IMG/VR virus record: IMGVR_UViG_3300027963_000035
Coordinates: 186,001-250,000 of that record
Length of the DNA stretch: 64,000 bases
Reading direction: 5' to 3' (one strand)
The notes beneath the pieces were generated by a model. The model had not been told where the DNA came from and made no database searches. It saw only the letters and a program-made list of their open reading frames with translations. Position numbers and translations under genes: made by a program. Positions 1 through 64,000 of the stretch are shown here, in pieces. Positions within the stretch are counted from its first letter, which is position 1. The number at the start of each line of letters is the position of its first letter.

Positions 1-140
1 TTTATTCCTCAAGTAATTAGAAATATACTGGGGTTTGTTTGTCTTTTATTTTCTGGTTATTTATTGGTGACTGTACCGATACCGATAATCCAACTTTTTT
101 GTTTTATTTCAATTATTTTTTCATACGCATCTATAAAAAT

Positions 141-180
141 AAAAAAACCCACTAGGCTCAATTAAGAACCTAGTGGGTTT
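141..180 (-). terminator. Intrinsic terminator
   Basis: Inverted repeat AAACCCACTAGG/CCTAGTGGGTTT followed by a T-run on the minus strand, just after the 206..898 stop. Confidence 0.75.
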
Positions 181-205
181 GAAATGAGGATACTAGTTCC
201 GTTTT

Positions 206-898
206 TTAACGGAAGATGCCACTCTTGTTCACAATATCGCAAATTGCGAACTTGCTTGCGGTGGGATCATCGCCAAGGCTAGGGTTGGCAATAGCAATCG
301 TGCTAACCTTCTCCAAATAACGATTAACAACAACCGGATCACTCACCTTGCGGAAAAGATCATCAAGGGTTCGCTCACCGGCCGTATACTTAACCGTACG
401 ATCAAGAAGATCACCAACATTGAATCCACCATGCTCTTGAAGAACTTCAATAATATTCTGGACTGTTTCCTCATTATCAAGAACGCTTTTCTTGAAACTA
501 ACAGTCTCCTTGCACTCAACATCAATGCCCATTGATTCAAGATCACTAACCGTGCCTTGATCCAAAGTGCTAACGCTACGGCGGCAATCACATCGTGCAG
601 TAGCAATATCACCATGACCCTCAATACTTTCAGGCTTGGCTCCATCACGAATACCAATCTCGGCAAACTTGGCCCGAATCTGCTCCTTGAGTTCATCCTC
701 AAAAATCTTGAGTTCATTTTCAAGCATGGCCTTAGCCTGCTTCAAAGCACTGACCTTATCGAAAAGATTTACACCATCAACACTACTGGTAGTATTGAAA
801 TCAATCTTTTCGTAATCCTTCTTCTTACTAGCGGCACTGGTCGCCTTAGTATCAACAACGCCACCGAAACCACTACCGGAAGTCTTAGCCTTAGCCAT
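206..898 (-). CDS. Hypothetical phage protein
   Basis: 230-aa ORF with the promoter-like motif upstream and a terminator downstream. Confidence 0.7.
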   Translation of the reverse strand: MAKAKTSGSGFGGVVDTKATSAASKKKDYEKIDFNTTSSVDGVNLFDKVSALKQAKAMLENELKIFEDELKEQIRAKFAEIGIRDGAKPESIEGHGDIATARCDCRRSVSTLDQGTVSDLESMGIDVECKETVSFKKSVLDNEETVQNIIEVLQEHGGFNVGDLLDRTVKYTAGERTLDDLFRKVSDPVVVNRYLEKVSTIAIANPSLGDDPTASKFAICDIVNKSGIFR

Positions 899-952
899 TG
901 TATTTTTATCCCTATATGATTTATCTTGCTACACGGAACACCCGCATAGCAC

Positions 953-972
953 CACCGTACCAGAAAGAAACT
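953..972 (-). promoter_or_regulatory. Conserved 20-bp phage promoter-like motif (1)
   Basis: + strand caccgtaccagaaagaaact; overlaps the TAG stop of the upstream ORF. Confidence 0.7.
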
Positions 973-1252
973 ACTTCGAGTTAATAGTCAAACTACCAAT
1001 AAAAGGCTTCAGTTTAAGTTTAGCCAATTTTGTAGTAGAACCAAGTTTAATATCAGAATCTTCTGAATGAACCACAATACCAACATTTTTCTTATCTGTA
1101 ATCATCCACAATACTTGTTTAGGATGATCTTCCCATTCAACAATCTTAGATTGTTCCAATAGCAATTGAACTTTAGCTTCTTTGCTTAATTCGATCACAG
1201 ATGGAATATCTGGTTGAACATCTGGATTATGAGGATCAGTCATTTTGTTTCC

Positions 1253-2590
1253 TTACTGTAAGTCATTGTATCGAATAACATCACCAAAAGGAGGCTTAAC
1301 ATCACTGGTCAATACCCACAATGTATTGAACTTTTTAGGATCTTCTCCAAATTCCCCATAACCATCTGTGAAAAATACACAATAATCAGGGCGAATCTTT
1401 TTGTCAACAAGATGCTTGAACACCGGAACGAAATCAGTCCCGCCACCACCCTGCAAACAAGGCAGGGGTTGATTGCTATTAATCCAACGACCAGTGTAAA
1501 CATCTGCATCGCAGTCCATAAAGTAAATATTAGCATTCAATTGCTTTCGGATACCATCAAGTTCCGAAATAGCATTTTTGAGATCTTCTTCACTCATGCT
1601 GCCACTTGTATCAATGGCGTATGCAATCTTAGGCTGATTAGGCCCGTGATAACTCGGGAACACGAAATCACGATCAAGGAATCGCTTGTTAGGCATACTC
1701 CAATTAGTATCGGCCTTGGCAAGACGGTCAGTTCCAAACCTGAGTTTCTCACGCAACTTACTAAGCCAATCAATCTTGGGACGAAGATGACTGACAATCA
1801 TACGCTCCATACCAGCAGGAAGCAAACCCTGACTCTTACTGATGTTGAAGGCGTCCGAAACTGCTCGACGTACATAGTCTTTCATTTCACGACTAATTTG
1901 TTCCTTATTCTTACCGTTCTTCTTAGGAAGAGGAACTCGTCGCTCACGAATATCTACATACTTCTTGCCATCACCATCACCATCTTGATTATCTTCGCCT
2001 TCATTTTCATCGAACGATTCAATAAAAATATCAATCTTGATTTTTGGAAGTTTATCGGCTTCCTTTTCAATGATATTGTAGATTTGCTCAACATTCATCT
2101 TGTCATACTTGTTCTCAGATGAATTAACATCCCAATTCTTATCAAAGCAAATCTTATCAATGATTGGAAAATACTCTTTGCTTCCAAACTGATAATACAA
2201 GAAAAGATTAATCGCATAGTCTGCGGCCTTATTCCACAGAACATGATTTCGATTCATAATTCTTGAACTATGTTCAAAAATAAAGTGACCAATCTCATGT
2301 GCAACAAGAAACAAGAATTGCTTATTGTCAAGAGAATTGACGAAATTGAGATTAAAGATGATATGGCCGTTCTTATCAATACCAGCGGTAGGGATAAAAT
2401 TATCATCCTTGGTCAAACTATATCGACACCTTTCACTAACACTTCCAAAGAATGGAAAATGATGAGCGAATCCAAAGATAATAACATCAAGTTTCTTTCG
2501 GAAACTATCCTGTTCTTCTTTGGTGACTGTGGAGAATAGATCGACTACTTCCTTCTTAGCCTTACTCTTTTTTGCAAGTGCTTGTGACAT
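1253..2590 (-). CDS. Metallopeptidase-like plus VWA domain protein (DUF2201-like)
   Basis: HEIGH zinc motif, AADYAIN, C-terminal MIDAS DTSGS...GGGGTDF...FTDG. Confidence 0.85.
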   Translation of the reverse strand: MSQALAKKSKAKKEVVDLFSTVTKEEQDSFRKKLDVIIFGFAHHFPFFGSVSERCRYSLTKDDNFIPTAGIDKNGHIIFNLNFVNSLDNKQFLFLVAHEIGHFIFEHSSRIMNRNHVLWNKAADYAINLFLYYQFGSKEYFPIIDKICFDKNWDVNSSENKYDKMNVEQIYNIIEKEADKLPKIKIDIFIESFDENEGEDNQDGDGDGKKYVDIRERRVPLPKKNGKNKEQISREMKDYVRRAVSDAFNISKSQGLLPAGMERMIVSHLRPKIDWLSKLREKLRFGTDRLAKADTNWSMPNKRFLDRDFVFPSYHGPNQPKIAYAIDTSGSMSEEDLKNAISELDGIRKQLNANIYFMDCDADVYTGRWINSNQPLPCLQGGGGTDFVPVFKHLVDKKIRPDYCVFFTDGYGEFGEDPKKFNTLWVLTSDVKPPFGDVIRYNDLQ

Positions 2591-2666
2591 TGTTATTTCT
2601 TCCTGATTATTTCGATTATTCCGCTCAGTATTCCGAGTAATGACATCATTGTAGTATGTTGCTCCT

Positions 2667-3725
2667 TTATGCGAGCATCATGCTACTGGAAATAAGTTCC
2701 TGATTCTTTTCAAGCCACTTACTCACCATATCGCTCTTGTAGCAAAGATCACGAATCTTATCATTGGTCAGAACACGACGAATAAACAACGCACCCGGCT
2801 CAGGACTAATATCAATTACGACCTTCATGCAGTTATCAAGAATCTTAGCAGGAGTCTTGCTAGAAAGCAAGGTGCTTGCAAGATTATTAGCAACAGCATA
2901 ACTGACGCTGATCCTCTTGTTATCTTCCTTCCACTTACTCTTTCCGGCAATAAGATCTTCCATGTTGGGAAGATTCTTGCAAATATCAAGATAACTCAGA
3001 AGTTCAGTAGCAGGACTTCCGACACAGGCACGAATATCGGCAAGATTCTTGCTACCGGCAAACAAATGCTTGCTGACATACCCCCAACTACGAGGATTCG
3101 TACTCACGCTATATTCATCGCTTCGATCTTGGAGAAGCAAATCCTTCCTCCAACTAATGAAGCCGATAACATCCTCATGAACATTGCTCTTGATTGCCCA
3201 ATCAACCCAAGTATCATAATCTGGAGTGTAATCATAGACCGCAAATCGGTCAAGAAGGGCTCCACTAAGAGGATGAACATGGCACTTATCTTCTGCCCGA
3301 TTACCAGCAGCAACAATATACCAATCCTTGCCAAGATGGTGAGGCCCAACCTTGCGGTCAAGAACCAACTGCAATGCCGCATTTTGAGTTGATGGGGGAG
3401 CAGTATTAATTTCATCAAGGAAGATAATTCCTCGACCCTGCCACGGGATGAACTCTGGCCTAACCCATTCAACATGGGTTGCAGTCCCCTTTTCATTCTT
3501 CTGAATGATAGGGAGTCCACGAAGATCAATACTGTCGAGGATATTAAGGCGAAGATCAATCATCATATCATCATCGCCATCACGACTCTGATGAACCTGT
3601 TCGCTCTTACCAATGCCGGGAGGGCCAAAGATCATCATAGGAAGATTGATGTTGCGATTACGACGAACAACATCAGTGATTCGGCCGTTGATAAGATTCT
3701 TATGAAGATTCAATCCGTCGCTCAT
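2667..3725 (-). CDS. MoxR-like AAA+ ATPase
   Basis: Walker A GPPGIGKS, Walker B IIFLDE, AAGN and LLDRF motifs; adjacent to the VWA gene. Confidence 0.88.
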   Translation of the reverse strand: MSDGLNLHKNLINGRITDVVRRNRNINLPMMIFGPPGIGKSEQVHQSRDGDDDMMIDLRLNILDSIDLRGLPIIQKNEKGTATHVEWVRPEFIPWQGRGIIFLDEINTAPPSTQNAALQLVLDRKVGPHHLGKDWYIVAAGNRAEDKCHVHPLSGALLDRFAVYDYTPDYDTWVDWAIKSNVHEDVIGFISWRKDLLLQDRSDEYSVSTNPRSWGYVSKHLFAGSKNLADIRACVGSPATELLSYLDICKNLPNMEDLIAGKSKWKEDNKRISVSYAVANNLASTLLSSKTPAKILDNCMKVVIDISPEPGALFIRRVLTNDKIRDLCYKSDMVSKWLEKNQELISSSMMLA

Positions 3726-3789
3726 TATTCAACCCTTGTAAAGTGGAAATTAGATTATCGCCAATAACCCTTGGCGACCTGCACTGGTC

Positions 3790-3809
3790 AACCGTACCGG
3801 AGGGAAACT
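3790..3809 (-). promoter_or_regulatory. Conserved promoter-like motif (2)
   Basis: aaccgtaccggagggaaact upstream of the AAA gene. Confidence 0.72.
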
Positions 3810-4151
3810 TTACCAAAAATTACTCATCCCAACTATCCCAACTATCTTCTTCTTTTTTGAAATATTCTTCAATCCACCAACCAACCCAGTTATTGATTTC
3901 TTTTTTCTTTTCTTCACTAAGATTTTCATACTTTATAAAACTACCGAGGAGATCATTTTTTCCATCGGCACTATAGAGTGTCATTTTAAAAGTATATCCA
4001 TAAATATCTGTATATCCACCTTCTTTTGGAGAATATTCTGTTTCTGGTTCGTAAGGAATATACTCGCAATCAACATCGCAAACAAAACTTGCGAGAATAT
4101 TTTCTCCGAACAATTCACCATTATCAGTTTCGATAATAACTTCACGAATAC

Positions 4152-4730
4152 TCATGCTTCATCGTCTGTTGGGATATCATAGACATCTTCGTAGTCATAT
4201 TGATGGCAATTTTCCTCGATTTCATCGTAATATTCACCAAACAATATGTCAGAAAGACTTTCGCTGACCGATACCCTCGCACCAGTACCATTTGCAGCCG
4301 TACATTCGTTCCACTCTGGCTCATTGTTATGATCAATTTCAATATCGCAACAGTAATCATCTGTTACGAAGTATTTAATTTCTTCTATATTTTCTTCCGA
4401 CCAAGAACTTGAATAACCTGGTGAATAGCAAAGGATAGACTCAAGTTCTTTTGACTCATTTTTTGTTACAAAATCAATATAAGCTTTAACAAATCTTTTG
4501 TTCATACTATTGTAGGTGTTCTCAATCATCCTCAAAAGTATTTCACTATGCAGTCTATCGCAAAGTCGGTCTTTTTTGATCTTCACAGCATACAGACAGG
4601 CATACTTTGGGGAAACTGATGAAAAGACTAGCCCTTCATCTTCCCCGGAGTATGATCCTTTCAAAACATTGAGAGCATACAAGTATGCAAATTTTGGATT
4701 GAATTCTATGTTATATGTGAAATTTCTCAT
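4152..4730 (-). CDS. Hypothetical protein with shared YA-x-KxRL helical module
   Basis: YACLYAVKIKKDRLCDRLHSEILL resembles segments of other ORFs in the window. Confidence 0.55.
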   Translation of the reverse strand: MRNFTYNIEFNPKFAYLYALNVLKGSYSGEDEGLVFSSVSPKYACLYAVKIKKDRLCDRLHSEILLRMIENTYNSMNKRFVKAYIDFVTKNESKELESILCYSPGYSSSWSEENIEEIKYFVTDDYCCDIEIDHNNEPEWNECTAANGTGARVSVSESLSDILFGEYYDEIEENCHQYDYEDVYDIPTDDEA

Positions 4731-5567
4731 TCATCATCAATGATAGATGGTAAGAATATCATCCACAACACGAACAAAATAACTGTGGGAGATCTTACAC
4801 TTGGTCAATCCATCTTCTTCGATATTAGACCAAATATTGATTCTATAGTTATATCCGAAAACATTTACAACCTTGATCTTGAAATAATTCTTTGGCTTTT
4901 CAACCTGCTTGAAAAGCAAATTAAGAACTTGGTCGTCACTGATACTAACCGCCTCATTTTTATCCATGTTTTCCTTTACTTTTTCAGCTTTAAGCTTCAC
5001 TGTATTTATCCTTTCTTTAAATAAACCTGTGAGGTTTACAAACAAAAAATCTTAAAATCTTACCCAAATTATACTCGTTTTTGCTCTTGATTATCTTAAC
5101 AGTATCGTGGTCTAGTATCTTGACTTTATCATCTGGGCTCATTGTTAGTTCGCACATTTCGCCCCAAAAAAGACCTAATTCACTATCATGATATTCTATG
5201 TCATGGCAAGGGCTATAAAGTCGATCTTCATTATGATCAATTTCTATAAAAATATGATCGTTATTAAAATGCTCCAGAATTTCTTTGAGTGAAATTTCTC
5301 TAAAACAATCTATGCCCTTATTTTTAGCCATTTTTTAGATAAAAATTGCCTTTGATGGCTACTACTTGATCATTCATTTCTTCAATGAATCTACCAATTG
5401 TTGTATGAGAAGGATCAATTTGTAGATGTATCGACTGTTCTAGACTTAACTTCACACCAGTTTTAAATAATTCATAGTAATAAGACTCCCCTACGCCAGA
5501 GGATAACAACCTTTTGCAAAGTTGCACATAATCTTCGGCAACCATGAATTATTTCTATTAAAAATGT

Positions 5568-5879
5568 TTATCGAAGTTGTTCCGAAAGCACAGTATATGC
5601 TGCAATAATTTTTTTAGCAACTATCGGATCACCACCTCTATCTGGGTGGTGAATTTTCATTAGATTTCTATACGAATTATTCAGCATTTCAATGGTGGGC
5701 ATTTCATTAAAACCCATCACAGAAAGAGGATTATTATTCTTGATTTGCTTTCTGGCTTCATCAAGATTCATCTTTTCTGTAAAAGTTTGGTTCCACTCTT
5801 TTACATTTCCCCTGCCGTGTGAATCGTCATAGGTTTTATAGCGAGAAAAAATATCACTAAAGTTTCTTTTCTTAGCCAT
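5568..5879 (-). CDS. DnaJ (J-domain) protein
   Basis: C-terminal YRNLMKIHHPDRGGD...IIAAY with HPD motif; start placed at ATG 5879. Confidence 0.8.
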   Translation of the reverse strand: MAKKRNFSDIFSRYKTYDDSHGRGNVKEWNQTFTEKMNLDEARKQIKNNNPLSVMGFNEMPTIEMLNNSYRNLMKIHHPDRGGDPIVAKKIIAAYTVLSEQLR

Positions 5880-6113
5880 TTTCTTTCCTGAAACTATCCA
5901 GCATTTTAGTTCGTTGTTTTTCACTATCTCTGATTAGATCAACAACCTTGCCAAGATTTGTGTCAAGGTTTGTTTCAATTCTTTGGATTTCTCTTTGGAT
6001 TTCTTTGAGCCTATCTCTCAATAAAACGAAAGGCTTGAGAACGTCCTCGACTAACAAGTTTGTGATTTCAGAGGGGATAAGCATTTAATTTAATTTAACC
6101 AAATCAAGCAAAT

Positions 6114-6195
6114 TGAACCATAGGGAGTCGAACCCTTCCTTACCGGCCGCCCATTAGAAGGAACTGTTAATAAGACAGTTGGCTGCGAATAGTTC
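6114..6195 (-). ncRNA. D-armless tRNA-like RNA
   Basis: Acceptor-like GAACTAT/ATGGTTC-A, AACTGT-CTTATTA-ACAGTT arm, CCTT/AAGG long arm, T-arm AGGG-TTCGACT-CCCT; about 23 nt downstream of promoter motif 3. Confidence 0.55.
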
Positions 6196-6218
6196 TACAT
6201 TTGTTCAGGACAACCCAC

Positions 6219-6238
6219 AACCGTACCAGAGGGAAACT
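6219..6238 (-). promoter_or_regulatory. Conserved promoter-like motif (3)
   Basis: aaccgtaccagagggaaact. Confidence 0.72.
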
Positions 6239-7032
6239 TGATCCTCTTGATCCTAGTCGCTACTATCGCAACCATAAATATTGCCACATTCACTGCATTC
6301 ATGAACGTGCCAACAATTTCCAAGATGCTTAATACCTCTGTAATTACATTCTTGGAAACTCAGTTCGTGATATTTGTGATCACAACCAAAATGAAATACA
6401 CGAACTTTACCCTCCCAATAATCATTGGTAATAGCATATCCATGATGTTCGTCAATGTAATACAAATTGAAATCATGATAAGTATCCCGGCCTTCATGAA
6501 GAATTTCACCGGTCTTTTCATCTCTAGTAGACAAACTCTTAATTATGAATTGGCGAAATTCTTTATGGAAGAAACTATGGACGCTAAAATATGGACTTCT
6601 GGCCCATTCTTTCTCTGTGATTTCTCTCAGGTTAGGAGGGGCATCATTATATCCACCAAACTTAGTTGAGTCAAATTCTGCAATGGTTGTCATTTTAATT
6701 TCTCTTTTTAGTACCAACTTACAAGTCGATGACCATTCATAGCGTGTGCTATCCACATTTCAACGAAATCTTCGTACTCTTTTTCGTCAATGGGATATTC
6801 AAAATACTTCTTTGCCTTACCATACCCAACATTGCGAAGAATGTCTGCGACTTTCATCACATCATCAACTTCAATAATGTCTGAGTAAAGACTTACTCCT
6901 GTCAATTTTTCTACAAAACTATTGTAGACCTTGCCACGAAAACTTTGATTTCCATTACCGCTACAAATGCCGCCACTAACATTATATTCCCCATCAATGT
7001 TTGCTGGCTTTCCATCTTCCATTTGCCAGTAA

Positions 7033-7725
7033 TTATCCAATCCCACTAGTATTCTCCTTCAAGAAATCTTGACCATAAGTTTCAATCCAGCACTTAGCAG
7101 GATTATAATAACTTTGCTGCTTTGCCATCGCACTCAACAATATTTTTTTGTGAAAATCCTTCTTATCTTTTTCTTTAAGAATCTTCATATATTCTTGTAT
7201 CTTAGTATATCCTTGGTCTAAAATCCATTTTTCTGCCATCTTCCACCTTCTATTTTTCAAGAAGGTTTTTGCATAATCAACATTCCTGCTTGAACAAGCA
7301 ATCTTATTTTCAACTGACTTTTTGAGTCTTTCTTTTGAAATGTTTTTTGCATAAAGAAAACTATAATTAGTATCCCAACGGGGATTAAAAATAGATCCCT
7401 CTGCTTTATTATTCTCAGCGAGTTTGAACCTTCCCTTGATAACAAACCTTGAATAAGAGTAACTGCTATATGCTTCTTTTGCGATAATAGATTCTGCTTC
7501 CGGCCAACGCTTTTTCAATACATATCGAGCATAAAGATAACTACTTCGGGGACATTGAAGAATTGTTTTCTCAGCCTTGGGCCAAGGCTTCATCAGAACG
7601 TATCGAGCATATTCACATGCCTTATGTGCTGCTTCGTATTTGTAAGGAATAGCATTAAGAATAATATTTTCTGCTTGCTTATTCTTCCTTGAAACATACA
7701 TATCAATTCTAATTCTCATACTCAC
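7033..7725 (-). CDS. Helical repeat protein (YARYVLKKRWPEAE family)
   Basis: About 24-aa repeats similar to those of 33518..34396. Confidence 0.65.
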   Translation of the reverse strand: MSMRIRIDMYVSRKNKQAENIILNAIPYKYEAAHKACEYARYVLMKPWPKAEKTILQCPRSSYLYARYVLKKRWPEAESIIAKEAYSSYSYSRFVIKGRFKLAENNKAEGSIFNPRWDTNYSFLYAKNISKERLKKSVENKIACSSRNVDYAKTFLKNRRWKMAEKWILDQGYTKIQEYMKILKEKDKKDFHKKILLSAMAKQQSYYNPAKCWIETYGQDFLKENTSGIG

Positions 7726-8241
7726 AATCCTTGCTTGTAATTAAGTGTATTATTTTCCCAATTTTTATTCTTTTCAAAACTACTCAATATCTTCCACTTA
7801 TCATATCTTGATTTCAAAAGTGGAAAGTCATCCATAAAGAAATAGAATCCAATATTCATTGGACATTTTCCGAATTTATGACCGGGACAACCACTACCTG
7901 TATGGAATCCCCTGAATCCTTTATAGCCAAAAAGATGCTGGTCTGCGTCGGTGAGATGCCCTATACGGCAATATGGATTTTGATTAGAATTTACAAGACA
8001 ACTAATACTACCGATCCAGCCGTTATATCCCGTTGGTATATGTTTCTTATAACCGCCCCAATTAGTTTCTTCATTCAAAGGAGATCCATGATAATTGCTA
8101 ACGGTATCAAATCTTAATTCTATTTTAAGATTTGATATTGCGGTATCATAGAATTCTTTCGATTTAGTGACAAGCATATCGCCAAGATCACTAACCCGCT
8201 CCAGATTAAGCCGGATATAATCGGAGTTTTCCATATCCTCA

Positions 8242-8261
8242 AACCGTACCGGAGGGAAACT
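8242..8261 (-). promoter_or_regulatory. Conserved promoter-like motif (4)
   Basis: aaccgtaccggagggaaact, 7 nt from ATG 8234. Confidence 0.72.
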
Positions 8262-8266
8262 TCCGG

Positions 8267-8479
8267 CTACTTTTGGAAAACGTTTATAATATCCCCGATA
8301 TTTTCTATCTGAAGAATTTCGTCCTCGGTCAATCTCTTGCCTAATTCTTCTTCTATGGCAAACAGCATTTCAACTTTAGCGAAACTATCTTCCACTAATT
8401 CTGAAAGATTAGTATCTTTGCTAACTTCCTTGTCAAACTTGCTGAAGATGATATCTTTAATTCTTTCTTCCATTGACAT
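8267..8479 (-). CDS. Acyl carrier protein-like
   Basis: Small acidic protein with LVEDSFAKVEMLFAIEEELG (ACP DSL/helix II pattern) and IENIGDII. Confidence 0.75.
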   Translation of the reverse strand: MSMEERIKDIIFSKFDKEVSKDTNLSELVEDSFAKVEMLFAIEEELGKRLTEDEILQIENIGDIINVFQK

Positions 8480-10340
8480 CCCTGTATTCTATGTCTTTGA
8501 GAATTTCTCGCTGTGTTTCAATTAGTGTGTCGGCAACACCACAAGATGAATCCATATTTCGTTTCCACTCATAATGCTTTTCAACACGCTTGACATTATA
8601 TCCACGTTCAAGACAAAATTTTTGAAGTTCTTGAAATTTCATAGATATCTCCTATTACAAATTATCAATATTTTTTTCAATGAAATCAGCAATATCATTG
8701 AATGAATATTCACCATCATTCATTTCAGTTAGGTATGCTTTGCCAAGCAAATCGCTTTTGACATATCCAATATCCGATCCGATTCCTGCCCAATTTCGAA
8801 CCTTTTTAGATAAAGCGCCAGTGCTGCCGTCAAAAGTATGAATGCTATCTTTATCGCTTAACTCGCCAATCCACATCAAAGATTCTTCGATATTTTCTTC
8901 TTTATTAGATTCATAGTAAATTTCACAAAGAACGCCCAAACAACAGTGGGAGGTTTTACCTTCTACGGTTCTTTTAAGATAATTTTTACCCTGAGTATAG
9001 TCACCAGATCGTAATGCTTCGGCCCACTTTTCTGCTATTTCTTTTTTCATTTTATTTTCTTAATCAAATCCTAACAGAATATAAAATCAAATATCTGTAT
9101 ATAAGTTGGAGGACAAAATGAAATACAGATTGTTAGTGATTTTTTTAGTTTCTTTTTTAATTGGATCGTTTTCCCTTAATGTGATTCACTATGAAGCCAT
9201 GATTAGAGCAGAAAACGATAAAAAGTTCAATGAAAATTTCTATTCAGAAATTATAAACAAATTACATAAGAGAATAATAGAGTCAGAAATTTAATGTATT
9301 GGGTTTATTTTTTCCACCAATTGGCATCATCATTGTCCTCGTTGTGAATATCTAATCTTTTTGATTCTAGTTTGACTATTTCATAAAGAGCATCTAATTG
9401 GTCTGAAAGAATATCTACTCTTTTAGATAAGAGACTATTAATTTCATCTTGTAGTTTCATTTCTTTTTGAATATTTCTAGATAAAATCGCAACTGTGCAG
9501 ACAATGCCGATCAGATAACTGATGATGAAAATCAAAATGTCTGTGGTTGTCATTATTACTCTATAAGCACTTTAATCTGGGCATTCAATTATTAGATGGG
9601 AATCGTCATTGGCGTAACATTCTACTTGAGTTTTTTGATTGATAAGTGTTTCTGTAGTATTTCGTGCAAAAACTCTTAACAACTCCCTTAGATCATCTAC
9701 ATCCAGGTCTGTTTTAATACGGAAACAATAATGACGATAAGTTTGAGACTTTATTCTTTCTATTGCACCGTCAAGATTTTTACTGAGAAGAATTAAATGA
9801 TCTTTTATTTTCCTGACACATTTTAACTCTTTTTTATCAAGATGCCAATCAAAATAAACTACACGGATCTTTTTCTTTAGAAATTTTTCAATTTCTTTTA
9901 GATCTTTTTCCACCGCTTCTTTCAGCAGGGTTTTTGGGTCAACGAAATTGTCAAGTAGTTTTTTATTCATTTACTTGAATTTTGTCATCTACAATAAAAG
10001 AATCAATAAATTTAGCCAGTTCTTTTAGTTCATTTCTGGTGATCGGAGGTTGAACATAATGGCTGCTTAAACTAATGTTAAGATTATCTCCATTTTCCTT
10101 TAAATGAAAAATGAAATTTTGGCCGGTGTAAGTGTGCTTGGTTTCCATTAGTTATCATCCTTAACAATTTAGTAACTGCACTCTTTTAGGTCACGCTCAA
10201 TAGTCTTTTCAATTAGTTCATTAATAAATTCTAAATCATAAACTTTCATGTTGTATTCTTCCATGAGTTTAAGAATTTTTTCACCTAGTTCGCAGAAATT
10301 GTTTTCCATAACCTAGGCTCCTAGTAAGGACATTGGGGCG

Positions 10341-10718
10341 TTAGACTGAAACTTCTTCTTCGTCTTTCATTTCAAAGACTGTGGGGGCTTTAAAATCCCT
10401 ATTTCCCGTCATCCAACTCTTGATCTTCATTTCACGAAAGTAATCACTAACTGTGGGGATAAATCCCAAATCTTCTTTAACGTGCTGTTCACCAATAAAA
10501 CGAACAGGAATTTCTCTGCCGTTACTATTGGTGATTGTAATGCCGAAAATCTTTTCACACATAAAGATTCCTTCGCTATGATGCCTTAAAGCACGATGGC
10601 GAATATCGGCCATATGACTCTTGCTTTCATCAAACCAATCATGAATGGCCTGATAATCGGCGGGAATTCCTCCCCACTTTTTAGCACTACTGATAGAGTG
10701 ATGATATGGGTGAGACAT
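10341..10718 (-). CDS. Conserved His-rich phage hypothetical protein
   Basis: HPYHHSISSAKKWGG...HRALRHH...GEQHVKEDLG. Confidence 0.6.
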   Translation of the reverse strand: MSHPYHHSISSAKKWGGIPADYQAIHDWFDESKSHMADIRHRALRHHSEGIFMCEKIFGITITNSNGREIPVRFIGEQHVKEDLGFIPTVSDYFREMKIKSWMTGNRDFKAPTVFEMKDEEEVSV

Positions 10719-10993
10719 TACTTCAGCCTCTTGTTCTTAGGACGATTATCGGCAATGGCAGTATTGCCGTGAATCTCACTAGGATCAAGATTACAACCGT
10801 TCAAAAGATGCTTGCAATATCGGCGGCTACAATATGCAGGGCAAGAACAACCCCAACGACCAGATTCCTTATTCTGTGCAACAATATAGATGCGATTGCT
10901 GCTTTCGCTGCGAATCTGAATACGGTTAGTCCACTGTGCATTATCTGGCAGACTAACACCACCAGCCGGCATACGAATCGTAATATCACTCAT
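10718..10993 (-). CDS. SWIM zinc-finger protein
   Basis: CSCPAY...CKH motif. Confidence 0.7.
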   Translation of the reverse strand: MSDITIRMPAGGVSLPDNAQWTNRIQIRSESSNRIYIVAQNKESGRWGCSCPAYCSRRYCKHLLNGCNLDPSEIHGNTAIADNRPKNKRLK

Positions 10994-11032
10994 TTATTTT
11001 TCTCCTGTATTTGTGAAGTCTACCCGATACCA

Positions 11033-11052
11033 AACCGTACCGCAGGGAAACC
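11033..11052 (-). promoter_or_regulatory. Conserved promoter-like motif (5)
   Basis: aaccgtaccgcagggaaacc. Confidence 0.68.
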
Positions 11053-11072
11053 AGGAGGGCAAGGAGGGGGGA

Positions 11073-11687
11073 TTATATTTCAAGACTACAAGTTTCTAAT
11101 TCATTTAAGCATCTAAAATTAGTTCCATTGACTGTCATTTGCCAACTCTTATGGTAGTGTCCAAAATACCAACTTTTTGGTTGGTAAATATTAAACAATT
11201 CTTGCAAGAAATATCCTGTTTGATTTTGATACATCTGAGTATGTGGATCCAACAAATAAGGAGAAATAGTTTCCGGACAATCATGCGTGAGCATAATATC
11301 CGGCTTGATGCTTCTATAAAGTTCCCTAGCCTTCATGAATTGTTCAACAGACACTTGTTCTTCTGACCACCAATCAATTCCGATAGTTCTGTATTGTTTA
11401 TCAATACTATATGCTCCACGGTAGTAGAAAAAATCTATTCCGTTGAAATTAACCATGTATCCATAGTCGCCAAGATAATGTGGAATATTAATTATTTTTG
11501 AATAGTTATCGTGATTACCGCCGACAATAACAAACTTTTTTGGATCGACATTATCTAATGTAGAAAAATCGAAACCCAGGTCGCCAATTTGGACTATGTA
11601 TTCATGACGATCTTTCTCACGAATTATTTCGTGCATACGTCTATATTTGCCGTGAACATCACCCAAAATAGTAATAATTTTTTTCAT
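11073..11687 (-). CDS. Calcineurin-like metallophosphoesterase
   Basis: GDVHG, GDLG, GNHD, THD and FGHYH motifs. Confidence 0.88.
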   Translation of the reverse strand: MKKIITILGDVHGKYRRMHEIIREKDRHEYIVQIGDLGFDFSTLDNVDPKKFVIVGGNHDNYSKIINIPHYLGDYGYMVNFNGIDFFYYRGAYSIDKQYRTIGIDWWSEEQVSVEQFMKARELYRSIKPDIMLTHDCPETISPYLLDPHTQMYQNQTGYFLQELFNIYQPKSWYFGHYHKSWQMTVNGTNFRCLNELETCSLEI

Positions 11688-11694
11688 AAAAAAT

Positions 11695-11760
11695 AAAATA
11701 ACCCTCCGCACGAACCTATTAGGGTCACGAACCTATTAGAGTGTCGTGCGGAGGGTTTTT
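11695..11760. terminator. Intrinsic terminator-like hairpin
   Basis: AACCCTCCGCACGA/TCGTGCGGAGGGTT stem with A/T runs on both sides; contains a duplicated cacgaacctattag. Confidence 0.65.
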
Positions 11761-11774
11761 AACAATAAATTAGA

Positions 11775-12182
11775 TTAGCGATAACGGCGGCAGCAATACC
11801 ATTTGCCATTATTGCCTTGTGCATAACCTACGTCAACAGTCGTGAGGTTGCTATTAGCATAGCAGCAGTTGTTGTATGCGGCCTGTTGGGAGGAACCGCT
11901 CCCGCAACCCTCATACCCGCTGTTGCCTCCCCAGTGACCAACACGGCCCGTACGAGCCATGATTTCGGCAACACCCTGAGCCGAACTGGTATCGCTATAA
12001 CTTCTGGTTGGAGTTTCAGAAGTATAACTATATTGCCGTGGGGTATCTCCCCCAGTATAACTGTATGTCTTTGGGGCAGAATAAGTCGGGGTATTATAGG
12101 TGTTATAACTGCGTCGAGGACGAGCGTGAGCAACACCACTAATCAGAACACAAACAAAAAGAGCAGCAACAAGACGATTCAT
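11775..12182 (-). CDS. Secreted Cys/Tyr-rich protein
   Basis: GGAGG RBS, signal peptide ending AHA, CC motifs. Confidence 0.6.
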   Translation of the reverse strand: MNRLVAALFVCVLISGVAHARPRRSYNTYNTPTYSAPKTYSYTGGDTPRQYSYTSETPTRSYSDTSSAQGVAEIMARTGRVGHWGGNSGYEGCGSGSSQQAAYNNCCYANSNLTTVDVGYAQGNNGKWYCCRRYR

Positions 12183-13117
12183 ACTAACCTCCATGAAATG
12201 AAACATATGGTATGATATGTTTCCTCCTAATCAAACTCCCCATACCGGGAACCAGAATACTGTAGTGTATTGAATCAATTTTGGCAAGTGGAATAAATTG
12301 TTTTGCCCATCTTACCTAACCTATTCAAAATTCCGGTTCGATGGGTTCATATGCGTCATATTGACTCATAATATCCGTACGAAATTTACCCAACTTTTCT
12401 TTTTTACAACTAGAACAGCATTTAGTCAATGGAATATTATATCCATCGTAGATCCACTCGCTAATCTTACCGCTTCCACAATTGCATTCGTGGCTTTTTA
12501 CATTAGGTTCATTCATTACATTTCTCCAAGAAAGTCTCGGAGCATACGGGCAGTCTCAATAAAATGCAAGCCCTTTGCGTGGGCTTCTTCTATGATGCTG
12601 TCCACTCCATCATAAATGCTCTCTGGATAATTCGCCAGAATCTCATAAAGAGGAAGTGTGCTGTATTCATTCTCAAAATACCAATCGGTTTTGTTTTTGT
12701 ATTCGGCAATATCAAGATTATTCATTACAAATACCTTTGAATAAGACGATCAATCATTCCAAATATAATCCAAGGAATTGGACTCAAGGCAATGCCAATT
12801 GAAAACAAAATAGATAATACAGAAATAATAATTAACGAATACATCCCGTACTCCAATTCTTGGGCATACTTTCAATCTTGCAACCAAAACTTTCCCAACG
12901 CCCCACAGTCCAAGGAAACTTGCTTTCGCTTTTAACGTAGACTTCCCAACCACGCTGGTAGTTCTTGATTGTACCCTCAATCTTACTGCTCATTTCCTCT
13001 GTGGCAGGGGATGCAGTATCATACCGGAGCATATCCAGTGGAAATTCACCATTACCAGTAATTTTAGCGTACTTCATATCAGTCTCTTAAAAAAAGTTTT
13101 AATCTGTTCCTACCAAC

Positions 13118-13137
13118 AACCGTACCCGAAAGAAACT
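13118..13137 (-). promoter_or_regulatory. Conserved promoter-like motif (6)
   Basis: aaccgtacccgaaagaaact, back-to-back with a sigma70-like promoter. Confidence 0.7.
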
Positions 13138-13165
13138 TGACTCTTTTGGACTGACCTGCTATATT
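13137..13165 (+). promoter_or_regulatory. Sigma70-like promoter for csrA
   Basis: TTGACT-17 nt-TATATT with extended -10 TG. Confidence 0.55.
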
Positions 13166-13212
13166 GTTTTTGTTGTCTGATTTTTCTAAAAATAAAACAA
13201 AAGGAACATACA

Positions 13213-13395
13213 GTGCTAGTGCTGTGCCGCAAGGAAAGCGAAAAAATTCACATCCCAGAATTAAACGTAACGATTACCCTTGTAAGTGTCGAGGGAAATA
13301 GAGCAAGGATAGGCGTGGAAGCCCCAAAGAACTGTAGTATTGTTAGAGAAGAATTGTTAGTTGACAACAAGCCTTGGGTCAAAAAGACTCGATGA
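13213..13395 (+). CDS. csrA: Carbon storage regulator CsrA homolog
   Basis: MLVLCRKESEKIHI...RARIGVEAPKNCSIVREEL matches the CsrA pattern. Confidence 0.88.
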   Translation: MLVLCRKESEKIHIPELNVTITLVSVEGNRARIGVEAPKNCSIVREELLVDNKPWVKKTR

Positions 13396-13427
13396 GATTT
13401 TACCACTAAAAAAAGGAGACAAAAAGA

Positions 13428-13577
13428 ATGAAAAGTAGATATTTGTTTATAACAGCAGCATTTTTAAGTTTTGTTTTGAGTGTAACCATATGGTTTTTAT
13501 TTAAAAATGAAAATCAAGCTATTTTTGTTGGAATATGGGTTCCTAGCATATTGTGTCTAGGGAGGTATTTCGATTAA
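13428..13577 (+). CDS. Small membrane protein (49 aa)
   Basis: AGGAG RBS, two hydrophobic segments; below the ORF-track size cut-off. Confidence 0.6.
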   Translation: MKSRYLFITAAFLSFVLSVTIWFLFKNENQAIFVGIWVPSILCLGRYFD

Positions 13578-13669
13578 TGGATAATTTCTTTCTTTTTATA
13601 ATGGGAATAGCAATAACCCTAATCTGTGGTATGGGGGTATTAGTTTATTGCGTTGCCCTAGGGTTATAA
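13577..13669 (+). CDS. Small membrane peptide (30 aa)
   Basis: TAATG coupling to the previous ORF; hydrophobic. Confidence 0.5.
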   Translation: MDNFFLFIMGIAITLICGMGVLVYCVALGL

Positions 13670-13683
13670 AAAAGAGCAAAAAA

Positions 13684-13776
13684 AGGTTGCGGTTATTGAG
13701 CCAGCCGGTGGAGCCGACTTTCGGGCGAGGCTAAGGGTGCTGGCCCGTTCTGAGTGAGTCCACTAATATTCAACCT
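13684..13776. ncRNA. Candidate structured RNA with possible pseudoknot
   Basis: GC-rich; AGGTTG/CAACCT, GCCAGC/GCTGGC, AGCC/GGCT stems and crossing GTGGA/TCCAC. Confidence 0.4.
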
Positions 13777-13778
13777 AT

Positions 13779-13819
13779 AACTGAAAGAAAGCCGTTAATC
13801 ATATGACTTTCTTTCAGTT
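13779..13819. terminator. Terminator hairpin between convergent genes
   Basis: AACTGAAAGAAAG/CTTTCTTTCAGTT followed by a T-run. Confidence 0.6.
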
Positions 13820-16202
13820 TTTTGTTTCTATAAAAATATGATGCCCTAATGTAATCAAATTTTCAAATCCCATTCCATCGAGATTAGATGGATCATCTTT
13901 ATATTGCCAGTAGGGGCTGATTTTAGGATCATAAAAAAGTCTATGTCCAGAGGGTTTCACAAAATTATATGAAACCTCAACGTTTTTGCATTGCACCCAT
14001 CCGCAAACATCCCTCTTTTGTTTAGCAAAAACTTTCTCTGCTGTTTTTGATTCATTTTTTAACGTACATCCCATAAGCAATAATTGAACTTTATTGGGAT
14101 CATGATATTCAACTGAATTCGTAATTATGTTGCGAATCTGCCAATGCTTATAATTCTCCCCAGCACCCAAATGAAATCGAACTTTAAGCATAATATTACC
14201 TGGCTTTTTCTTCTTTATTAGATCTTACCGATAAGATTACGATTCTATTATTTAAGATTTCTATATGGTTTACTAATTTATCATTCTGATATTCTAGTTT
14301 CTTATTCTGGTATTCTAAATCACTAATTATGTTTCTATACTTAATGTAATTTTTTTTCTGATTATATATTGTTGTTCTCTGATTGTATATTATTACTCCA
14401 AGGAAGACATAAAATAGAATTCCTATAAATATTGTTATAAAAACTTTATGGAATTTCATGTCCATAAGCTCTTTCTGATTTTGATTAATCTGATCATCAT
14501 ATCTTCATCTTCTTTATCATATTGTTCTTCGATGCTTGTGAGTTTATCGAGACTCTCTCTTATAATCTCTTTATCTTTTATCCTACTCTCGCAGATTTCG
14601 CTCCACTTGCTAATATCGTGAGGATGTTCACGATATGGTCTAACGTTTTTCCACCAATTATAAATTTCTAAGATTTCTTTAGAAGATTCTGCTTGGGGTG
14701 TTGGCTCGCCGTAACCCTCAGTATATTCTTTCTGGTATCCATTTTCTTCATCTTTTTTAAGACCCATCGCCCAATTAAGATATTCGATACCGCCTTCTGC
14801 GGATCTCTTATATTTTCCTCTTTCTTTTTTATCTTTGCTTAGATAATTTATCCAAGAAAGTTCATCTTCCACAAATTCAGATAATTCAGTAAACAAACCA
14901 TAGAGTATCTTTTCATCTACTTCATGATAATGTCCTGGCTCTAGGCCGGTCTTTAAATAATGAGTCTTATCTACAAACCTATTATTTAAATAAGTTTTTA
15001 TGGAATTGTAGAGATCTGACGGGTAAAATATAAAGTCTTGAAGATTGCCAAGAAGAGTATCGGAGAGATAATATCTAATCGGTCTTTTGTTCTCTTGTTC
15101 CTTTCTCCAATCTTCCCAACCTTCCATTGTGAGTCCAAGAGGCTTATCTTCACCTCTAACCCAATTTGCAAATTTGCTACAAGTCCAGTAATTGAATCTG
15201 GTTCTTAACATAGTGAAATTTTCCAAAAAAATTAGTATCGCAGTTCCGTGTAGACCACTGCGTAATGTATATTAAATTTAACTTACACTCTATTGGCTGT
15301 CGATAACCTCAACCCAGTAACAGTATAGTGATCGACCACTATTTTTTTGTTACCAACAAGATAGTATTGTTGTATATACGGGTACTAATTTTTAGTTTGG
15401 AACAACGACCTTTCTTTGAAGTGTTTTTTTGCAATATTCAAACATACGAATTCCACTAATATCTTTGTTGTTTTTCAAGTCAAAGATTCGATAAAGTCTG
15501 TGAGTGCGGTTCTTAAAATTGGAATCTTTTTTTAATTTTTTAGGGCACTTAAAACGAGGCTTGTATAATTTAAGAGAATTATAATAATGACGCAAAACCG
15601 TTTGTTTAAAATGCTCCCTAGCGAAGAACAAGAGATTGGGTTTTTTGTATTTATCATAGTATTCGACTATAGCATAATCCATGCCTCTAACTATAGAAGC
15701 CTTATAGGCATTTAAGACTTTTTCAAGGTCTAGATTATTTTTTAACTGAATATGTGTGTTATTTTTTACGAAATCCAAGAACTCTCCTGTTACAGGAACA
15801 AAAGAACCTAGCATTTTTTCTTTTTTGCTGATTTTGTGCGGCATAGTTCTTTTGCTTTCGACAGTATTTTTTCTATTTCAACTTCAATGAAACTTAACTT
15901 ATCAATTGATTGTCCTGCCACAAAGCCTCTTTTTATTTCTTCTTCTCTATGCTTCTTTGAATATCTCGGACTTATCCAACGATATTGTTCATTTTTTTCA
16001 TAATCCCAAACAGTCATCTCATAAACAGTTTGCTTGTTAGCATCAAAAACCACACCAGTAGAGCAAATAAAATTTTTGCCCCTTTTCTTATCATTTGAGA
16101 TTATGAAAGCATTTTCTCCATAACAATCCCAAAGAAATTCAGCCCCATCAGTAATTGAGTAATTGACACTGATCAGATAATCTTTTAGGGTGATCTTAGT
16201 TT

Positions 16203-17054
16203 TCATTTTAGATAGTAGGCTTTATACTTTTTTCTGTATTTTTCAGATACTTGCCAAGCAACTGTTTGAAAATAATTTGCAAGTTCAGGACTAACGCTAA
16301 CCGTAGACCCCGATTCAGTAGTAACTTCACAAGGCAATCCCTTTGGATCTAATCTATGAATTATACTGTGAAAAACACATGCTGTCAAATAAGCCCCGGT
16401 AGGATTTTCATGAACTTCATCAAGAAATAATTCAAGATCTGGTTTTTCATTACGAACTATTTTCCATGCTTCGCCAACAAAACAAACTTCGCTATAGGTA
16501 TTGTCCTTCATAGCTTGAATTAGTTGTGAAGTCAAACTTCCCTGAGCCCATAAATTACTTTTATGTGCCCAAACCAAGTATAATATCGGAACAGATTTAT
16601 TGTCAATTAGACTACAGAATTTCTTTACATATTCTTGATATAAATCCGGGTCTGTGTATGGTCGCTGACTAATATCTTGCAATACAACAAAATTACTCAA
16701 TTCACTTGTTATTACGTTTTGAGCATCAGGGCCACTCCAATGACCCTCTAAAGATTGACCCCCGACAGCAACCACTTTAGTTTGTATATCTACGCCCACT
16801 GTTTTTGCAAATTCAACAATAACTCCTGGAATATCGGAGAAGTATGTATGGCTGTTGCCAACAAAGACTATTTTTAATTTTTTGCTATAAGGAGCATTAT
16901 CTAATTTGCGCTGTCTAAGCCAATTTAGATGAACAACGTAATCAGCAGACTTTCTTGTTGCTTGAACAGCACTGAGAACCAGCCCAGATAAAACTGCAAT
17001 GATGGTTATGCTAACCAGCAGTTCAACAAGGGTGGTTCCACGCTTATTCATCAT
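16203..17054 (-). CDS. Prepilin-type N-terminal (DUF1559-like) protein with SGNH-hydrolase-like domain
   Basis: RGTTLVELLVSITIIAVLSGLVLSAVQATRKSA, then VFVGNSHT and DEVH. Confidence 0.75.
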   Translation of the reverse strand: MMNKRGTTLVELLVSITIIAVLSGLVLSAVQATRKSADYVVHLNWLRQRKLDNAPYSKKLKIVFVGNSHTYFSDIPGVIVEFAKTVGVDIQTKVVAVGGQSLEGHWSGPDAQNVITSELSNFVVLQDISQRPYTDPDLYQEYVKKFCSLIDNKSVPILYLVWAHKSNLWAQGSLTSQLIQAMKDNTYSEVCFVGEAWKIVRNEKPDLELFLDEVHENPTGAYLTACVFHSIIHRLDPKGLPCEVTTESGSTVSVSPELANYFQTVAWQVSEKYRKKYKAYYLK

Positions 17055-17135
17055 ATGGAAATTCTTCTACACAAACCAACTCATGATATTCATCAGATGG
17101 ATTATCAAACCAAGGTTGTAAGTCAGGATATTCCA

Positions 17136-17777
17136 TTACTTCAACTTTTCAATCAACTGTCCGACAGTCATATCCTTATCTTGCCGACGAAGTTCAAGCA
17201 TCATAGATTGCTTGACCTTTTTCTGCTCATTGACATATTTCTTAATATTACGATCCCCTGGGTGGCTAAAAGCGAACAAGGTAATTCTCTTATGTAGTTG
17301 ATCGAGAATTTCCCACTTCTTTTCAGTCTTGATTCGCTTGCCAATTTTACCCTTATTAATATCATCCATCAGCCACACAACAATACCGGGCTTATTAAAA
17401 TCTACAATTTCACCCTTAAGCCTAATAATAAGTTTAGTGTAGGCGTAACTATGTCCCCACCACCCCTTATCAATAGTCATCTTTTCTTCTGCTTTATGGA
17501 AGCGATCTTTAATCAAGTTGGTATAAACATAGATTAATGTCTTGGTTCGCCCCCAACCTTTTTCTCCAAGAACCTTAGTGTTAATCGGGGCATTAACGAT
17601 AACATCTTCTGCTTCCGGCCAACGACCCTTAATTATATACCTCGCATAATCAACACAACATTGAGCATCTTCAAGGATAATATTTTCAAGATCCTTGTTT
17701 CGCTTTCCTTCATTGAGGGCGGTTATAAGTGCTTCTTGACTAGGTGAGAGTTTAGGGGCAGCCTTAGTATTATTCAT
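17136..17777 (-). CDS. Helical repeat family protein
   Basis: YARYIIKGRWPEAEDVI repeat unit. Confidence 0.55.
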   Translation of the reverse strand: MNNTKAAPKLSPSQEALITALNEGKRNKDLENIILEDAQCCVDYARYIIKGRWPEAEDVIVNAPINTKVLGEKGWGRTKTLIYVYTNLIKDRFHKAEEKMTIDKGWWGHSYAYTKLIIRLKGEIVDFNKPGIVVWLMDDINKGKIGKRIKTEKKWEILDQLHKRITLFAFSHPGDRNIKKYVNEQKKVKQSMMLELRRQDKDMTVGQLIEKLK

Positions 17778-18295
17778 TTTATAATTATTGGTTGAGTGAT
17801 TATTGTTGTTAAGATAATTTGCGTTAATGAAGCCTGTGCGGTGATGCCGAGCCAGATTTATATTATTCAAAATCACCTGCCTTGTATTCGTAGTCAGGAG
17901 AGTCTACTGTTTCTGTTACACGGTAGCGATTATAAACAATGATCTTATCATTATCTAGATCAAATGTAATTTCGCCCTCGCAACCATCGTTGTTAAAATT
18001 CACTTCATCATGACTTTCAAGAACACTCCAAATACAACTATCCAGAATGTTTTTAGTCTCATGAAGATCTTTGCTTATATTTTCAAGGTCTTCGCTTTGC
18101 GGTCGGCCTTTTTCACTAAAACTATCCAAAAGTTTAGGATTTTTCAAACTACACTTAGCATAGGCGTTGCAGTCGTAGAAATCATTGAAACTATCTCCAC
18201 TTCCCTCATAAGAGATAGTAATGAATCCAGTGTTGGGATAATTCTTTTTAAGACTCGCCAAAATTTCTGACTTTTTCATTGGATTTTTCATAATA

Positions 18296-18736
18296 TTATT
18301 TTAGGTGTTCAATAATTTTTTCTGTAATCGGAACGGTCAATCCTATGTTTTCATCGGTTTGAAAAAAACTTCCTTCAATACAAGCATCATCAAAATCATC
18401 TAATATTGCAAACTTTTGTGCTTGATTGTTATTTAGCCATGCCTGTATTTCTTCGTTTCTCCTGACCCATCCACCTTCTGTCCATCCTTCTGACCTTTCA
18501 ATTACGGGAGTGCAATCAAAAAGTTCAAGTCCATGTTGACTGAGTGCTTGAATAACAATATTTTTATCTTTTTCTTGAACTCTCCAAGTTGAAGAAAGAA
18601 CAATTTTTGCTTCTGTTTCTCTGACAATTCTTGCGACAAGAGCCACAAGAATGTTATCAATAAAATCAAAACCAAACTTTTTTATTGTTTTTGGAGTGTT
18701 TAGAACCCCATCAACATCTAAGAAAATGATTTTCAT
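18296..18736 (-). CDS. HAD-family phosphatase (RNA-repair-associated type)
   Basis: IIFLDVDGVLN, IVLSSTWR, FAILDD. Confidence 0.8.
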   Translation of the reverse strand: MKIIFLDVDGVLNTPKTIKKFGFDFIDNILVALVARIVRETEAKIVLSSTWRVQEKDKNIVIQALSQHGLELFDCTPVIERSEGWTEGGWVRRNEEIQAWLNNNQAQKFAILDDFDDACIEGSFFQTDENIGLTVPITEKIIEHLK

Positions 18737-18757
18737 TTTGGCGTCCCCACAGTCTCA

Positions 18758-18777
18758 AACCGTACCGGAGGGAAACT
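18758..18777 (-). promoter_or_regulatory. Conserved promoter-like motif (7)
   Basis: aaccgtaccggagggaaact; overlaps the upstream TAG stop. Confidence 0.72.
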
Positions 18778-20052
18778 ACTTCTCAAAACAACCGTACCCA
18801 GCCATATGCTCAAATGTTAATAATCCATTTCTTGGGCTTTTGGCATTAGTGCAAACTCCCCAATTATAGCCAAGTGAATCTTTGTTTGAATTACTTTTTA
18901 CAAAATGTTTGCACCCAAGACTACAATCAGGATAGTCTTTGGTTTTATCTTTCCATCGTTCAATTTGTCCTCCATACTCAAAATAATCGGTAGGAAGAAT
19001 CTTTAAGTCTTTTAGGTGTTCCATTTTACTTCACTATTTTTTGGTTCATATCTTTGAGAAATTGAAATTGATTTTTAACTTTTTCTTCTACTTCCTCTAG
19101 AGGAAGATTTGTAGGAACACCAAAATAACATGCGGTCTTCATAATATCAAGCCAATTTTGATCCAGTGGTGTATAACAACCAGTTTTCACCATATTTGCG
19201 TAAACCTCTTTGGTAGAAAAAATTTGATTGCAAATTATTTTAGGAGCAGGGTCCAAAGTAATATCATGATTGATACCATTTGAATCTATTACCCAAGCAT
19301 GCTCAATAAAAATACCACTTAATCCAATCACAATACCTTCCGCATACAATAGTTCAATTACATTCTGGTCAGTTAATAGTTTTTGACTATTTGCAAAGCA
19401 CTGTTTGGCAGCAGGCCGAAAGTGAGCAAGACTTATTGCTTTCTTGATATGCTCCGGATGATGCTTGTAACTTACTGGAGACCAGCCGTTTTTCATCAGT
19501 TGATGAAAAGTTTTAGCAACTCTCTTGTTCAAACTTTTTCTCCAATAAATTGAAAGTAAGCTTTTACAAAGTAATCTTTTAAAAAGTAACCATTGGGAGC
19601 TTCCAATGAAAGAAGAAGCATTTGTTTGTGCATATCTTCTGGAAGTTTGCCTTTTGAAATATTAATGGCATAAAAATAATTTTTCATTGGAATATAGGAA
19701 AGCTGAAGTGCAAGGCTTTCACATTCTTTTACACAGTATTTCAAGGAGCGTTCCACTCCCTTTGACCAAGAATCTGTCCATTTAACAAGATCGCCGCTGT
19801 GGGCACAATCATAACCGATCCACCAAATATTTTCCGGCAGGCCGTTTAAATGGCCGGAAAATGTAACACCACCATGAACAGTTAAGTATTCATCAATATC
19901 AGTGTTTTCCACCCCATAGTAGCCGCTATCTTTTTCTACACCCACATAACCACAGCGATATTGTCCATTTTGGTTAAATATTACAATGGCTCTAAGACCA
20001 GCCTTTGTAATCCAATCTTTTTCAATTTTCATGATAGGTATAAATGCCCAAA

Positions 20053-20086
20053 CGCTAGGCCCATAAATTTCTCTATGGGCCTAGCG
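20053..20086 (-). terminator. Hairpin, possible terminator
   Basis: CGCTAGGCCCATA/TATGGGCCTAGCG. Confidence 0.5.
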
Positions 20087-20440
20087 GATCTTGCGGGCTA
20101 ATTTTGTAGGGAGTTAATTATGTTGACTTCAGTCAACCTTAATGTCCTTGGTGTGAGTCTCAGGAACACCATATGCGTTCTTTGCAGTAAACTTGAGCGT
20201 CACAGTATTGCCATTGACCTTAGTGGAGAACTCATGAAAAACAAGGGTGTCGGGATAATTCACCATTCCCCGAACAATTTCCTTTGCCTTAAGAATCTTA
20301 TCAATATCAGAGTCGCTAATCTTGATGGGATCAGAAGCATAAGAAGTGTGAACCGAAGCACAAGCAACGATCATCAGGATAAAAGCAGCAACAATCTTCA
20401 TATCTGTAGTCCTTTGATTTTTGGTTGGAGGCTGAGACCA

Positions 20441-20460
20441 GACCGTACCAAAAAGAAACT
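20441..20460 (-). promoter_or_regulatory. Conserved promoter-like motif (8)
   Basis: gaccgtaccaaaaagaaact. Confidence 0.7.
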
Positions 20461-20514
20461 TTAGGTGCAAGTTTGATGGTTTTTAAAAAATTTTATAAAA
20501 TAATACATAAACAC

Positions 20515-21222
20515 ATGGAAGTAAAATCTAAAATATTAGTTTGCATTGCATTTCACTATGTTGAAAAAAGGATAGATTACGTAAAACAATTATTGAATAA
20601 TTACGCTACCTACAAAGCGGATGTTGATATTATTGTAGATTCTAATAAATATATAAATTTAAACGCTAAAGTATGTGTGCATAATTTAGAGCATCCTTAT
20701 CATTTAACATGGGTGCACAGAAAACACTTTATAGATAATATTGATAATTATGATTATTTTATGTATGTTGAAGATGATATGTTGGTGACCTACGATGCAT
20801 TCAATGAATACATATCAAATTTTGATGAATTATGGAAATTGGGACGTGTTCCATCTTTTATTAGAGTTGAACATCACAATGGAAAGAAATTCGTAACTGA
20901 CATTACCAGTCAACAATCAATTAATACAACATCAGTTAATGGTAAATCTTTCATGACTTTATCACAACCATATCATGCTTTTTGGATTATGCCGAAGAAA
21001 CAACTAAAAGAAAGCATAACTCCAAATTTTACCAAGCTAGATACATCAAGAGAAAATGCTGCTTCTTATCCTATGTGGGGATTAGGTAAAACTCCCATGG
21101 TTAGAATAGAAAACAATCAAATAAGCGAATTGTGCTATTCATATCACTTGGCCAACAATTACGCCTCTGATCCCAATACCTACTTTGGAAAGATAGAAGT
21201 CAAAGATATAATAAAAAATTAA
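20515..21222 (+). CDS. Putative glycosyltransferase-like protein
   Basis: YDYFMYVEDD motif typical of GT-A-like proteins. Confidence 0.5.
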   Translation: MEVKSKILVCIAFHYVEKRIDYVKQLLNNYATYKADVDIIVDSNKYINLNAKVCVHNLEHPYHLTWVHRKHFIDNIDNYDYFMYVEDDMLVTYDAFNEYISNFDELWKLGRVPSFIRVEHHNGKKFVTDITSQQSINTTSVNGKSFMTLSQPYHAFWIMPKKQLKESITPNFTKLDTSRENAASYPMWGLGKTPMVRIENNQISELCYSYHLANNYASDPNTYFGKIEVKDIIKN

Positions 21223-21486
21223 TTAGATTTTGAAAAAGAAGTATATCCCTCTATAAATCCTTCAACTTCTTCTTTTGATTTTAAGAAGGTTGTGCAATTG
21301 GCATAAACCATATTATCATCAATTGGAAACATGTTTTCTTTCGCAGAGAAGGCTAGTTTGCCCTCTTTTAAACCACTTTGATAAAGTGCTTGTTTTTCTT
21401 CTATAGTGGATCTAGATATCCTAGTTTCCAAAAAGAAAACAAAAAGGATGCCAAGAACCAAAGAAGAAGACAAGATCAAGACTGAT

Positions 21487-21963
21487 TTATTTGGAAGCAT
21501 AGTATACTCCAATTCTGTCCGTACTCTCGTTAAAAAGTTGGTATTGAACTATGTTTTCAAAGCCCCATCTTATGAAAGATTCTTCGCAAACCTTCTTTGT
21601 AGCAGGACAGTGATACTCAAAAGCGATTTGCTTGACAGAAGGCAAAGAGGGAATATCTCTAAAGTATATCTCGGCGCCCTCTATATCACACTTAATTACT
21701 TCTGGCTCATATTTTAAAAAATATTCCAGATCTTTTGAGGATCTTATTGCCTTGGCATAAGATACAAACCTATCGTTATCAATATTTTCTTTACTTAAAT
21801 CTACACCAATAACCTTAAGTGCGCCTTTATTTAAAAACCACTGGGCGGTGGATATTGATGAATAAAATTTGCCACAACCCAAATCCAAAACAACTTTATC
21901 TTTAAAATCTAAAAAAGACCAGTGTTCATCAGGTTCTTCAGTTTGTATTTTTTTTTGAGACAT
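21487..21963 (-). CDS. SAM-dependent methyltransferase-like protein
   Basis: VLDLGCG and IKCDIEGAE. Confidence 0.7.
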   Translation of the reverse strand: MSQKKIQTEEPDEHWSFLDFKDKVVLDLGCGKFYSSISTAQWFLNKGALKVIGVDLSKENIDNDRFVSYAKAIRSSKDLEYFLKYEPEVIKCDIEGAEIYFRDIPSLPSVKQIAFEYHCPATKKVCEESFIRWGFENIVQYQLFNESTDRIGVYYASK

Positions 21964-22058
21964 AATTGTGCTTTCTAATGAGTTTATTATAGCTTGGGTG
22001 GTAAGTTTTTCAAGTATAATATAACGCATAAAATGGAGGGCTAAATACTATATAAATT

Positions 22059-22721
22059 ATGAAATCAAATCATAATTTATGTCCTTCTTGTGGACGAGCT
22101 CTTAAAGGAACAAGAAGAAAGTTTTGCTCTACTGAATGCGTACTAAAATCAAGTAATTCAAAACATCAAAATTACAAAAATCAGCACAGACGGGGCGTTT
22201 CAAAAAAAATGCAATTAATGAAGATGAAGGGAATGTCGTGTAAGGTATGTGGATACAAAAAGAACTATGCAGCCATGGCCTTTCATCACAGAGATCCAAA
22301 GAAAAAATCACACGGTCTTGACTCTAGAGCATGTTCAAATATGTCTTGGAAGTCTTTAGTTCTGGAGGCGGAGAAGTGTGATTTGGTGTGCATGAATTGT
22401 CATATGGAAATTCATCATCCACAATTTGAGGCCGAAAATGCAAATAAAATAATGGATGATTTCGTTCAATTCAATCAAACCGAAGTAAATCAGCACCTTC
22501 TTAAACCCATGAATTGCGAGCGATGCGGCGTAGAATATCAACCCGATAAACACAAAAGAAAATTTTGTTCCGATAAATGTTATCGCTTAAACTCTAGAAG
22601 AGTAGAGCGGCCCTCCAAAGAACAACTTGAGAAAGACTTGTCTGAAATGAATTTTGTAAAGGTAGGCAAAAAATATGGTGTATCAGATAATGCAGTGAGA
22701 AAATGGCTTAAGAGCTATTAA
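22059..22721 (+). CDS. Free-standing HNH homing endonuclease with Zn fingers and C-terminal HTH
   Basis: CKVCGY...FHHRDP...CDLVCMNCHMEIH; extra CxxC pairs; YGVSDNAVRKW. Confidence 0.85.
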   Translation: MKSNHNLCPSCGRALKGTRRKFCSTECVLKSSNSKHQNYKNQHRRGVSKKMQLMKMKGMSCKVCGYKKNYAAMAFHHRDPKKKSHGLDSRACSNMSWKSLVLEAEKCDLVCMNCHMEIHHPQFEAENANKIMDDFVQFNQTEVNQHLLKPMNCERCGVEYQPDKHKRKFCSDKCYRLNSRRVERPSKEQLEKDLSEMNFVKVGKKYGVSDNAVRKWLKSY

Positions 22722-22723
22722 AA

Positions 22724-22762
22724 GACACGAGGCTGCTTGATATTGTCAAGCAGCCTCGTGTT
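22724..22762. terminator. Hairpin between HNH gene and tRNA (probable terminator)
   Basis: GACACGAGGCTGCTTGA/TCAAGCAGCCTCGTGTT. Confidence 0.65.
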
Positions 22763-22765
22763 ACG

Positions 22766-23029
22766 TCCGAAGGGTGGGATTCGAACCCACAGTCTACAAA
22801 TTCAAGTTTGTGTGATTTTCACCACTCCTTGGACTTTGTCTTCACCATATCTTACGATTTAGGTGGTCGCCGTTAAGTCTCTACACGTTCCCTTACGGGC
22901 TTCGCTCGGCATTGCCATATGCTCACGCATTTAGGTTTCACCGAATTTGACGACATCCCATACGAAGTTTCCAATCGTATGGCACGAAAATTCATGAGTT
23001 TGTTGCATTAACCGTTTTGCTACCTTCGG
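22766..23029 (-). tRNA. tRNA with CAU anticodon (probably Ile2, possibly elongator Met) containing a group I intron
   Basis: CCGAAGG/CCTTCGG-A acceptor, ACAAA-CTCAT^AA-TTTGT anticodon arm, GTGGG-TTCGAAT-CCCAC T-arm; 16 nt downstream of tilS. Confidence 0.88.
22803..22993 (-). ncRNA. Group I intron (IC3-like), 191 nt, between tRNA positions 36/37
   Basis: P AAATTCGGTGAAAC, Q GCAATGCCGAGC, R GTAGAGACT, S AAGACAAAGTCC; 5' exon ends in U, terminal G. Confidence 0.88.
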
Positions 23030-23045
23030 AAATTAACCAACTGTG

Positions 23046-23699
23046 CTAGTCTAGAATTACCGTCTTATTCTTCAAGTTTTTTTCAATTCTCCTTGAACAA
23101 TATTTTTCTAGACTTAACTTTTGTTTTTTCATTTCTGGAATGATTGTTTGACGAATCCAATTTCTTCTGCTTCCTTTGACAACCTTATTGGTTTCGTCCT
23201 CCACAGTATAGCAATTCCATTTATTCCTGTCAACGTACTCTTGAAAATCTTTTTTCTTACTTAATAGAAAAGGATGGATGATCTTGAATCCATCGAACTC
23301 GCTAATTAATTCAAAAGGATTGTGATTGGGTTGTCCACGAAAACAATTAATTAAATAGCTTTCCACATAATCATTGAGATGATGAGCAGTGATTACATAA
23401 CCTTCGTAATCCACAACCTCTTTATAAAAATTTAAGCGGGCCTCCCTGCAATCTTTTTCTGTTTTTAAATTTTGGCCCTTACCCACAATGCCCTTTAATC
23501 CTAATTTACCACAAAGTTCATGGAACTTATTTTCCATGGCATGGTTCTGTTCTCTTAGATTATGATTAAAGTGCAATGGAGTAATGTTGTATCCCTTGCT
23601 TCTCAACCAAAATAAAGAAGATACGCTATCGACACCCATGCTTACGGCAACATAGCAATGAGTTTCTTTTGAAACAATTTCTTTAATGATCTTGATCAA
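23046..23699 (-). CDS. tilS: tRNA(Ile)-lysidine synthetase (catalytic domain only)
   Basis: PP-loop AVSMGVDS, HFNHNLR, REARL, TAHHLNDYVE, EDETN, RNWIR. Confidence 0.88.
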   Translation of the reverse strand: MIKIIKEIVSKETHCYVAVSMGVDSVSSLFWLRSKGYNITPLHFNHNLREQNHAMENKFHELCGKLGLKGIVGKGQNLKTEKDCREARLNFYKEVVDYEGYVITAHHLNDYVESYLINCFRGQPNHNPFELISEFDGFKIIHPFLLSKKKDFQEYVDRNKWNCYTVEDETNKVVKGSRRNWIRQTIIPEMKKQKLSLEKYCSRRIEKNLKNKTVILD

Positions 23700-25284
23700 G
23701 ACTGAACCTTTTTAAATTTTGGTAACTATTAATTCGCTGCCTACTCTCTTTAATGTCCTGTTCCACTTGCTTCCAGAATTCTTCATCAATGCACTTGGTC
23801 ATAGTTCCCCAAGACACAACCTTATAAATTGTGTTCTTGGTTTCGAATATATTTTTATCTTTATCGAAACCGATTGGGCGACTAGGCATCAATTCCGTTC
23901 CATCCACAACGCCATGAATACGCCAAGTGTCTCCATCTGACCTCATTTGATTGAAATAGCAAGCCTTTTCAATCATCCTGACTGGCTTTTCACTTATCTT
24001 TTCTGTTAGTATATCGTTCATATTCAGGGATGTCTCCATTCTCCTTGATTTTTAGATCTTCATAATCTTCGGCTACTCGTCTATAAAACTCTTGCTTTAT
24101 ATTGTCTAATACACCGGTGATCATGGCGACTTTAGTATAAGAGACATCTCCCATCACATTAGAAACTACTCTAGAGAAACAATAGTTTATATTTCCAAGA
24201 AGTTTTAATACTTCTTCATTAGTTAATGGTTCTTTACTAAATATATTACCATCATCTACGGTTCTTTTCAAGGCCATAACCATAGTGCTGATTGAATTGT
24301 CTAATAGCTTTCTATTTTCTTCTGATATGTAAGGCATCTTTTCCTCAAATTAAAGGTTGGTTCAATTATGCAAAAATAGATGGAGATGTCTTGCTTTTCA
24401 AGAACTCTATTATTTCATCAAAACATTTTTCGCATAGATCAATGTCATATCTGGTTCCATCTTTACCACTAGAATATCCCCAATCTGCACTTAGGGATGC
24501 ACTTTCATAGTTACCCAATTTATCTTTGCATGAGTTCCCACAGATATCGCAAAATGTATCTTCGTGAACTTCAATACTTTTATATTTTTTCATATTCCTA
24601 CCTTTAACTTTATATTAAAAACGTCCCCATTATCTGACGTTGAAACCCTAAATACGGGAAACAGAGGTCAAGGACGTTACCCTTGGCGATCAACTCAAAG
24701 GTGAGTGTTAATTCACTTCTTCCCCAGTATTATAGTCAATAACTGACTTTTTACAAGCCTCTAGCATTTTCTTCAAGTTGTGCTTTAATCCTTCGACATT
24801 ATCTGACACGGGAAGTGATATTTTACCAATGTTTACAATGTCTAGATTTTCATCATGATATACATCATGCACAGTATAAGTAATATCAATTCCTCCCCCA
24901 GGAATCTTGGTTGCTTTTTTAATGACACGGTAATTCCACGACATTATTGTATTCCTTTAAAGTTTGTTTTTTCAATAATGAATACGCAAGAAACTTCATA
25001 TTCTTTTTTGAAATAAGTATTCTTTATCGTGCTCAAGTTTTTGAAACTCTCCCAAGAAAACAATATAGCATAATGGCCAAGGCAAAATATCTTTAACCAT
25101 TTTATAATGATAAAGACAGTCTTTGGTAATTACCATAAAGTGCGGGATTCTGGTCTCTGGTCTGCATCTAACTATAAATCTTGGATTGTTTTTTCTTTCA
25201 GTCCACAATAAAACAAATGCACCAAAAAGACAGTTTCCGTACTTCATATTACTATCTCCATCTTCCTTGATGGATTATACTACA

Positions 25285-25959
25285 TCATCTAGATGATTTC
25301 CACAAATTTGGATCAAATAGTTTCATATTCTCGAAATCTCTATTACATTCTATCAAAATATCTCTTTTTACAAAAAACATATCGAATTGTCTTAATTGTC
25401 CCTCATAGTAAATATTATCCACTATGTCAAACAATTTAAAACCATGTTGTTCTATAAAATTAGAACGTTCCAGAAAATCTCTCGGGTGCATCTCTATCTG
25501 TATAACAGAACAGTATTTTAGAGTTTCAACTGCACCTTTTAATATTTCTAATTCGGCATCATCGACATCTAATTTTAGAAAGTAAGGTTTTTTAAAATCG
25601 GTGTCTTTTAGTACTGAATCTAGCTTTTTAGCCTGCATTACACGAAAATTTTTACAATCTTCTTTTGTTATTCTTGAATGTTTAATTTTTTTATTTTCAT
25701 CAAGACTAATTTTCATTTTCACTTCACAGTCTTCTTCATATAAAGGAAAACTATAAAGTTTGTGTTGAATATCTCTGTATGTATTTTCTATAATTGGCCG
25801 AAATTCTTCTATTGGTTCAAATAAGATGTGAGTTTTATCTGAGAAAAAACTTCTCAAAACAGGAGTGTCAATAAATACTCCCACATCTATTATTGTTTCA
25901 ATAGGAATATTGAATTTTTTTAATAATGAAAAACAATATTTTTGTTGTAAATGTTCCAT
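25285..25959 (-). CDS. FkbM-family methyltransferase
   Basis: IIDVG, FEP, LKLDVDDAELEILKGA. Confidence 0.8.
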   Translation of the reverse strand: MEHLQQKYCFSLLKKFNIPIETIIDVGVFIDTPVLRSFFSDKTHILFEPIEEFRPIIENTYRDIQHKLYSFPLYEEDCEVKMKISLDENKKIKHSRITKEDCKNFRVMQAKKLDSVLKDTDFKKPYFLKLDVDDAELEILKGAVETLKYCSVIQIEMHPRDFLERSNFIEQHGFKLFDIVDNIYYEGQLRQFDMFFVKRDILIECNRDFENMKLFDPNLWKSSR

Positions 25960-26601
25960 GGTCTATGACCTACTGTCGTTTAGGATATTTCCCTTTTTAT
26001 CCTCTTGCCAACAACGATAACCATTCTTGCTGAAATAATTCTTGAGTTTATCCCAAGCACCCTTACTTGATTTTAGACTATAACTAAGTCTGAGAACTCT
26101 CTTTTTATTCTCTTGACCATAATCACAATATGTTGCAACAACCCAATCCCTTGCTGACTTACTGGCTTTAACAGAACTCACAACAAAAAGTCCTTTCTTG
26201 TTTAGTGGTTGATTCAAACAGATTTTGCTATAGATTCAAAATTAACATTATAAAGTGTGCCATCCTTGTTTCTGTATAATAACCTTGGATCTTCTGATCT
26301 GATCCATAAAAATGTATTAGGTAATTGAAAATTTGGATTCGGTGATTCTGAAAAGTTTTCAGATGTTGGCGACTCTGCCAGTCTTATGTCTATGGTTTTA
26401 GATGGTAAGTGTTTTGACCATATCTGAAAACTTCCATCAAATCCAACTTCAATAGGTTTCATTTTTTCCATTAAAAGAGCTTCTTAAAAAGGTGACTGTG
26501 ACTGCTCATGGAGTCTGTGGAAGGAGAAGCGGGAAACGGGCGGGAGAGGGCCAACGGTGGGGAGAGAGAGGCACTAGGGAGAGGGCAGAGGAAAAATAAA
26601 C

Positions 26602-26683
26602 TGGTTGATGCAGGATTCGAACCTGCGAAGCTAATAGCATTTGATTTACAGTCAAACCCCTTTGACCACTCGGGAAATCAACC
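26602..26683 (-). tRNA. tRNA-Tyr(GUA)
   Basis: GGTTGAT/ATCAACC-A acceptor, TTTGA-CTGTAAA-TCAAA anticodon arm, long variable arm, GCAGG-TTCGAAT-CCTGC. Confidence 0.92.
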
Positions 26684-26969
26684 TATATTATTTAAAGTAG
26701 ACTTCAGTAGCAGCACCCAAAGCAATTGATGATCCTGCTACAACACCAAATGTAAGGAGACATTGCCAAACAATTTCTCCTGTCAATCCACCCCAAATAC
26801 CTGCAATTGCAATAACAGCAGAAGATAAAATCAAAAAGCAAAGGGTGGAACCAACGATCTTTTTTATTTTTAGATTGTTGTTGTTATTGACGATTTTTTT
26901 CATGTTTTCCTTTAGTTGAATAAAAATTTAAAACTCTACTATATATATAGTATAAAGAGTTTTAAATTT

Positions 26970-27428
26970 ATGAAATACACATACACACATGAAACTTTAA
27001 AAGAACTTGTTGAAAGTTCAACATCAGTGAGACAAGTTCTTTTTAAATTAAAATTAGTTGCTGCCGGTGGTAATTACGCCACAATAAAAGCATATATTAA
27101 GAAGTTTAATTTAGACACTTCTCACTTTAAGGGTCACGGATGGTCTAAAGGGTTTGTTCTACCACCAAAAAAACCAATTGAATCATATCTTGTTAAAGGA
27201 AGTAACACTCAAAGTTTCAAACTAAAAAAGAAGTTAATTAGAGAAAAAATCTTTGAACATAAATGCATGAATTGCAAGAATACTCATTGGCTTGGGAATT
27301 TAATTCCAATAGAACTTCACCATAAAGATGGAGATTCTTCAAACAATGAGCTTTCTAATTTAGAAATTCTTTGTTACAACTGCCACGGTTTGACACCAAA
27401 CTTTCGTGGTAAAAACAAGAAAAAATAA
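26970..27428 (+). CDS. Free-standing HNH homing endonuclease
   Basis: CMNC...IELHHKDGDSSNNELSNLEILCYNCH; lies between tRNA-Tyr and tRNA-Leu. Confidence 0.88.
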   Translation: MKYTYTHETLKELVESSTSVRQVLFKLKLVAAGGNYATIKAYIKKFNLDTSHFKGHGWSKGFVLPPKKPIESYLVKGSNTQSFKLKKKLIREKIFEHKCMNCKNTHWLGNLIPIELHHKDGDSSNNELSNLEILCYNCHGLTPNFRGKNKKK

Positions 27429-27429
27429 A

Positions 27430-27716
27430 TGCCAAAGGCGGGGGTCGAACCCGCACAGGATGTTATCCCGAGGGATTTTCTTACCACTATAGTTTTCACT
27501 ACCCTTGCGGTTTGTAGTCTGGACTTTACCTTCACCATAACTTCTCAGTTTTAGGTGCTGCCCGTCAAGTCTCTACACCTTCCTGATTTCTCAGGCTTGG
27601 CTCGGTATTAGCAGTTAAGCCTTCACCGAATTTGAGCAGTTCTGCTCTAAAAGTTTCCTTTTAGGCACTCAATTTAATATCAAGTCCCTTGCGTCTGCCT
27701 ATTTCGCCACTTTGGC
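27430..27716 (-). tRNA. tRNA-Leu(UAA) with group I intron
   Basis: GCCAAAG/CTTTGGC-A, AGGGA-CTT^AAAA-TCCCT, long variable arm, GCGGG-TTCGACC-CCCGC. Confidence 0.92.
27480..27681 (-). ncRNA. Group I intron (IC3-like), 202 nt, after U34
   Basis: P/Q/R/S core, P1 ACTT/GAGT with U-G pair, terminal G; same site as cyanobacterial/plastid trnL(UAA) introns. Confidence 0.9.
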
Positions 27717-27775
27717 TTTTTAAAACCAAACCCAAATAAATTTTCAAAGAACAACCAGCAATCGTCACTCCCTCC

Positions 27776-27795
27776 AACCGTACCGGAGGGAAACT
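27776..27795 (-). promoter_or_regulatory. Conserved promoter-like motif (9)
   Basis: aaccgtaccggagggaaact, about 60 nt upstream of tRNA-Leu. Confidence 0.72.
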
Positions 27796-27868
27796 TGGTT
27801 TTTCACTTTAACACACTTTTAAACTTTTTTCAAGTAGAATTTCTAATACTTTTCTGCATAACTATCAT

Positions 27869-29188
27869 TCATTTTACACCTTTAAGGTAATTTTTATATT
27901 CTTCTAAGAAAATCTTTTCTTCATTCTTTGGATTAGAATTAGAGTGGCCTTTTGCTTGAACAACTTTGTTATTTTTAATTTCAATTGTTACTAGTGGTTT
28001 TTGAATTTCAGAGTTTAACCTTAAAAACAAAATAGTAGAATTCTTATTAGCGATATCTTCGTCATAGCTTGCAACGCAATGATTTAGCTTTATTCCTTCT
28101 TGAATTAAATCCTCGTGTTTAACTGGGGCTATTACGCTATACCTTTCATTTTTATATTCATATTTTTTAAAAGTTTTGCAAACTTTAGAGAACCTATTTT
28201 TAAAAGTTCTACTTTTTAAGACCTCATAATTTTTGCTAGTTATATCATGAAGTGTTTTAAGATATCTTGGATACTTATCAAAATCATTTTTCATTTGAAC
28301 GTTCATTTTTGCATAATCATGAAGAATTGATAATGCATCTTCAATATCTTCAATTCCCTGATTAGGCAACCCCCTGCAAATATAATCTGTTAATTTAAAT
28401 TTGTCATAACCCATCTTTATTAAGATATTAAAATATTCATCGTGCATATCTGGAAACCGATTATAGTTGTCAATTGCATACTTTATCACATCTACATTTT
28501 TAACCTCGCACCACCGTTCCAGAGTTGCATAATCGACTAATCTCATATAATCAGCCGGAACACTACTATATTCAGCAACCATTGTATCTAATTTTTCAAT
28601 ATAGTAATCCAAGCTATACTTTTTAAAATCACTTATAGTTTTAATATTATAATCAAAATAGATTTGTGCGAATTCTAGATGGTGGAATTTTTCTTTATTT
28701 TTTTGTAAAAAGTCCCACTTTGCAAATTTTTCAAAATCCCCCATAATCACAGGATTATTTAAAATACTAAAAAGATCGCTCCTATCAGGTACATAGTAAT
28801 CTTCACGGCTGGTGATAATGAAGAATAACTGAATCCATTCTTCTTTGCACAATTTATAAATATCTTTATCTCTCGCCAATCCAGAAAGATTGCCAGATGC
28901 AAATTTTATACATGACTTAGGATTTTTAATAAGAGTATTTGTCTCTGCGTCATAGAACTTATTATCAATCAGAGAATATTTAACATTTGTTTTGTTGCTA
29001 AAATTAAAAATTAAACTTTTCTTGTCCTCAGACTCACTAACACTTTTCAAGTATTGATAGTGCTTAATTTTTGATTCTTTTTTCTTCTTTTCAGCTAAAT
29101 GTATTTGGTTTATAAGTTCTTTGGTTGTGAAACCATTAACTTGTATAGTTGCTGTTTTCTTGCCATTATTAATTTTGATTGTTCTCAT
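27869..29188 (-). CDS. PcfJ-like domain protein
   Basis: C-terminal LKTLHD...DLIQEGIKLNHCVASY...ILFLR...LVTIEI; start moved to ATG 29188 to exclude the array. Confidence 0.78.
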   Translation of the reverse strand: MRTIKINNGKKTATIQVNGFTTKELINQIHLAEKKKKESKIKHYQYLKSVSESEDKKSLIFNFSNKTNVKYSLIDNKFYDAETNTLIKNPKSCIKFASGNLSGLARDKDIYKLCKEEWIQLFFIITSREDYYVPDRSDLFSILNNPVIMGDFEKFAKWDFLQKNKEKFHHLEFAQIYFDYNIKTISDFKKYSLDYYIEKLDTMVAEYSSVPADYMRLVDYATLERWCEVKNVDVIKYAIDNYNRFPDMHDEYFNILIKMGYDKFKLTDYICRGLPNQGIEDIEDALSILHDYAKMNVQMKNDFDKYPRYLKTLHDITSKNYEVLKSRTFKNRFSKVCKTFKKYEYKNERYSVIAPVKHEDLIQEGIKLNHCVASYDEDIANKNSTILFLRLNSEIQKPLVTIEIKNNKVVQAKGHSNSNPKNEEKIFLEEYKNYLKGVK

Positions 29189-29215
29189 TTTACTTGTTAT
29201 GGACACCCTGTTCGT

Positions 29216-29890
29216 TATTAAAATCAGAGGGTTTTGGTTCACTCTCGCACATTGTTAAAATCGCACAGCTAGGTTCACTAAACCATCATGTTAAATCTTC
29301 TTATTTGGTTCACTCTCGCACATTGTTAAAATACCGGCACTAGGTTCACTCTTCACGCATGTAAAATCAGATTTTATGGTTCACTCGACAACTATGTTAA
29401 AATCGAAGGGCTAGGTTCACTCTTCATCTATGTTAAAATCAAGCAGGTTGGTTCACTCAACTACCTTGTTAAAATATCGAATGATGGTTCACTCACCAAA
29501 TTTGTTAAAATTCCCGACTGTGGTTCACTCCAGAGGTCTGTTTAAATCCGGACATATGGTTCACTCGAATGCGGTGTTAAAATCGCCGTTTGTGATTCAC
29601 TCACTATACATGTAAAATCTCTCACATTGGTTCACTTAACTACCTTGTTGAAATCGTCGGGCTTGGTTCGCTCCGGCAGTATGTAAAAATCCAGTCTGAT
29701 GACTCACTCAACGTTCATGTTAAAATCGTTAATAATGGTTCACTTCTCGTCCTTGTTAAAATCAAGCAGGTTGGTTCACTCCGGCAAAATGAAAAAATCT
29801 GGGCTTCTGGTTCACTCATGGACGCATGTTAAAATCAAGGAAACTGGTTCACTCTTGACTTTTGTTAAAATCTCAGCCACTGGTTCACTC
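29216..29890 (-). repeat. TIGR-like dual-repeat guide-RNA array (36-nt period, 19 units)
   Basis: + strand [TGGTTCACTC]-N8-[TGTTAAAATC]-N8; first box at 29235, 29271, 29306, 29342 ... 29845, 29881; spacers variable. Confidence 0.88.
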
Positions 29891-31831
29891 CAGTTAATTT
29901 TCAACTTGTTCAAAACTCTATACCCAGACTTTAACTTATTGATTATCATTTAGTAAAAGTGTGCATTATTATGCACTTTTTCAATTCTTTTTCAATTTCT
30001 TTAACACTCATTTTGAAATAATGGGATGGTATCTGTAAGTAATCTCCTACAATAAATTCAAAAAGCATTAATTTACCTTTTGAATTTTTTAGATAAATTT
30101 CTAGTGGTGAATCGTAACAACCACTATTGATTAATTCAACTGTCACTAGGGGCGTACCATCGGTTTCTAAATTACCCACGTTATCAACAATCATGTGATT
30201 AGGGGTAAAAGGTTTGTGCTTCCATTTTTCACGATTTCCATTTTCATCAACAACGTCAAAACATTCACATATAACTTTTTTTATTTGATCGATTTGCTTT
30301 TTGGAAGATTTAACTATAGGCTGTGGGTCGTACGCATCCTCTCCGAGTAAACTGAAGGCGGTGCATGAATCACACTCGCACATTTCGGTATAATAAATTT
30401 TATTTAATTTCATTTCTTTGTAACTTTTTCGTCCCTATAAATTTTTGTGACTAATAATAAGATTTAAAAATCACACGCCCCGTCCTCTACAGGATCCATG
30501 TATTCCAGCAAGGGAGTTATTCTATCCTCTGCCATTTCCAGTATTACATCTTCGTCAACGTCTTTTCCTATAACTTTCTTACTTACTATATGAAGATTGT
30601 ATATTTCGTAGAAACAATAACCTTCGCCGTTGTATTCATCGGTTTGTACCGTCAAATCCATTTTTATATCAACCTCGACAAACGAATCTAGGCCGATGAG
30701 AAATTGTAAGTGTATAATTTTGCCGCCCGAAACAAAACCATCTAACTTTCTTTGAATTTTTTGTGTTACGCAAGTGTTGAGAACATCCTTAAAATTTGAT
30801 TTCATAATTATCTTTTAGTCTCCTTGTTGGTCTTGTCGCTATTTCGTGGCTAGAAATCTTTTCCTGTAAATTTTTGCTCGTTCGGCGTCTTTGTTTTTGA
30901 GTCCAGTAGGTACAATTAGTCTACCGTGCCATCCTTCTGGAGCCTTTATATTGGCTTCTACGCACAATCTAAGGACTTTCGGTAGGAGATTACACTCCAA
31001 GCCCCGCAGTTCACCATAGGTGAAGGTAAGGAAAAGGGCTTGTTGCATGATTTTGTGGGCTTCGTGGATTGTTACATCTTTATTTGACAATCTACTTGAT
31101 AAGAGATGTTCTATGTTTCTATCGTATTCTTTTACAAACTCGTCGCACGAAAAGATTATTTTTGCTGCTTTTTTCCTAAAAGATGCGGGTCCGTTTTCAA
31201 AGACGTTAGTTGCCCATGCACGGAGTTTGTTTGCGAGTCTAATTGCTGTGTCCATGTTTCTTCTCAATAAACTGCACGTACCTAGACTTTAACTTATCAA
31301 ATAAAACTATAAGGTTTTAATGAATAAAAAGTTAAAACAACTCCAACATTATAAGCAGAACTTGGATCTGTTTTTATAACCTTAAAAACATTATGATCAA
31401 TTAATTTAAGAACATCTTTTGAGGAAAGACAACGCATACAATTTTTTCCATCAAAAATTCCAACATCATTCTGTTCGACTTTATCTATTTCTATTTGGCA
31501 GAGAAAGTATTCTTCTTCATCTTTAGACATATCAACTAAAAATTTTTCATTTATACTGTTTAGGACATCGCCTAAAGTGAAATCTTTAAAAAAATTTAAC
31601 TTTTTATTCATTGTTTACTTACCCGGACATTGACTTAAACAGTTTTTCAATAATCTGTTACTCTGAGCCACTATTATCTAAACTCTGAAAAAGTGCATCA
31701 ACATCTTCAATACTATATGTGTAGTTAAAATGACCATTATCTTTAGCGTGTTTCATATCTTCTACAAGATTTTCCAAAGCATCCAAGATAATTTCCATAT
31801 CATGCTTTTCAATATAGTAATTCATGTTTTT

Positions 31832-32755
31832 CTACTTCTTCAAATACTCATCAATATCCAAAAGATTTGGCTGAATGATATGATGGGTGTGTCCCAAATG
31901 AGCCATGACATAAGGCTTGGGGCAATCAATTCCTTCAACCTTGCACCAAAGTTCATGGACATTACTCAGGAACAACTTAACCACCCAACGCCTTGCCATA
32001 GCATCCACATGACCATCTGGCAGAATTCCACTCTTATACTTAGCGATAACTTCCTTGTTCTTGAAGTTCTTTGAATTCAAGACAGAATCAGCAAGTTCCT
32101 TGAATCCGCCTTCAAGGTTCTTTTTTACAAGAAACTCCTTCTGGGTCTTGTAAAGCTTACCATAGAAGCACTCCTCCTTACCAGAGAACTTCATGAAACT
32201 CTGCCCGACCTTCCAGCACAGGGTTTTAAGGCTGGCGTTCCAGGGACGCTTTTGACCCTTTTCCCACTTACTTGTGGGATCGAGACCAGCATAACGCCAA
32301 ATAGCACCAGCGGTCTTTGCCTTATTGATGTCAATATGAGCAACAAGACCAGCAGTAATCACAGGACCGATTCCGTAAACCTTATCCTTCAAAATCTTTG
32401 CAATCAAAAAACTATCAGTCCAGTGATCCATAGCCCGTTTGATTTGAGTTTCAAGAACTTCTGTTTGATCGTTCAAGAAACTAAAGAGTTCATGAGGCTC
32501 TTTATCCTTGCCAAAAGCGGTGATCTGATTGGTGCTTCGCTTACGATTCTCTTGAATCATATAATAGTAATCAACAATATACCTCACTTCATCCTTGGTG
32601 AGGGTCTTAATCTTATTAGTGAGATCTTTATTGAGCCTAGCAACAGTCCCAAGACTTGTCAGGCTATCTGGCATTAGGCTATCTGCAATCTTCTTGCTTG
32701 AAATGCCCTTGCCGCAAGTGGGACACTTCTTCTTTGTTACACTTTCCTTTGACAT
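31832..32755 (-). CDS. Nop/IS110 C-terminal-domain protein without nuclease domain (TasA-like)
   Basis: Coiled-coil region then VYGIGPVITAGLVAHID...AIWRYAGLDP...WNASLK...HVDAMARRWVVKLFL; no DEDD/RuvC or HNH domain seen. Confidence 0.8.
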   Translation of the reverse strand: MSKESVTKKKCPTCGKGISSKKIADSLMPDSLTSLGTVARLNKDLTNKIKTLTKDEVRYIVDYYYMIQENRKRSTNQITAFGKDKEPHELFSFLNDQTEVLETQIKRAMDHWTDSFLIAKILKDKVYGIGPVITAGLVAHIDINKAKTAGAIWRYAGLDPTSKWEKGQKRPWNASLKTLCWKVGQSFMKFSGKEECFYGKLYKTQKEFLVKKNLEGGFKELADSVLNSKNFKNKEVIAKYKSGILPDGHVDAMARRWVVKLFLSNVHELWCKVEGIDCPKPYVMAHLGHTHHIIQPNLLDIDEYLKK

Positions 32756-33186
32756 ATTATTTTATCTTTCTATGAAATTATGGGGATCACTACTTCTGCA
32801 AAACGTCCCAGCCCCAAGTATCTGTTCGTTCGGCTGGTGCAACCAAAATAACATCGCTATTGTACTTGTTGCCCTTATGGTCTTGTTCACCCTTGGCTAA
32901 AAGAACCATACAACAAATTACATTACCCGACTTGTTAAACCCATACAGGGGGATTCCGCCCTTGTCGATAGGCTCGTACCATCGTTTGCCGGGAGGCACG
33001 TTGAACGTATTGGTTGTAGTGGGCGTCAATACACGTTCAACATTTCCCTGCCAATTAAGACTCAAGCAGCCGTGACACTGCTCAAGAAGATGAACGTCAC
33101 CAACAACTTCCAAATTACCAATCATTACTTGCTTTTTAGTAACTGTTTTCATGTTTTGTTTCTTTTGTTTTATGGAGACTACTCTC

Positions 33187-33206
33187 AACCGTACCGGAAG
33201 GAAACT
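33187..33206 (-). promoter_or_regulatory. Conserved promoter-like motif (10), upstream of the TasA-like gene and array
   Basis: aaccgtaccggaaggaaact. Confidence 0.72.
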
Positions 33207-33517
33207 TGTTTGTTTTATTATTTGTCAGAATCAGTTAGTTCAATATCTGCCTCAACTGAGTCATCCACGGGGTCGATGCTATGAATATCATAATCACAGG
33301 GAAATCCACCGTGACCCTCCATAACCTCTTCCCACTCAAGTTCAATATCATCATCATTAATCATATCGAGATCAAAGTTATCTTTAATATCTTCTACGCT
33401 ATCTGCAATTACCACAATCGTGGCACGTTCCCTAACACTAGGGACTTCACGCTCAATAGTAATTTCAAATTTAGGCATATTAATTATTTAATGGGAGGTT
33501 TGGGAGGTTCGCTACCC

Positions 33518-34396
33518 TCAAACCGTACCGGAAGGAAACTCGAGTGTTTCAAAAACACTTTCAAGTTCTTCTGATAATCTTCCTTTGATTACTTCGACTG
33601 CATATTGATAAAGAAATTCTGGACTAGTCTTGATGACTTCTTCTGCTTCAATCCATCTTCCTTTAATTACATCTTTAGCGTAACCACAGGCATACTCTGG
33701 ACTAGTTTTTATGGTTTCTTCTGCGTCAACCCAGCGACCTTCGATTACGTCTCTAGCATAATAATAGGCATATCGTGGATCAGTTTTAATAATCCCTTCT
33801 GATTCGATCCATCTGCCTTTAATTATATCTTTGGCGTAAAGATACATATAGTGGATTAAAACCCTCTCAGCTTCAATCCATCTATCTTTTAGGACATCTT
33901 TGGTGTAATAGTAAACATATGCAGGACTAGTTTTAATAATTTTTTCTGCTTCAATCCAGCGATCTTTAATTATATCTCTAGCATAGAGATAGGCATAATA
34001 TGGGTCAGTCTTAATAATCTCTTCTGCTTCATTCCAACGATTTTTAATTACATCTCTGGAATAAAGATAAGCATACTGGGGATCACTCTTGATAATCTCT
34101 TCGCACTCAATCCACCGTCCCTTGATAACATCTTTGGCATAATGATGGATATATTCTGGACGGCTATTCTTTATGATTTCTTCAACTTCAATCCACCGGT
34201 CTTTAATTACATCCCTAGCATAGCAGTAAGCATAATATGGTTCTGTCTTAATAATTGAAAACAAAGCTGTCTTTTGAATATTGTTGGGCTTTTCCCCATT
34301 AATCATAGTTCCATTTTTAATGAAACAATCAACATCCTCATAAGTAACGTTTGAGATGAACTGGTGATATTTTTCTGAGTAACTAGTCATTTTCAC
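33518..34396 (-). CDS. Tandem 24-aa helical repeat protein
   Basis: About 9 copies of IIKTxPxYAYxYARDVIKxRWIEAE. Confidence 0.8.
   Translation of the reverse strand: MKMTSYSEKYHQFISNVTYEDVDCFIKNGTMINGEKPNNIQKTALFSIIKTEPYYAYCYARDVIKDRWIEVEEIIKNSRPEYIHHYAKDVIKGRWIECEEIIKSDPQYAYLYSRDVIKNRWNEAEEIIKTDPYYAYLYARDIIKDRWIEAEKIIKTSPAYVYYYTKDVLKDRWIEAERVLIHYMYLYAKDIIKGRWIESEGIIKTDPRYAYYYARDVIEGRWVDAEETIKTSPEYACGYAKDVIKGRWIEAEEVIKTSPEFLYQYAVEVIKGRLSEELESVFETLEFPSGTV
33521..33540 (-). promoter_or_regulatory. Conserved promoter-like motif (11)
   Basis: aaccgtaccggaaggaaact, forming the last codons of the repeat gene. Confidence 0.7.
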
Positions 34397-34456
34397 CTCA
34401 CAACTCTATTTCAGCTTCAACTTGATAGTCAGATATCATTTTGGTTCTGCTTTTGT

Positions 34457-34645
34457 TTATCCCGGTATTTCACTCTCTAATCTATACAGCATTTCAAACA
34501 AAGGATCAAAATTTCCTTCATTCACTAAATCAATAGGTTTTTTACCGTTAAAAGCTTTATTTGGGGTTTGCAACCAATCGTTTGCATATTCTTCCTTAAC
34601 AATAGAAGATAGCCTTTCTTTGAATTCAGTAAATTTTTCGGTCAT
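34457..34645 (-). CDS. Xre/MbcA/ParS-type antitoxin C-terminal domain protein
   Basis: ANDWLQTPNKAFNGKKPIDLV; start ATG 34645. Confidence 0.72.
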   Translation of the reverse strand: MTEKFTEFKERLSSIVKEEYANDWLQTPNKAFNGKKPIDLVNEGNFDPLFEMLYRLESEIPG

Positions 34646-34664
34646 TGTTTTTTTCTTTGGCCAG

Positions 34665-34764
34665 GGCGAATGGGTGGAATCGAACCACCACAAGGGCATT
34701 TGTTTGCCTACTCTGCTGTCGCAGTTCGGAACTTCCCTCACGCTACCACTACGCTACATTCACC
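34665..34764 (-). ncRNA. tRNA-like RNA with expanded or replaced anticodon domain
   Basis: 8-bp GGTGAATG/CATTCGCC stem, D-loop AGTGGTA, T-arm GGTGG-TTCGATT-CCACC; sigma70-like promoter TTTACA-16-TATACT 7 nt upstream. Confidence 0.65.
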
Positions 34765-35127
34765 ATGATGAGTATAATCAAAAATTTTATTTTGTAAAGA
34801 TCTTCACTTCCTATTATACCTTTTAGTCATGTCAATATTTTTATAACTATCTTTAAGAAGACCTTCAAATATATCAAGTGAACATTCGTAAATTAATGGC
34901 GAAAGAGATAAAATAAAAAGTACAACCATTAATATCGATGCAACTTCTACACCAAATATAAAAATATTAAAAAAATATACTGGAAAAAGTAAAATCATGA
35001 ATAACATAAAGAGTTTAGAAGATCTGTCTCTTCGACGCCATTTCATATTGCATCGAAAATTTTCGTTTTCTTCGATTAAACGGTCTAATTCAGGAACGTC
35101 ACTCATTTTTTGCTCCAAGCTCCATTA

Positions 35128-35240
35128 TTTGGCCGTTATTTTGGCCACTTTCCCGAGCGGGAAATTTTCTAGTATTTTGGCTTAAAATTACCATAAATGT
35201 ACCGAGCGGGAAAATTCACTTTGGCCGTTATTTTGGCCAC
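35128..35240. repeat. Intergenic direct and inverted repeat cluster
   Basis: tttggccgttattttggccac x2 (35128, 35220); ccgagcgggaaa x2 (35153, 35202). Confidence 0.7.
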
Positions 35241-36934
35241 ATCTATGAGGTTTTTAATGTTTTTCCCATTGTTCTCTCGTCCAATTGATATCGTATTTAT
35301 ATTTATGCTTCTTAGCTAGATCTAGGAAATCTTTTATACATACAAATAAATTATAGTGATCACTAGAGTTAACTTGACCCCATAGAGGCAAACCAAAGCA
35401 TTTTGAACTACAGATATCTTTTATTTCTTTTATTTTAAATATGTTACAAACAATATAAATCAATTCAAAATTGCTTTCGTAATAAAATTTTTCTAGGGCA
35501 CCGGTTTTTTTTATTTTGTTAAATTCTTTGAATCTTTTAGCATACTCTAACCTATTTTGCGGCAAAGAAGAGTCAGCAGAAATATTACAAACTCTTTTGC
35601 ACAAAACATGGTTTCTATACTCACTGTTTTTGGAAATTTCTTTCCAAGAATCTTCACCAAATAAAGAAGGTAGTTCGGATTCTTTGACTCCAAAATAAAA
35701 AACCAAAGGTAAATGATTTTTTATTTTAACCTGCTTTAATAGATCTACTGTCTCACTGAGTCTATGAACTTTATCGGCGCTTGGTTTTCTTTTTAAATTA
35801 AAACAAAACTTTGTAAAAAGATATGGGTCTACAACCCAAATCTCCTTCATTTTTGAATTTATGATTTTTCTAGCGGTAGAGGCGGTTATTCCATATTCTT
35901 CTTTAAAAGAACTGTAATTATTTTTTATTAAGTAGGCACGATGTACTTTTGATAAAACATCTTTTTCAACAAAAGAAAAGAGAGGATTTTTAGATTTAAA
36001 TTCTTCTTCAGTTAATTGCTTTTCATGCCAAGGCCGAGAAAGTGATTGAAGCACTAGTTTTGTGCTAAAGTAGAAAAAAGTATCCCATTTGCGAATAACT
36101 TTATTTTTATGAATAGCAACCACAGATTTACCTTCTGTGGTGATTTTGATTTTTTCATCCATGTTATTCCTCTAAAGTAATGTGTTTAGGCCTATTGTTT
36201 CACTTAATTCTTTTCCGTTGCCATCAACAAACTTACAGATTTTATATTTCATTAGTTACTATCCTTTCTCCAAAAAAGAAATTAAATACAATATTGAAAC
36301 GAATGTTGTTCCTTCAACTATAGGAAATAGTGCAAAATAAATGGGGTATTTATTATTAACAAACAAAGACATTATTCCACAAACTAAACAAACTACTGGA
36401 AAACTTAAAAACAAAAATGATACTATATGATTCGATATTTTTTCATTTTTTCGCCCAATGTTAAATCTTAATGATCTTCTTATTGTTTGCTCCATACAAA
36501 AACCCAAATTATATTCATCAAAACTATTGGAAGTGTAAATATTGATGCAAATAGTCCTGCAACTACGATAGATCCAAAACCATCAAAATCATTATGAACC
36601 TCGGGATTACATCCCTCTAATATGCAAAAAATTCCAAAAAACCAAGATATTAATAACGCAAGTTCCATTCCATACATAGGCATAATTGGAGGAAAATCAA
36701 CATTTGTTGGTTTTGTTAACAAGCAAAACAAACAAAACCCAATATATATTAACAAAAAACCCCATACAATTTTTTTCATTTTTTATCCAACTGTTCAGCA
36801 AACTCCCAAGGAACATGATACTTATTATATAAGTCTACTACTCTCTTTGGAATGTATCCTTCATCTTCGCCGTATGCTTTTATTATCTCATGTAACGCTT
36901 CAATAATTTCGTCTTTATTCATAATTAAAACTTT

Positions 36935-37534
36935 TTATTCAATCCAATTATTTTCAATAATTTCATAAATTAAATCTTTTTGCTTGTCAGTAAACTTCCA
37001 TCTTATATTAACATTTTTATCTGCCCAATCTTTGGGATTGCTACCTTTTTCTTTTGACATAGCCATCCAATCTGCACACATTTCTGCAACATCAATGTCT
37101 GGCATCTTTGTTGCATCTACTATTTCTTTGGGTGGCTTATCACGGTTTTCTCTGTTAATTAACCCTGTTTTTGTTGGGCCATGATATTCAGGATGATGCG
37201 AATTGGTTGTTATATGATGTAAAGTAGCCTCTGACATTTTATCTAAAATTTCTTGAGGCACTTTAAATTCTTTATTATCATCTTTGCACTTGTATTGCCA
37301 AGAAATGAAAAGATAAGGAGTATATTCTGGTTCTTCAAATTTACTATCATCATGAACCTTTTTTCGTTCTTTTAGCTCAGAAAACCTATTTGGATCATAC
37401 TCTGCAATTTTATTGCAAAATTTTCCTACTAAATCTATATGGTATTTTGTTCGTTTATCAAAATGATCTTTCATTTCCTGTGTAATCATCTGATTATTTT
37501 TATTTTTATCCAACCATTCGTTGAAATTTTTCAT
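36935..37534 (-). CDS. HD-like phage protein (DUF5662-like)
   Basis: HDDSKF, HHITTNSHHPEYH, EMCADW. Confidence 0.6.
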   Translation of the reverse strand: MKNFNEWLDKNKNNQMITQEMKDHFDKRTKYHIDLVGKFCNKIAEYDPNRFSELKERKKVHDDSKFEEPEYTPYLFISWQYKCKDDNKEFKVPQEILDKMSEATLHHITTNSHHPEYHGPTKTGLINRENRDKPPKEIVDATKMPDIDVAEMCADWMAMSKEKGSNPKDWADKNVNIRWKFTDKQKDLIYEIIENNWIE

Positions 37535-37721
37535 TTTTATTTCCTATTTCATTTATAAGTTATACGTTTATAGTCTGACATCAGAAACAACTTCATAGGT
37601 AGTATGACAAAGTTTCTTTGCTTCTGCAAGTTCTTTTACAATTTCCTTTGAGCGATTATGCCAATAGGTCACATTATTTTTTGCAACATCGGCATTTTCA
37701 TAACGAATAGCATGACAGTTT

Positions 37722-37847
37722 CTCCACAACCAGAAAAATAAAGGATCTTTTTGTTGAACAAAACTCCACAACCAGAAAAATAAAGGATCTTTTTGTTGAA
37801 CAAAACTCCACAACCAGAAAAATAAAGGATATTTTTGTTGAACAAAA
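37722..37847. repeat. 42-bp coding tandem repeat x3
   Basis: Encodes FVQQK(D/Y)PLFFWLW x3 in ORF 37568..38140. Confidence 0.85.
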
Positions 37848-38809
37848 AATCCACGAAATTCTCCATTGCTGTAGTACTGCTCGACAACTCTAAATTTGAT
37901 TTTTTTATAAACTTCTACAACCCTATTTTTAAAGGGTTTAAATATATATTCATTTTTTTGAGCTTCATCAAGAGTAATAGGATAGAAATGACAATCTTTA
38001 TACAGCCAAAAAAATAATGGATTTTGTTTTTGGATAAAATATCCAGTAGATCCAGAGGGATAAATTCTTTTAATAATTCTAGTGCGATTGAACATTTTAT
38101 TTACCTCTTGTAATATGTTGTTTAGTGGTTTAATTTTCATTTTTTTAATATCTCTTTTTTATAATATTCTAGGTATTCAATAGCCCAAATATCTTCTTGC
38201 TTCCACCTGTCGATGTCCGTTTCTTTAGACCAATTTTTATATTCATCTGAGTCGTAGTTTTTATTTTTTAATATATCAATAGCCTGTTCTATTGTTGAGT
38301 TCTTAGAAAATGCACTCATGATCTTACGTGCCGTTCCTCCCCAATGTTTTAAGTTGGGTGTGCTATCTATTCCAAGATGTTCTTCCGCATAGCATTTTGC
38401 ACAAGTTTGAGGCTCATAAACACAATCTCCACAATGACTACTTTGTAGTTCTTCTATAAAATATTTTATAGATTCTTCGTCGTATTTTGTTTCGATAAAT
38501 TTTTCAGAGATATCACGTAATTTATTTTGGATATTATCTAAATTAGTTTCTTTTTTTTCTCTTATATCAAATTCAATCCAAGAAACACTTTCTCCAATCA
38601 TGTCCCATTTGTATTTCCAAAACAATAACTGTTTTTCAGTATCGTCAAGAAATACTTTACTTGCTAATGGGTTTTCATTATATTCTATTTTCATTTTCTA
38701 ATTTCTCAAGCCTTTTGTAAATTTTTTTAAATCTAAAGGCAGTTGCCCAAGAATCTATGTAAAGGTAAGCAATTATCATTATATAAAAATATTTAAATGA
38801 TTCAATCAT

Positions 38810-39160
38810 TTAAATAAATAGGGAAAGATCAATTCCCTTGTCTCTTTCTAAATTATGAGCATAAGCAGTTAAAGTACCGTCTGGCTTTTTGTCATTAATT
38901 AAAATTCTTGAGCCTGTAGGAATTCCGCAAACAATTAGATCAAATTTAAGGTTGTGATATTGAAGAAATTTTTCTATTCTTTCTTTGTCTTCACAAGTTC
39001 GTGCAGTGGTAATAATTACAAAATCTTCTTCTTTTACTATTTCTTCAAAGAAAGATTTTGTAGTTGAAAGAATAAAGTCTTCTGAACTCATGTGGCTTTT
39101 TTGAGTCACAAGAGTGCCATCAAAATCTATGAACCATGTTTTAGGTTGATTTTTAGTCAT
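38810..39160 (-). CDS. HAD-family phosphatase-like protein
   Basis: FIDFDGTL, ITTAR, LINDK. Confidence 0.72.
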   Translation of the reverse strand: MTKNQPKTWFIDFDGTLVTQKSHMSSEDFILSTTKSFFEEIVKEEDFVIITTARTCEDKERIEKFLQYHNLKFDLIVCGIPTGSRILINDKKPDGTLTAYAHNLERDKGIDLSLFI

Positions 39161-40956
39161 TATAATTCCAACATTCTACTTTTTTAATTTGATTTGATTT
39201 ATCAAACCATTTATCTCCTTCAATGTATTTGTTTGCTTCTTCTACATTAGAAAGTTTAAGAATAACTCTATAAGAACGTAGTCCAATTTTTTCAAATGTA
39301 TCCAAATAACGCCAAAATAACCACCCCTTTTTCTTGACTTGATACCATTCTTTTCCGTTACCATCAACAAATTTACAAATTTTGTATTTAGTCACTTTTC
39401 TACCCAGGGTCTTGCGAGTAATAAGCCGGTGTTCGATCATCTTGCAGAAAATCGTATTGCGATGCAATTACAGCAAAATATATCCCTAATGAGCCGTTTT
39501 TTGATCTTCTTCCTTCACAACATCCATAAATATTTTTTTCTAAATCATTGTAAAAATTATACCTCAGTGATTGATCTACAAAATATTTCATTTCTTCTAT
39601 AATGTTTGATTTATGATGATCCATCTTACAAAATGGAATGTAAATATTTAATTTTTTTGCTCTTTCTAGCATTTCAGACTTAGAAATAACACACAAATTT
39701 TTTCCTTTGTATATTGTCTGGTGTTCTTTAGTTCTTAAATATGCACCGTATGAATTTTTAAAAACTAAAATTCCAGCCATTGTTGGCAACAAAGATTTAA
39801 TAAGACTTCTTCTGTTCATTTCTTTTCTCCTTGGTTGTTTTTTTCCATCTCAGAGTTTACTTCACCCTTCAGCATAACTAAATCCAATCTAATATTTTTT
39901 ACATCTTCACTTATTTTGTATGAAATAAAAGTCATTATGAATGCCAACATCATAATGATAATCGTGATAAATAAAATAATTGCTTTAAGTAATTTATCGT
40001 TTTCGTTCATTTCTTGTCTCCGTATATAAATTTCCACTCTGATAAGTCTGTATCAACACCAGCAGCATCCCTAATACCATAAATGGTCTTGGGATCATGG
40101 TCGTATTTATGATTACGAATTTCTTTGGTTATTCTGAAGTTCATAATAGGTTGTGTTCTTTAAGAGTTTGATATAAATTTTTTACTTCTTTTTCGTCCAG
40201 CCTTATTTCGCTGGGGTCAGTATTGTTATAACTAAATACTCTGACCAAGTAAGGTTTATTTTTCAAAAACTCATTATAATGAATCTCAACAATATCATAT
40301 TCAAGATTCAGAGTTCTTACTAGAGTTTGCATTTAAAACTCTTAGCGATATGCCGCTCATTGAACATTGTATATGTCAAATGGGCCAAAGAATCCTCTTT
40401 CTATGATTTGATTGACAAACAATTTAATATCCTCAATAGAAGGGTTTCCTGTTTCATTTTCAACTTCTATTGTTATTAGAGTTTTCATAATTTTTCTTAT
40501 ATTAAAACCTAATCACTTTATAATCATTACCAACTTTACAGTTTATACTTCCATGCAAACCTGGGAGGATGATATTAGCAATGATTAACTCTGCCCCAAT
40601 TACTTTATTCTTACTGTAGACTTCTTGGGCTATTTTAACATCTTCTAAAGAGGCAGGACGAGATCCTCTTTCATTAAAGTCTTTGATAACCTTAGTTCTA
40701 TTCTCATCATTAGAACTTGAGCAATCGTCTAAGATTTTTTCTTCTTCTTCTGAAAACTTTGGAGAAAGTCTTTCAATCCATTTATCATCTATCAAACAAA
40801 GGCATCGTGTCATTTTCCCTCCTTGGAAAAATGTTAGTGGGTGCTAATAGCATACCAGAAATTTTTGTTTCGTCAATAGAAAGTTACATCATGATTGAAT
40901 TTATTTATAAAATTATGGTTCAATGCATATATATAAATATATTAAAGGTTCAAGTC

Positions 40957-41523
40957 ATGAAAGTAAAAGATAAAATATTAGAATTAAGGGCATTGGGATA
41001 TTCATATAAAAAAATCCAAGATGAGATCAAGTGCTCAAAAGGAACAATATCGTATCATTGTGGTGAAGGTCAAAAAGAAAAATACGCCAAAAGACGTAAA
41101 TCAAACAGATCTAAACAGCATCCTTTGATTCGCAAGATTGAAAATTTTATTTATGATAAATACTACAAACCTGTTCCGAAGAATAGGCATATTCATACAT
41201 TGCACAAAAACCTGAAGATAAGGATAGAAGGATTCTCTAGAGTTAACAAGGAGTATGCTGGCATGGAATTTACAATTAAAGATTTTTTAGATAAGGTTGG
41301 AGATAATCCAACATGCTCATTAACTGGAAAACCAATTGATTTAATGAAACCTAGAACATATCAATTGGATCATATAATCCCAAGATCTAAGGGGGGAGAA
41401 AATACTCTAAATAACTGTCAGCTTGTTCTCAAGGAAGTCAATTTAGCAAAACATACTTTAAGCTCAGAAGAGTTTGTTAAATTATGCAGAGAAGTTGTTG
41501 ATTATCACGATAGAAAAAACTAA
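40957..41523 (+). CDS. Free-standing HNH endonuclease with N-terminal HTH
   Basis: YQLDHIIPRSKGGENTLNNCQLVLKEVNLAK; TATAAATA (T4 late-promoter-like) at 40932-40939. Confidence 0.85.
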   Translation: MKVKDKILELRALGYSYKKIQDEIKCSKGTISYHCGEGQKEKYAKRRKSNRSKQHPLIRKIENFIYDKYYKPVPKNRHIHTLHKNLKIRIEGFSRVNKEYAGMEFTIKDFLDKVGDNPTCSLTGKPIDLMKPRTYQLDHIIPRSKGGENTLNNCQLVLKEVNLAKHTLSSEEFVKLCREVVDYHDRKN

Positions 41524-41562
41524 TCAAAGTTTGTAGCTCTTTATATTCAAACCAGCTTGTAG

Positions 41563-41703
41563 CTCCGTGACTTGGATTTGAACCAAGAACCATTCGATTA
41601 ATCCACTGTTTGGGCATTGAACCCAACATAAATTGCCAGCTTTTTTGAGCTTCAATTCAGTGGCTTTTTACAGTCGAACACTCTACCGTTGAGTTATCAC
41701 GGA
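41563..41703 (-). tRNA. tRNA-Asn(GUU) with a 69-nt insert in the anticodon
   Basis: TCCGTGA/TCACGGA-G acceptor, intact D and T arms, TTCGA-CTG[insert]TTAA-TCGAA. Confidence 0.8.
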
Positions 41704-41768
41704 ATAATTAGCACAAAATATTAATAGTAAATACTTTGCACTTTTCTAAACAAAACAAAAAAACAAAA

Positions 41769-42045
41769 TGACCCAGCCAAGGATCGAACTTGGAACCTAC
41801 AGCTTAGCGGTACCACTATAGTTTTCACTACCATTACTGTTTGTGGTCTGGACTTTATCTTCACCATTGTCTTTCAACTTTAGGTGTCGCCTGTTAAGTC
41901 TCTACACCTTCCTAATTGCTTAGGCTTGGCTCGGTATTAGCAGTTAAGCCTTCACCGAATTTAAGCGATTCTACATTAAAGATTTCTCTCTAAGCACTCC
42001 TATTTCACGAAGGCTGTTGCTCTTATCCAATTGAGCTACTGGGCC
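41769..42045 (-). tRNA. tRNA-Arg(UCU) with group I intron
   Basis: GGCCCAG/CTGGGTC-A, ACAGC-CTT^CTAA-GCTGT, CCAAG-TTCGATC-CTTGG. Confidence 0.9.
41808..42009 (-). ncRNA. Group I intron (IC3-like), 202 nt, after U34
   Basis: Core nearly identical to the tRNA-Leu intron; IGS TAGGAG can pair with exon CUU (P1) and CUA (P10); terminal G. Confidence 0.9.
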
Positions 42046-42869
42046 AAAAATCAACCTAAATCAAACCAAAATCAACCTTTAAACCTTTATCCCCTTTTTT
42101 ACAGTTTTAGGACTGGTTTTTTACTTGCATTTAAAATACAATTGGCAAATTGTACCAGTTCTTCAACTGAATTTCCACAGGGGTTTGCATTTGATGAACC
42201 AACGACTTCTTCATTATCATTATAGTAAACTTCTTGAATAATGAAATAGTCTTGCATTTCACCAATATTTACTACTCGGTAATCAGAGTTCACATTAACC
42301 TCCTTGATCTGCTGTTTCCTTGTATTTATTTTTCATTTCATCCGTGACTTGAAACTTTTCCAACTTCTCAAGAAAACCTAATTTTTCTTCGTTGGTTAAT
42401 GGCTGATCAATTTTATTTTTACCAAGGTCGGTGCTATAGTATGGCGTTAATGGCTTTGCGATTTCAAAGCAATTGAAAATAACTTCTGGCAAGTCCTTTG
42501 GATTCTTAACTAGCCTTTCAAGATTATTCTTGATCTTGAAAAGAGCAGAACTAAGATATGCCTTGTGATCTAGTTGATTGATATAAATTTCTTTATTTGC
42601 TTCAAATAGGCTATTCAACTTGAGAATAGTCTCTTTGATTTCCTTATCGTTATCAATGTAGGACATTTTTTGTTTTCTTTAAAATATTAATTTCGTCGGA
42701 GATTCTTCTAAATGCTTCTTTTACACTCTTGAAAAGCAGAACCTTATCTTCTGTTTTGCTATAAAGTTCGTATTCTTCATCTTTTTTTTTAATGATGAAG
42801 CCGTTATTGGTTGCGAACTTACTCAAGTCCTCAGAATTTAATTCTCTCATATTTTTTTATAATAAAAAA

Positions 42870-42968
42870 CCCCCTTGCTCGGAGTCTCGGCATATCTGGT
42901 TGTGCAGGAGAACCGTGATATGCTACGTTGACCGTGCGGGTTGAACACGGGAGACACGAGCAAGGGGG
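42870..42968. ncRNA. Three-way-junction structured RNA or extended terminator
   Basis: CCCCCTTGCTCG/CGAGCAAGGGGG plus GTCTC/GAGAC enclosing GCATATC/GATATGC and CCGTG/CACGG hairpins; T-run on the minus strand. Confidence 0.5.
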
Positions 42969-42983
42969 TGGCGGGACAAGCAG

Positions 42984-43364
42984 TTACCGTACCGAAACGG
43001 AAGTACGGCTACGACTTCTCTTGATTACATTCCCATTGAGTCGCTTGCGACTAGTCTCAACGGTATCCGTCGACTCTTTAACCTGCTGGCAGTTCTGGCA
43101 GGTTACGTTCTCGGTATGAGTGCGGGAACGGCTGAAAGCCCTTTCACGCTTGCAGCAACTATCACAGTTGTTGATGCAACCATCATTACAACTATTGCAA
43201 CTGTTGCAGCAATTAGCGATTACAACTGGCGTAGCAGTTGTAGAGGCAATGCTATCAGTCCTGAGAACCGAAACTGATGTATCGGTGCTATCAATACTTG
43301 TCTGGCCGGCATACGATCCAGCACAAACCACTAAACAAGAAACAAAACTAAGAAACTTAATCAT
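42984..43364 (-). CDS. Secreted Cys-rich protein
   Basis: Signal peptide; CCNSCNSCNDGC repeats. Confidence 0.55.
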   Translation of the reverse strand: MIKFLSFVSCLVVCAGSYAGQTSIDSTDTSVSVLRTDSIASTTATPVVIANCCNSCNSCNDGCINNCDSCCKRERAFSRSRTHTENVTCQNCQQVKESTDTVETSRKRLNGNVIKRSRSRTSVSVR

Positions 43365-43475
43365 ATCTACTCCTTTGGTTAAAAATCGTCCTCGAACAGT
43401 GAGCATTGTAGCAAAAAGAGAATCCGGGTCAAGAGAAAATTCTGGATTTTTTTGAATTAAAAGATAGATAATATT

Positions 43476-43847
43476 ATGCTAGATCTTATTTTGGACAAAA
43501 TAAATAAAAAATACCCATTCGCTAATGTTTCTGCATTTGAAGCAAAACATAACATCGAATTGGAGACCATCAGAATACCAGAGGAAAAACAAAACTCTGG
43601 AGTTGGATCAGATATAATCAGAATGTTGCAGAGTTATGCAAAAGAAGTTGATAAGCCTATTGTGATCAGACCAGAGGCAGATAAAGGCAAGAAAGAAGCT
43701 CTAAATAGATTCTACAAAAAATTAGGATTTGTAAAGAATAGTGGTCGTAATATGGATTATACTCTCAGTAGCCCAATGGCATCCACCATGTATTGGAGAG
43801 AGAGTTTTAAGAACTGGCTATTTAATATCGAAAATATAAGAGACTGA
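43476..43847 (+). CDS. GNAT-like protein
   Basis: QNSGVGSDII...LNRFYKKLGF acetyl-CoA-binding-like motifs. Confidence 0.6.
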   Translation: MLDLILDKINKKYPFANVSAFEAKHNIELETIRIPEEKQNSGVGSDIIRMLQSYAKEVDKPIVIRPEADKGKKEALNRFYKKLGFVKNSGRNMDYTLSSPMASTMYWRESFKNWLFNIENIRD

Positions 43848-44176
43848 GCGGTTTGCCGGTCGTCTACGATTTCCCGGAAAAAATTAGTTATTTGAAATTA
43901 AAAACAACACATAGAAAACAAAAGACTAGGTGAAAAGCTAGAAAAGCCAAGATTAGTCCAGATGCAATTAAAAACGGACTCACGAAATTGACATATTCGG
44001 CTATTTCTCTTACTCTTTTTTCAGTTGTTTTGCCCTGAACGGCTAAATAATTCAACTGGACATCGTTTATGTCCCCATTAACATATCTCATCGCCAGTTC
44101 GTATTCTTTTTCTGTGTAGGTCATCTCCCTATTATACAGAAAATAAAAACAGACTCAAATATCTAAATAAAGTATC

Positions 44177-46051
44177 ATGAATTTTAAGAACTGGTTCTTT
44201 TTAAACGAAAATATAGCTTCCGACTTTGATACGTACCTGGCTAATTTGGTCAAATACGCCAAACCAGAAGAAAAAAGATATTTGGATGCTCATCCTCAGA
44301 TAGTGTCATTTCCTCCTAAAGATATCATAATTCAGGTTTTAAAAGAAAAGAATCTTGAAAACTTTAATTGGTTTAGTTTCTCAATGGGTTATTGGAGCGT
44401 AAAAAGATACAGAAAAGAAGATTTGGAAATTTCAATCAATGTTGCCAAAAAAATGATTGATAGCGGTAAATTGCCTAAAAGTGAAATAGGAGTTAAAGGT
44501 TGGTTTAAGGTTGGACAAGAAATCAAAGAAAAAGTTGAAGAATACATAAAATCAACCCAAGAAATAAGCAATAGACAAGAGAGAAAATTAAGAAAAAGTG
44601 GTGAGACACTAGAGGGTGATGATAAGCTAATAGAATTGGTTGCCACAGACGCTGATTTAAAACTTTATTTTCTACCGGCTTTGGGAAGTGGGACAGAACA
44701 CGGATTGCCAAAAGATGAAAATGAAATAAAAGCCAGAAAAAGAATATTATGCAGTTATGGTAAAGGGACCCAATGGTGTACCGCAGCACCAGATGGAGAT
44801 TATCATGAAAGCTACTTAGGAAATAATATTTATATTATCCATGATAAAGATAAACCAGTGTATCAATTTGTAAATTGTTTAGATGAGGGAGAAGATAGTC
44901 ATCAATTTATGGATGTTGAAGACAACCATGTTGAAGAATTAGATGTGAAATATTATGACTTTTTAAAGAAATATGCAAACGGAGCAAGCAGTTGTTATAA
45001 CATCAGGTTAAAATTTGATAGTTCCACATTTTTGAATCCATTAATAGATAAAGATCTAAAGAAAAATATATCAGGCCGGAATTTAGCGGAAATTATTAAC
45101 AACAACTCAGGAGTGTATCGTAGAGATGATTTTTTCAAGATAGCATCTATGATCAAGGACTTAAATATTAATTTTGATGCATTTAATATACGTGATTTTC
45201 TTTGGAATATAGATTCATTAAATATCAACAATCCTGCTATCAAGAAAATGGTCGCTGACCATACGGGTGAATTGGTAGGAGCACAAATTCATGATCTTAT
45301 TGCTAATTCGCCGCCACTGGCGAAAGCAAAGTCGCATTCGGGAAATAGCAGGCTTGATACAAAATTAGATACATATCAAATGGTGGATATTATTGGTAAA
45401 AACAATCTAACTAAAATGAATGTGGTTCATATAATTGGAATTATACAAAGGTCTACAAATAAAACAGAAATGGCAAAACTATTAGGGACTGAATTAATAA
45501 GTAAATTAAAAACAGACCCAGCAGAGATTGTGGGTTGGATTGTTCATTCGGATAATATCAAAGAAACACTTAATATTCTCGGAAAAGAAAACATTAAAGG
45601 CTTGCTTCCAAGTGAAGTTGATACTGTATTTAGGAGCAAATATCTTCGAGCAAGAAATTCTCGAGAAAATATGGAATATCTGGTGAAAGAGTTCCTGGAT
45701 GCTGGATTGGTGTTCAATATGGGCTCAGTTTCTGCGATACTTCTTAACGAACACCCACAGTCGTGGTGGCGAAGCGACAGGCCATCTGATTACATGTTCA
45801 GAATGATCAAGATGCTTGGTAAAGAAAATGTAAGTAAATTATGGCATGACTCTATAAGCAGAATGTTTAATGAAATTTATGAAAAAAAGGGAATCGAAGG
45901 TCAAAAAGAATTAGCTAAATTATTGAAAGATTATTATCTGCATCCCGATAACAATAAGAGCATGAACCAAAAGCATACAGACTATAGAATGTCGGACTAT
46001 GCCAAAATAGAAAATCTAATTAATAAGCACTTAGATCAAGTGGCAGTCTAA
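44177..46051 (+). CDS. Large hypothetical phage protein (possibly late-expressed)
   Basis: 624 aa; YGKGTQWCTA motif; TAAATA upstream. Confidence 0.6.
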   Translation: MNFKNWFFLNENIASDFDTYLANLVKYAKPEEKRYLDAHPQIVSFPPKDIIIQVLKEKNLENFNWFSFSMGYWSVKRYRKEDLEISINVAKKMIDSGKLPKSEIGVKGWFKVGQEIKEKVEEYIKSTQEISNRQERKLRKSGETLEGDDKLIELVATDADLKLYFLPALGSGTEHGLPKDENEIKARKRILCSYGKGTQWCTAAPDGDYHESYLGNNIYIIHDKDKPVYQFVNCLDEGEDSHQFMDVEDNHVEELDVKYYDFLKKYANGASSCYNIRLKFDSSTFLNPLIDKDLKKNISGRNLAEIINNNSGVYRRDDFFKIASMIKDLNINFDAFNIRDFLWNIDSLNINNPAIKKMVADHTGELVGAQIHDLIANSPPLAKAKSHSGNSRLDTKLDTYQMVDIIGKNNLTKMNVVHIIGIIQRSTNKTEMAKLLGTELISKLKTDPAEIVGWIVHSDNIKETLNILGKENIKGLLPSEVDTVFRSKYLRARNSRENMEYLVKEFLDAGLVFNMGSVSAILLNEHPQSWWRSDRPSDYMFRMIKMLGKENVSKLWHDSISRMFNEIYEKKGIEGQKELAKLLKDYYLHPDNNKSMNQKHTDYRMSDYAKIENLINKHLDQVAV

Positions 46052-46423
46052 TTTTGGTTTATCTTTCTTAGTTTCTTTTTTTACTTTTAAAACATTCAAA
46101 GCTTTTACACTCTGCACTGATTTTTTTGCTTGATTAAGATTATCAGCAGAACCTTGATCAAAAAGTTCTTGGGCTGAATGTAGATTTTCTATAGAGTATT
46201 CCAATTCTATTTGTTCTTTTATATTTCCTTCTTTATCTAGAGTCTGCTTTAGTGTTTTAGGAACACTATAGCAAGCAAAACACATTTTTGGATATAGATT
46301 GTTATCTACAAAAGGTTTGTTTTTGTGACTAGTAACTACAAGATCCATCTTTTGTTGACAAATTGGGCATTTCATACTATTATTATACTGTGGATAATAA
46401 AATAGTCAACAAAAAATGGGGAT

Positions 46424-47164
46424 ATGAGAATATTAGTAGTTGGCGAATCCTGCTCTGATGAATACATCTACGGGACATGCGAAAGAGTATGTCCAGAAGC
46501 TCCTGCATTGTGTTTTAAAAATAATGGAAAGAAGAACTCGACAGATGGCATGGCAGCAAATGTCGTTAGAAATATTCTTTCTTTATTGCCTTCTGCAGAT
46601 GTGGATTTAATAACAAATAAACAAAAGATAATAAAAAGAAGATTTATTGATACAAGATATAACTCAATAGTCTTTAGAGAAGATATTCACGATAATTGCG
46701 AAAGAATAAACACTAAAAAATACAAACATCAAAAATATGATGCAATAGTAATATCAGATTATAACAAAGGGTTTTTACAAGAACCTGATTTAGAACTTAT
46801 ATGCAAAAACAGTGCTGTTAGGTTCGTGGATACAAAAAGAAAACCAAAAGATTTATCCTTTATTGACTTCTTGAAGGTAAATCAAAAAGAATACCTGAAT
46901 AACATTCAAGGCTTAAAATTCCCTGACTGTTGCCACCTAGTAGTTACAGACGGGGAGAATGGGGCAATACACTTCCACAAACAAAAAATAAAAAAATATC
47001 CAACAAGGAAAGTTGAAATTAGAGATGTTTGCGGCGCAGGAGATACTTTTCTTGCCGCCCTTGTTGTGGGCTACCTAAAAACTAATAAAATAGAAAAGAG
47101 CATAAGATTCGCAAATCAATGCTCTTTGAAGGTAGTCCGTCAATTTGGAGTATCAACTCCATGA
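46424..47164 (+). CDS. PfkB-family heptose-7-phosphate kinase (RfaE/HldE domain I-like)
   Basis: ERVCPEAP, GMAANV, ISDYNKG, DVCGAGDTF. Confidence 0.85.
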   Translation: MRILVVGESCSDEYIYGTCERVCPEAPALCFKNNGKKNSTDGMAANVVRNILSLLPSADVDLITNKQKIIKRRFIDTRYNSIVFREDIHDNCERINTKKYKHQKYDAIVISDYNKGFLQEPDLELICKNSAVRFVDTKRKPKDLSFIDFLKVNQKEYLNNIQGLKFPDCCHLVVTDGENGAIHFHKQKIKKYPTRKVEIRDVCGAGDTFLAALVVGYLKTNKIEKSIRFANQCSLKVVRQFGVSTP

Positions 47165-47550
47165 AAACAATCTGGACTAACGGATGCTACGATATTTTGC
47201 ATATAGGCCATATTAGGCTTATGAGATATGCAAAGAGTCTTGGAGACAGATTGATTGTTGGAATAGACAGCGATCAAAGAGTTTCTTTATTAAAAGGCAA
47301 AGACAGACCTTTTAATAAAGAAGAAAATAGAAAAGAATTTCTTCTCACTATCAAATACGTGGATAATGTCTTTATATTTGATAGTGAAGAAGAGATGAGG
47401 AAACTATTATATGATCAACAAGTAGACATTATAGTTGTAGGTAAAGAATATGAAAACAAAAAAGTAGTAGGATCAGAATTAGCAGAAGTTAGATTTTTTG
47501 ATAAGGTTGAAAATTATTCAACCACCAATGTTTTTTTAAACTCCAGATAA
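47161..47550 (+). CDS. Nucleotidyltransferase (RfaE/HldE domain II-like)
   Basis: TNGCYDILHIGH, GIDSD, KGKDRPFN, YSTT. Confidence 0.85.
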   Translation: MKTIWTNGCYDILHIGHIRLMRYAKSLGDRLIVGIDSDQRVSLLKGKDRPFNKEENRKEFLLTIKYVDNVFIFDSEEEMRKLLYDQQVDIIVVGKEYENKKVVGSELAEVRFFDKVENYSTTNVFLNSR

Positions 47551-48249
47551 CTATTAAGATATTCCTTGTCTTCGGATTCTTTTTTCTTTCCAAAACAATT
47601 AAGAATATGAAAATCCTCAATGTTCTTTGGAAGAACATCCTTTAAAACATGAACACTATAGAGATAGGCTTCCCTCATGTTTCCCTTTTTAAGGAAGATC
47701 TTATCCTCAGTTTCTTTACTTAGCCTTCCATGATCAAAGGCATAATATAAAGCCCACTTTGGATCAAATTTTGATGCAATCTTAGCCAGAACAGATTCAT
47801 CCTCTAACTTATTTCCGGCAGCAAGATCGAGAATAAACCTATTAAATTCTCTATTGGGCTTAGTTGTATAACTGGGCGAGGTGTAATCCGATCTTAGAAG
47901 AGAGTTTTCATCTCCGTATCCAAAATCTTTGCCTACTTCTTCAATTAAACTCGCACAAGCCTGTACAATTTCCCTATCTAGCTTCTTACCACTAGGATTG
48001 TTACTTACACCATCATAATCCTCTAGTTCATCATCATAGCAATCTTCATAAGGACTCCAAGAATAACCATTGACGCTTTCAAGTCTTACACTATCGTAGT
48101 AATTGCTATCATCATATTCATTGGTTACAGAGAAGCCAATTGAATTAAGCTCGGGAACACTCCTGAACAATGAACTGATAAGTTGCCTATCGCTAATGAT
48201 ACTCTTGAGAGTTTCCCTGATATCGTTATTCTTATAAAACTCGAGCATT

Positions 48250-48879
48250 TTAAAACCTATACTTCCTTGAAGGATGACGGAATTTTATTTGCCAACTATT
48301 ATTGCTTTTTTGACCAGCACAATCCTTTAGGACGCTATCTCTCTTTTTTAACACAAAGCCTTCATCAACATCTTTATCTTTGATATTGTTGAAGAGATCT
48401 AGGATACCTTCTTCGATATTTTTTGCAAGCCAAAATCTTGGCTCAATTTCAAAGTGGCTGTATTCTTCTTTTTTATTTTCAGGATGGAAAATATCTCTCA
48501 GAAGATTCTGCCGTTCAGTAAAAGTCTTTCCATAAAGTTCTTCGGAGTTATGGACGATAATATCAAAGATATAAACAGTGTCCTTGATGCTGGTTGTTTT
48601 GCTGTGAATTACTTCACCAACAAGAACGTGCCACTTATCGGCCGGAAGATACTTTGTGAAACAATCCCTAAAATAGTTGGAAAATTCCCACTGTTTATGG
48701 TTATCATTGTGGCGAGTCATTGCAATAAAATCTTTGGGATGATTGATTGCAAAGATGCTACAAGTGCCATTCTTCTTGTATTGCCCAGTATACCCCGACT
48801 TTTCAAACACCGGGATTCTATCCGGCGGCAGGGCATTTTCCGGGCGAGGCGGATAAAGATATTTAAAACTATCGTACAT
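48250..48879 (-). CDS. Minimal ATP-dependent ligase/capping-fold nucleotidyltransferase
   Basis: KKNG (motif I), VGEV, IFDII, EGFVLK, QIKF; no OB domain. Confidence 0.7.
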   Translation of the reverse strand: MYDSFKYLYPPRPENALPPDRIPVFEKSGYTGQYKKNGTCSIFAINHPKDFIAMTRHNDNHKQWEFSNYFRDCFTKYLPADKWHVLVGEVIHSKTTSIKDTVYIFDIIVHNSEELYGKTFTERQNLLRDIFHPENKKEEYSHFEIEPRFWLAKNIEEGILDLFNNIKDKDVDEGFVLKKRDSVLKDCAGQKSNNSWQIKFRHPSRKYRF

Positions 48880-49091
48880 AATTACTTTACTTTACATACT
48901 CCAAGTATTCATTTTCAACAAGGCAATCCCTACAAACCTTTTCCTTTGTATACGCACCGCACTCGCTGCAAAAACTATTCTTGTTATTAACGTAATTCTT
49001 CTTAATGACCTTTTCAAGAACCTTCTGGTCGATCCAATCTTTATCTTTCATGTTTCTCTCTATTGTTTTTTGAGTCTCTCTGACAAGAGAC

Positions 49092-49111
49092 TACCGTACC
49101 TGAGAGAAACT
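49092..49111 (-). promoter_or_regulatory. Conserved promoter-like motif (12)
   Basis: taccgtacctgagagaaact. Confidence 0.65.
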
Positions 49112-49649
49112 CTTCTTGATAAAATTCTTTGGCTTTATGTAATCTGTTGCCATTAAACGCACAAAGATTCGTCGGCCATCCTTTTCGCAAACAACACCTT
49201 TATGGGGATCTTTACTGGAGTATACAACAAAAGTTTCCTCGGGCACTTCAAAAGATTCTTTGTCCTTTAGAAGTAGCTCCAGAAATTTATTCTGCTCATC
49301 TCTCGAACTTGGAAAACCCTCTAAATTAAATTGTTCTTTAGGGAACAAAGTTCTATTTGGCCCGCTAACCCAAAGACAATATTGATTATTGCTTTCATAT
49401 TCACCATCAACATGATAGCGAACATCGACACAAGTCTTTTGATTTTTCTTGTGGTCTTTAATGATTAGATCCACAAGATAATATTTATGATCATTATTCA
49501 GATGAGTTTTCATTCTGAGTAGTAAATCAGAGAATTCAGGGAAGTCTTTCACGAATTTGTTAAATGAATAGTCTTTAACAAAGACTTCGCCAGACTTTGA
49601 TTTGAATTTATAGTTTTCTAGAATTTGCACGGCTTCTCTCCTGAACAGG

Positions 49650-49669
49650 AACCGTACCGGAGGGAAAGG
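49650..49669 (-). promoter_or_regulatory. Conserved promoter-like motif (13)
   Basis: aaccgtaccggagggaaagg. Confidence 0.65.
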
Positions 49670-49675
49670 ATTTCT

Positions 49676-50272
49676 TTAACTATCGTCTTCAATAAGTCCT
49701 TGGGCAAAGTCGTCTCCAAAACCTTTTTGACTATAATAAATAAATATCCATTGCTCGCCTACTTCTCTGCCGTCGAACCCATAATCCTTTAATAATTTAT
49801 ACCACCAAGATGGACTATTTTTGTTGTCTTTTATAACTACTTTACATTTTTGTCTTGGGGTGCCTTGGCTGCCTAGTTTTTCGAATATTCTAGAGAGTAA
49901 ACTTTCGATTACTTTTTTTGCATCCTTTTTTGTATTTAAAATCAAGATTTGATAAAATGTATTTGTTGAAGCAAAGATGACAAAACCTATTATTTCTCCA
50001 TCTTTATCTTCACAAACCAAGCCGAGCATATTAGGATCGCTTAAAGAATCCTCCAAATCTTTCTTTATTCGCTTCTTTTCAGATTGGGCCTTACCACGAC
50101 AAGCTATTTCGGCAACAGCCTCTATATCCCTTCTTATCATCCACCTGGAGGCGTATATGGGCTTCGGCTTATTTACTTCATCCAATAATTTAAAACTGGT
50201 GGCTCTATTGAATAGCCCCTTTTGTACTATTGGATTTCCTTGCTCGCTATAGAATTCAAAATAAGACAGCAT
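49676..50272 (-). CDS. RimI-like GNAT-fold protein
   Basis: RWMIRRDIEAV...GLVCE...IIGFVIF...ILIL. Confidence 0.5.
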   Translation of the reverse strand: MLSYFEFYSEQGNPIVQKGLFNRATSFKLLDEVNKPKPIYASRWMIRRDIEAVAEIACRGKAQSEKKRIKKDLEDSLSDPNMLGLVCEDKDGEIIGFVIFASTNTFYQILILNTKKDAKKVIESLLSRIFEKLGSQGTPRQKCKVVIKDNKNSPSWWYKLLKDYGFDGREVGEQWIFIYYSQKGFGDDFAQGLIEDDS

Positions 50273-51083
50273 AAATATTATAATTTTCCTTTATAATATT
50301 TATGCTATCGGTATTTAAAACGAAAAAATTAATCCTTGTATGGAATTATTTTTTTTCTGACAAAATACAAATTTATGAAAAATCCACAAAAAGCAGAAAA
50401 AATATTGCTCACTCCTGGATATGTGGTATCTTGGAGGGGATTAATAAACAAACTCACAAAGAGACTAATCCAAAAACTACTACATTCGTGACACAACAAA
50501 GCTGTTCTTATGTATGGAACTTTTGCCACCATGTTCCTAAAAGGAACACTTGCATCAGTATCGCTCCAACCATAAGCAACTCCCAAACAAGTTATTAAAT
50601 AGATTAAAAAAATCATAGAAAATATACTTTTAGTGAATCTCCATTTTCTACAACACTAAATGCACGGAAATACTTCCCACCACTTGTAATTTCTTGTGCA
50701 AAAGTCTTCCAAGCCTCATCTCCCTTACTGACAGTCAAAATCCTACCTGAGTAATTATTGTCAATTCTCTGAGTTTTTATTTTTTGAAGCTCAGTATTTA
50801 GAGAATTGGGGTCTTTAATATACTTGTTAAGTACTCCTGGAGACTCCTCTAATTTAGTTGTAAAGAACTTGACCACTCTTCCTCTGCAACTGCAGTTTGG
50901 ATTTGTTCTAAACGTAACTAAATCTGCAAGAATATCTGGGAAATCTGATTTAAGTGATTCAAACGTTGAATCATCTTTCATTAAAATTGGTAGCGCATCA
51001 TTAACATTAGAAACATCAATCATTTTTTACTCCTTTTTTTAAAAGAATTGTTAAGTTTAATATAGTCTTTTTTAAATCAAAAA

Positions 51084-51374
51084 TCAAGAAAGAACTGCTT
51101 TTATTGATTGCGGTTCCATTAGAACCTTATCTCTTTCGCTATCATCATAATTTGGGACGGGTACGCCAGTGCCAGATAGCAATACTCTGTCGCCAACCTT
51201 GAATCCGTAATCTTCTTTAAGCATTGGTCCAACCGCCAATACAATTGCCTGGAAATCCCGCATTGTCTTAGAGGCTTCATTTAAAATAATCTTTGTACCA
51301 AGCATTTCTTGGGCACTTAAAAGTTCAAGTAATACTTGATATCCACATGGTGAACACTGTTTAACTTTGCTCAT
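51084..51374 (-). CDS. GroES-like co-chaperonin
   Basis: PCGYQVLL, KIILNE, VLAVGP, FKVGDRVL, IKAVL. Confidence 0.78.
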   Translation of the reverse strand: MSKVKQCSPCGYQVLLELLSAQEMLGTKIILNEASKTMRDFQAIVLAVGPMLKEDYGFKVGDRVLLSGTGVPVPNYDDSERDKVLMEPQSIKAVLS

Positions 51375-52729
51375 ATTTTCTTTCTTTCTTTTTAAATTAA
51401 TAAAGTTCTTCAAATATTATAGTGTAAAATTTTATTTTAGTAAAGAGTAAATTTCAAAATTATTATCAGAAGGATAAATACTATGTAGTTCAAACTTTTA
51501 TCAAGGAGGTAAAGATGAACAATAACTTAGAGATTGTGGATTCAAGCAAGGATAAAGAAACATTTGTTTATTATGTGTCAAGAATAAACAAAAAAATTCC
51601 TTGGCCAAGCAATTCAAACATTGCTGTATTTGCTCTAAAGGATGAGCCAAATAGAGACCAATTAATCAAGCGTTTTAGAATGCTTACAATAGGAGACAAC
51701 AACGTTAAAGTAGTTGCAGTAAACAATCCATTTGCAGAAAATGTTTATAAAAGCGATGAAGATAAATAAAAAAAAAGGTATCCAGATCACTCTGGGTACC
51801 TTTTTCTATAAACTTTTTCTAATAAACTTGTAAATTCAAATTTATTTTCTGCTTCTTCTGTTCTGAATCCACGTTCATCAACATGAATGTAGTCTGAATG
51901 GCTGCATATCCATTGCGGACCCAATATAAGAATAAGGCAATATGCTGCCTCTTCTGGATCTGATTGGTCTGTGATGAGTGATTTATTTCTATATTTTACA
52001 TAGTATTTTGGCATGTGCTTATTGTAGCACATTTAATATGTTTAATCAATCCATCATAAGAGGATTAATACTTCTCAGAACTTCCTCCCTATCCAAAGTG
52101 ATGGTGACTCTCTGGCCGGAGGTTTGCCATTCAACCCAAGCACGGCAACAGCCGCATAGAGGCTCGTATTCTTCGCATGGAGGCCCAAAATAACTCTGGA
52201 CTTCGTTGTAAGTCATTGGGAGGGTAACATCAACATGATTGATGCTATGACCGTATTTTGCTTTAAGTGCCTCCAATTGTTTTTTGGAGCCCTCCATGAG
52301 TTTATTTTTTTTATTTTTTTTAGCCATTATGTTAACTTTAATAATGCTCCCTAGTCACCCATGAGTCTATATCGAGACCAAACTCAATACCAATTTCACA
52401 CAATTTGGAAAAAACTTTGTTTTGATTTTTGGTAAATTGATCTTTATTGCCCCAATAATTACCATCTTGTATGTTGCCGATAACCAAGTCGGCTAAATAA
52501 CGAAGTTCAGTTTTTGTTAATTCTAATTCGGTGGTTTTCATTAATTCTCCGTAGCATCATCAATATACCAATCATATTCTCCATCCTTGGCAAATTCTTT
52601 CAAATCACCACTAAGACTATCAATAGCAAAAGTAGCGTCCTCGCTATTAGCATCTTTAATTTCGGGGAAATCAAATACTACATAAACTTTCATTTTATCA
52701 CCTGAATATAACTTGTTATATTTAATATA

Positions 52730-54055
52730 TCACTCTTTGAAAAGCAGACCACGATCCGCTAACAGGCTGCAAATCTTTTTCATATCTGCTTTTTTGGGCT
52801 CATTATTTCCACGAGCCTTGAACTGAACAATGTTCTTTCTTGCAACTTCAACATTATAAATCATTTCATTGGTATTCTTGTCCATGACTGCAAATACAAC
52901 TGTCTTGGCCTTCAAAACATTGTCAGCATAACCGTGGATGCAGTTCTGCATAATATTAGTCCACTCTTTGAGATCGTAATTTGTATTGGGCATCAACAAT
53001 CTCATATCGTCAACTTCATGTTCATTGAGACTCCAAAAGTCAGGGAAATTTTCCTTGATTTTAAGATCGAATTCGGGATCCTGCAACTTGGCAGTTTCCT
53101 TGTTAAGATAGTTAAGGATTTCATCTGCGTTGTTTACAAGACCAACCTGTTGAACGTCCAGGTTAATGGTTTCCTTCAACCTTGGGTATTGATCCCCGAT
53201 TTCAATGAATGCGGCCTGACGAGTTGAACTCTTGAGAAAATTAAGGATTTTCTTTTGGTTGTAAGATCCGTCTTTTTCTCTTGTGTAATCTTTAATAAAA
53301 CTATTCAAACCGCTATAGCCGGCAATATCTCCGAAGTCAACGTTAAAGATATTCTTTTCAATAACTTCATAAAGATTGTCTGCATGAAGAGCATCCTTGA
53401 AGGCTTCTCCAAAAAAGAAAAACCTATAGTCCAAGAAATTATTATCAGGCTTGAAAATATTCTGCAGTGCAAGTTTCTTGAGTTTCTTAGCACTAAATCC
53501 GAAAACACTTTCAAGAACCTCATCAAGATTTTTACGATTGCTAAATGCTGTGAAATATTTCTCGGGACAATTAGCAATATTATAAAAATGAATATGAGAA
53601 TCAGATTGATTCTTTTTATTCAAAACACTATTTGTCTGATCTGAATTGTTGTTTGAATAAATCAGATAGAACCCATCCTCGGTAACAGGATAGGCACTGT
53701 TCTCAATAAGAGCCTGAATCATTTCAGAGGCAGCATGATCATCGACCCTATTCTTTAGATTATACCAGAAGTTGAAAAGACTTTTGAATACCCAACTTGT
53801 TTCTTTGAAAAGAAGAAACTGATTGCCCAATATGCTCGGGATAGGATCCTTGCCATAATGGACAAGTCCATCAATAACCGTGAAACCATCTTTATTGAGA
53901 TTCTTGGTAGGATTAATAGCATCCGCAACCAATTCAAACTTACCTTCATTCAGGTATGTCTTAATCTTATCATACCTATAGTCATTATTGCTAATGGTAT
54001 AAGTTTGACCCGAAGTATTTATAACAATTGAATTGGAAAGAAGATAGTATTTCAT
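52730..54055 (-). CDS. rIIB-like N-terminus fused to PcfJ-like C-terminus
   Basis: LFNFWYNL...YPVTEDGF (rIIB-like) and MQNCIHGY...YNVEV...IVQFK (PcfJ-like); follows rIIA. Confidence 0.6.
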   Translation of the reverse strand: MKYYLLSNSIVINTSGQTYTISNNDYRYDKIKTYLNEGKFELVADAINPTKNLNKDGFTVIDGLVHYGKDPIPSILGNQFLLFKETSWVFKSLFNFWYNLKNRVDDHAASEMIQALIENSAYPVTEDGFYLIYSNNNSDQTNSVLNKKNQSDSHIHFYNIANCPEKYFTAFSNRKNLDEVLESVFGFSAKKLKKLALQNIFKPDNNFLDYRFFFFGEAFKDALHADNLYEVIEKNIFNVDFGDIAGYSGLNSFIKDYTREKDGSYNQKKILNFLKSSTRQAAFIEIGDQYPRLKETINLDVQQVGLVNNADEILNYLNKETAKLQDPEFDLKIKENFPDFWSLNEHEVDDMRLLMPNTNYDLKEWTNIMQNCIHGYADNVLKAKTVVFAVMDKNTNEMIYNVEVARKNIVQFKARGNNEPKKADMKKICSLLADRGLLFKE

Positions 54056-54393
54056 GATTTCTTAGAGTTAATATAAAAGATCAATTCTTTTAGGATTTTT
54101 TCGTTTTCCTCGTCCACCTGCTCTGGTGTCATACCGTACCGGAAGGAACCTTTCGGGCTTATACCCGCACACAGCATCAGCGGATATTTGTCGTTGATCC
54201 TATCCTCCAAGACATTCAATTCCTTCATCAAGGACATTAAATTTTCTTTGACCTTGTAGTAGTTCTTAAATATATCACATTCGATTTTATCTTTATATTT
54301 TTCAAGTCTAAAAGTATGTTTAGTTTGAAAAAATTCATCGTTCTTATCAAAGCTTCTTCCACCACAAACGATTGTCCATATTTCTTTGATCAC
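54052..54393 (-). CDS. Small paralog of the rIIA C-terminal segment
   Basis: LEDRINDKYPLM...ELIFYINSK vs LENEINSKYPLL...DLVFYINNK. Confidence 0.6.
   Translation of the reverse strand: MIKEIWTIVCGGRSFDKNDEFFQTKHTFRLEKYKDKIECDIFKNYYKVKENLMSLMKELNVLEDRINDKYPLMLCAGISPKGSFRYGMTPEQVDEENEKILKELIFYINSKKS
54132..54151 (-). promoter_or_regulatory. Conserved promoter-like motif (14, intragenic)
   Basis: taccgtaccggaaggaacct upstream of 52730..54055. Confidence 0.55.
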
Positions 54394-54404
54394 GGCTTAT
54401 CTCC

Positions 54405-56579
54405 TTAGTTCACCTTGGACTTATTATTGATATAGAATACAAGATCATTCATTTCCCTATTCTTACGACCAGCCTCATCACGATCATGACCGTGACCATA
54501 ATATCCATAACCATAATTCATGCCGGTCGAGATACACCTCAGAAGCGGATACTTTGAGTTGATTTCGTTCTCCAATTTATTCATCTTATCAAGATTGCCA
54601 TTAATTGTGGCATACTGTGGGTAGAGGCTGATGATACGGTCGGGGATATCCGCACGAGCAGCAGGCCTACCCGTTTCCTTGATTCCACCCTTGATTTCAA
54701 AGTATTCCCTGAGTTTGGGACATTCGACTCTATCAATGAACTTCCTCATAAAATCAAGAGTGTTGCTTGCTTGACGATAAACAAAGTTCTCAATAACCTT
54801 ATCATCCACTTCGATATAATCAGGAAAACTCTCAATTACATCTTCGTAAGTATGAACATTGTCCGCAGAACCAACGATCAAGGCATAATCCTTCTTAGAA
54901 CACTTGATCACGGTATATTTGCCGTGATTGATGATAAACTTGACATTATCTTCAAAAGTTTCATCGTGATACATTTCATCGCCCGAGAAAGGAACGACAA
55001 CGAATTCACTAGATGAACTTTCGATTTCATCGAGAGTAACATCCTTCTTAGTACCAGAAGCCAATTTCTTGCTGCTGTAGGCACTACTAAGCATAATCTC
55101 CCGATAACTAATCTTGCCAGCCTCTCTCTTTTGCTTGTAACTCACCCTGTTGTGGGGAAGATCAAGCATATATTTAGCACCAAGATGTTCCGTAAAACGC
55201 TTTTGCTGATCGGTGTTATAACCTTCGATGCAATATACCGCAGTAACGCTCTGGTTGTCCGCAAAATACTTCTTGATCTTTTCTTTGATAGTATATCTTG
55301 GGTTTCGACCATCATCAAGAATAAAACAAGACTTCAAGGCTTGATCAATCTCAATAGGATGGTTTTCCTCAATCTTCAATACGCTTCGAGTCTTCTGTTG
55401 CTTGAGGTGATACTTATTGATACGGCAACCATCAAAACTCGTAGAAACAAGACGACCGCTATTATACTTATAATCAAAACCATCCTTCTTGAAGGCAAAC
55501 TCAATCTTTGTTGGAAGTGATGCAAAGTTAAAGATACACTTCACACTAAAGTAGAACTTGATATATTCTTCAATAGTGGCAAAATCCTTGCCAAGTTCAT
55601 CATCAACACAAGATACAAGACTCTTGATGGCCTCACCGCAAATATCATTTACCTTCTTCTTGCTATCATCCTTGTCGCTAACACTTTCACGAGTAGCACT
55701 GATTTCAAGAATTCCGTTATCAACTTCAACAAAACTCATATGAGTTGCATATGAAGAATTCCTGAGAGCATTTACATTGGCAGAAAGTTCATGAGATGCA
55801 AATTTATTGATGCTATATGGGATCTTATCAATAAGGACAAAGATGTCAGCGTGATAAGAATCAAAAAGACGCTTGATGAAATCATCCTTATGAAGTATAA
55901 ACCAATTGCCGTTCTTGAATGAAATATTCTTACTAGAATCTAGCCAAGAAGCAGGAATCTCCAGTTTGGTGATTCCCTTCAATTCCGGCTTTACATCCCA
56001 AAAGAAAGTGCAGCGATAAACAGCATAGACAAACTGTTCAATATCGGACTCACGAATTGGAATCTGGACTTCGACACCATTGGGTTCATTGGTGTCATCC
56101 TCACTAATGAGTTCAAGAGTACCATTGCTATTCTTGCCGGTATGGGCAATATATGAACGAAGCTTACCATTGTAGTAACTAAGAATGGTAAAACTATCGG
56201 TGTATGCCCATGCACTTTTGGCTCCGATGCCGAAACCACCAGTCTGGACATTATCGGCACGTTTTGTGCTGCTTCCATAATTGACGAAAACATCCTTGAC
56301 ACGTTCCGGACTAAGACCAGTACCATAATCCCTGATCTTAAGAACGCTATCCAACTTGGTGGGAAGCGTAACAGAAACCGGAGTATCACTATTGCCTGAA
56401 TCACGGTGGCTATCCCGTGCATTGCAAAGATATTCCTGAGTCAGAGTCCGAATAGGATTTGCATAAAGCCTATTTCGGAGGATATCAATGATAGTGCTAA
56501 CATCGCCAATTCCAAATTCAATGGATTCGGCATTAAAGTTGTTAGTCTTGAGATTGGAACCGTTCGTATTGATCTTCAT
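54405..56579 (-). CDS. rIIA: rIIA-like GHKL ATPase protein
   Basis: LYANPIRTLTQEYLCNARDSH, IRDYGTGLS, YGSSTK, GGFGIGAKSAWAYTDSF. Confidence 0.82.
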   Translation of the reverse strand: MKINTNGSNLKTNNFNAESIEFGIGDVSTIIDILRNRLYANPIRTLTQEYLCNARDSHRDSGNSDTPVSVTLPTKLDSVLKIRDYGTGLSPERVKDVFVNYGSSTKRADNVQTGGFGIGAKSAWAYTDSFTILSYYNGKLRSYIAHTGKNSNGTLELISEDDTNEPNGVEVQIPIRESDIEQFVYAVYRCTFFWDVKPELKGITKLEIPASWLDSSKNISFKNGNWFILHKDDFIKRLFDSYHADIFVLIDKIPYSINKFASHELSANVNALRNSSYATHMSFVEVDNGILEISATRESVSDKDDSKKKVNDICGEAIKSLVSCVDDELGKDFATIEEYIKFYFSVKCIFNFASLPTKIEFAFKKDGFDYKYNSGRLVSTSFDGCRINKYHLKQQKTRSVLKIEENHPIEIDQALKSCFILDDGRNPRYTIKEKIKKYFADNQSVTAVYCIEGYNTDQQKRFTEHLGAKYMLDLPHNRVSYKQKREAGKISYREIMLSSAYSSKKLASGTKKDVTLDEIESSSSEFVVVPFSGDEMYHDETFEDNVKFIINHGKYTVIKCSKKDYALIVGSADNVHTYEDVIESFPDYIEVDDKVIENFVYRQASNTLDFMRKFIDRVECPKLREYFEIKGGIKETGRPAARADIPDRIISLYPQYATINGNLDKMNKLENEINSKYPLLRCISTGMNYGYGYYGHGHDRDEAGRKNREMNDLVFYINNKSKVN

Positions 56580-56629
56580 GTTATGGATCTCCTTGTAAAA
56601 ATTTTATTTGTCCGTCGCTGACAACATTC

Positions 56630-56649
56630 TACCGTACCAAAAAGAAACC
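56630..56649 (-). promoter_or_regulatory. Conserved promoter-like motif (15)
   Basis: taccgtaccaaaaagaaacc. Confidence 0.68.
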
Positions 56650-56658
56650 TCCCTCAAA

Positions 56659-57672
56659 TCAATCTAGGAGGGCAATAGCTTTATCATTCTCACCAGACAT
56701 AAAGAACTCAAAGAAATTTTCAATATCATTTGGCTCGAGAACACAGATTTTCATGATGAACTCAGGAAGAGAAATCTTTTCATTTTCTCTATACTGCTTG
56801 ATCAGGCAAAGAATTTTACGCCAAACTTCTGAACCAATTTGGATATATCTTGGTTCATCGCTTCTTTTATCAGCAAAACTATAAACAATTTTGAGTTCTT
56901 CTTCTGAAATATCTCTGCTACCATGAAGTGCAATACATTCAATTGCACCCTTCACTAATTCTTGGCAAAGAACTGCAAATGTTCTAGCGGCCGCAACAAC
57001 AGAAGGTTCATCTGAATCTTCTTCGTATTCCACCTTAGAACTACCCTGAACCAGCATGGAAGGATCCATCTTATCAACTATAGCTGAATAGTCAATCTTC
57101 CAATAAGAAAAAACTGTACCCACACTGATTTCATCATACAATTTAATCAATTCAGGGGATACTTCATCCAATTCATTTTTCACAAGATGGTGCATTGTAT
57201 AAAAAGCATGAATGCTGGCACCTTGGATAATTGAATTGATCAAGATCCTTTTATTGATCAGATCTTTGATATTTTGATCAAGAGAATCATAATCTACATT
57301 TTCAGGGAAGCTTTCTTCGGTATTATTTACTTCAATATTTTCATCATCATTGAGACTCGCATCAAGCAAATCTTCTGGAATTTCAAATGCTTCACAAACT
57401 GCCTTGATTGCAAGATCCCTAAGAACTTCTTCTTTGCCCTTTTCAACTTCAAGGGCTTTAAGGAAACTCATCGTCAAATTATTATGGTCAAACTTGATCC
57501 CAAGATTGTTCATTCTATCTTGAACAAACTCGTAACTACTCTTACTGAGATCGTGACCGAAATATACTAGATTCCTATTTTTCTTGAATACATGAAATTC
57601 AGAATCATTCTTCCTGAGATTAGTCCAAAAATTTCTAATACCAGGATTCACATGCAAAGAATTATTATACAT
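56659..57672 (-). CDS. Conserved large-phage hypothetical protein
   Basis: 337 aa; INKRILINSIIQGA...ELVKG. Confidence 0.6.
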   Translation of the reverse strand: MYNNSLHVNPGIRNFWTNLRKNDSEFHVFKKNRNLVYFGHDLSKSSYEFVQDRMNNLGIKFDHNNLTMSFLKALEVEKGKEEVLRDLAIKAVCEAFEIPEDLLDASLNDDENIEVNNTEESFPENVDYDSLDQNIKDLINKRILINSIIQGASIHAFYTMHHLVKNELDEVSPELIKLYDEISVGTVFSYWKIDYSAIVDKMDPSMLVQGSSKVEYEEDSDEPSVVAAARTFAVLCQELVKGAIECIALHGSRDISEEELKIVYSFADKRSDEPRYIQIGSEVWRKILCLIKQYRENEKISLPEFIMKICVLEPNDIENFFEFFMSGENDKAIALLD

Positions 57673-57814
57673 ATTAGTTTTTTGGTTCGGGCATCACAGT
57701 TGGTTTCGGACTCTTAAAAGGATCGCTGCTGGGTGTCTTATCGGGGCTTCTAACTGGCGTTTTTACAGGGGCAGTAGTTGTAGACATTTTTTCCTCTTTG
57801 TCGGGACAGGGGAC

Positions 57815-57834
57815 AACCGTACCAAAAAGAAACA
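57815..57834 (-). promoter_or_regulatory. Conserved promoter-like motif (16)
   Basis: aaccgtaccaaaaagaaaca. Confidence 0.68.
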
Positions 57835-57901
57835 CGGCAGGGACTTTGAGCAACAAATAAACCTTTGAGCATACCAAAAATAATGGTGATCTGTCAATGC
57901 T

Positions 57902-57951
57902 AAAAAAAATAATCCCCCATTGGTCGCAATTAAGATGACCAATGGGGGATT
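57902..57951 (-). terminator. Intrinsic terminator
   Basis: AATCCCCCATTGGTC/GACCAATGGGGGATT plus T-run. Confidence 0.75.
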
Positions 57952-57973
57952 GGATTTCAGTTATTTTACAAAC

Positions 57974-58243
57974 TTACTTCTTGCTGCGAATCAGCTTCAG
58001 AATTTCGTTTGCTTTTTCAACAACATTTGGGCGACCACTGCCACTGAACTTACGAAGGTCAACACCTTTCTGGCGTAACTTACTAGCTCTTTGGCTCACG
58101 GCACTAGGCTTGAGGCCAAGATGGTCTGCCACTTCACCAATAGAGCCAAAAGCAGGATTCTCATACGCTCTGAGGAAATTCTCAATGGTGACGTATGTTC
58201 TCTTATCGCCGGCTGTTTTCTTGGACATGGTGAAATCCTCCAT
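57974..58243 (-). CDS. Small HTH DNA-binding protein
   Basis: GEVADHLGLKPSAVSQRASKLRQKGV. Confidence 0.72.
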   Translation of the reverse strand: MEDFTMSKKTAGDKRTYVTIENFLRAYENPAFGSIGEVADHLGLKPSAVSQRASKLRQKGVDLRKFSGSGRPNVVEKANEILKLIRSKK

Positions 58244-58391
58244 TTGTCTCTAGTTCTTTCGCATACCACACAGATATGCTCTTCAGATCAACGATACACA
58301 ACAAAAAACAAAAGACAAGGGGCTATCTAGAAAAAAATTTTCTTCTGTGGATTCTTGAGATTTTTCTGTTGTGTGTGGCGGACACTTATAT

Positions 58392-59144
58392 TTAGACAAC
58401 AAAAGAATTGTTATTAAGATCGATTTCGTTTCTAACCTTTTTGAATTTCAAACCAATTATTACGTTTTTTGGATCATGATAACGCATATCATATTCATCC
58501 CCGCTAATAACCTCATGATCAATAAACTTTTCAGGCAACTTATCTTTAAAAACCACAGCCACTCTAGTATTATCAATATTGATTGCCTTTTGACATTCTT
58601 CAATATTATTTCCACTATATGAAAAAGTTAGATCATAATTATGATATTTCTTAGTTAAAGCAATTCTTCGATAGATCTTGCTGTACTCATAAAATTGGCA
58701 GTCACTAAATATCTCGAGAATATTCTTATCTCCAAGCGTAAAGATTTCAGGAGATAAATCACTTGTGTTATTTAATCTTATACTAAAATTATATCCAAGT
58801 TTCTTAGCCTTACTTCTTGTTGATTCAATTTCATCAATCATCCAACTCATGAAATAATCACGCTCTTGAAAAAAGAGCCTTGTCTTTGCAATTCTAGACT
58901 TATTGATATTATTCTGCTTATGATCTATGCGATTAAGTCCAGATTCATGCAAGCAAGCAATTGTGCATTCTTTTGTTCTTCCTGCACAAACTTCAAATCC
59001 AGATGTATTTGCAGGAGATAAATACAAAGAATATGTAAGTTCGTTATATTTAAATGCCTTAGAATGCTTGGCAGTCATATTGACGCTGCCCAAGTAACTA
59101 ATGCCAGTTTCTTTGATTGCTTTGCTTTTGTTTTTGTATATCAC
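58392..59144 (-). CDS. GP88-like phage protein
   Basis: CAGRTKECTIAC, IRLNNTSDL, FYEYSK, YDLTFS, GDEYDMRYHD. Confidence 0.75.
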   Translation of the reverse strand: MIYKNKSKAIKETGISYLGSVNMTAKHSKAFKYNELTYSLYLSPANTSGFEVCAGRTKECTIACLHESGLNRIDHKQNNINKSRIAKTRLFFQERDYFMSWMIDEIESTRSKAKKLGYNFSIRLNNTSDLSPEIFTLGDKNILEIFSDCQFYEYSKIYRRIALTKKYHNYDLTFSYSGNNIEECQKAINIDNTRVAVVFKDKLPEKFIDHEVISGDEYDMRYHDPKNVIIGLKFKKVRNEIDLNNNSFVV

Positions 59145-59179
59145 AATTATTGGTTCCGTCCGTGGAGAGGTCGAGTCTT

Positions 59180-59199
59180 CAACGTACCAAAAAGAAACT
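59180..59199 (-). promoter_or_regulatory. Conserved promoter-like motif (17)
   Basis: caacgtaccaaaaagaaact. Confidence 0.6.
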
Positions 59200-59421
59200 T
59201 TTGTTTTTACTATCTTATTTTTAGGAAGATTTTTAACAAAAAGGAATTATATGCCAGCTATTTTGCCACAGGATATGAGCGAACTAAAAAGAATCGCAAC
59301 AAACACATATGAAGAAGAGAAAAGGGATCAGATTCTCCGAATTATAAGAGGAATCAACGAACTTGAAAGCCAAATCAGAAAACTGCAGATAGAGAATGAA
59401 AGCCTCAAGAAGAAAGACTGA

Positions 59422-60507
59422 TCATTCTTCTTCTGCTTTAAACTTTAATTGTGTTTGCTGGCACTCTTCTTTTGAGATGTCATTCCTAACACCCAAATAA
59501 ATAGGTTGATATAGAGAACCAGATTGCTTTCTGGCGTAGAGGTATTTTACCTCTACGATTTCACCCACATTCGGTACATCGAAATTAACAGGAATGGTTA
59601 CATTTCCGGCCTTCACAAGTTTCTTTCCCTTGTAAAGACCAATAGCAGCACTACGCTTTTTATTAATTTCGGTAACCACACAACTACACGTACTATAAAA
59701 CTTGTACTTCAAATAGTTTCCGCCACTTGCAGGGCGACCAATATTATAGTGAGCATCAATATGCTTGAAGACAACTCCTTCTTTGTTTTCTTTAAGCAAA
59801 CTGTCATAAACCTCACGCTTGTCTTTCTTTTCAAGATAAAGAGGAGTATGAATAATATTCTCAGATTCAATGTACTTAAACAAAGTTTTGAGATATTTCA
59901 TCCTCTCAATTAAACTTTTCTTCCTAAGACATTCACTGCGATATTCGAGAATATCAAAAACGTGCAAAGTCTCACCAATCAGTTCACCATCAACTAAGAA
60001 ATTATCATCAAACTTAGTGACAACATTCCAAATCACAGTAGGAATGCTGATCCTTTTGCCCTTACGATTAATTCCGTGGGGAGACTGATCCTTTTCCTTA
60101 CCCAACATAAACCGGACACCATCAAGTTTATGTTGGAGAGCCCAATTATCATCATTAATAAGCTTTTCAGCTTCATCTTGACTAATTGGATTTAAGAGAA
60201 CGCACTGTATCTCATTGGGAGTATCAGGCAGATCATCACTCACAACAGGAATTTCAGAGGGATTGGCATTTTCAACAAACCTATATCCCTTGCTCGTTTT
60301 TTCCTTTACAAGATTATTAAAAATAGTCTTGGCATCTTCAAGAGTAGTTGGACTTTGGGTTTTACTGCCTGTTTTCAAGGCACTTCCCCTGCGTCCATAA
60401 CTAAAATTCACAACATATCCACTGCTGATATCTTCAATGGTGGTGTGATAAACTTTGTCGCTGGCGCCTTCTTTATAATACAGATTGGCAGATTCGATCA
60501 CAGACAT
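59422..60507 (-). CDS. WGR-domain ATP-dependent DNA ligase
   Basis: SDKVY...YGRRG...EKTSKGY (WGR-like), KLDG, DGE, FDIL, EGVVFK, C-terminal OB-like region. Confidence 0.85.
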   Translation of the reverse strand: MSVIESANLYYKEGASDKVYHTTIEDISSGYVVNFSYGRRGSALKTGSKTQSPTTLEDAKTIFNNLVKEKTSKGYRFVENANPSEIPVVSDDLPDTPNEIQCVLLNPISQDEAEKLINDDNWALQHKLDGVRFMLGKEKDQSPHGINRKGKRISIPTVIWNVVTKFDDNFLVDGELIGETLHVFDILEYRSECLRKKSLIERMKYLKTLFKYIESENIIHTPLYLEKKDKREVYDSLLKENKEGVVFKHIDAHYNIGRPASGGNYLKYKFYSTCSCVVTEINKKRSAAIGLYKGKKLVKAGNVTIPVNFDVPNVGEIVEVKYLYARKQSGSLYQPIYLGVRNDISKEECQQTQLKFKAEEE

Positions 60508-61001
60508 TATGATTCCTTTATTATTCAATTCCATTCGTGAGAACATTTAAGAAATAAATTAGAAAAATTACCTTCACTACCATATGTTTTACCAAATTCA
60601 ACCCATTCTTTAAGAATAGCAGTATCTTCGGAAAATCTTTCTATTTCCGAATAATAGCCTGTTTCATATGGAAGAAACTTGCTGCAGTGAGTCATTGTTA
60701 TTGCTTCTATCTTTTTAACAAAAGATCCATCTTTTTCATAAAGACTCATCCAAGATTCAGCAACAAAAAGATACTCAACAAGTTGTTTTTCAATTATCTG
60801 ATATCTGATAAAGTCGGCAAATTTTTCTTTATCATCAGGCGAATTAAAATCTGCTGAATATACATTGATTTCAGAATCTGTATATTCAGCGATAAGAGCC
60901 GGGGATAAATACCCGTCTTTTGCGAAATTAATTCCTGCGCAATTTTGAAATACTTTTATTTTATCACTAAGCATAAAATCTCGATTTGATTTATTAAAAG
61001 A

Positions 61002-61036
61002 TAAGACCCGCCCTAAATTGATTAGGGCGGGTCTTA
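61002..61036 (-). terminator. Intrinsic terminator
   Basis: TAAGACCCGCCCTAA/TTAGGGCGGGTCTTA. Confidence 0.72.
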
Positions 61037-61105
61037 AGCAGATAACAGGAATTGAACCTGTTCCACAACCACCTTGTTGCAGGCTCCCCACCTCTGCTGT
61101 AACGA

Positions 61106-61384
61106 TCAACCAGCCGCAGCGGCCAGAATAGCATTACAGGCGGCAACGTCAATACGGCGACCGACAGTACCAGCCTTGGTGAACTTCGGAACCTTGACAC
61201 CACGATCACGGAGAGCCTTGCAACGCAGGCTGACAGCACCAGCGGTCAGACCGAGTTTATCGGCAACTTCCGACTGCGTACCACCAGCAGCAGCCACCTT
61301 GGCAACCGTAGTGAGGAACGTTTCCATATCAACACTCTTCTTACCAGCACGACGACCACGAACATACTTCTTAGGACGAGCCAT
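61106..61384 (-). CDS. Small HTH DNA-binding protein (paralog of 57974..58243)
   Basis: SEVADKLGLTAGAVSLRCKALRDRGVKVPKF. Confidence 0.75.
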   Translation of the reverse strand: MARPKKYVRGRRAGKKSVDMETFLTTVAKVAAAGGTQSEVADKLGLTAGAVSLRCKALRDRGVKVPKFTKAGTVGRRIDVAACNAILAAAAG

Positions 61385-61449
61385 AATTACACCTCTTTTA
61401 AAAACTATTCTTTGTGCCAGCCTCACATGAGGACTGTCGCACGACCAAC

Positions 61450-61469
61450 AACCGTACCAAAAAGAAACT
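61450..61469 (-). promoter_or_regulatory. Conserved promoter-like motif (18)
   Basis: aaccgtaccaaaaagaaact. Confidence 0.72.
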
Positions 61470-61552
61470 TAAAGGATTAAAAAGGTTCCGTTTCAGCGGG
61501 AAACCCAATAAGACTCTAACCTCTCTTGACACGATCAATCGTCACAACAGTC

Positions 61553-61572
61553 AACTGTACCCAAAAGAAACA
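61553..61572 (-). promoter_or_regulatory. Conserved promoter-like motif (19, degenerate)
   Basis: aactgtacccaaaagaaaca. Confidence 0.5.
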
Positions 61573-61624
61573 AAAAGTCCAGAAACTTTTTCAAAAAAAA
61601 ACAAATGACAACACAGAATATATT

Positions 61625-62290
61625 TCAAAACTTAGAAAATGCCTCATTAACCAAAATATCTAACCTATTTTTTACACTAAAAATATCATATCTTGCTATA
61701 ACTTTGTTTTTTATTATGCAATCTTCTGTTTTTATAACTTTATCTAATTTTTGATATAGTAAATGAATCCAATCATCGCAATACCAATTCTTGATTTCAT
61801 TAGGATAAAAATAACCTAACCTGTTGACATGTTCCATGCTAACAAAAGGGTTGGTGCAAATACCATAGACGCTAGAGCAGTCTTGGGCATGACCTAATCC
61901 TATCTGTTTATTGGCGTTAATGTATTCAATAAAAGAATCTATGAAATCTAATCTGGATAGATTGAGATCATCTCCATTCACAAAAAGATAATCAGCATTG
62001 TAGAAATTCTTAGCTATAATTGATAATTTATTGACTATTTCAACATAACTTTTTTTAGGATTATCTATAAAAAAATAATCAAAGTTATTTGGAAGCAACT
62101 TCTTCAGTTCTTCTAAATTATTTTTGTAAAAGATATCATCACCATCAAATCCAATTAAAAAATTATACTTTTCAATATCAAATTTTTTAATGGATTTATA
62201 GTACTCGGAATATAAAGTAGAAGATTCTACGCTTTTATAATCGCACTTATTTGAAGTTGATGGTATTAAAAAACAAACTTTGTTTTGCAT
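61625..62290 (-). CDS. Glycosyltransferase-like protein
   Basis: LIPST, YLFVNGDD, NWYCDDW. Confidence 0.65.
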   Translation of the reverse strand: MQNKVCFLIPSTSNKCDYKSVESSTLYSEYYKSIKKFDIEKYNFLIGFDGDDIFYKNNLEELKKLLPNNFDYFFIDNPKKSYVEIVNKLSIIAKNFYNADYLFVNGDDLNLSRLDFIDSFIEYINANKQIGLGHAQDCSSVYGICTNPFVSMEHVNRLGYFYPNEIKNWYCDDWIHLLYQKLDKVIKTEDCIIKNKVIARYDIFSVKNRLDILVNEAFSKF

Positions 62291-62353
62291 CTAACTAATA
62301 TAGTTTACTACAAAAAATACCATTTTTACCTTTTGTGATAAATGTATTTTACT

Positions 62354-64000
62354 TTATAGATAATAAATTCCTGGGGAACCTATATTGCCAATCCCTGCTG
62401 ACCGGTATGCACCTAATACTCCATTTGAATTCAATGTCCCAGCAGCATTCGAAATCAAAGTTCCATTAGAGTCATACCGCCAATAGAAAGTAACCCCAGT
62501 TGTGGCTACTGCAAAATTAGATAGCGGCAATGGCGGCACTCTTGTAACTTCTGATCGACTTGAATTGTATATTACAACTCCGTCCCCATTGGCCCCGAAA
62601 CTTACTCCACTACCAGAATAAGTGGCAATTTTTACTCCACTTCCTAAACTCCAAAAACTCTTGAATGCTGGAACCGCCGTATTCGGGGTTGCAGTTTCTA
62701 TACAAACAACTGATTCTCCTGCGGATATAGTTGTCCATCCGCCATAAGGAACAAGTGATACTGCACTGGAGTATAGGAATGAATCGTCGTCCATCTTCCA
62801 ACCAGTAATATCAACAGGCAAACCTCCAAAATTTGTCAACTCGAACCAGTCTCCAGTTCCACCCGCTCCACTTGAACTCATGACTTCCGTTATTCGAATT
62901 ATTCCAGGACCCAGTGTTGATGTAGGTGTTGATGTAGGTGTTGATGTAGGTGTTGATGTTGGGTATGGTGGCAAAGTTGTCGGCACATCTTGATTATCTT
63001 GATTAGTTTGTGTGGGAGTCGATGTTTGTGTGGGAGTCGATGTTTGTGTGGGAGTTGATGTTTGTGTGGGAGTTGATGTGGGTGCAGGTGGTAAATAAAA
63101 GGGACGAGAATATGCTGTGTGTAATTTTACATATGCACCACCACCTTCAGCTGCAGTATAGGGGAATATAAAAAACTGTAATCCTTCCGAGTAATCGGAA
63201 GTTAGGCTTCTTAGGTCGATTGTTACTGTGCATTCACTTATTGCGCCATACATAATACAAGAACCTAAATCTTTGGAAGGATCCGTTAAAGGATAAGATC
63301 CATAATAAACAAGATACGAAACATTGGAGATATTATCATTTCCAATATTGGATATAACACAATCCCAAGATAAAGTAACAAAATTACCATCTTGAACCGC
63401 CGTAAAGTTATTTGGTAAGTTTGGACACTTTAAAAACTCTGTTATCTCGCCTTGGCGACTTTGTAAGAAAGTGATTATTAAATTTTTAGAATTTAAAATA
63501 GACTGTTGTGTTGTTCCTATTGGATTTTTCTTATCACTTAATAAACTTGCTATTTTTTTGTCATACACGTAATTAACATAACTGTAAATATCATTAAATA
63601 CTGTGTCATCCTCTTCAAATGTTGATGTTTGTATCCAATTATGAAAGCTTAGCAACTCAGATATAAAAATATCTAAAGTTTCTCTATGAGAAAGACATTG
63701 ATCAAAGAAATAAGAATTATTAAGTGTGTATTGAAAGCCCATAGTCTCAAAAATTAAACCTGATCCATCGAAGTACGTGTCTGCTCCCCAAGGTAATAAT
63801 CTAAATTTTCCACTTGAGTCGCTATGATAAACGCTATTATTACCAAAAGAAACATAACCATCATTGTGGCCGCAATAAAGCTCTATAACACAATACTTCA
63901 TCAGCTGTTCGATATGTGCACAAGTTAACATATTATTATACCAACTTAAACCTTGTGGATTCTTGATCGAGTCTTCCACATACGAGAATGATTGAACTCT
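62354..64000 (-). CDS. Multidomain surface-type protein (CotH-like part, FN3-like, PT-rich linker, lamin-tail-like domain); 5' end outside the window
   Basis: HNDGY...FRLLPWGADT; VTLSWD; TSTPTQ repeats; ITEVM...DWFELTN...DITGWKMDD; frame stays open to the window end. Confidence 0.6.
   Translation of the reverse strand, partial: RVQSFSYVEDSIKNPQGLSWYNNMLTCAHIEQLMKYCVIELYCGHNDGYVSFGNNSVYHSDSSGKFRLLPWGADTYFDGSGLIFETMGFQYTLNNSYFFDQCLSHRETLDIFISELLSFHNWIQTSTFEEDDTVFNDIYSYVNYVYDKKIASLLSDKKNPIGTTQQSILNSKNLIITFLQSRQGEITEFLKCPNLPNNFTAVQDGNFVTLSWDCVISNIGNDNISNVSYLVYYGSYPLTDPSKDLGSCIMYGAISECTVTIDLRSLTSDYSEGLQFFIFPYTAAEGGGAYVKLHTAYSRPFYLPPAPTSTPTQTSTPTQTSTPTQTSTPTQTNQDNQDVPTTLPPYPTSTPTSTPTSTPTSTLGPGIIRITEVMSSSGAGGTGDWFELTNFGGLPVDITGWKMDDDSFLYSSAVSLVPYGGWTTISAGESVVCIETATPNTAVPAFKSFWSLGSGVKIATYSGSGVSFGANGDGVVIYNSSRSEVTRVPPLPLSNFAVATTGVTFYWRYDSNGTLISNAAGTLNSNGVLGAYRSAGIGNIGSPGIYYL
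62914..63081. repeat. Coding tandem repeats (12-bp and 18-bp units)
   Basis: tgttgatgtagg and gtttgtgtgggagtcgat units encoding PTST / PTQTST. Confidence 0.8.

What the first reader, a model, noticed from the sequence alone, without database searches (positions are those of the whole stretch)
953..61572. A 20-bp strand-specific motif repeated 19 times: probable phage-specific promoter
Seen: AGTTTC-(pyrimidine-rich 5 nt)-GGTACGGTT on the minus strand at 953, 3790, 6219, 8242, 11033, 13118, 18758, 20441, 27776, 33187, 33521, 49092, 49650, 54132, 56630, 57815, 59180, 61450 and 61553. All copies I found have the same orientation, mostly within 80 nt upstream of minus-strand genes or RNAs. TACGGT keeps the TAnnnT -10 pattern, but the upstream GTTTC element is only about 7 nt away, unlike sigma70. 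Inference: recognised by a phage-encoded sigma factor, activator or RNA polymerase.
Basis: partly seen in the sequence, partly recalled or inferred. Interest (0 to 1): 0.7.

Follow-up and report, generated by a model that had tools for sequence, protein, structure and literature searches.

The report
Phage-specific promoter of a jumbo phage
A 20-base signal repeated about 60 times in front of the non-structural genes of an uncultivated freshwater jumbo phage is almost certainly a phage-specific promoter, probably read by a sigma factor that this phage lineage encodes itself; it is a new example of a well-known viral strategy.

Summary
The window is part of a 251-kb freshwater T4-related jumbo-phage contig. 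Its invariant core GGTACGGT occurs 51 times on the minus strand and once on the plus strand, only in the arm of small non-structural genes. A 95-98% identical 323-kb relative has 61 forward and 1 reverse.

Four things point to a promoter:
- The copies are co-oriented with the genes, about two-thirds lying 20-80 nt before a Shine-Dalgarno plus ATG. One precedes a tRNA.
- A pyrimidine-purine step lies 8-9 nt after the core.
- In 8 independent genes the ATG starts exactly on that purine, as in leaderless mRNAs. This places the start site there, the core at -16..-9 and GTTTC at -26..-22.
- There is no -35 element.

A relative with 72% portal identity keeps the motif before orthologous genes, but every copy reads GGTACGCT.

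No phage RNA polymerase, MotA/AsiA or gp55 was found. A divergent sigma-70-family gene occurs in these lineages. In five contigs of the window's own lineage it sits directly behind a GGTACGGT copy. Assigning the motif to this sigma is inference. There are no transcript data.

The parts
953..972 (-). Promoter copy with the AGTTTC box. Core 954-961, predicted start about 945, 47-nt leader to ORF 206..898 (230 aa).
3790..3809 (-). Promoter copy. Core 3791-3798, predicted start about 3782. Leads to ORF 2667..3725 (AAA_5 ATPase), then 1253..2590 (DUF2201/VWA).
   Evidence: The orthologous gene pair in G002 and L202 is also preceded by the motif.
6219..6238 (-). Promoter copy. Core 6220-6227, predicted start about 6211. 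Long leader (about 330 nt) or an uncalled small product before ORF 5568..5879.
8242..8261 (-). Promoter copy. Core 8243-8250. The predicted start at 8234 is the A of the ATG of ORF 7722..8234 (170 aa), a leaderless gene.
11033..11052 (-). Promoter copy. Core 11034-11041, predicted start about 11025, 32-nt leader to ORF 10718..10993 (91 aa).
13118..13137 (-). Promoter copy. Core 13119-13126, predicted start about 13110. A Shine-Dalgarno plus ATG lies 41 nt after the core (81-aa ORF).
18758..18777 (-). Promoter copy. Core 18759-18766, predicted start about 18750, 14-nt leader to ORF 18296..18736 (146 aa).
18791..18798 (-). Extra exact core GGTACGGT without the AGTTTC box, 32 nt upstream of the previous copy (tandem).
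20441..20460 (-). Promoter copy. Core 20442-20449, predicted start about 20433, 32-nt leader to ORF 20129..20401 (90 aa).
27776..27795 (-). Promoter copy. Core 27777-27784, predicted start about 27768. No minus-strand ORF longer than 85 aa follows for about 1.8 kb. tRNA-Tyr at 26602-26683 lies downstream.
33187..33206 (-). Promoter copy. Core 33188-33195, predicted start about 33179. ATG 35 nt after the core (120-aa ORF).
33521..33540 (-). Promoter copy overlapping the last codons of ORF 33518..34396. Core 33522-33529, predicted start about 33513. ATG 43 nt after the core (86-aa ORF).
42986..42993 (-). Extra exact core GGTACGGT with an atypical upstream part (CGTTTC directly abutting).
49092..49111 (-). 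Promoter copy. Core 49093-49100, predicted start about 49084. A small ORF follows, then ORF 48250..48879 (209 aa).
49650..49669 (-). Promoter copy (box CCTTTC). Core 49651-49658, predicted start about 49642, 12-nt leader to the GTG of ORF 49091..49630 (179 aa).
54132..54151 (-). Promoter copy (box AGGTTC) inside ORF 54052..54393. Core 54133-54140. The ATG of the PcfJ-like gene 52730..54055 lies 77 nt after the core.
56630..56649 (-). Promoter copy. Core 56631-56638, predicted start about 56622, 43-nt leader to ORF 54405..56579 (724 aa, weak GHKL ATPase match).
57815..57834 (-). Promoter copy. Core 57816-57823, predicted start about 57807. A 37-aa ORF follows, then ORF 56659..57672 (337 aa).
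59180..59199 (-). Promoter copy with variant core GGTACGTT (59181-59188), predicted start about 59172. Leads to ORF 58392..59144 (250 aa).
61450..61469 (-). Promoter copy. Core 61451-61458, predicted start about 61442, 58-nt leader to ORF 61106..61384. The operon continues to the DNA ligase gene 59422..60546.
61553..61572 (-). Promoter copy with variant core GGTACAGT (61554-61561), 103 nt upstream of the previous copy (tandem).

Best explanation
The motif is the promoter of one temporal class, most likely 'middle', of a T4-related freshwater jumbo phage. It drives the roughly 105-150 kb arm of small and non-structural genes. Its layout is an invariant 8-bp element GGTACGGT at -16..-9, a pyrimidine tract, an upstream box (AGTTTC at -27..-22 in the class seen in the window), and initiation on a purine 9 nt after the core. 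There is no -35 hexamer at canonical spacing. Host core RNA polymerase is most likely directed to it by a phage-encoded, divergent sigma-70-family protein of about 275 aa with regions 2 and 4. That protein's own gene carries the motif, which would give positive feedback after a first pulse from a host-type promoter. Shown: the anatomy, strand bias, genome distribution, conservation and lineage-specific core change, the leaderless ATG offset, and the existence and position of the sigma gene. My confidence that it is a promoter is about 0.85-0.9. My confidence that this sigma reads it is about 0.5.
For: Counts and strand bias:
- Window: 19 of 19 copies on the minus strand.
- Contig: core 51 minus, 1 plus.
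- G001: 61 forward, 1 reverse.
- Weight matrix: about 60 sites on the motif strand, at most 3 on the other.
- All copies lie at 146-250 kb of G000; none are in the structural arm. The single plus-strand copy lies in a plus-strand gene block.

Start-site evidence:
- Position 15 after the first core base is a pyrimidine in 43 of 51 sites and position 16 a purine in 48 of 51.
- An ATG opening an ORF of at least 40 aa sits exactly at position 16 in 4 sites of G000, 6 of G001 and 1 of G002. That is 8 non-orthologous genes (5 of G000/G001, 3 only in G001), plus one in G002 whose orthology I did not check. Almost none sit at positions 8-26 otherwise.
- One site drives a tRNA.
- Nothing is conserved where a -35 would lie.

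Selection:
- There are 0 differences in 388 core positions between G000 and G001, against 2-5% in the flanks.
- Orthologous genes of G001 and G002 keep the motif while the flanks are at random identity.
- G002 has GGTACGCT 38 forward and 0 reverse. L202, L203 and L291 have the same variant.

Other promoter classes exist: canonical TTGACA/TATAAT and ATATATW before structural genes.

The sigma:
- It matches Pfam regions r2 and r4 and passes the TIGR02937 cut-off.
- The family was found.
- In five contigs of the GGTACGGT lineage (L204, L205, L207, L211, L212) the gene lies 41-50 nt behind AAGTTTC..GGTACGGT. L212 is 99% identical to G001 in its flanks.
- The tryptophan pair of region 2.3 is replaced by K-V.

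Absences: no beta or beta', T7-type, MotA or AsiA hits.
Against: - There are no transcript data; no RNA runs were listed.
- The sigma gene is not on the window's contig, which ends about 65 kb short of that locus. In G001 the slot holds a 237-bp filler instead. At least one near-identical genome with 61 motif copies therefore lacks the gene there, though the contig is only about 64% complete.
- A sigma gene lying behind the motif fits equally well with the sigma being a product of this class that serves another class.
- More distant members of the sigma family (L208, L209, L292) show no clear motif in the 11-20 kb available.
- A 5-bp gap between the box and the core does not fit the usual spacing of sigma regions 2 and 4.
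Confidence: 0.55

Rival explanations
1. The promoter is read by host RNA polymerase with the host primary sigma, helped by a phage activator bound to the upstream box. This is the logic of T4 MotA/AsiA. The phage sigma serves a different class.
For: TACGGT fits TAnnnT, and T-G precedes it in 25 of 51 sites. Two upstream classes share one core, and they are segregated along the genome: 24 sites without AGTTTC lie at 146-160 kb, while the AGTTTC class lies at 150-250 kb, mostly beyond 160 kb. That is what alternative activators would give. The sigma gene lies downstream of the motif.
Against: No MotA or AsiA homologues were found. The invariant GG and CGG of the core are not explained by housekeeping-sigma contacts. 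The hexamer lies 2 nt further from the start than usual. The core changes from G to C in all copies of a sister lineage.
Confidence: 0.15
2. It is an early promoter read directly by the unmodified host holoenzyme of an unknown host whose consensus differs from that of E. coli.
For: The host is unknown. Early-type small genes follow the motif. Highly uniform strong early promoters occur in T4 (my own knowledge).
Against: Perfect TTGACA-N17-TATAAT promoters with Shine-Dalgarno genes occur on the same strand, so the host reads the canonical consensus. The lineage-specific core difference between closely related phages and the absence of any -35 also argue against it.
Confidence: 0.12
3. The promoter is for a phage-encoded RNA polymerase, either single-subunit or a divergent multisubunit type, whose gene lies in the unassembled part of the genome.
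For: About 20 bp of near-invariant sequence is typical of phage polymerase promoters. The contigs are 50-64% complete by CheckV.
Against: No beta or beta' hits were found in G000, G001, G002 or the complete 595-kb relative. No DFDGD or T7 motif A plus C occurs in any frame. Large unknown proteins turned out to be RCC1-repeat proteins, subtilases and similar. Conservation stops at -9 instead of running through +1. T4-related phages use the host enzyme (my own knowledge).
Confidence: 0.08
4. It is not a promoter. It is an RNA-level signal (a processing or stability site) or a polar DNA signal of the Chi or KOPS type.
For: The 8-mer is strand-specific and over-represented. Cleavage 8 nt after a motif could also create 5'-AUG ends.
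Against: The sites sit at gene starts, not scattered through coding DNA. Folding of the first 45 transcribed nt (positions +1 to +45) shows no structure enrichment (MFE -5.2 against -5.0 for shuffles); the motif itself was not folded, and by eye it can form at most a 3-bp stem. One site precedes a tRNA. The upstream box and pyrimidine tract are DNA-like promoter features, and terminator hairpins directly precede several copies.
Confidence: 0.05

Closest known systems
Promoters of phage-encoded sigma factors (Bacillus phage SPO1 gp28 middle promoters; phage phiEco32 gp36). Named from my own knowledge.
   Same: A phage-specific consensus unlike the host's is repeated before one temporal class of genes. 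Host core polymerase is redirected by a small phage sigma-70-family protein. In phiEco32 there is a long -10-type element without a -35.
   Different: The consensus is new (AGTTTC-N5-GGTACGGT). The box lies only 5 bp from the core. The start lies 9 nt after the core. The sigma shares no close similarity with characterised phage sigmas; its best named matches are generic RpoD/SigB models below their cut-offs. The link between sigma and promoter is not shown.
T4 middle promoters (MotA box at -30 plus a sigma-70 -10 element, with AsiA)
   Same: The genome is T4-related (gp20-like portal). The layout is an upstream box plus a TAnnnT-type element without a -35, placed before non-structural genes.
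   Different: There is no MotA or AsiA. The box sequence and position differ (-27..-22). The core is invariant over 8 bp.
T4 late promoters (TATAAATA, gp55)
   Same: A single, nearly invariant 8-bp element upstream of the start is the main determinant.
   Different: The sequence and the gene class differ. The structural arm here has its own ATATATW element. gp55-like genes were found only in more distant relatives.
T7-type phage RNA polymerase promoters
   Same: The repeat is about 20 bp, highly uniform and strand-specific.
   Different: No polymerase gene was found. Positions -8..-3 are unconserved. The promoter does not run through +1.
Autoregulated alternative (ECF-type) sigma factors
   Same: The sigma gene is directly preceded by the motif in five contigs, which is the pattern used to predict the cognate promoters of ECF sigmas (my own knowledge).
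   Different: The protein resembles group 1/2 sigmas in regions 1.2-2 and 4, not ECF sigmas. The promoter geometry is unlike GAAC-N16-CGTC.

Membership tests
Canonical sigma-70 housekeeping promoter | -35 hexamer (TTGACA-like) 16-18 bp upstream of the -10 hexamer | tested here: not met
   Information content is at most 0.12 bits at the positions where a -35 would lie.
Canonical sigma-70 housekeeping promoter | -10 hexamer TATAAT-like at -12..-7 | tested here: inconclusive
   TACGGT keeps T1, A2 and T6, but C-G-G is invariant and the inferred start puts it at -14..-9.
T4 middle promoter (sigma appropriation) | MotA and AsiA genes in the phage | tested here: not met
   PF09158 gave no hit. PF09010 gave only a 13-bit chance-level hit in G000. 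Searched in G000, G001, G002 and relatives. The contigs are incomplete.
T4 middle promoter (sigma appropriation) | MotA box TGCTT-type centred at -30 | tested here: not met
   The upstream box is AGTTTC at -27..-22, or TwGwwTyy in the other class.
T4 late promoter | TATAAATA element and a gp55 sigma | tested here: not met
   The core is GGTACGGT. phrog_234 and a local gp55 profile find nothing in G000, G001 or G002.
T7-type single-subunit RNA polymerase promoter | Phage gene for a T7-like RNA polymerase | tested here: inconclusive
   PF00940 gave no hit, but the control rang nowhere. No frame carries both motif A and motif C. The genome is incomplete.
T7-type single-subunit RNA polymerase promoter | Conservation continuous from about -17 through +1 | tested here: not met
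   The six positions after the core are unconserved, and they differ most between G000 and G001 (5%).
Promoter of a phage-encoded sigma-70-family factor | A sigma-70-family gene in the phage | tested here: met
   G002 L141:491-1330 has regions r2 and r4 and passes the TIGR02937 cut-off. Orthologues occur in the GGTACGGT lineage, including L212 with flanks 99% identical to G001. It is not on the window's own contig, and it is absent from the slot in G001.
Promoter of a phage-encoded sigma-70-family factor | That sigma directs initiation at the motif | not testable with these tools
   The complex-prediction job was not folded. No RNA data were available.
Autoregulated alternative sigma | The cognate promoter lies directly upstream of the sigma gene | tested here: met
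   AAGTTTC..GGTACGGT lies 41-50 nt before the ATG in L204, L205, L207, L211 and L212. This is not so in the G002 lineage, where the nearest copy is kilobases upstream.
Chi / KOPS-type polar DNA motif | Copies scattered through coding DNA irrespective of gene boundaries | tested here: not met
   Copies sit 0-80 nt before start codons in about two-thirds of cases and carry an upstream box.

The most novel reading that the evidence does not exclude
The motif defines a compact promoter geometry: an upstream box only 5 bp from an 8-bp core, and a start 9 nt after the core. It would be read by a sigma-70-family protein that has lost the region 2.3 tryptophan pair. This implies a mode of promoter engagement, or a box-binding partner, that differs from all characterised sigma classes. 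It would also give a naturally diversified set of orthogonal sigma-promoter pairs (GGTACGGT, GGTACGCT, GGTACGTC lineages).
Probability: 0.2. Interest if true: 0.7.

Novelty: new member of a known kind. Interest (0 to 1): 0.45.

Why it matters
The motif gives a transcription map for an uncultivated jumbo-phage lineage. It predicts about 60 start sites, operon boundaries, leaderless genes and three promoter classes. It also nominates a sigma-promoter pair that can be tested in vitro without the unknown host. The lineage-specific core variants offer a natural experiment on how sigma specificity evolves, and possibly orthogonal expression parts. The principle itself, phage-specific promoters read by phage factors, is textbook.

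Tried and rejected
- Megablast of the window against phage records gave nothing.
- The search for RNA-seq runs listed none, so starts could not be mapped. DNA runs are freshwater metagenomes.
- Searches for RNA polymerase subunits, T7-type polymerase, sigma r2, gp55, MotA and AsiA in G000 and G001 were all negative. PHROG and Pfam scans of 35 large or early-region proteins found no transcription protein.
- An HTH protein in G001 (L109 6186-7004) is not a sigma.
- A 5' hairpin at the transcript start occurs only in a subset and is not enriched.
- The recurrent AAAGGGTTG after some sites is a shared leader of three paralogous genes, not part of the motif.
- The 595-kb relative LR756511.1 lacks the motif and has a different element, T(A/T)TAAAGCTGTAC.
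- G009 looked like a motif-bearing genome without the sigma, but only its first 20 kb is related DNA.
- A full-text search for the core found only unrelated oligonucleotides.
- Prediction of a sigma-DNA complex was not folded and is no evidence either way.
- Correlating region 2.4 residues with the core variant gave no clear pattern, because residues also vary within the GGTACGGT lineage.


Full report
**Observation.** The pattern AGTTTC-N5-GGTACGGTT with up to two mismatches matches 19 times in the window. The matches are at exactly the coordinates given and all lie on the minus strand. Shuffles give 0.06 on average. The window is bases 186001-250000 of a 251,265-bp IMG/VR viral contig, G000, which CheckV rates about 50% complete. 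It comes from freshwater metagenomes.

The information lies mainly in an invariant 8-mer, GGTACGGT:
- It occurs 51 times on the minus strand and once on the plus strand of G000, against about 1.5 expected per strand.
- A weight matrix finds about 60 sites on that strand and at most 3 on the other.
- Two listed copies have one-base core variants.

**Genome context.**
- The portal protein is T4 gp20-like. The nearest database record is an uncultured 595-kb phage, LR756511.1, at 51% amino-acid identity.
- G000 has two parts. A 0-146 kb arm carries large structural and replication genes on both strands: portal, baseplate, tape measure, helicase and polymerase exonuclease. A 146-251 kb arm carries mostly small minus-strand genes plus DNA ligase, a MoxR-type ATPase with a VWA protein, PcfJ-like proteins, tRNAs and group I introns.
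- All but one motif copy lie in the second arm. The exception, on the plus strand at 112950, sits in a plus-strand gene block.
- A second contig, G001 (IMGVR_UViG_3300023174_000040, 323 kb), is 95-98% identical and extends about 70 kb beyond the end of G000. It has 61 forward and 1 reverse GGTACGGT.

**Anatomy.** Positions are counted from the first G of the core as 0.
- -11: A. -10 to -6: GTTTC. -5 to -1: pyrimidine-rich, with T at -3 in 48 of 51 sites.
- 0 to 7: invariant GGTACGGT. Position 8: T or A.
- 9 to 13: unconserved.
- 15: pyrimidine in 43 of 51 sites. 16: purine in 48 of 51. 17: mostly T.
- Nothing is conserved where a -35 hexamer would lie.

The upstream part falls into two classes that share the core:
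- AGTTTCyyTyy: 25 sites at G000 150-250 kb, all but one beyond 160 kb. This is the class seen in the window.
- TwGwwTyy, for example TAGAATCC or TTGATTTT: 24 sites packed into 146.4-159.7 kb, about one per 550 bp, each before one small gene.

**Evidence that it is a promoter, and where transcription starts.**
1. About two-thirds of the copies lie 20-80 nt before an ATG with a Shine-Dalgarno sequence. One copy is followed directly by a tRNA gene. Several follow a G+C-rich hairpin with a T tract that ends the preceding unit.
2. An ATG opening an ORF of at least 40 aa sits exactly at position 16 in four G000 sites, six G001 sites and one G002 site. That is eight non-orthologous genes in G000 and G001, plus one in G002. 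Between positions 8 and 26 there are otherwise only isolated cases. Position 16 is also the conserved purine after a pyrimidine. Leaderless genes need the AUG at the 5' end, so this places +1 at position 16, the core at -16..-9 and GTTTC at -26..-22. In the window the example is ORF 7722..8234.
3. Selection: the core shows 0 differences in 388 aligned positions between G000 and G001, while the adjacent positions differ by 2-5%. Because sites were chosen on the G000 side, roughly half of that contrast is ascertainment. Zero differences is still unexpected.
4. G002 (IMGVR_UViG_3300027741_000022, 187 kb) has 72% portal identity and 65-77% nucleotide identity in shared genes. It carries the same architecture before orthologous genes, while the flanks are at random identity. 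Every copy there reads GGTACGCT, 38 forward and 0 reverse.
5. The same variant occurs in three further contigs (L202, L203, L291). A more distant lineage (L206) has T-rich sequence followed by GGTACG(T/C)C, with GTACG 11 forward and 1 reverse in 20 kb.

A concerted one-base change across all copies of a lineage is what co-evolution with a lineage-encoded reader predicts. RNA-structure explanations fail: the first 45 nt after position 16 fold no better than shuffles.

**Other promoter classes in the same genome.**
- Canonical TTGACA-N16-18-TATAAT sites occur on the same strand. There is a perfect one at window 16388-16360. Several lie at the head of the arm in G001, directly before Shine-Dalgarno genes. 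Their total number is not above shuffles, so only individual cases are convincing. They indicate a host that reads the ordinary consensus.
- In the structural arm, 49 of 131 genes have ATATATW 7-50 nt before the start codon. This is reminiscent of T4 late promoters (my own knowledge).
- The GGTACGGT class is therefore a third, separate class.

**Who reads it.**
- No beta or beta' subunit, T7-type polymerase, DFDGD motif, MotA or AsiA was found in G000, G001, G002 or the complete 595-kb relative.
- gp55-like genes occur only in the more distant relatives W01 and G005.
- G002 encodes a 280-aa sigma-70-family protein with regions 2 and 4. It passes the TIGR02937 cut-off.
- Its family includes orthologues in the GGTACGGT lineage: P0017 (L204, L205), P0015 (L207), L211 and L212. 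In all five contigs the gene lies between a CsrA-like gene and IMPDH, 41-50 nt behind AAGTTTC..GGTACGGT.
- The flanks of L212 are 99.2-99.7% identical to G001, so this gene belongs to the same phage population.
- A TTGTCA-N17-TATATT site before the CsrA-like gene could give the first pulse.
- In the alignment, the tryptophan pair of region 2.3 is replaced by K-V and the 2.4 helix is divergent. This argues against a TATAAT-type specificity, an inference from my knowledge of sigma-70.

Caveats on the sigma assignment:
- G000 ends about 65 kb short of this locus.
- G001 has a 237-bp filler in place of promoter plus gene.
- In the G002 lineage the nearest motif copy is kilobases upstream of the sigma gene.
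- Distant family members show no clear motif in the short stretches available.
- W01 has a distant, split homologue of the family but no such motif.
- The position of the sigma gene behind the motif fits autoregulation, but it fits equally well with the sigma being a product of this class.

**Comparison with known systems.** The closest analogues are promoters of phage-encoded sigmas (SPO1 gp28, phiEco32 gp36) and T4 middle promoters. It fails the defining tests for canonical sigma-70, T4 late, T4 middle and T7-type promoters (see membership table). A 2025 paper describes freshwater 200-307 kb T4-related 'moraphages' with a sigma factor and no RNA polymerase, and reports no promoters (PMC12619734). 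Whether this phage belongs to that lineage was not tested. The frequent Shine-Dalgarno sequences here do not obviously fit the Bacteroidota host predicted for that lineage.

**Verdict.** The motif is real and is very probably a phage-specific promoter. It is a new member of a known kind. Interest is moderate.

Noticed in passing
window 29233-29890; also G002 (L142) 115370-117000: A tandem array of a 36-bp unit with two conserved 10-mers (GAGTGAACCA and GATTTTAACA on the transcribed strand) separated by short variable blocks. The period is 35-37, so it is not coding. There are about 18 copies in the window, ending at the start of the PcfJ-like gene 27869..29242, and about 45 copies in G002. Function unknown; it could be an iteron-like or protein-binding array.
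   Followed up: partly
window 22810-23003 (-) and 41827-42020 (-): Two Rfam group I introns of 194 nt with near-identical scores. The first overlaps an ARAGORN 'tRNA-???' call at 22765-22832.
   Followed up: no
window 16360-16388 (-); G001 35221, 30092: Perfect or near-perfect canonical TTGACA-N17-TATAAT promoters on the same strand as the motif. They are probably host-type early promoters.
   Followed up: partly
G000 0-146 kb (loci L009-L018): ATATATW lies 7-50 nt upstream of 49 of 131 genes of the structural/replication arm. This is a likely late-promoter class resembling T4 TATAAATA.
   Followed up: partly
L212:123-944; L204:8892-9716; G001 2906-3142: There is a presence/absence polymorphism of the sigma gene plus its promoter between near-identical genomes. 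L212 (flanks 99% identical to G001) has it, while G001 has a 237-bp filler with a terminator-like hairpin.
   Followed up: partly
G000 about 151332, 156491, 161840 (loci L019, L001): Three paralogous small genes share the promoter, a 5' hairpin starting at +1, an AAAGGGTTG leader and a conserved N-terminus.
   Followed up: partly
LR756511.1 (W01), mostly 0-100 kb: A different dominant motif, T(A/T)TAAAGCTGTAC, lies 11-15 nt before start codons (134 copies of GTACAGCT). The record also has two gp55-like ORFs and a sigma homologue split over two frames at 190508-191114.
   Followed up: partly
window 33618-34255 and 37722-37847: 78-bp repeats (about 8 copies) lie inside ORF 33518..34396, and a 42-bp unit is repeated three times at 98% identity.
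   Followed up: no
L209 6249-6509: An 86-aa protein with an RNA polymerase alpha C-terminal domain (PF03118) lies near a distant member of the sigma family, next to ClpX-like and CsrA-like genes.
   Followed up: no

Follow-up and report, generated by a model that had tools for sequence, protein, structure and literature searches.

HNH genes beside interrupted tRNA genes of a freshwater jumbo phage: putative tRNA-specific homing endonucleases

Introduction

Collaborative homing is a process in which a free-standing endonuclease gene lies immediately downstream of a gene interrupted by an ORF-less group I intron. Known cases are cyanophage S-PM2 F-CphI with the psbA intron and the nrdA gene of Aeromonas phage Aeh1 (PMC2790892, PMC3984707, PMC6083498). 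In trans homing, a free-standing phage endonuclease drives preferential inheritance of neighbouring DNA. Specifically, T4 MobE nicks away from the intron insertion site yet mobilises the defunct nrdB intron (PMC2790892), and T4 SegB acts in the tRNA gene cluster (PMC2330249). I-SspI is encoded in the tRNA-fMet intron of Synechocystis (Bonocora and Shub 2001, cited in PMC3984707). Bacterial tRNA group I introns include the classical types Leu.3Ug, Ile2.5Ug, fMet.2Ug, and Arg.5Ug (bioRxiv 10.1101/2020.01.27.920355), while the tRNA genes of Lak megaphages carry "enigmatic" introns of unknown class (bioRxiv 10.1101/356790).

The window analysed here is a 64,000-nt stretch of a freshwater jumbo phage (IMG/VR record IMGVR_UViG_3300027963_000035, positions 186,001 to 250,000). 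A first-pass annotation, made from the sequence alone, proposed that each interrupted tRNA locus is abutted by a convergent free-standing HNH gene. It attributed this to repeated collaborative homing at anticodon loops, possibly with cutting of intron-less host or competitor tRNA genes. The arrangement itself is confirmed, although "each" is overstated. The proposed interpretation is only partly supported.

Organization of the locus

The window contains the following features:
22059..22721 (+), HNH1, a free-standing HNH endonuclease of 220 aa with an N-terminal zinc ribbon, HNH core, C-terminal zinc ribbon, and helix-turn-helix
22725..22761 (no strand), G+C-rich inverted repeat in the 43-nt spacer between HNH1 and tRNA-CAU, read directly from the sequence and probably a two-way terminator
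22765..23029 (-), tRNA-Ile2(CAU) with a 191-nt group I intron (22803-22993) inserted after CAU (CUCAU/...G/AA, slashes marking splice sites)
23046..23699 (-), TilS-like lysidine synthetase catalytic domain, 17 nt upstream of tRNA-CAU
26602..26683 (-), uninterrupted tRNA-Tyr(GUA), about 290 nt from the HNH2 start codon
26970..27428 (+), HNH2, a free-standing HNH endonuclease of 152 aa whose stop codon lies 1 nt from the tRNA-Leu 3' end
27430..27716 (-), tRNA-Leu(UAA) with a 202-nt group I intron (27480-27681) at the classical CUU/...G/AAAA site
34664..34763 (-), tRNA-Gly(UCC)-like gene with a 27-nt insert in the anticodon arm (38 nt by the Rfam alignment)
40957..41523 (+), HNH3, a free-standing HNH endonuclease of 188 aa with an N-terminal helix-turn-helix and a Cas9/IscB-type HNH domain
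41562..41703 (-), tRNA-Asn(GUU) with a 69-nt insert (41601-41669) in the anticodon loop that is not a group I intron
41768..42046 (-), tRNA-Arg(UCU) with a 202-nt group I intron (41808-42009) at CUU/...G/CUAA

ARAGORN with its intron option finds five interrupted tRNA genes, all on the minus strand. One of these, the Gly-like gene (Rfam tRNA 38.2 bits), was missed by the first-pass annotation; its neighbouring ORFs match no HNH family. The uninterrupted tRNA-Tyr was found by ARAGORN and scores 59.3 bits against Rfam tRNA. Rfam Intron_gpI scores 59.2 bits for the CAU intron, 59.3 bits for Arg, and 50.8 bits for Leu, against a gathering score of 50. The splice sites read U/...G in all three, and at about 200 nt these introns are too short to hold an ORF. 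The Arg intron is 84% identical to the Leu intron. The Asn locus scores 53.8 bits as a tRNA with a 70-nt insertion and matches no other RNA family. Its insert has a fold z-score of -3.7 and is about 93% conserved across three alleles whose exons differ by compensatory changes. The Ile2 identity of tRNA-CAU is supported by the adjacent TilS-like gene, which matches TIGR02432 at 99.6 bits against a cut-off of 93.6 and Pfam ATP_bind_3 at 7e-26.

HNH1 matches PHROG HNH families at 3e-19 and HNH2 at 2e-37. HNH3 matches Pfam HNH_4 (30.4 bits) and HNH (27.2 bits), both above cut-off, PHROG at 2e-26, and solved Cas9 HNH domains at 7e-8. The nuclease subtypes differ: HNH3 is Cas9/IscB-like, whereas HNH1 and HNH2 are McrA/maturase-like. 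Catalytic and zinc-binding residues are conserved in all three proteins, including the aligned motif FHHxDP...CxNCHxExH of HNH1. All three genes are convergent with their tRNA neighbours and end 43, 1, and 38 nt from the 3' ends of tRNA-Ile2, tRNA-Leu, and tRNA-Asn, respectively. HNH2 also neighbours the uninterrupted tRNA-Tyr. A further HNH-like ORF (1253-2590) is not near any tRNA, and no other plus-strand ORF tested resembles a homing endonuclease. Positions within 50 nt of the six tRNA 3' ends make up about 0.5% of the window, and three independent placements there would be expected at roughly 1e-7 by a rough estimate.

Association of each HNH family with one tRNA species

The HNH2 family is tied to tRNA(UAA), with members beside this tRNA or inside its intron in about 20 viral contigs and most of 80 bacterial loci. 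In about 19 viral contigs, HNH genes 51-62% identical to HNH2 occupy the same convergent position and overlap the 3' end of intron-bearing tRNA(UAA) by 1-4 nt. In a sample chosen by the HNH motif alone, members lie inside the P6 loop of the intron, beside intron-bearing tRNA-Leu, or 37-150 nt downstream of intron-less tRNA-Leu. In bacterial genomes, about 31 of 80 lie inside the tRNA-Leu(UAA) intron and about 42 of 80 lie 0-62 nt after an intron-less tRNA-Leu(UAA). On the tree, the in-intron state of HNH2 arises at least five times, interleaved with neighbours of intron-less tRNA-Leu. Introns at HNH2 loci are 84-89% identical to that of the window, whereas their exons are only 54-83% identical and include different tRNA(UAA) backbones; this is a signature of mobility.

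Eight of the closest HNH1 relatives lie antisense inside tRNA(CAU) introns, and others lie 9-81 nt from intron-less tRNA(CAU). However, the introns that hold HNH1 relatives sit at position 33/34, whereas the CAU intron of the window sits after position 36. The HNH1 and HNH2 families occur in all three stages of the known pathway: beside an intron-less cognate tRNA, beside an intron-bearing one, and inside the intron. The HNH3 family is instead tied to intact tRNA-Asn and shows no link to group I introns. Relatives 61-62% identical to HNH3 end 3 nt from a convergent intact tRNA-Asn, and others flank tRNA-Asn within tRNA arrays.

Group I introns are enriched next to HNH2-family genes, occurring in 12 of 130 tRNAs within 300 nt and in 2 of 341 further away (Fisher p = 7e-6). 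Of 90 intron loci with both flanks available, 30 have an HNH1/2/3-family ORF within 150 nt.

Gain and loss in close relatives

Co-occurrence of HNH genes and introns in related phages, which had been named beforehand as a check, differs between loci. Relatives L241, L243, and L245 carry an intron-less 75-nt tRNA(UAA) and no HNH2, between flanks that are 89% and 95% identical to the window. This tRNA differs from that of the window along its whole length, which fits wholesale cassette replacement as well as it fits homing into a cut tRNA. One contig lacks exactly the HNH1 ORF, skipping 22084-22706, but keeps the neighbouring tRNA and its intron. Only the C-terminal 43 aa of HNH3 remain in relative L039, and HNH3 is absent in L241; these alleles keep the Arg intron and the Asn insert. 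HNH presence therefore does not track the intron at two of the three loci in close relatives.

Interpretation

The three HNH genes are very likely selfish, free-standing homing endonuclease genes that travel with tRNA introns, each belonging to a family specialised on one tRNA species: HNH1 on tRNA(CAU), HNH2 on tRNA(UAA), and HNH3 on tRNA-Asn(GUU). In the inferred mechanism, held with moderate confidence, the enzyme would nick or cut in or next to the cognate tRNA gene during co-infection with a relative that lacks the element. Repair would then copy the donor segment, which holds the endonuclease gene, the tRNA, and whatever interrupts the tRNA. The ORF-less introns lie only about 40-50 bp of 3' exon away from the endonuclease gene and would thus be carried along. 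Where the recognition site spans the anticodon loop, the interruption would also protect the donor copy. The analysis itself establishes the anatomy, the family-to-tRNA specificity, the gain-and-loss polymorphism, and the greater conservation of introns than of their exons, while cleavage, the position of the target, and protection by the interruption are inferences. Collaborative, intron-linked homing is well supported for HNH2 and plausible for HNH1. HNH3 is a tRNA-Asn-linked endonuclease whose homing appears intron-independent; here the 69-nt insert may play the interrupting role, and the nearby Arg intron, which has no cognate HNH, is most likely a passenger. Cutting of host tRNA genes remains speculation, although it is made more plausible by the hundreds of HNH2 relatives found at chromosomal tRNA-Leu(UAA) genes of bacteria.

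A possible, less favoured alternative is trans homing or SegB-like homing without dependence on introns, in which the enzymes cut near their own insertion site, at the tRNA 3' end or in the flanking spacer of relatives that lack the gene. In this view, the introns and the insert are passengers in the co-conversion tract that neither define nor protect the target. Many family members lie directly after uninterrupted cognate tRNAs, in the same place relative to the tRNA 3' end. Many members of all three families lie beside uninterrupted cognate tRNAs, so an interruption is not required for self-immunity and the target may lie at the 3' end or in the flank instead of the anticodon loop. The alleles that keep an intron without the endonuclease gene, the lack of a link between HNH3 and group I introns, and the precedents of MobE and SegB also favour this view. 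However, HNH1 and HNH2 family members are repeatedly found inside introns, which is the position of classical endonucleases that target the intron insertion site, and the intron and HNH2 are gained and lost together at the Leu locus.

Independent accumulation of introns and nucleases in phage tRNA islands, as permissive hotspots with no functional link, is unlikely. HNH genes are common in phage tRNA arrays beside all sorts of tRNAs, and the same intron family also occurs in capsid and polymerase genes. Yet each HNH family keeps to one tRNA species across phages and bacteria, introns are enriched next to the HNH genes within the same arrays, the HNH2 junction with the tRNA 3' end is conserved to within 1-4 nt, and some family members lie inside the introns. 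It is more doubtful still that the HNH proteins serve the phage, either as maturase-like splicing helpers for the neighbouring intron or as nucleases against host or competitor DNA. Tight linkage to interrupted tRNAs and a weak resemblance of the HNH domains to the endonuclease domain of group II intron maturases are consistent with such roles. However, the gain-and-loss polymorphism in otherwise near-identical phages shows that the genes are dispensable, relatives lie beside intron-less tRNAs, and no maturase activity is known for HNH proteins of group I introns.

Comparison with known systems

As in the collaborative homing of F-CphI and of Aeh1 nrdA, a free-standing endonuclease gene lies immediately downstream of a gene interrupted by an ORF-less group I intron, the endonuclease gene and the intron lie within co-conversion distance, and the same enzyme family is also found inside introns, as the proposed route to mobile introns predicts. 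Here, however, the interrupted genes are tRNAs and not protein-coding genes, and the arrangement occurs three times in one genome with three HNH subtypes. The endonuclease genes are convergent with or antisense to the tRNA, many relatives lie beside uninterrupted targets, and cleavage at the intron insertion site, which defines collaborative homing, is at most inferred. The position of the endonuclease genes in or beside a tRNA cluster is shared with SegB, but SegB is a GIY-YIG enzyme and T4 tRNA genes have no introns. In the present case, each family keeps to one tRNA species, and family members also occur inside tRNA introns.

HNH1 relatives sit in introns at the same U33/C34 position as the I-SspI intron (site naming follows bioRxiv 10.1101/2020.01.27.920355). 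I-SspI is not known to be an HNH enzyme and is encoded in sense inside the intron of a bacterial chromosome, whereas HNH1 is an HNH protein that is free-standing here, its family being antisense where it lies inside an intron. Among the classical bacterial tRNA introns, the Leu intron occupies the classical CUU/AAAA site and the CAU intron the Azoarcus-type site after CAU, whereas the Arg(UCU) intron sits at position 3 and not at the classical position 5. These copies are in a phage; a 2014 review stated that all phage introns then known lay in protein-coding genes (PMC3984707).

The Lak megaphage introns are likewise short inserts of unknown class in the anticodon loops of huge-phage tRNAs, with sequences conserved across genomes. 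One was predicted to contain a tRNA-like fold, which resembles in form the T-arm-like hairpin in the 69-nt Asn insert. In the present phage, the insert sits next to an endonuclease of a family linked to tRNA-Asn.

Interrupted tRNA genes and adjacent HNH genes
The 251-kb freshwater phage genome IMG/VR contig 3300027963_000035 (window coordinate + 180000 = contig coordinate) encodes RIIA- and RIIB-like proteins and a ligase. It has no close match among deposited phages, as a megablast search with both regions returned nothing, and it is known only from freshwater metagenomes; the DNA runs that contain it are all freshwater or lake metagenomes. ARAGORN without its intron option detects only tRNA-Tyr and a fragment, whereas with the intron option it identifies five interrupted tRNA genes.

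22765-23029, minus strand: tRNA-CAU with a 191-nt intron (22803-22993)
27430-27716, minus strand: tRNA-Leu(UAA) with a 202-nt intron (27480-27681)
34664-34763, minus strand: tRNA-Gly(UCC)-like gene with a 27-nt insert in the anticodon arm (38 nt by the Rfam alignment; Rfam tRNA 38.2 bits)
41562-41703, minus strand: tRNA-Asn(GUU) with a 69-nt insert (41601-41669)
41768-42046, minus strand: tRNA-Arg(UCU) with a 202-nt intron (41808-42009)

The CAU, Arg and Leu genes contain group I intron cores that match the Rfam RF00028 covariance model at 59.2, 59.3 and 50.8 bits, respectively, against a gathering score of 50. In each, a U precedes the 5′ splice site and a G ends the intron (CUCAU/..G/AA for CAU, CUU/..G/AAAA for Leu, and CUU/..G/CUAA for Arg), and the joined exons are called as tRNAs. 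Splicing is inferred from sequence alone, as the only RNA runs contained 0.04 of the sampled words and therefore almost none of the region. The Asn and Gly-like inserts do not match the group I model, and the Asn gene scores 53.8 bits as a tRNA with a 70-nt insertion that matches no RNA family. The Arg and Leu introns are 84% identical over 189 nt, which suggests that one intron was copied from one tRNA species into another within the genome or lineage.

Three plus-strand ORFs, HNH1 (beside tRNA-CAU), HNH2 (beside tRNA-Leu) and HNH3 (beside tRNA-Asn), encode HNH endonucleases of different subtypes and end 43, 1 and 38 nt from the tRNA 3′ ends. All three match PHROG HNH families. In Pfam, HNH3 is above the cut-off, HNH2 is below it (18.3 against 24.8 bits), and HNH1 has no hit. 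The catalytic His and Asn residues and the zinc-binding cysteines are invariant or nearly so in the three family alignments, and all are present in the window proteins. The ORF-less introns at the CAU and Leu loci are separated from HNH1 and HNH2 by 38-50 nt of 3′ exon plus 1-43 nt of spacer, and the Arg intron lies about 285 nt from HNH3, which places all three within co-conversion distance.

The first-pass annotation, which described a convergent free-standing HNH gene abutting each interrupted tRNA locus, is correct in its coordinates and description, with three qualifications. The Gly-like interrupted tRNA has no endonuclease gene nearby, and no variant alleles of it were found in relatives; the uninterrupted tRNA-Tyr is also a neighbor of HNH2; and a fourth HNH-like ORF is not near any tRNA. 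This last ORF encodes a 445-aa protein that matches a PHROG family annotated as HNH endonuclease (4e-77), lies next to an ATPase gene, and is probably part of a different kind of system. Additional features of the window are as follows.

1253-2590, minus strand: the fourth HNH-like ORF
2667-3725, minus strand: the neighboring ATPase gene
23046-23699, minus strand: TilS-like lysidine synthetase catalytic domain, 17 nt upstream of tRNA-CAU
27869-29242, minus strand: PcfJ-like protein, just upstream of tRNA-Leu and missing from the 323-kb relative of the phage
31832-32755, minus strand: IS110-family-like transposase ORF (PHROG transposase at 2.5e-36), between the tRNA clusters
52730-54055, minus strand: second PcfJ-like protein

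HNH2 relatives and tRNA(UAA)
A search with a pattern taken from the intron core recovered at least 120 viral loci, of which 87 are intron-bearing tRNAs, mostly Leu(UAA). Among loci where no tRNA was called, the same group I intron core family also interrupts major head protein and DNA polymerase genes in viral contigs (loci within L045-L158, and phage record MH598807.1 at 19653-19807), and about 8 flanking ORFs match major head protein families. Comparison of all ORFs of the recovered loci with the three HNH proteins identified about 19 HNH2 homologs, 51-62% identical, in exactly the window's arrangement: convergent and overlapping the tRNA 3′ end by 1-4 nt. Other homologs lie inside longer introns. 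All 19 tRNAs are tRNA(UAA) once two ‘Phe’ calls are re-read. Many ARAGORN calls with long introns pair halves of neighboring tRNAs, and these were discarded unless nhmmer confirmed an intron core, while the ‘Phe(GAA)’, ‘Val(AAC)’ and some ‘Leu(UAA)’ calls were re-read as tRNA(UAA) or tRNA(CAU) using the U/G splice-site rule.

A second viral sample, chosen by the HNH2 motif alone, sits almost entirely in tRNA arrays. Its members lie inside the P6 loop of the intron, where nhmmer finds the core split in two, beside intron-bearing tRNA-Leu, or 37-150 nt downstream of intron-less tRNA-Leu. In this sample, introns are found in 12 of 130 tRNAs within 300 nt of the HNH gene and in 2 of 341 further away (p = 7e-6). 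One phage tRNA array (locus L011) contains a ROOL RNA (4258-4821; Rfam RF03087, 309 bits) next to an HNH2 homolog. The family is abundant in bacterial genomes of many phyla, with at least 577 hits. Of the 80 loci kept, about 31 lie inside the tRNA-Leu(UAA) intron, about 42 lie directly after an intron-less tRNA-Leu(UAA), and two Bacteroidota loci repeat the window's convergent arrangement. On a weakly resolved tree, the window protein falls in a clade of 11 convergent copies (SH-aLRT support 85), and the in-intron state arises at least five times among neighbors of intron-less tRNA-Leu. Locus searches with single proteins recovered few relatives and initially suggested that HNH relatives lie only beside intron-less tRNAs; this was an artifact of low sensitivity and was corrected by the intron-pattern and alignment-based scans.

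HNH1 and HNH3 relatives
In a metagenome sample chosen by the HNH1 motif, seven of the closest relatives (40-50% identity), plus one viral locus, lie antisense inside introns of tRNA(CAU) inserted at U33/C34. Others lie 9-81 nt from intron-less tRNA(CAU), and 18-19 of 80 loci have an intron core within about 300 nt. The window's tRNA-CAU instead carries its intron after position 36, which is the Azoarcus Ile2 site. The TilS-like domain directly upstream is above NCBI's cut-off (TIGR02432), and the gene is therefore tRNA-Ile2. The phage appears to bring both tRNA-Ile2 and the enzyme that modifies it.

Full-length HNH3 relatives lie in phage tRNA arrays. Two relatives, 61-62% identical, end 3 nt from a convergent intact tRNA-Asn(GUU), while others have tRNA-Asn just upstream or downstream. 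No group I intron was found in these loci, and a search of bacterial genomes for the HNH3 family returned no hit. This family is linked to tRNA-Asn and not to introns.

Gain and loss in close relatives
At the Leu locus, contigs L241, L243 and L245 from close relatives of the phage carry a 75-nt intron-less tRNA(UAA) and no HNH2, between flanks that are 89% and 95% identical to the window. A contig in DNA run X5 likewise skips 26914-27721. The intron and HNH2 are thus gained or lost together at this locus. The two tRNA(UAA) genes differ along their whole length but share the motif GACTTAAAATC, found in the intron-less L241 allele and in the window's spliced anticodon loop, which is the only indirect hint of cleavage at the intron insertion site and protection of the donor by the intron. 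At the CAU locus, a contig in DNA run X6 skips 22084-22706, which is essentially the HNH1 ORF, yet retains the tRNA and its intron. At the Asn/Arg locus, the 323-kb relative (L039) keeps the Asn insert and an Arg intron almost identical to the window's, but only the last 43 codons of HNH3 remain, and homology with the window ends inside that gene. L241 keeps both interruptions and lacks HNH3 entirely. In L241 (1-4300), the Arg/Asn tRNA cluster lies about 2.5 kb from the Leu/Tyr cluster, about 12.5 kb of the window (roughly 27845-40328) is absent, and the tRNA and endonuclease loci sit at the edges of the shared segments. All three HNH genes are therefore discrete, dispensable insertions, which is the hallmark of free-standing homing endonuclease genes, although only HNH2 co-varies with its intron.

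Inferred mobility of the interruptions and the tRNA-Asn insert
Among loci with a convergent HNH2, the introns are 84-89% identical to the window's, whereas the exons are only 54-83% identical and include both long-arm and short-arm tRNA(UAA) backbones. The three tRNA-Asn alleles (inserts at window 41601-41669, L039 11743-11807 and L241 1231-1297) differ by compensatory changes in all four stems, so the tRNA is under selection to fold, yet they share an insert that is about 93% conserved. Both patterns are those of elements that move between alleles.

The Asn insert is predicted to fold into a three-way junction with a T-arm-like hairpin (UUGGG-UUCAAUG-CCCAA). By inspection, the predicted fold contains a 7-nt/2-nt internal loop and lacks the two 3-nt bulges separated by a 4-bp helix that define an archaeal or eukaryal protein-spliced (bulge-helix-bulge) intron, and this identity was rejected on the basis of that prediction. 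ARAGORN in mitochondrial mode calls the insert as a nested tRNA only at a relaxed threshold, which is not significant, and a BLAST search of all retrieved loci found the insert only in this phage lineage. Short inserts of 42-66 nt in the anticodon loops of tRNAs from unrelated phages (L223 4167-4553, L217 4063-4309, L157 1163-1296, L044 4520-4648, L214 90-236 and L154 4345-4478) share a hairpin followed by a YUAACAGCAA-like motif, and three consecutive tRNAs in L223 carry one. Rfam confirms these tRNAs but has no family for the inserts, which may represent a distinct class of small phage tRNA intron.

It is possible, although doubtful on present evidence, that the Asn insert, perhaps together with the short insert in the Gly-like tRNA and similar hairpin-bearing inserts in other phage tRNAs, belongs to a new class of small mobile tRNA intron that is not group I. 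The insert is more conserved than the three different tRNA-Asn exon sets it interrupts; those exon sets keep their cloverleaf, so the tRNA is under selection to work and the insert must be removed; and it sits beside an endonuclease whose family elsewhere abuts intact tRNA-Asn. In this view, the insert would spread with, and shield against, a tRNA-Asn-specific HNH endonuclease, and might be removed, for example, by tRNA-processing nucleases acting on its tRNA-like fold followed by RNA ligation. The insert is flagged as functional but unexplained.

Mechanism and significance
The first-pass annotation proposed repeated collaborative homing, and this interpretation is partly supported: strongly for HNH2 and plausibly for HNH1, while HNH3 is intron-independent. 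The best reading is homing driven by tRNA-specific HNH enzymes, with the interruptions co-converted and possibly protective. The gene arrangement, the association of each family with its own tRNA, and the gain and loss of the HNH genes are established here by sequence comparison, whereas site-specific cleavage, its position, protection by the interruption, and self-splicing are inferred. Two observations argue against a strict collaborative model in which the enzyme cuts at the intron insertion site: many family members lie beside uninterrupted cognate tRNAs, and alleles exist that keep the intron but lack the endonuclease gene. Both fit equally well with trans homing from a cut at the tRNA 3′ end, as known for T4 MobE and SegB (PMC2790892, PMC2330249).

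The tRNA-Leu(UAA) intron is the textbook ancient bacterial and chloroplast intron and has long been regarded as lacking any means of its own mobility, yet its distribution is patchy. An HNH family found beside this tRNA gene, and inside its intron, across phages and many bacterial phyla offers a concrete, testable route of spread, with phages as possible carriers. The three endonuclease families, which appear each to read one tRNA species, are also a source of new enzymes.

Comparison with known systems
Collaborative and trans homing are established for protein-coding genes of phages, whereas the interrupted genes here encode tRNAs. Literature searches found no description of HNH families tied to particular tRNA species and their introns, a claim of novelty that is provisional given incomplete literature coverage. 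A 2020 survey of bacterial tRNA group I introns noted only that introns longer than about 400 bp might contain genes (bioRxiv 10.1101/2020.01.27.920355), and an endonuclease specific for the tRNA-fMet anticodon region is known from a cyanobacterial intron (cited in PMC3984707). A 2014 review stated that all phage introns then known lay in protein-coding genes, with none recorded in phage tRNA genes (PMC3984707). Lak megaphage tRNAs were later reported to carry ‘enigmatic’ introns (bioRxiv 10.1101/356790), and in the present phage, the tRNA genes carry stacked selfish elements.

What the first reader, a model, noticed from the sequence alone, without database searches (positions are those of the whole stretch)
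22766..23699. TilS plus an intron-containing CAU tRNA: a self-contained AUA-decoding cassette with a very small intron
Seen: a compact tilS stops 16 nt before a CAU tRNA with a C1-G72 pair (so not an initiator), whose 191-nt intron lies at 36/37. Known: TilS makes lysidine-34, converting CAU tRNA to Ile2, and the Azoarcus tRNA-Ile intron at the same site is 205 nt. Inference: an AT-rich phage supplies its own AUA decoding, with splicing needed before modification; the intron is a candidate minimal natural group I ribozyme.
Basis: partly seen in the sequence, partly recalled or inferred. Interest (0 to 1): 0.65.

Follow-up and report, generated by a model that had tools for sequence, protein, structure and literature searches.

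The report
Phage TilS, intron-split tRNA-Ile2 cassette
A large T4-like environmental phage carries a stripped-down lysidine synthetase gene followed 16 bases later by its probable substrate, a CAU-anticodon isoleucine tRNA interrupted by a 191-base Azoarcus-type self-splicing intron; the parts are each known, but this combination in a phage is new.

Summary
On the minus strand, a 217-aa ORF (23699-23046) is followed 16 nt later by a tRNA(CAU) (23029-22766). A 191-nt group I intron (22993-22803) splits the tRNA between positions 36 and 37.

- **The ORF** is a TilS catalytic domain only, with neither C-terminal tRNA-binding domain. That length is native to a large family of about 205-240-aa proteins on jumbo-phage contigs.
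- **The tRNA** is not an initiator. It has the G3-C70 pair that a published survey found excludes Met and fMet.
- **The pairing is conserved.** 12 of 14 related phage tilS genes have a tRNA(CAU) within 1 kb downstream, mostly without an intron.
- **Codon use fits.** AUA is the phage's commonest Ile codon (49%).
- **The intron** belongs to the Azoarcus tRNA-Ile family, with the same site and the same GUG guide. Covariation across 57 homologues supports P1-P9.

It is small but not minimal: introns of 190 and 184 nt occur in other viral tRNAs.

Each abuts a convergent free-standing HNH endonuclease gene, so the intron looks like selfish mobile DNA rather than a regulator. Nothing here was tested biochemically.

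The parts
23046..23699 (-). tilS: 217-aa lysidine synthetase consisting of the catalytic N-terminal PP-loop domain only (TTG start, TAG stop). Its start overlaps the end of the upstream ORF 24039..23683 by 17 nt.
   Evidence: TIGR02432 scores 99.6 bits (cut-off 93.6) and PF01171 gives 7e-26. The best solved relative is A. aeolicus TilS, E 9e-15, aligned to chain residues 19-222 of 317, with motifs SMGVDS, HFNHNLRE, TAHHLNDYVES, EDETN and RNWIRQTIIP. The AF2 model has pLDDT 93, and its top folds are TilS structures 2e21, 1ni5 and 3a2k with TMq 0.75-0.80.
23030..23045 (-). 16-nt spacer between the tilS stop codon and tRNA position 1. It would be the 5' leader removed by RNase P if the two genes are co-transcribed.
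   Evidence: Read directly from the sequence. Spacers of 7-26 nt occur in seven related loci.
22994..23029 (-). tRNA(CAU) 5' exon, positions 1-36: acceptor 5' strand CCGAAGG, a 3-bp D stem, anticodon stem ACAAA, then loop bases C32 U33 C34 A35 U36.
   Evidence: ARAGORN intron mode; manual reading.
22803..22993 (-). 191-nt group I intron, subgroup IC3, Azoarcus tRNA-Ile type, with no ORF. Guide GUG is at 22985-22983. The L2 GAAA loop is at 22971-22968. The P5 receptor is at 22935-22930 and 22919-22915. P7 is at 22881-22876 and 22835-22831. The P8 receptor is at 22863-22858 and 22849-22845. The L9 GAAA loop is at 22820-22817. The terminal G is at 22803.
   Evidence: RF00028 scores 59.2 bits. It is 77-81% identical to the nearest betaproteobacterial tRNA(CAU) introns. 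Pair counts over 57 distinct homologues support P1-P9 and P9.0 with compensatory changes. The MFE fold recovers P2-P6, P8 and P9.
22766..22802 (-). tRNA(CAU) 3' exon, positions 37-73: A37 A38, stem UUUGU, variable loop AGACU, T arm, acceptor 3' strand CCUUCGG, A73. No CCA is encoded.
22725..22761 (-). 16-bp hairpin followed by CTTTTAATAG. It is the likely terminator of the tilS-tRNA unit and could also end the convergent HNH gene.
   Evidence: Terminator scan.
22059..22721 (+). Free-standing HNH endonuclease gene (220 aa), convergent on the tRNA 3' end. It is an indel relative to a 97%-identical phage.
   Evidence: phrog_2255 gives 2.9e-19, with other HNH PHROGs also matching. Window 22087-22706 is cleanly absent from IMGVR_UViG_3300023174_000040, which keeps the tRNA, intron and tilS.

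Best explanation
**What it is.** This is a phage-encoded module for reading the isoleucine codon AUA.

**Predicted pathway (inferred, not shown).**
1. tilS and the tRNA are probably transcribed together and end at the hairpin 22761-22725.
2. The intron folds. Its GUG guide pairs with C34-A35-U36 of the 5' exon, and it splices itself out by the usual two guanosine-dependent transesterifications.
3. The ends are trimmed and CCA is added.
4. The 217-aa TilS uses ATP and lysine to convert C34 to lysidine.
5. The tRNA is then charged by the host IleRS instead of MetRS and reads AUA, the phage's commonest Ile codon.

**How the enzyme might find its substrate (inferred).** The enzyme has no C-terminal tRNA-binding domains, so it would have to recognise its substrate through the anticodon stem-loop alone.

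**What the intron is doing there.** The intron is most likely a selfish passenger of the Azoarcus tRNA-Ile family, possibly mobilised with the adjacent free-standing HNH endonuclease. It is tolerated because it splices.

**Shown here:** gene identities, exon and intron boundaries, RNA helices with covariation, conserved gene order, and codon use.
For: **TilS identity.**
- Family-model, solved-structure and fold matches all point to TilS.
- The short length is native: 383 clusters at E<=1e-10, and the 120 listed are all 206-244 aa, on contigs up to 490 kb.
- 24 residues, including the PP-loop Ser, Gly, Asp and Ser, are invariant down to 29% identity.

**tRNA identity.**
- The 1-72 pair is Watson-Crick. 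It changes C-G to U-A in the relative L061, a compensatory change. The stem lacks GGG/CCC, and the tRNA lacks A11-U24 and G12-C23, so it is not fMet.
- Silva et al. 2006 found that G3 or C70 excludes Met and fMet and indicates Ile (PMC1635315).
- All 11 sequenced tilS-linked tRNA(CAU) genes that lie downstream of the 12 tilS genes at 50% identity or more have G3-C70.

**Linkage.** 12 of 14 IMG/VR loci with TilS at 50% identity or more have a tRNA(CAU) within 1 kb downstream on the same strand, seven of them 7-26 nt away. The tRNA bodies differ, and the introns are absent, the same, or different.

**Demand.**
- ATA is used at 37 per 1000 codons, 49% of Ile codons.
- The phage's other U34 tRNAs read TTA, AGA, CAA, AAA, GAA, GGA and ACA, each the top codon of its family.

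**Intron.**
- It passes the Rfam cut-off.
- 62 homologues lie in tRNA(CAU) genes, none of Met/fMet type: most have G3-C70 and the rest, with C3-G70, carry C4-G69 and mostly C5-G68. All share the CAU|AA site and the GUG guide.
- Covariation supports P1-P9.

**Other.** The genetic code is standard. rIIA and rIIB mark a T4-like phage.
Against: - There is no biochemical or expression evidence.
- The PP-loop reads SMGVDS instead of SGGxDS in this clade, although that is invariant among the four aligned members of the clade.
[quoted passage not shown] An enzyme with only the N-terminal domain might therefore need a partner or be weak.
- The tRNA lacks C4-G69 and C5-G68, which are frequent in Ile2.
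- It also lacks the E. coli IleRS elements as I recall them, U12-A23 and C29-G41.
- The TIGR02432 score is only 6 bits above its cut-off.
- One relative (G002) keeps tilS and the tRNA 12 kb apart, and more distant short TilS genes (27-33% identity) have no tRNA nearby.
- The host, and so the host's AUA capacity, is unknown.
Confidence: 0.78

Rival explanations
1. The tRNA is an ordinary elongator tRNA-Met. The PP-loop protein modifies something else, such as another tRNA position or a host tRNA, and the adjacency is incidental.
For: ARAGORN labels it tRNA-Met by anticodon. The protein also gives weak matches to QueC, TtuA, TtcA and MnmA models. The tRNA lacks C4-G69 and C5-G68.
Against: The TilS-specific model passes its curated cut-off, while the other PP-loop models score 15-22 bits against cut-offs of 237-450. 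The TilS signature motifs are present and no Fe-S cysteine motifs are seen. G3-C70 is reported as excluding Met. The adjacency recurs in 12 of 14 diverged loci.
Confidence: 0.07
2. The parts are as described, but the purpose is defence evasion rather than codon supply. The phage brings a private tRNA-Ile2 and modifier to stay independent of a host tRNA or TilS that is depleted, cleaved or shut off during infection.
For: Phage tRNAs are known to replace host tRNAs cut by defence nucleases (PMC13096335 abstract). The tRNA body is very unlike bacterial Ile2: a C1-G72 pair, a 3-bp D stem and A-U pairs at 4-69 and 5-68. That could help it escape nucleases specific for host tRNAs.
Against: No anticodon nuclease aimed at tRNA-Ile2 is known to me. 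The whole phage tRNA set tracks the phage's own preferred A-ending codons, which codon supply explains more simply. The two purposes do not exclude each other.
Confidence: 0.1
3. The intron is a regulatory gate. Slow or conditional splicing would time the appearance of the AUA decoder, and so the translation of AUA-rich genes, during infection.
For: Splicing must come before C34 modification, because the anticodon is paired in P1. Two different group I introns, at 36/37 and at 33/34, have settled in tilS-linked tRNA(CAU) genes.
Against: Seven of the 12 related cassettes with a tRNA within 1 kb have no intron. Introns of the same kind sit in Leu, Arg and Gln tRNAs of this genome next to HNH genes. 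The Azoarcus relative splices efficiently on its own (PMC13168695).
Confidence: 0.05

Closest known systems
[quoted passage not shown]
   Same: Same host gene type, a CAU tRNA. Same insertion site after U36. Same 3-bp CAU/GUG P1 with a U-G wobble at the splice site. Same GAAA loops on P2 and P9 with 11-nt-type receptors in P8 and P5. Same invariant P7. No ORF. It is 77-81% identical to the nearest betaproteobacterial members of this family.
   Different: It sits in a phage, not a bacterium. It is 14 nt shorter, mainly because P6a is cut to a 3-bp stem with a GUAA loop and L5 is shorter. The exon tRNA body is unrelated: CCGAAGG instead of the GGGCCUC type. The Azoarcus sequence itself was not fetched, so the comparison is with 50-odd homologues from Burkholderiales, Rhodocyclaceae and Methylophilaceae genomes.
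Bacterial TilS, type I (E. coli, G. kaustophilus) and type II (A. aeolicus, PDB 1wy5/2e21)
   Same: The catalytic N-terminal PP-loop domain, the TilS signature motifs and the fold.
   Different: It lacks both CTD1 and CTD2. The literature describes TilS as always having at least CTD1 (PMC11947777). The PP-loop is SMG instead of SGG in this clade.
Putative TilS of Pseudomonas jumbo phages PA5oct and MIJ3 (203 aa; PMC6892783)
   Same: A short phage TilS with only the N-terminal domain, in the same wider family at 28% identity. PA5oct also carries a G3-C70 tRNA(CAU) in its tRNA cluster.
   Different: In PA5oct the tRNA lies about 9 kb from tilS, there is no intron, and the authors left the function open. 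Here the enzyme and tRNA form an adjacent unit.
Plastid tilS-trnI(CAU) module (PMC13494906) and phage T4 tRNA-Ile (the latter from my own knowledge)
   Same: A small genome keeps its own AUA decoder, and in plastids its modifier too.
   Different: Those tRNAs have no intron. T4 relies on host TilS. I saw only the title and abstract of the plastid paper.
Free-standing homing endonucleases beside their target genes: T4 SegB in the tRNA cluster (PMC2330249), and from my own knowledge F-CphI beside the intron-containing psbA of cyanophage S-PM2
   Same: An endonuclease gene outside the intron abuts an intron-containing or tRNA gene, and it is present or absent between near-identical phages.
   Different: The family is HNH rather than GIY-YIG. 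The target site is unknown. HNH genes also sit beside two intron-less tilS-linked tRNAs.

Membership tests
TilS (tRNA-Ile lysidine synthetase) | N-terminal catalytic domain matching the TilS-specific model above its curated cut-off | tested here: met
   TIGR02432 scores 99.6 bits against 93.6. The full-length E. coli-type model NF007942 scores only 45.6 against 606, as expected for a single domain.
TilS (tRNA-Ile lysidine synthetase) | PP-loop SGGxDS and TilS signature motifs | tested here: met
   The PP-loop is SMGVDS, a variant that is invariant among the four aligned members of the clade. HFNHNLRE, TAHHLNDYVES, EDETN and RNWIRQTIIP align to A. aeolicus TilS.
TilS (tRNA-Ile lysidine synthetase) | TilS catalytic-domain fold | tested here: met
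   The AF2 model has pLDDT 93. Its best PDB matches are TilS structures 2e21, 1ni5 and 2e89 at TMq 0.79-0.80, ahead of TtuA at about 0.70.
TilS (tRNA-Ile lysidine synthetase) | At least one C-terminal tRNA-binding domain (CTD1; also CTD2 in type I) | tested here: not met
   The protein ends at the boundary of the N-terminal domain, aligning to residues 19-222 of the 317-aa A. aeolicus chain. The 120 family members listed are all 206-244 aa. It is therefore a TilS catalytic-domain homologue of a new, shorter architecture, not a type I or type II TilS.
TilS (tRNA-Ile lysidine synthetase) | ATP- and lysine-dependent conversion of C34 to lysidine | not testable with these tools
   This needs an enzyme assay or mass spectrometry.
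tRNA-Ile2 (CAU, lysidine-modified) | CAU anticodon in an elongator body: a paired 1-72, no GGG/CCC anticodon stem, no A11-U24 or G12-C23 | tested here: met
   The tRNA has C1-G72 (U1-A72 in relative L061), anticodon stem ACAAA/UUUGU, and D stem G10-C11-A12. The criteria come from PMC1635315.
tRNA-Ile2 (CAU, lysidine-modified) | Acceptor-stem discriminator against Met: position 3-70 is not C-G | tested here: met
   The tRNA has G3-C70. All 11 sequenced downstream tilS-linked tRNA(CAU) genes share it.
tRNA-Ile2 (CAU, lysidine-modified) | C4-G69 and C5-G68 (frequent in Ile2, not universal) | tested here: not met
   The tRNA has A4-U69 and A5-U68. In E. coli the C-G pairs at these positions are, from my own recollection of the literature, read by the C-terminal domain that this TilS lacks.
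tRNA-Ile2 (CAU, lysidine-modified) | Isotype-model score of the mature (joined) tRNA; lysidine at position 34 and Ile charging | not tested
   The joined exon sequence has no reference, so it was not sent to any search tool. The chemistry is not testable here.
Group I intron, IC3, Azoarcus tRNA-Ile type | Match to the group I covariance model above the gathering score | tested here: met
   RF00028 scores 59.2 bits against 50, E 1.8e-12, over the full model length.
Group I intron, IC3, Azoarcus tRNA-Ile type | A U-G wobble at the 5' splice site in P1, a terminal G, and insertion after U36 of a CAU tRNA | tested here: met
   CAU pairs with GUG in 57 of 57 homologues, and all introns end in G.
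Group I intron, IC3, Azoarcus tRNA-Ile type | Core helices P3-P9 including the P3/P7 pseudoknot, kept by compensatory changes | tested here: met
   In P3, P7 and P9 every proposed pair is standard in 57 of 57 sequences. In P4 all are except one pair (51 of 57). Two-sided changes occur in P2, P3, P5, P6, P8, P9 and P9.0; the one variable P1 pair (1-8) changes on one side at a time. P7 is invariant. The alignment was made with MAFFT, not fitted to the structure.
Group I intron, IC3, Azoarcus tRNA-Ile type | Self-splicing activity | not testable with these tools
   This needs in vitro transcription with GTP and Mg2+. No RNA reads were available.

The most novel reading that the evidence does not exclude
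The 217-aa protein is a fully active, minimal lysidine synthetase that selects its co-encoded tRNA through the anticodon stem-loop alone. That would be a third TilS architecture with no C-terminal domain. In addition, group I introns in phage tRNA anticodon loops, paired with neighbouring free-standing HNH genes, form a widespread class of composite mobile elements: the intron breaks up the endonuclease's target site and so protects the carrier genome. [quoted passage not shown]
Probability: 0.35. Interest if true: 0.72.

Novelty: new variant of a known kind. Interest (0 to 1): 0.55.

Why it matters
1. **An open TilS question becomes testable.** PMC11947777 asks how TilS enzymes that do not touch the acceptor stem tell tRNA-Ile2 from tRNA-Met. 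This cassette offers a natural enzyme with no C-terminal domain and its own substrate encoded next to it.
2. **Group I introns are common in phage tRNA genes.** One exact core pattern hit more than 118 IMG/VR contigs. A 2014 review stated that all phage introns lie in protein-coding genes. A 2019 paper called phage tRNA introns unreported and enigmatic.
3. **A pool of small natural ribozymes.** The intron adds to a set of natural group I ribozymes of 184-200 nt, related to the structurally best-known one. These are useful for studying minimal ribozymes.
4. **A warning for annotators.** Standard tRNA finders miss these genes, or misname them as 'SeC' or 'Stop' suppressors. That could wrongly suggest stop-codon recoding.

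Tried and rejected
- **Alternative genetic code.** ARAGORN called an intron-containing 'tRNA-SeC(tca)' in this genome. Stop-to-stop ORF statistics and stop-codon use fit the standard code. By homology of P1 and the intron's 3' end, the gene is tRNA-Gln(UUG), and the relative L013 is called Gln. Rejected.
- **Initiator tRNA.** Rejected on the 1-72 pair, the anticodon stem and the D stem.
- **Phage-encoded IleRS.** None was found in the 251 kb held, but the record is only about half a genome.
- **Literature.** Searches found no paper describing group I introns in phage tRNA genes or a phage tilS-tRNA cassette. The library is incomplete, so this is not proof of absence.
- **A strict intron-HNH coupling.** The HNH genes also flank two intron-less tilS-linked tRNAs. 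Two intron-bearing loci lack an intact HNH gene. It is therefore an enrichment, not a rule.
- **Joined tRNA left out.** The joined (spliced) tRNA sequence was not submitted to any search or classifier. The exons were analysed in place and by reference only.

Full report
**1. Setting**

The window is bases 186001-250000 of a 251,265-bp linear IMG/VR virus record that CheckV rates about 50% complete. GC content is about 35%. rIIA and rIIB homologues mark it as a large T4-like phage. ORF statistics and stop-codon use (TAA 120, TGA 58, TAG 23) fit the standard code.

**2. The observation**

| Feature | Window coordinates | Notes |
|---|---|---|
| ORF | 23699-23046 | 217 aa, stop TAG |
| Spacer | 23045-23030 | 16 nt |
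| tRNA 5' exon | 23029-22994 | ends CUCAU |
| Intron | 22993-22803 | 191 nt, ends in G |
| tRNA 3' exon | 22802-22766 | starts AAUUUGU, A73, no CCA encoded |
| Hairpin | 22761-22725 | 16 bp, then a short T run |

Default ARAGORN and the Rfam tRNA model do not see the gene. ARAGORN in intron mode gives a clean cloverleaf with the intron at 36/37.

**3. The protein**

- It passes the curated cut-off of the TilS N-domain model: TIGR02432, 99.6 bits against 93.6. PF01171 gives E 7e-26.
- Its best solved relative is A. aeolicus TilS, at E 9e-15. The alignment covers only residues 19-222 of that 317-aa chain. It includes the PP-loop and the HxNHxLR, AHHxND..E, ED.(T/S)N and RN.IR motifs.
- An AlphaFold model (pLDDT 93) matches TilS structures best, at TMq 0.75-0.80, ahead of TtuA at about 0.70.
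- Neither C-terminal domain is present. This is not a truncation. 383 protein clusters at E<=1e-10 were found, and the 120 listed are all 206-244 aa, some on contigs of 260-490 kb.
- 24 residues are invariant down to 29% identity.
- The clade has SMGVDS where the wider family has SGG(V/I)DS.

The literature divides TilS into type I (with CTD1 and CTD2) and type II (with CTD1). [quoted passage not shown] A 203-aa 'TilS' was noted in Pseudomonas jumbo phages MIJ3 and PA5oct, with its function left open (PMC6892783).

**4. The tRNA**

It is not an initiator:
- Positions 1-72 are paired: C-G here, U-A in a relative, which is a compensatory change.
- The anticodon stem is ACAAA/UUUGU.
- The D stem lacks A11-U24 and G12-C23.

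Silva et al. surveyed 234 genomes. They found that G3/A3 or C70/U70 exclude tRNA-Met and tRNA-fMet and indicate tRNA-Ile(CAU) (PMC1635315). This tRNA has G3-C70. It lacks C4-G69 and C5-G68, which are frequent in Ile2. From my own recollection of the literature, E. coli TilS reads those pairs through the C-terminal domain that this enzyme does not have.

**5. Linkage**

A profile search of IMG/VR found 38 loci with short TilS genes. Among the 14 at 50% identity or more, 12 have a tRNA(CAU) within 1 kb downstream on the same strand. Seven of those lie 7-26 nt away.

The tRNA bodies differ, with acceptor strands CCGAAGG, CCGAGAG, CCGACUA, GGGCCAU, GGGACGU and GGGCCGA. All sequenced ones keep G3-C70.

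| Intron state of the 12 linked tRNAs | Number |
|---|---|
| No intron | 7 |
| 191-nt intron at 36/37 | 2 |
| Different group I intron between U33 and C34 | 2 |
| Not examined (L283, same spacing as L282) | 1 |

Two further points:
- One relative (G002) keeps tilS 12 kb from an orthologous tRNA whose intron is 222 nt long, with an extended P1.
- Another (G003) has the intron-less cassette plus a tRNA-Ile(UAU).

Conserved adjacency across such divergence is the strongest argument that enzyme and tRNA work together.

**6. Demand**

In 123 long ORFs, ATA is the commonest Ile codon, at 37 per 1000 codons, or 49% of Ile. The phage's other tRNAs have anticodons UAA, UCU, UUG, UUU, UUC, UCC and UGU. 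Each reads the phage's preferred A-ending codon. A lysidine-bearing AUA reader completes that set; a Met elongator would not.

The phage also encodes two CCA-adding-enzyme-like ORFs, which fits tRNA genes that lack CCA. No IleRS was found in the half-genome held.

**7. The intron**

Rfam RF00028 matches at 59.2 bits over the full model. An exact 20-nt core pattern was found in 108 stretches of GTDB genome contigs, largely Betaproteobacteria and cyanobacteria among the records listed, and in 19 viral contigs. 62 of the hits lie in tRNA(CAU) genes, none of Met/fMet type: most have G3-C70 and the rest, with C3-G70, carry C4-G69 and mostly C5-G68. In the 61 whose boundaries could be normalised, the intron comes after U36 and carries a GUG guide; lengths across the 62 are 190-264 nt.

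This intron is 77-81% identical to the nearest betaproteobacterial ones. It is shorter mainly because P6a is reduced to a 3-bp stem with a GUAA loop.

In a MAFFT alignment of 57 distinct homologues, the proposed pairs of P1, P3, P4, P7, P9 and P9.0 are standard in essentially all sequences. Two-sided changes occur in P2, P3, P5, P6, P8, P9 and P9.0; the one variable P1 pair changes on one side at a time.

The sequence also shows GAAA loops on P2 and P9, and 11-nt-type receptors in P8 and P5, as in Azoarcus. The free-energy fold alone recovers most helices, but it is not exceptional against shuffles (z -1.4). So the case rests on homology and covariation.

The intron is therefore a credible self-splicing ribozyme. 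It is not the smallest of its kind. A 190-nt homologue (L152) and a 184-nt intron in a viral tRNA-Lys(UUU) (L048) exist.

**8.

The genome has four group I introns. All are in tRNA anticodon loops: CAU, Leu(UAA), Arg(UCU) and Gln(UUG). Related phages carry the same kinds.

One core pattern hit more than 118 IMG/VR contigs, mostly in tRNA-Leu(UAA). The 735-kb phage LR756501 has one too.

A 2014 review said all phage introns lie in protein-coding genes (PMC3984707). In 2019, tRNA introns in Lak phages were called previously unreported and enigmatic (PMC6784885).

Each of the four intron-bearing tRNA genes here abuts a convergent free-standing HNH endonuclease gene. The one beside tRNA(CAU) is cleanly missing from a 97%-identical phage that keeps the intron. 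HNH genes also flank two intron-less tilS-linked tRNAs. So they behave as mobile endonucleases associated with tRNA genes, enriched at intron-bearing genes but not confined to them.

**9. Mechanism and its status**

- **Shown:** gene identities, boundaries, RNA helices, conserved gene order and codon use.
- **Inferred:** co-transcription, self-splicing, end maturation, lysidine formation by a domain-minimal enzyme that reads only the anticodon arm, Ile charging by the host enzyme, and AUA decoding.
- **Splicing before modification:** it must come first, because C34-A35-U36 are paired with the guide in the precursor.
- **Why the intron is probably a passenger:** most sister cassettes lack it, and the HNH genes lie alongside. 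These argue that the intron is a tolerated mobile passenger, not a control device.

**10. Limits**

- The joined, spliced tRNA has no reference. It was not sent to any search or classifier, so isotype scoring of the mature sequence was left out.
- The host is unknown. The betaproteobacterial affinity of the intron is only a hint.

Noticed in passing
window 27430-27716 (-), window 41768-42046 (-), and genome C1:144281-144554 (-), outside the window: Three more group I introns of about 202 nt, in tRNA-Leu(UAA), tRNA-Arg(UCU) and tRNA-Gln(UUG), each after U34. All are above the Rfam cut-off. Related phages G001-G003 and the 735-kb phage LR756501 carry the same kinds.
   Followed up: partly
genome C1:144281-144554 (locus L001:1444-1717): ARAGORN calls this 'tRNA-SeC(tca)', which would suggest an opal suppressor. 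The P1 pairing ACUU/GAGU and the conserved intron end ..GUGGUAAG place the splice sites 3 nt upstream, giving tRNA-Gln(UUG). Other loci were similarly miscalled as 'Stop(tta)', 'Lys(ttt)' or 'Gln(ttg)' (L277, L281, L279). The genome uses the standard code.
   Followed up: yes
window 22059-22721 (+), 26916-27428 (+), 40717-41523 (+); L001:785-1468 (+): Each of the four intron-bearing tRNA genes is abutted at its 3' end by a convergent free-standing HNH endonuclease gene (PHROG E 3e-19 to 9e-46). Window 22087-22706 is cleanly absent from a 97%-identical phage (L273). A further match to these HNH proteins lies beside the intron-less tRNA-Lys, at genome 161101-161358.
   Followed up: partly
window 41562-41703 (-): tRNA-Asn(GUU) carries a 69-nt insert between U35 and U36, conserved at 64-69 nt in four related phages. 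It has a closing stem CCACUG/CAGUGG, a small hairpin and a T-arm-like GGGUUCAAUNCCC, so it looks like a tRNA minihelix. It is not a group I intron and how it is removed is unknown. It recalls the 'intron that may encode a tRNA' described in Lak phages (PMC6784885).
   Followed up: partly
window 34664-34763 (-): tRNA-Gly(UCC) has a 27-nt insert in the anticodon loop region, identical in phage G001 (L034). Its nature is unknown. The Rfam tRNA score is only 38 bits.
   Followed up: no
L281:3168-3453 and L277:4127-4409: In two other phages the tilS-linked tRNA(CAU), with acceptor strand CCGAGAG, carries a different group I intron of about 210 nt between U33 and C34, directly before the base TilS modifies. 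This is a second, independent invasion of the same gene.
   Followed up: partly
L048 (IMGVR_UViG_3300032296_001952) and L152 (IMGVR_UViG_3300044295_000252): Smaller group I introns occur in viral tRNA genes: 184 nt in tRNA-Lys(UUU) and 190 nt in a tRNA(CAU) of bacterial type.
   Followed up: partly
genome C1:123985-124416 (-) and 97226-97654 (-), outside the window: Two ORFs (441 and 416 aa) match the PolyA_pol / CCA-adding enzyme family. This fits phage tRNA genes that do not encode CCA.
   Followed up: no
L027 (G003:C1:144314-144386): Relative G003 has both the intron-less tilS-tRNA(CAU) cassette and a tRNA-Ile(UAU), that is, two different routes to AUA decoding in one phage.
   Followed up: no
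window 23205-23233 (-): A near-consensus sigma-70-like site (TTGACA, 17 nt, TG-TATACT; 11 of 12 matches) lies inside tilS, about 175 nt upstream of the tRNA. It might give the tRNA its own promoter. This is a consensus match only.
   Followed up: no
window 21487-22029 (-): A 180-aa ORF gives weak matches to SAM methyltransferase and FtsJ-like families, below the Pfam cut-offs, just beyond the HNH gene. It could be another RNA-modification gene.
   Followed up: no

What the first reader, a model, noticed from the sequence alone, without database searches (positions are those of the whole stretch)
27480..42009. Sister group I introns in tRNA-Leu(UAA) and tRNA-Arg(UCU) with retargeted guide sequences
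Seen: both are 202 nt, inserted after U34, and share long identical blocks (AAATTCGGTGAAGGCTTAACTGCTAATACCGAGCCAAGCCT; GGTAGTGAAAACTATAGTGGTA). Their internal guide sequences differ to fit their exons (TTGAGT vs TAGGAG). Known: classic bacterial tRNA group I introns sit in Leu-UAA, fMet, Ile-CAU and Arg-CCU. Inference: intron transposition between tRNA genes in a phage, with Arg-UCU position 34/35 being an uncommon site; phages may be a reservoir of trnL-type introns.
Basis: partly seen in the sequence, partly recalled or inferred. Interest (0 to 1): 0.7.

Follow-up and report, generated by a model that had tools for sequence, protein, structure and literature searches.

The report
Self-splicing introns hopping between phage tRNAs
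A large T4-like freshwater phage carries closely related self-splicing (group I) introns inside the anticodon loops of several of its own tRNA genes, which shows these introns move between tRNA genes and are common in phages, although the intron type and its tRNA-Arg site are already known from bacteria.

Summary
Two 202-nt group I (IC3) introns sit after U34 in tRNA-Leu(UAA) (27480-27681, minus strand) and tRNA-Arg(UCU) (41808-42009, minus strand), and they share exact 41-nt and 22-nt blocks.

The reading is partly right.
- The same 251-kb T4-like phage contig holds two more such introns: one in tRNA(CAU) at 36/37 (window 22803-22993) and one in tRNA-Gln(UUG) at 34/35 (outside the window).
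- The Arg intron's true sister is the Gln intron (91% identity, clade 100/99). It is only 83% identical to the Leu intron. The three are one clade in the best trees, but with weak support.
- The shared blocks are conserved core segments that other phages' Leu introns also carry.
- The 5'-exon part of P1 (C32-U33-U34 paired with GAG) is invariant. Retargeting lies in P10: the guide base 5' of GAG covaries with tRNA base 35 across six tRNA species.
- The fold is strongly supported by covariation (96.8% of cells paired, 42 of 62 pairs compensatory).

At least 117 viral contigs carry this intron core. The tRNA-Arg 34/35 type was already catalogued in bacteria (Arg.3Ug, Williams 2020). I found no published description of group I introns in phage tRNA genes. 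No RNA data show splicing.

The parts
27682..27716 (-). tRNA-Leu(UAA) 5' exon (35 nt), ending in C32-U33-U34
   Evidence: ARAGORN with introns allowed; sequence extracted and checked
27480..27681 (-). Group I (IC3) intron, 202 nt, inserted between U34 and A35 of tRNA-Leu(UAA). Helices: P1 27682-27684/27668-27670; P2 27647-27664; P3 27634-27639/27558-27563; P4 27624-27629/27602-27607; P6 27599-27601/27577-27579; P7 27567-27571/27522-27526; P8 27554-27557/27533-27536; P9 27514-27518/27483-27487. The terminal G (omega G) is at 27480.
   Evidence: RF00028 scores 50.8 bits. It keeps 61 of 62 consensus pairs. Helix coordinates come from alignment A2.
27430..27479 (-). tRNA-Leu(UAA) 3' exon (50 nt), starting with A35
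27668..27673 (-). Internal guide sequence of the Leu intron, ATTGAG. GAG pairs with C32-U33-U34 (P1). The UU 5' of GAG pairs with A35-A36 (P10).
42010..42045 (-). tRNA-Arg(UCU) 5' exon (36 nt), ending in C32-U33-U34
41808..42009 (-). Group I (IC3) intron, 202 nt, inserted between U34 and C35 of tRNA-Arg(UCU). Helices: P1 42010-42012/41997-41999; P2 41976-41993; P3 41963-41968/41887-41892; P4 41953-41958/41931-41936; P6 41928-41930/41906-41908; P7 41896-41900/41851-41855; P8 41883-41886/41862-41865; P9 41843-41847/41812-41816. The terminal G (omega G) is at 41808.
   Evidence: RF00028 scores 59.3 bits. It keeps 61 of 62 consensus pairs.
41769..41807 (-). tRNA-Arg(UCU) 3' exon (39 nt), starting with C35
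   Evidence: The ligated anticodon arm (a 25-mer) is exact in at least 119 intronless viral tRNA-Arg genes. The best whole-tRNA identity is 68 of 75.
41997..42002 (-). Internal guide sequence of the Arg intron, TAGGAG. GAG pairs with C32-U33-U34 (P1). The UAG 5' of GAG pairs with C35-U36-A37 (P10).
22765..23029 (-). A third interrupted gene that the finding missed: tRNA(CAU) (elongator Met or Ile2), with a 191-nt Azoarcus-type group I intron at 22803-22993, inserted after U36. Its guide GUG pairs with C34-A35-U36.
   Evidence: RF00028 scores 59.2 bits. It clusters with another viral CAU intron, L057 (100/90).

Best explanation
The two elements are small, endonuclease-free group I introns of subgroup IC3. 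They interrupt the anticodon loops of phage-encoded tRNA-Leu(UAA) and tRNA-Arg(UCU) after U34. They belong to a set of four tRNA introns in one T4-like freshwater phage; the other two lie in tRNA-Gln(UUG) and tRNA(CAU).

Inferred mechanism, taken from the known chemistry of this family:
- The pre-tRNA folds so that C32-U33-U34 pairs with the guide GAG (P1, with a U34-G wobble).
- An external guanosine cuts after U34.
- The guide bases just 5' of GAG then pair with tRNA bases 35-37 (P10).
- The terminal G enters the P7 site and the exons are joined into a normal tRNA.

Inferred history: a Leu-type intron lineage that circulates mainly among phages has repeatedly moved into other tRNA genes that offer the same C-U-U at positions 32-34. 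The most likely route is reverse splicing into the tRNA, followed by copying back into DNA. After each move only the P10 guide bases were adjusted to the new anticodon. In this genome the Arg and Gln copies are the most recent pair.
For: Identity as group I introns:
- RF00028 reaches the gathering score for all four introns: 68.6, 59.3, 59.2 and 50.8 bits.

Fold, on 39 related viral introns:
- 96.8% of cells are paired and 42 of 62 pairs show compensatory changes.
- The covariation score is 0.527, against 0.163 for shuffles and at most 0.095 for slid partners.
- P7 is confirmed by a pair that switches between A-U (21 sequences) and U-A (18).
- This genome's copies keep 61-62 of the 62 pairs.

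Splice sites:
- P1 CUU/GAG is invariant in all 39 introns.
- The P10 pair between guide position -1 and tRNA base 35 is U-A in 27, G-C in 6, G-U in 3, C-G in 1, and unpaired in 2.
- That pair tracks Leu, Arg, Gln, Lys, Thr and a UCA tRNA.
- The same rule holds in the bacterial seed sequences of Williams 2020.
- The joined Arg exons recreate an anticodon arm found exactly in at least 119 intronless viral tRNA-Arg genes.
- Intronless homologues are 91% identical over the whole tRNA.

Movement between genes:
- The introns are 82-91% identical, while their host tRNAs are 56-65% identical.
- Arg and Gln form a clade with 100/99 support.
- A single clade of all Arg(UCU) introns is rejected (p-AU 0.0003).
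- The three own 34/35 introns form one clade in the best trees and sit inside an all-viral clade (94/92).

Phage origin:
- The contig encodes a Gp23-type capsid protein (300 bits), a terminase, and rIIA/rIIB.
Against: - No RNA evidence of splicing exists. No public RNA run holds this phage, and only relatives' introns were seen.
- P1 of the Arg intron is short, about 4 bp.
- P5 of the sister introns is cut down to 2-3 bp and lacks the tetraloop receptor seen in Azoarcus, so efficient self-splicing without helper proteins is not assured.
- The donor and the direction of transfer are unresolved. The three-intron clade has only 68/76 support, and a clade of the two Gln introns plus Arg is not rejected (p 0.22-0.35).
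- Gene conversion between copies in one genome could mimic recent transposition.
- Reverse splicing is inferred only from the shared CUU target and the absence of an endonuclease ORF. A related huge-phage tRNA-Leu intron does carry an HNH ORF, so DNA-level homing exists in the family.
Confidence: 0.8

Rival explanations
1. Separate horizontal acquisitions. Each intron arrived with, or from, an already adapted intron of the same tRNA type in another phage or bacterium, with no movement between tRNA genes inside this phage lineage.
For: - Arg(UCU), Gln(UUG) and Leu(UAA) introns at 34/35 all exist in other viral contigs.
- By identity, the Leu intron is closer to other phages' Leu introns (89%) than to the Arg intron (83%).
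- L024 has a near-identical tRNA-Gln with an intron at the same site.
- A clade of both Gln introns plus Arg is not rejected (p 0.22-0.35).
Against: - The Arg intron's nearest relative is the Gln intron of the same genome (91%, support 100/99), so at least one switch of tRNA type is needed.
- Monophyly of all Arg introns is rejected (p 0.0003).
- The other Arg introns sit in different parts of the tree.
Confidence: 0.15
2. Concerted evolution. The introns are old residents of their tRNA genes, and their similarity within this genome comes from gene conversion between copies and not from recent transposition.
For: The pattern is mosaic. The P4-P6 block of the Arg intron is identical to the Leu intron, while the rest is closest to the Gln intron. 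The three-intron clade is only weakly supported.
Against: The 41-nt block is also exact in the Leu introns of L017 and L060, so the identity can be plain core conservation. Conversion would still need an earlier transposition to place homologous introns in three different tRNAs.
Confidence: 0.15
3. Duplication of a whole interrupted tRNA gene, followed by remoulding of the exons to a new tRNA identity.
For: All three introns are 202 nt long and sit at the same loop position.
Against: The exons are only 56-65% identical, which is the background level between unrelated tRNAs, while the introns are 82-91% identical. The ligated Arg exons are 91% identical to intronless tRNA-Arg genes of other phages.
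Confidence: 0.03
4. The interrupted genes are dead: decaying introns in pseudo-tRNAs.
For: No expression data exist. The same genome has two tRNA genes with odd short inserts.
Against: The copies keep 61-62 of 62 consensus pairs, the U-G wobble, the terminal G and a matched P10. The exons give canonical cloverleaves. A relative about 95% identical, in another sample, keeps the Arg intron.
Confidence: 0.05

Closest known systems
[quoted passage not shown]
   Same: It has the same insertion site (between U34 and A35), the same CUU/GAG P1 with a U-G wobble, the same core sequence motifs, and no ORF. The window's Leu intron is a plain member of this class.
   Different: The host here is a T4-like phage and not a cell. 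The intron is shorter (202 nt) with a minimal P5. In my tree it lies in an all-viral clade, apart from the sampled bacterial Leu introns.
Arg.3Ug class of bacterial tRNA introns (Williams 2020 preprint), and the tRNA-Arg-TCT introns reported in Beggiatoa BOGUAY and Thiomargarita
   Same: [quoted passage not shown]
   Different: Those are bacterial; the survey covered bacterial and archaeal assemblies only. The exact site in the sulfur bacteria could not be read, because the paper is not held. The two bacterial Arg(UCU) introns in my own sample sit at 36/37 and not 34/35.
Azoarcus tRNA-Ile(CAU) intron (Ile2.5Ug), the structural model of IC3 introns
   Same: The window's third intron (22803-22993) matches it element by element. 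It is inserted after U36, has a GUG guide, carries GAAA loops on P2 and P9, and has CCUAA...UAUGG receptor motifs in P5 and P8.
   Different: It is 191 nt long and phage-borne. The three 34/35 sister introns differ more from Azoarcus, in their site, their guide, their truncated P5 and their branched P9.
Proposed transposition of tRNA introns between tRNA-Ile(CAU) and tRNA-Arg(CCU) in proteobacteria (Paquin, Heinfling and Shub 1999; cited from my own knowledge and not read here)
   Same: It is the same idea: one IC3 intron lineage occupying different tRNA genes at the same loop position.
   Different: Here the paralogous copies lie in a single genome, at 34/35, and the retuning of P10 can be followed across six tRNA species.

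Membership tests
Group I intron (Rfam RF00028) | The covariance-model score reaches the curated gathering score of 50 bits | tested here: met
   Scores are Arg 59.3, CAU 59.2, Leu 50.8 and Gln 68.6 bits. The Leu intron only just passes, and it was not listed in the whole-window scan.
Group I intron | The 5' splice site follows a U that forms a U-G wobble with the internal guide in P1 | tested here: met
   U34 pairs with the first G of GAG in all 39 aligned introns, with no exception.
Group I intron | The intron ends in G (omega G), and the 3' exon pairs with the guide (P10) | tested here: met
   The terminal G falls in one alignment column. In P10, 83.8% of cells are paired, and all 3 pairs show changes on both sides that follow the anticodon.
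Group I intron | A conserved P3-P9 core, including the P3/P7 pseudoknot, supported by covariation | tested here: met
   42 of 62 pairs are compensatory; the score is 0.527 against 0.163 for shuffles; P7 has an A-U/U-A switch.
Group I intron | Self-splicing with guanosine and Mg2+ | not testable with these tools
   No RNA run holds this phage. An in vitro assay is needed.
Subgroup IC3 tRNA introns | The intron lies in the anticodon loop, so that the ligated exons give a canonical tRNA | tested here: met
   ARAGORN gives cloverleaves. The ligated Arg anticodon arm is exact in at least 119 intronless viral genes, and whole-tRNA identity reaches 68 of 75.
Subgroup IC3 tRNA introns | Peripheral tetraloop-receptor contacts: L2 GAAA with a P8 receptor, and L9 GAAA with a P5 receptor | tested here: inconclusive
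   GAAA loops on P2 and P9b and a CCUAAA...(U/A)AUGG motif in P8 are present. P5 of the sister introns is only 2-3 bp and shows no receptor. The CAU intron has both receptors.
Leu.3Ug and Arg.3Ug classes (Williams 2020) | Intron at loop position 3 (after nucleotide 34), with U at -1 and G at omega, in tRNA-Leu or tRNA-Arg | tested here: met
   compared with the seed alignment.
Mobile group I intron with a homing endonuclease | An endonuclease ORF inside the intron | tested here: not met
   The introns are 191-202 nt and leave no room for an ORF. A related 700-nt tRNA-Leu intron in huge phage LR756511 does carry an HNH-type ORF.

The most novel reading that the evidence does not exclude
Phage tRNA gene sets, and not only bacterial chromosomes, may be a main home of IC3 introns. 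In that view, an endonuclease-free lineage spreads by reverse splicing into any tRNA that shows C32-U33-U34, and then retunes only its P10 guide. In this phage, six of eleven tRNA genes are interrupted in the anticodon loop. Two of them (tRNA-Asn and tRNA-Gly) carry short 69-nt and 27-nt inserts that are not group I introns and match no known RNA family. Those inserts would need an undescribed way of removal.
Probability: 0.25. Interest if true: 0.7.

Novelty: new member of a known kind. Interest (0 to 1): 0.45.

Why it matters
A 2014 review stated that every phage group I intron known then lay in a protein-coding gene, despite the many phage tRNA genes. I found no later paper that describes group I introns in phage tRNA genes.

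Here one phage has four such introns. At least 117 viral contigs carry the same core, and so does the cultured jumbo phage Atu_ph07.

The set of paralogous copies gives a clean natural experiment on how a ribozyme changes target. The 3-nt 5' recognition (CUU) is kept, and only the P10 guide bases change with the anticodon.

This has three practical consequences:
- Intron transposition by reverse splicing becomes testable with very small ribozymes of 184-202 nt.
- Phage tRNA counts are probably underestimated, because standard tRNA finders miss these genes.
- Phages become a plausible vehicle for the patchy spread of tRNA introns among bacteria.

Tried and rejected
- RNA evidence. Two searches for sequencing runs and two read layings found the phage only in freshwater DNA runs. 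The RNA runs held only relatives' intron cores (under 90% identity), so splicing could not be observed. No intronless allele appeared as a DNA joint.
- ARAGORN's call of tRNA-SeC(UCA) for the fourth gene. I rejected it because it needs an A at -1. The homologous ends, the U-G wobble, a 3-bp P10 and a U1-A72 pair fit tRNA-Gln(UUG).
- ARAGORN's 12 'tRNA-Tyr(AUA)' calls in viral loci. These are really Leu(UAA) at 34/35.
- The Microcoleus phage 'tRNA-Arg'. I took it for a UCU case, but it is Arg(CCU) at 36/37.
- The short inserts of tRNA-Asn and tRNA-Gly:
  - No Rfam family matches even at E up to 10.
  - There is no repeat of them in the genome.
  - No other IMG/VR or JGI contig holds the Asn insert.
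  - RtcB, splicing endonuclease and RNA ligase families are absent from the 251-kb fragment.
  - A screen for short-insert tRNAs in other viral loci gave mostly chimeras of neighbouring tRNAs.
- An intronless tRNA-Gln junction. It was not found in IMG/VR.
- MacGregor 2013, needed for the site of the Beggiatoa Arg intron, is not held.
- The table of 21 types in Williams 2020 is an image, so I cannot say whether Gln.3Ug is listed. It is absent from the seed alignment.


Full report
**What is there**

The window is bases 186001-250000 of a 251,265-bp IMG/VR virus record (35.7% G+C; CheckV estimates about 50% completeness). The record is a phage:
- It encodes a T4-type major capsid protein (Pfam Gp23, 300 bits) and a large terminase.
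- Inside the window it encodes rIIA, rIIB, an HNH endonuclease and other PHROG families.
- Only freshwater and lake DNA runs hold it.

**The observation**

Both claimed blocks are exact, occur only at the two stated places, and are not expected by chance. With introns allowed, ARAGORN finds two interrupted genes:
- tRNA-Leu(UAA): exons 27682-27716 and 27430-27479, interrupted by 202 nt at 27480-27681.
- tRNA-Arg(UCU): exons 42010-42045 and 41769-41807, interrupted by 202 nt at 41808-42009.

Both genes are on the minus strand and both introns follow U34. Rfam's group I model scores the Arg intron at 59.3 bits and the Leu intron at 50.8 bits, against a gathering score of 50.

**What the finding missed**

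The same genome has two more group I introns.
- One is in the window: 191 nt at 22803-22993, in a tRNA(CAU), inserted after U36 with a GUG guide. This is the layout of the Azoarcus tRNA-Ile intron.
- The other is outside the window, at genome 144319-144520. It is 202 nt and scores 68.6 bits.

ARAGORN calls the host of the second one tRNA-SeC(UCA). That call needs an A before the splice site. The ends homologous to the other introns, the U-G wobble, a 3-bp P10 and a U1-A72 pair all fit tRNA-Gln(UUG) with the intron after U34.

**The fold**

I collected relatives by scanning IMG/VR for a degenerate core pattern. I mapped the exons with ARAGORN plus a U(-1)/G(omega) rule.

I aligned 39 introns of the 34/35 class, each with 10 nt of exon on either side. 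The results are as follows:
- RNAalifold recovers the anticodon stem, P2, P3, P4, P5, P6, P6a, P8 and P9.
- After adding P1, P7 and P10 as named pairs, 96.8% of cells are standard pairs.
- 42 of 62 pairs show changes on both sides.
- The covariation score is 0.527. Column shuffles give 0.163, and partners slid by 1-3 columns give at most 0.095.
- P7 is confirmed by a pair that is A-U in 21 sequences and U-A in 18.
- The three copies of this genome keep 61, 62 and 61 of the 62 pairs.

These are intact members of a constrained ribozyme family.

**The guide sequence**

- In all 39 introns the 5' exon ends in C32-U33-U34, and these three bases pair with an invariant GAG. That part of the guide is not retargeted.
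- What changes is the base just 5' of GAG, which pairs with tRNA base 35 in P10:
  - U with A35 in Leu.
  - G with C35 in Arg and in a UCA tRNA.
  - G with U35 in Gln and Lys.
  - C with G35 in Thr.
- Counts for this pair are U-A 27, G-C 6, G-U 3, C-G 1 and unpaired 2.
- The next two guide bases follow bases 36 and 37 less strictly.
- In the window, ATTGAG serves A35-A36 and TAGGAG serves C35-U36-A37.
- The bacterial seed sequences of Williams 2020 obey the same rule.

**The splice junction**

The joined Arg exons recreate a 25-nt anticodon-arm sequence that is exact in at least 119 uninterrupted viral tRNA-Arg(UCU) genes. The closest of those genes is 68 of 75 identical over the whole tRNA.

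**Relationships**

- The introns are 82-91% identical to each other. Their host tRNAs are 56-65% identical, which is the level between unrelated tRNAs. Whole-gene duplication is therefore unlikely, and the introns moved.
- The Arg intron is closest to the Gln intron of the same genome (91% identity; clade 100/99). It is 83% identical to the Leu intron.
- By identity, the Leu intron is nearer to Leu introns of other phages (89%).
- The three own introns form one clade in the best tree of both data sets, but the support is weak: 68/76, and in the second set the constrained tree scores better than the free search.
- A clade of both known Gln introns plus Arg is not rejected either (p 0.22-0.35), so the donor and the direction stay open.
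- Forcing all nine Arg(UCU) introns into one clade is rejected (p-AU 0.0003). This tRNA was therefore entered more than once.
- With 48 bacterial 34/35 introns added, viral and bacterial labels need only 5 changes on 96 tips. This phage's trio sits in a 9-member all-viral clade (94/92).
- The bacterial sample was cut at 120 rows and is poor in cyanobacteria. 'Phage reservoir' is therefore supported as a pattern and is not proven as an origin.

**The identical blocks**

The 41-mer is also exact in the Leu introns of L017 and L060, and the 22-mer occurs in 29 of 67 introns. The blocks reflect core conservation (P4-P6 and P9) and are not a special tie between the two window introns.

**How it most likely works**

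What is shown is the anatomy: a U-G wobble, an omega G, a G-binding P7, a matched P10, and intact exons. The rest is inferred:
- The standard two-step guanosine-initiated splicing.
- Spread by reverse splicing into tRNAs that show CUU at positions 32-34. This fits three facts. The same loop position is used in six different tRNAs. The introns hold no ORF. Three other CUU-bearing tRNAs of this genome (Thr, Lys, Glu) remain uninterrupted.

DNA-level homing also exists in the family. The 700-nt tRNA-Leu intron of huge phage LR756511 carries an HNH-type ORF.

No RNA evidence is available. The RNA runs found held only other organisms' intron cores. A relative about 95% identical, in another lake sample, keeps the Arg intron.

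**Comparison with what is known**

- The Leu intron is an ordinary member of the classical Leu.3Ug class.
- The Arg site is not new. Williams (bioRxiv 2020) raised the four classical bacterial types to 21, and his seed alignment contains Arg.3Ug, Lys.3Ug, Thr.3Ug and Ser.3Ug.
- That survey covered bacterial and archaeal assemblies only.
- A 2014 review states that all phage introns then known were in protein-coding genes. My literature searches found no description of group I introns in phage tRNA genes.
- In GenBank phages the genes are present but mostly unannotated:
  - Atu_ph07: tRNA-Leu with a 278-nt intron.
  - LR756501: tRNA-Leu with a 205-nt intron.
  - LR756511: tRNA-Leu with a 700-nt intron.
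  - Microcoleus phage My-WqHQDG: a 286-nt gene annotated 'tRNA-Arg', which is Arg(CCU) interrupted at 36/37.

**Verdict**

Interest is moderate for three reasons: four paralogous copies in one phage, a clear natural record of P10 retuning, and evidence that phage tRNA genes are a large pool of such introns. Gln(UUG) may be an unlisted host tRNA. I could not check that against the image-only table of the 2020 preprint.

**Side observation**

Two further tRNA genes of this phage carry short inserts in the anticodon loop that are not group I introns and that I could not explain. They are listed under things noticed in passing.

Noticed in passing
window 22765-23029 (minus strand): A third interrupted gene: tRNA(CAU) with a 191-nt Azoarcus-type group I intron (22803-22993) after U36 and a GUG guide. 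RF00028 scores 59.2 bits. It was not part of the finding.
   Followed up: yes
outside the window: genome C1:144281-144554 (locus L001), minus strand: A fourth interrupted gene: tRNA-Gln(UUG), which ARAGORN miscalls as SeC(UCA). It has a 202-nt intron after U34 (genome 144319-144520; RF00028 68.6 bits). This intron is the closest relative (91%) of the window's Arg intron. An uninterrupted tRNA-Thr(UGU) lies 12 nt upstream.
   Followed up: yes
window 41562-41703 (minus strand): tRNA-Asn(GUU) scores 53.8 bits as a tRNA but carries a 69-70-nt insert in the anticodon loop (about 41601-41669, at 34/35 or 35/36). The insert folds into a Y shape with a T-arm-like hairpin and matches no Rfam family. 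It is single-copy in the genome and absent from other IMG/VR and JGI contigs. A relative about 95% identical keeps it, with matching changes on both strands of the acceptor stem. How it is removed is unknown.
   Followed up: partly
window 34664-34763 (minus strand): A tRNA-Gly(UCC)-like gene (38.2 bits) with a 27-nt insert near position 37/38 (Rfam reads it as a 38-nt loop). Its predicted fold is no better than shuffled sequence (z -1.1), so it may be a tRNA-like element or a broken gene. In all, 6 of 11 tRNA genes of this contig are interrupted in the anticodon loop.
   Followed up: partly
L123 1495-1856 (MF403008.1 complement 112890-113251): The cultured jumbo phage Atu_ph07 of Agrobacterium has an unannotated tRNA-Leu(UAA) gene with a 278-nt group I intron after U34, lying between annotated hypothetical-protein genes. 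It is a ready laboratory system for testing phage tRNA splicing.
   Followed up: partly
L245 368-1154 (LR756511.1, about 409169-409955): A 595-kb huge phage has tRNA-Leu(UAA) with a 700-nt group I intron. The P6 region of the intron holds an ORF with an HNH-type motif, so it is a possible mobile form of this intron family.
   Followed up: no
L028 (IMGVR_UViG_3300035698_011250), around 14235-14480: A tRNA with anticodon UCA and a long variable arm (Sec-like or an opal suppressor) is interrupted after U34 by a 226-nt group I intron with a matched P10. This may bear on stop-codon recoding in phages.
   Followed up: no
loci L124-L243 (genome contigs): The same intron core occurs in tRNA genes of many bacterial phyla: Pseudomonadota, Acidobacteriota, Nitrospirota, Bacteroidota, Saccharibacteria and others. 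Hosts include Ser(UGA) at 34/35, CAU tRNAs at 33/34 and 36/37, and Arg(UCU) at 36/37 in Vibrio agarilyticus and an Anaerolineae MAG.
   Followed up: partly
L026 (IMGVR_UViG_3300021400_000113), 639-761, 4520-4648, 9989-10179, 3148-3722: A phage tRNA array in which tRNA-Thr(GGU), tRNA-Tyr(GUA) and tRNA-Thr(UGU) carry anticodon-arm inserts of 49, 47 and 116 nt that are not group I introns, yet keep good acceptor and anticodon stems. The array also holds a ROOL RNA (323 bits).
   Followed up: no
window 31832-32755 (minus strand): A 307-aa ORF matches a PHROG transposase family (phrog_4285, E 2.5e-36). It lies between the interrupted tRNA genes.
   Followed up: no
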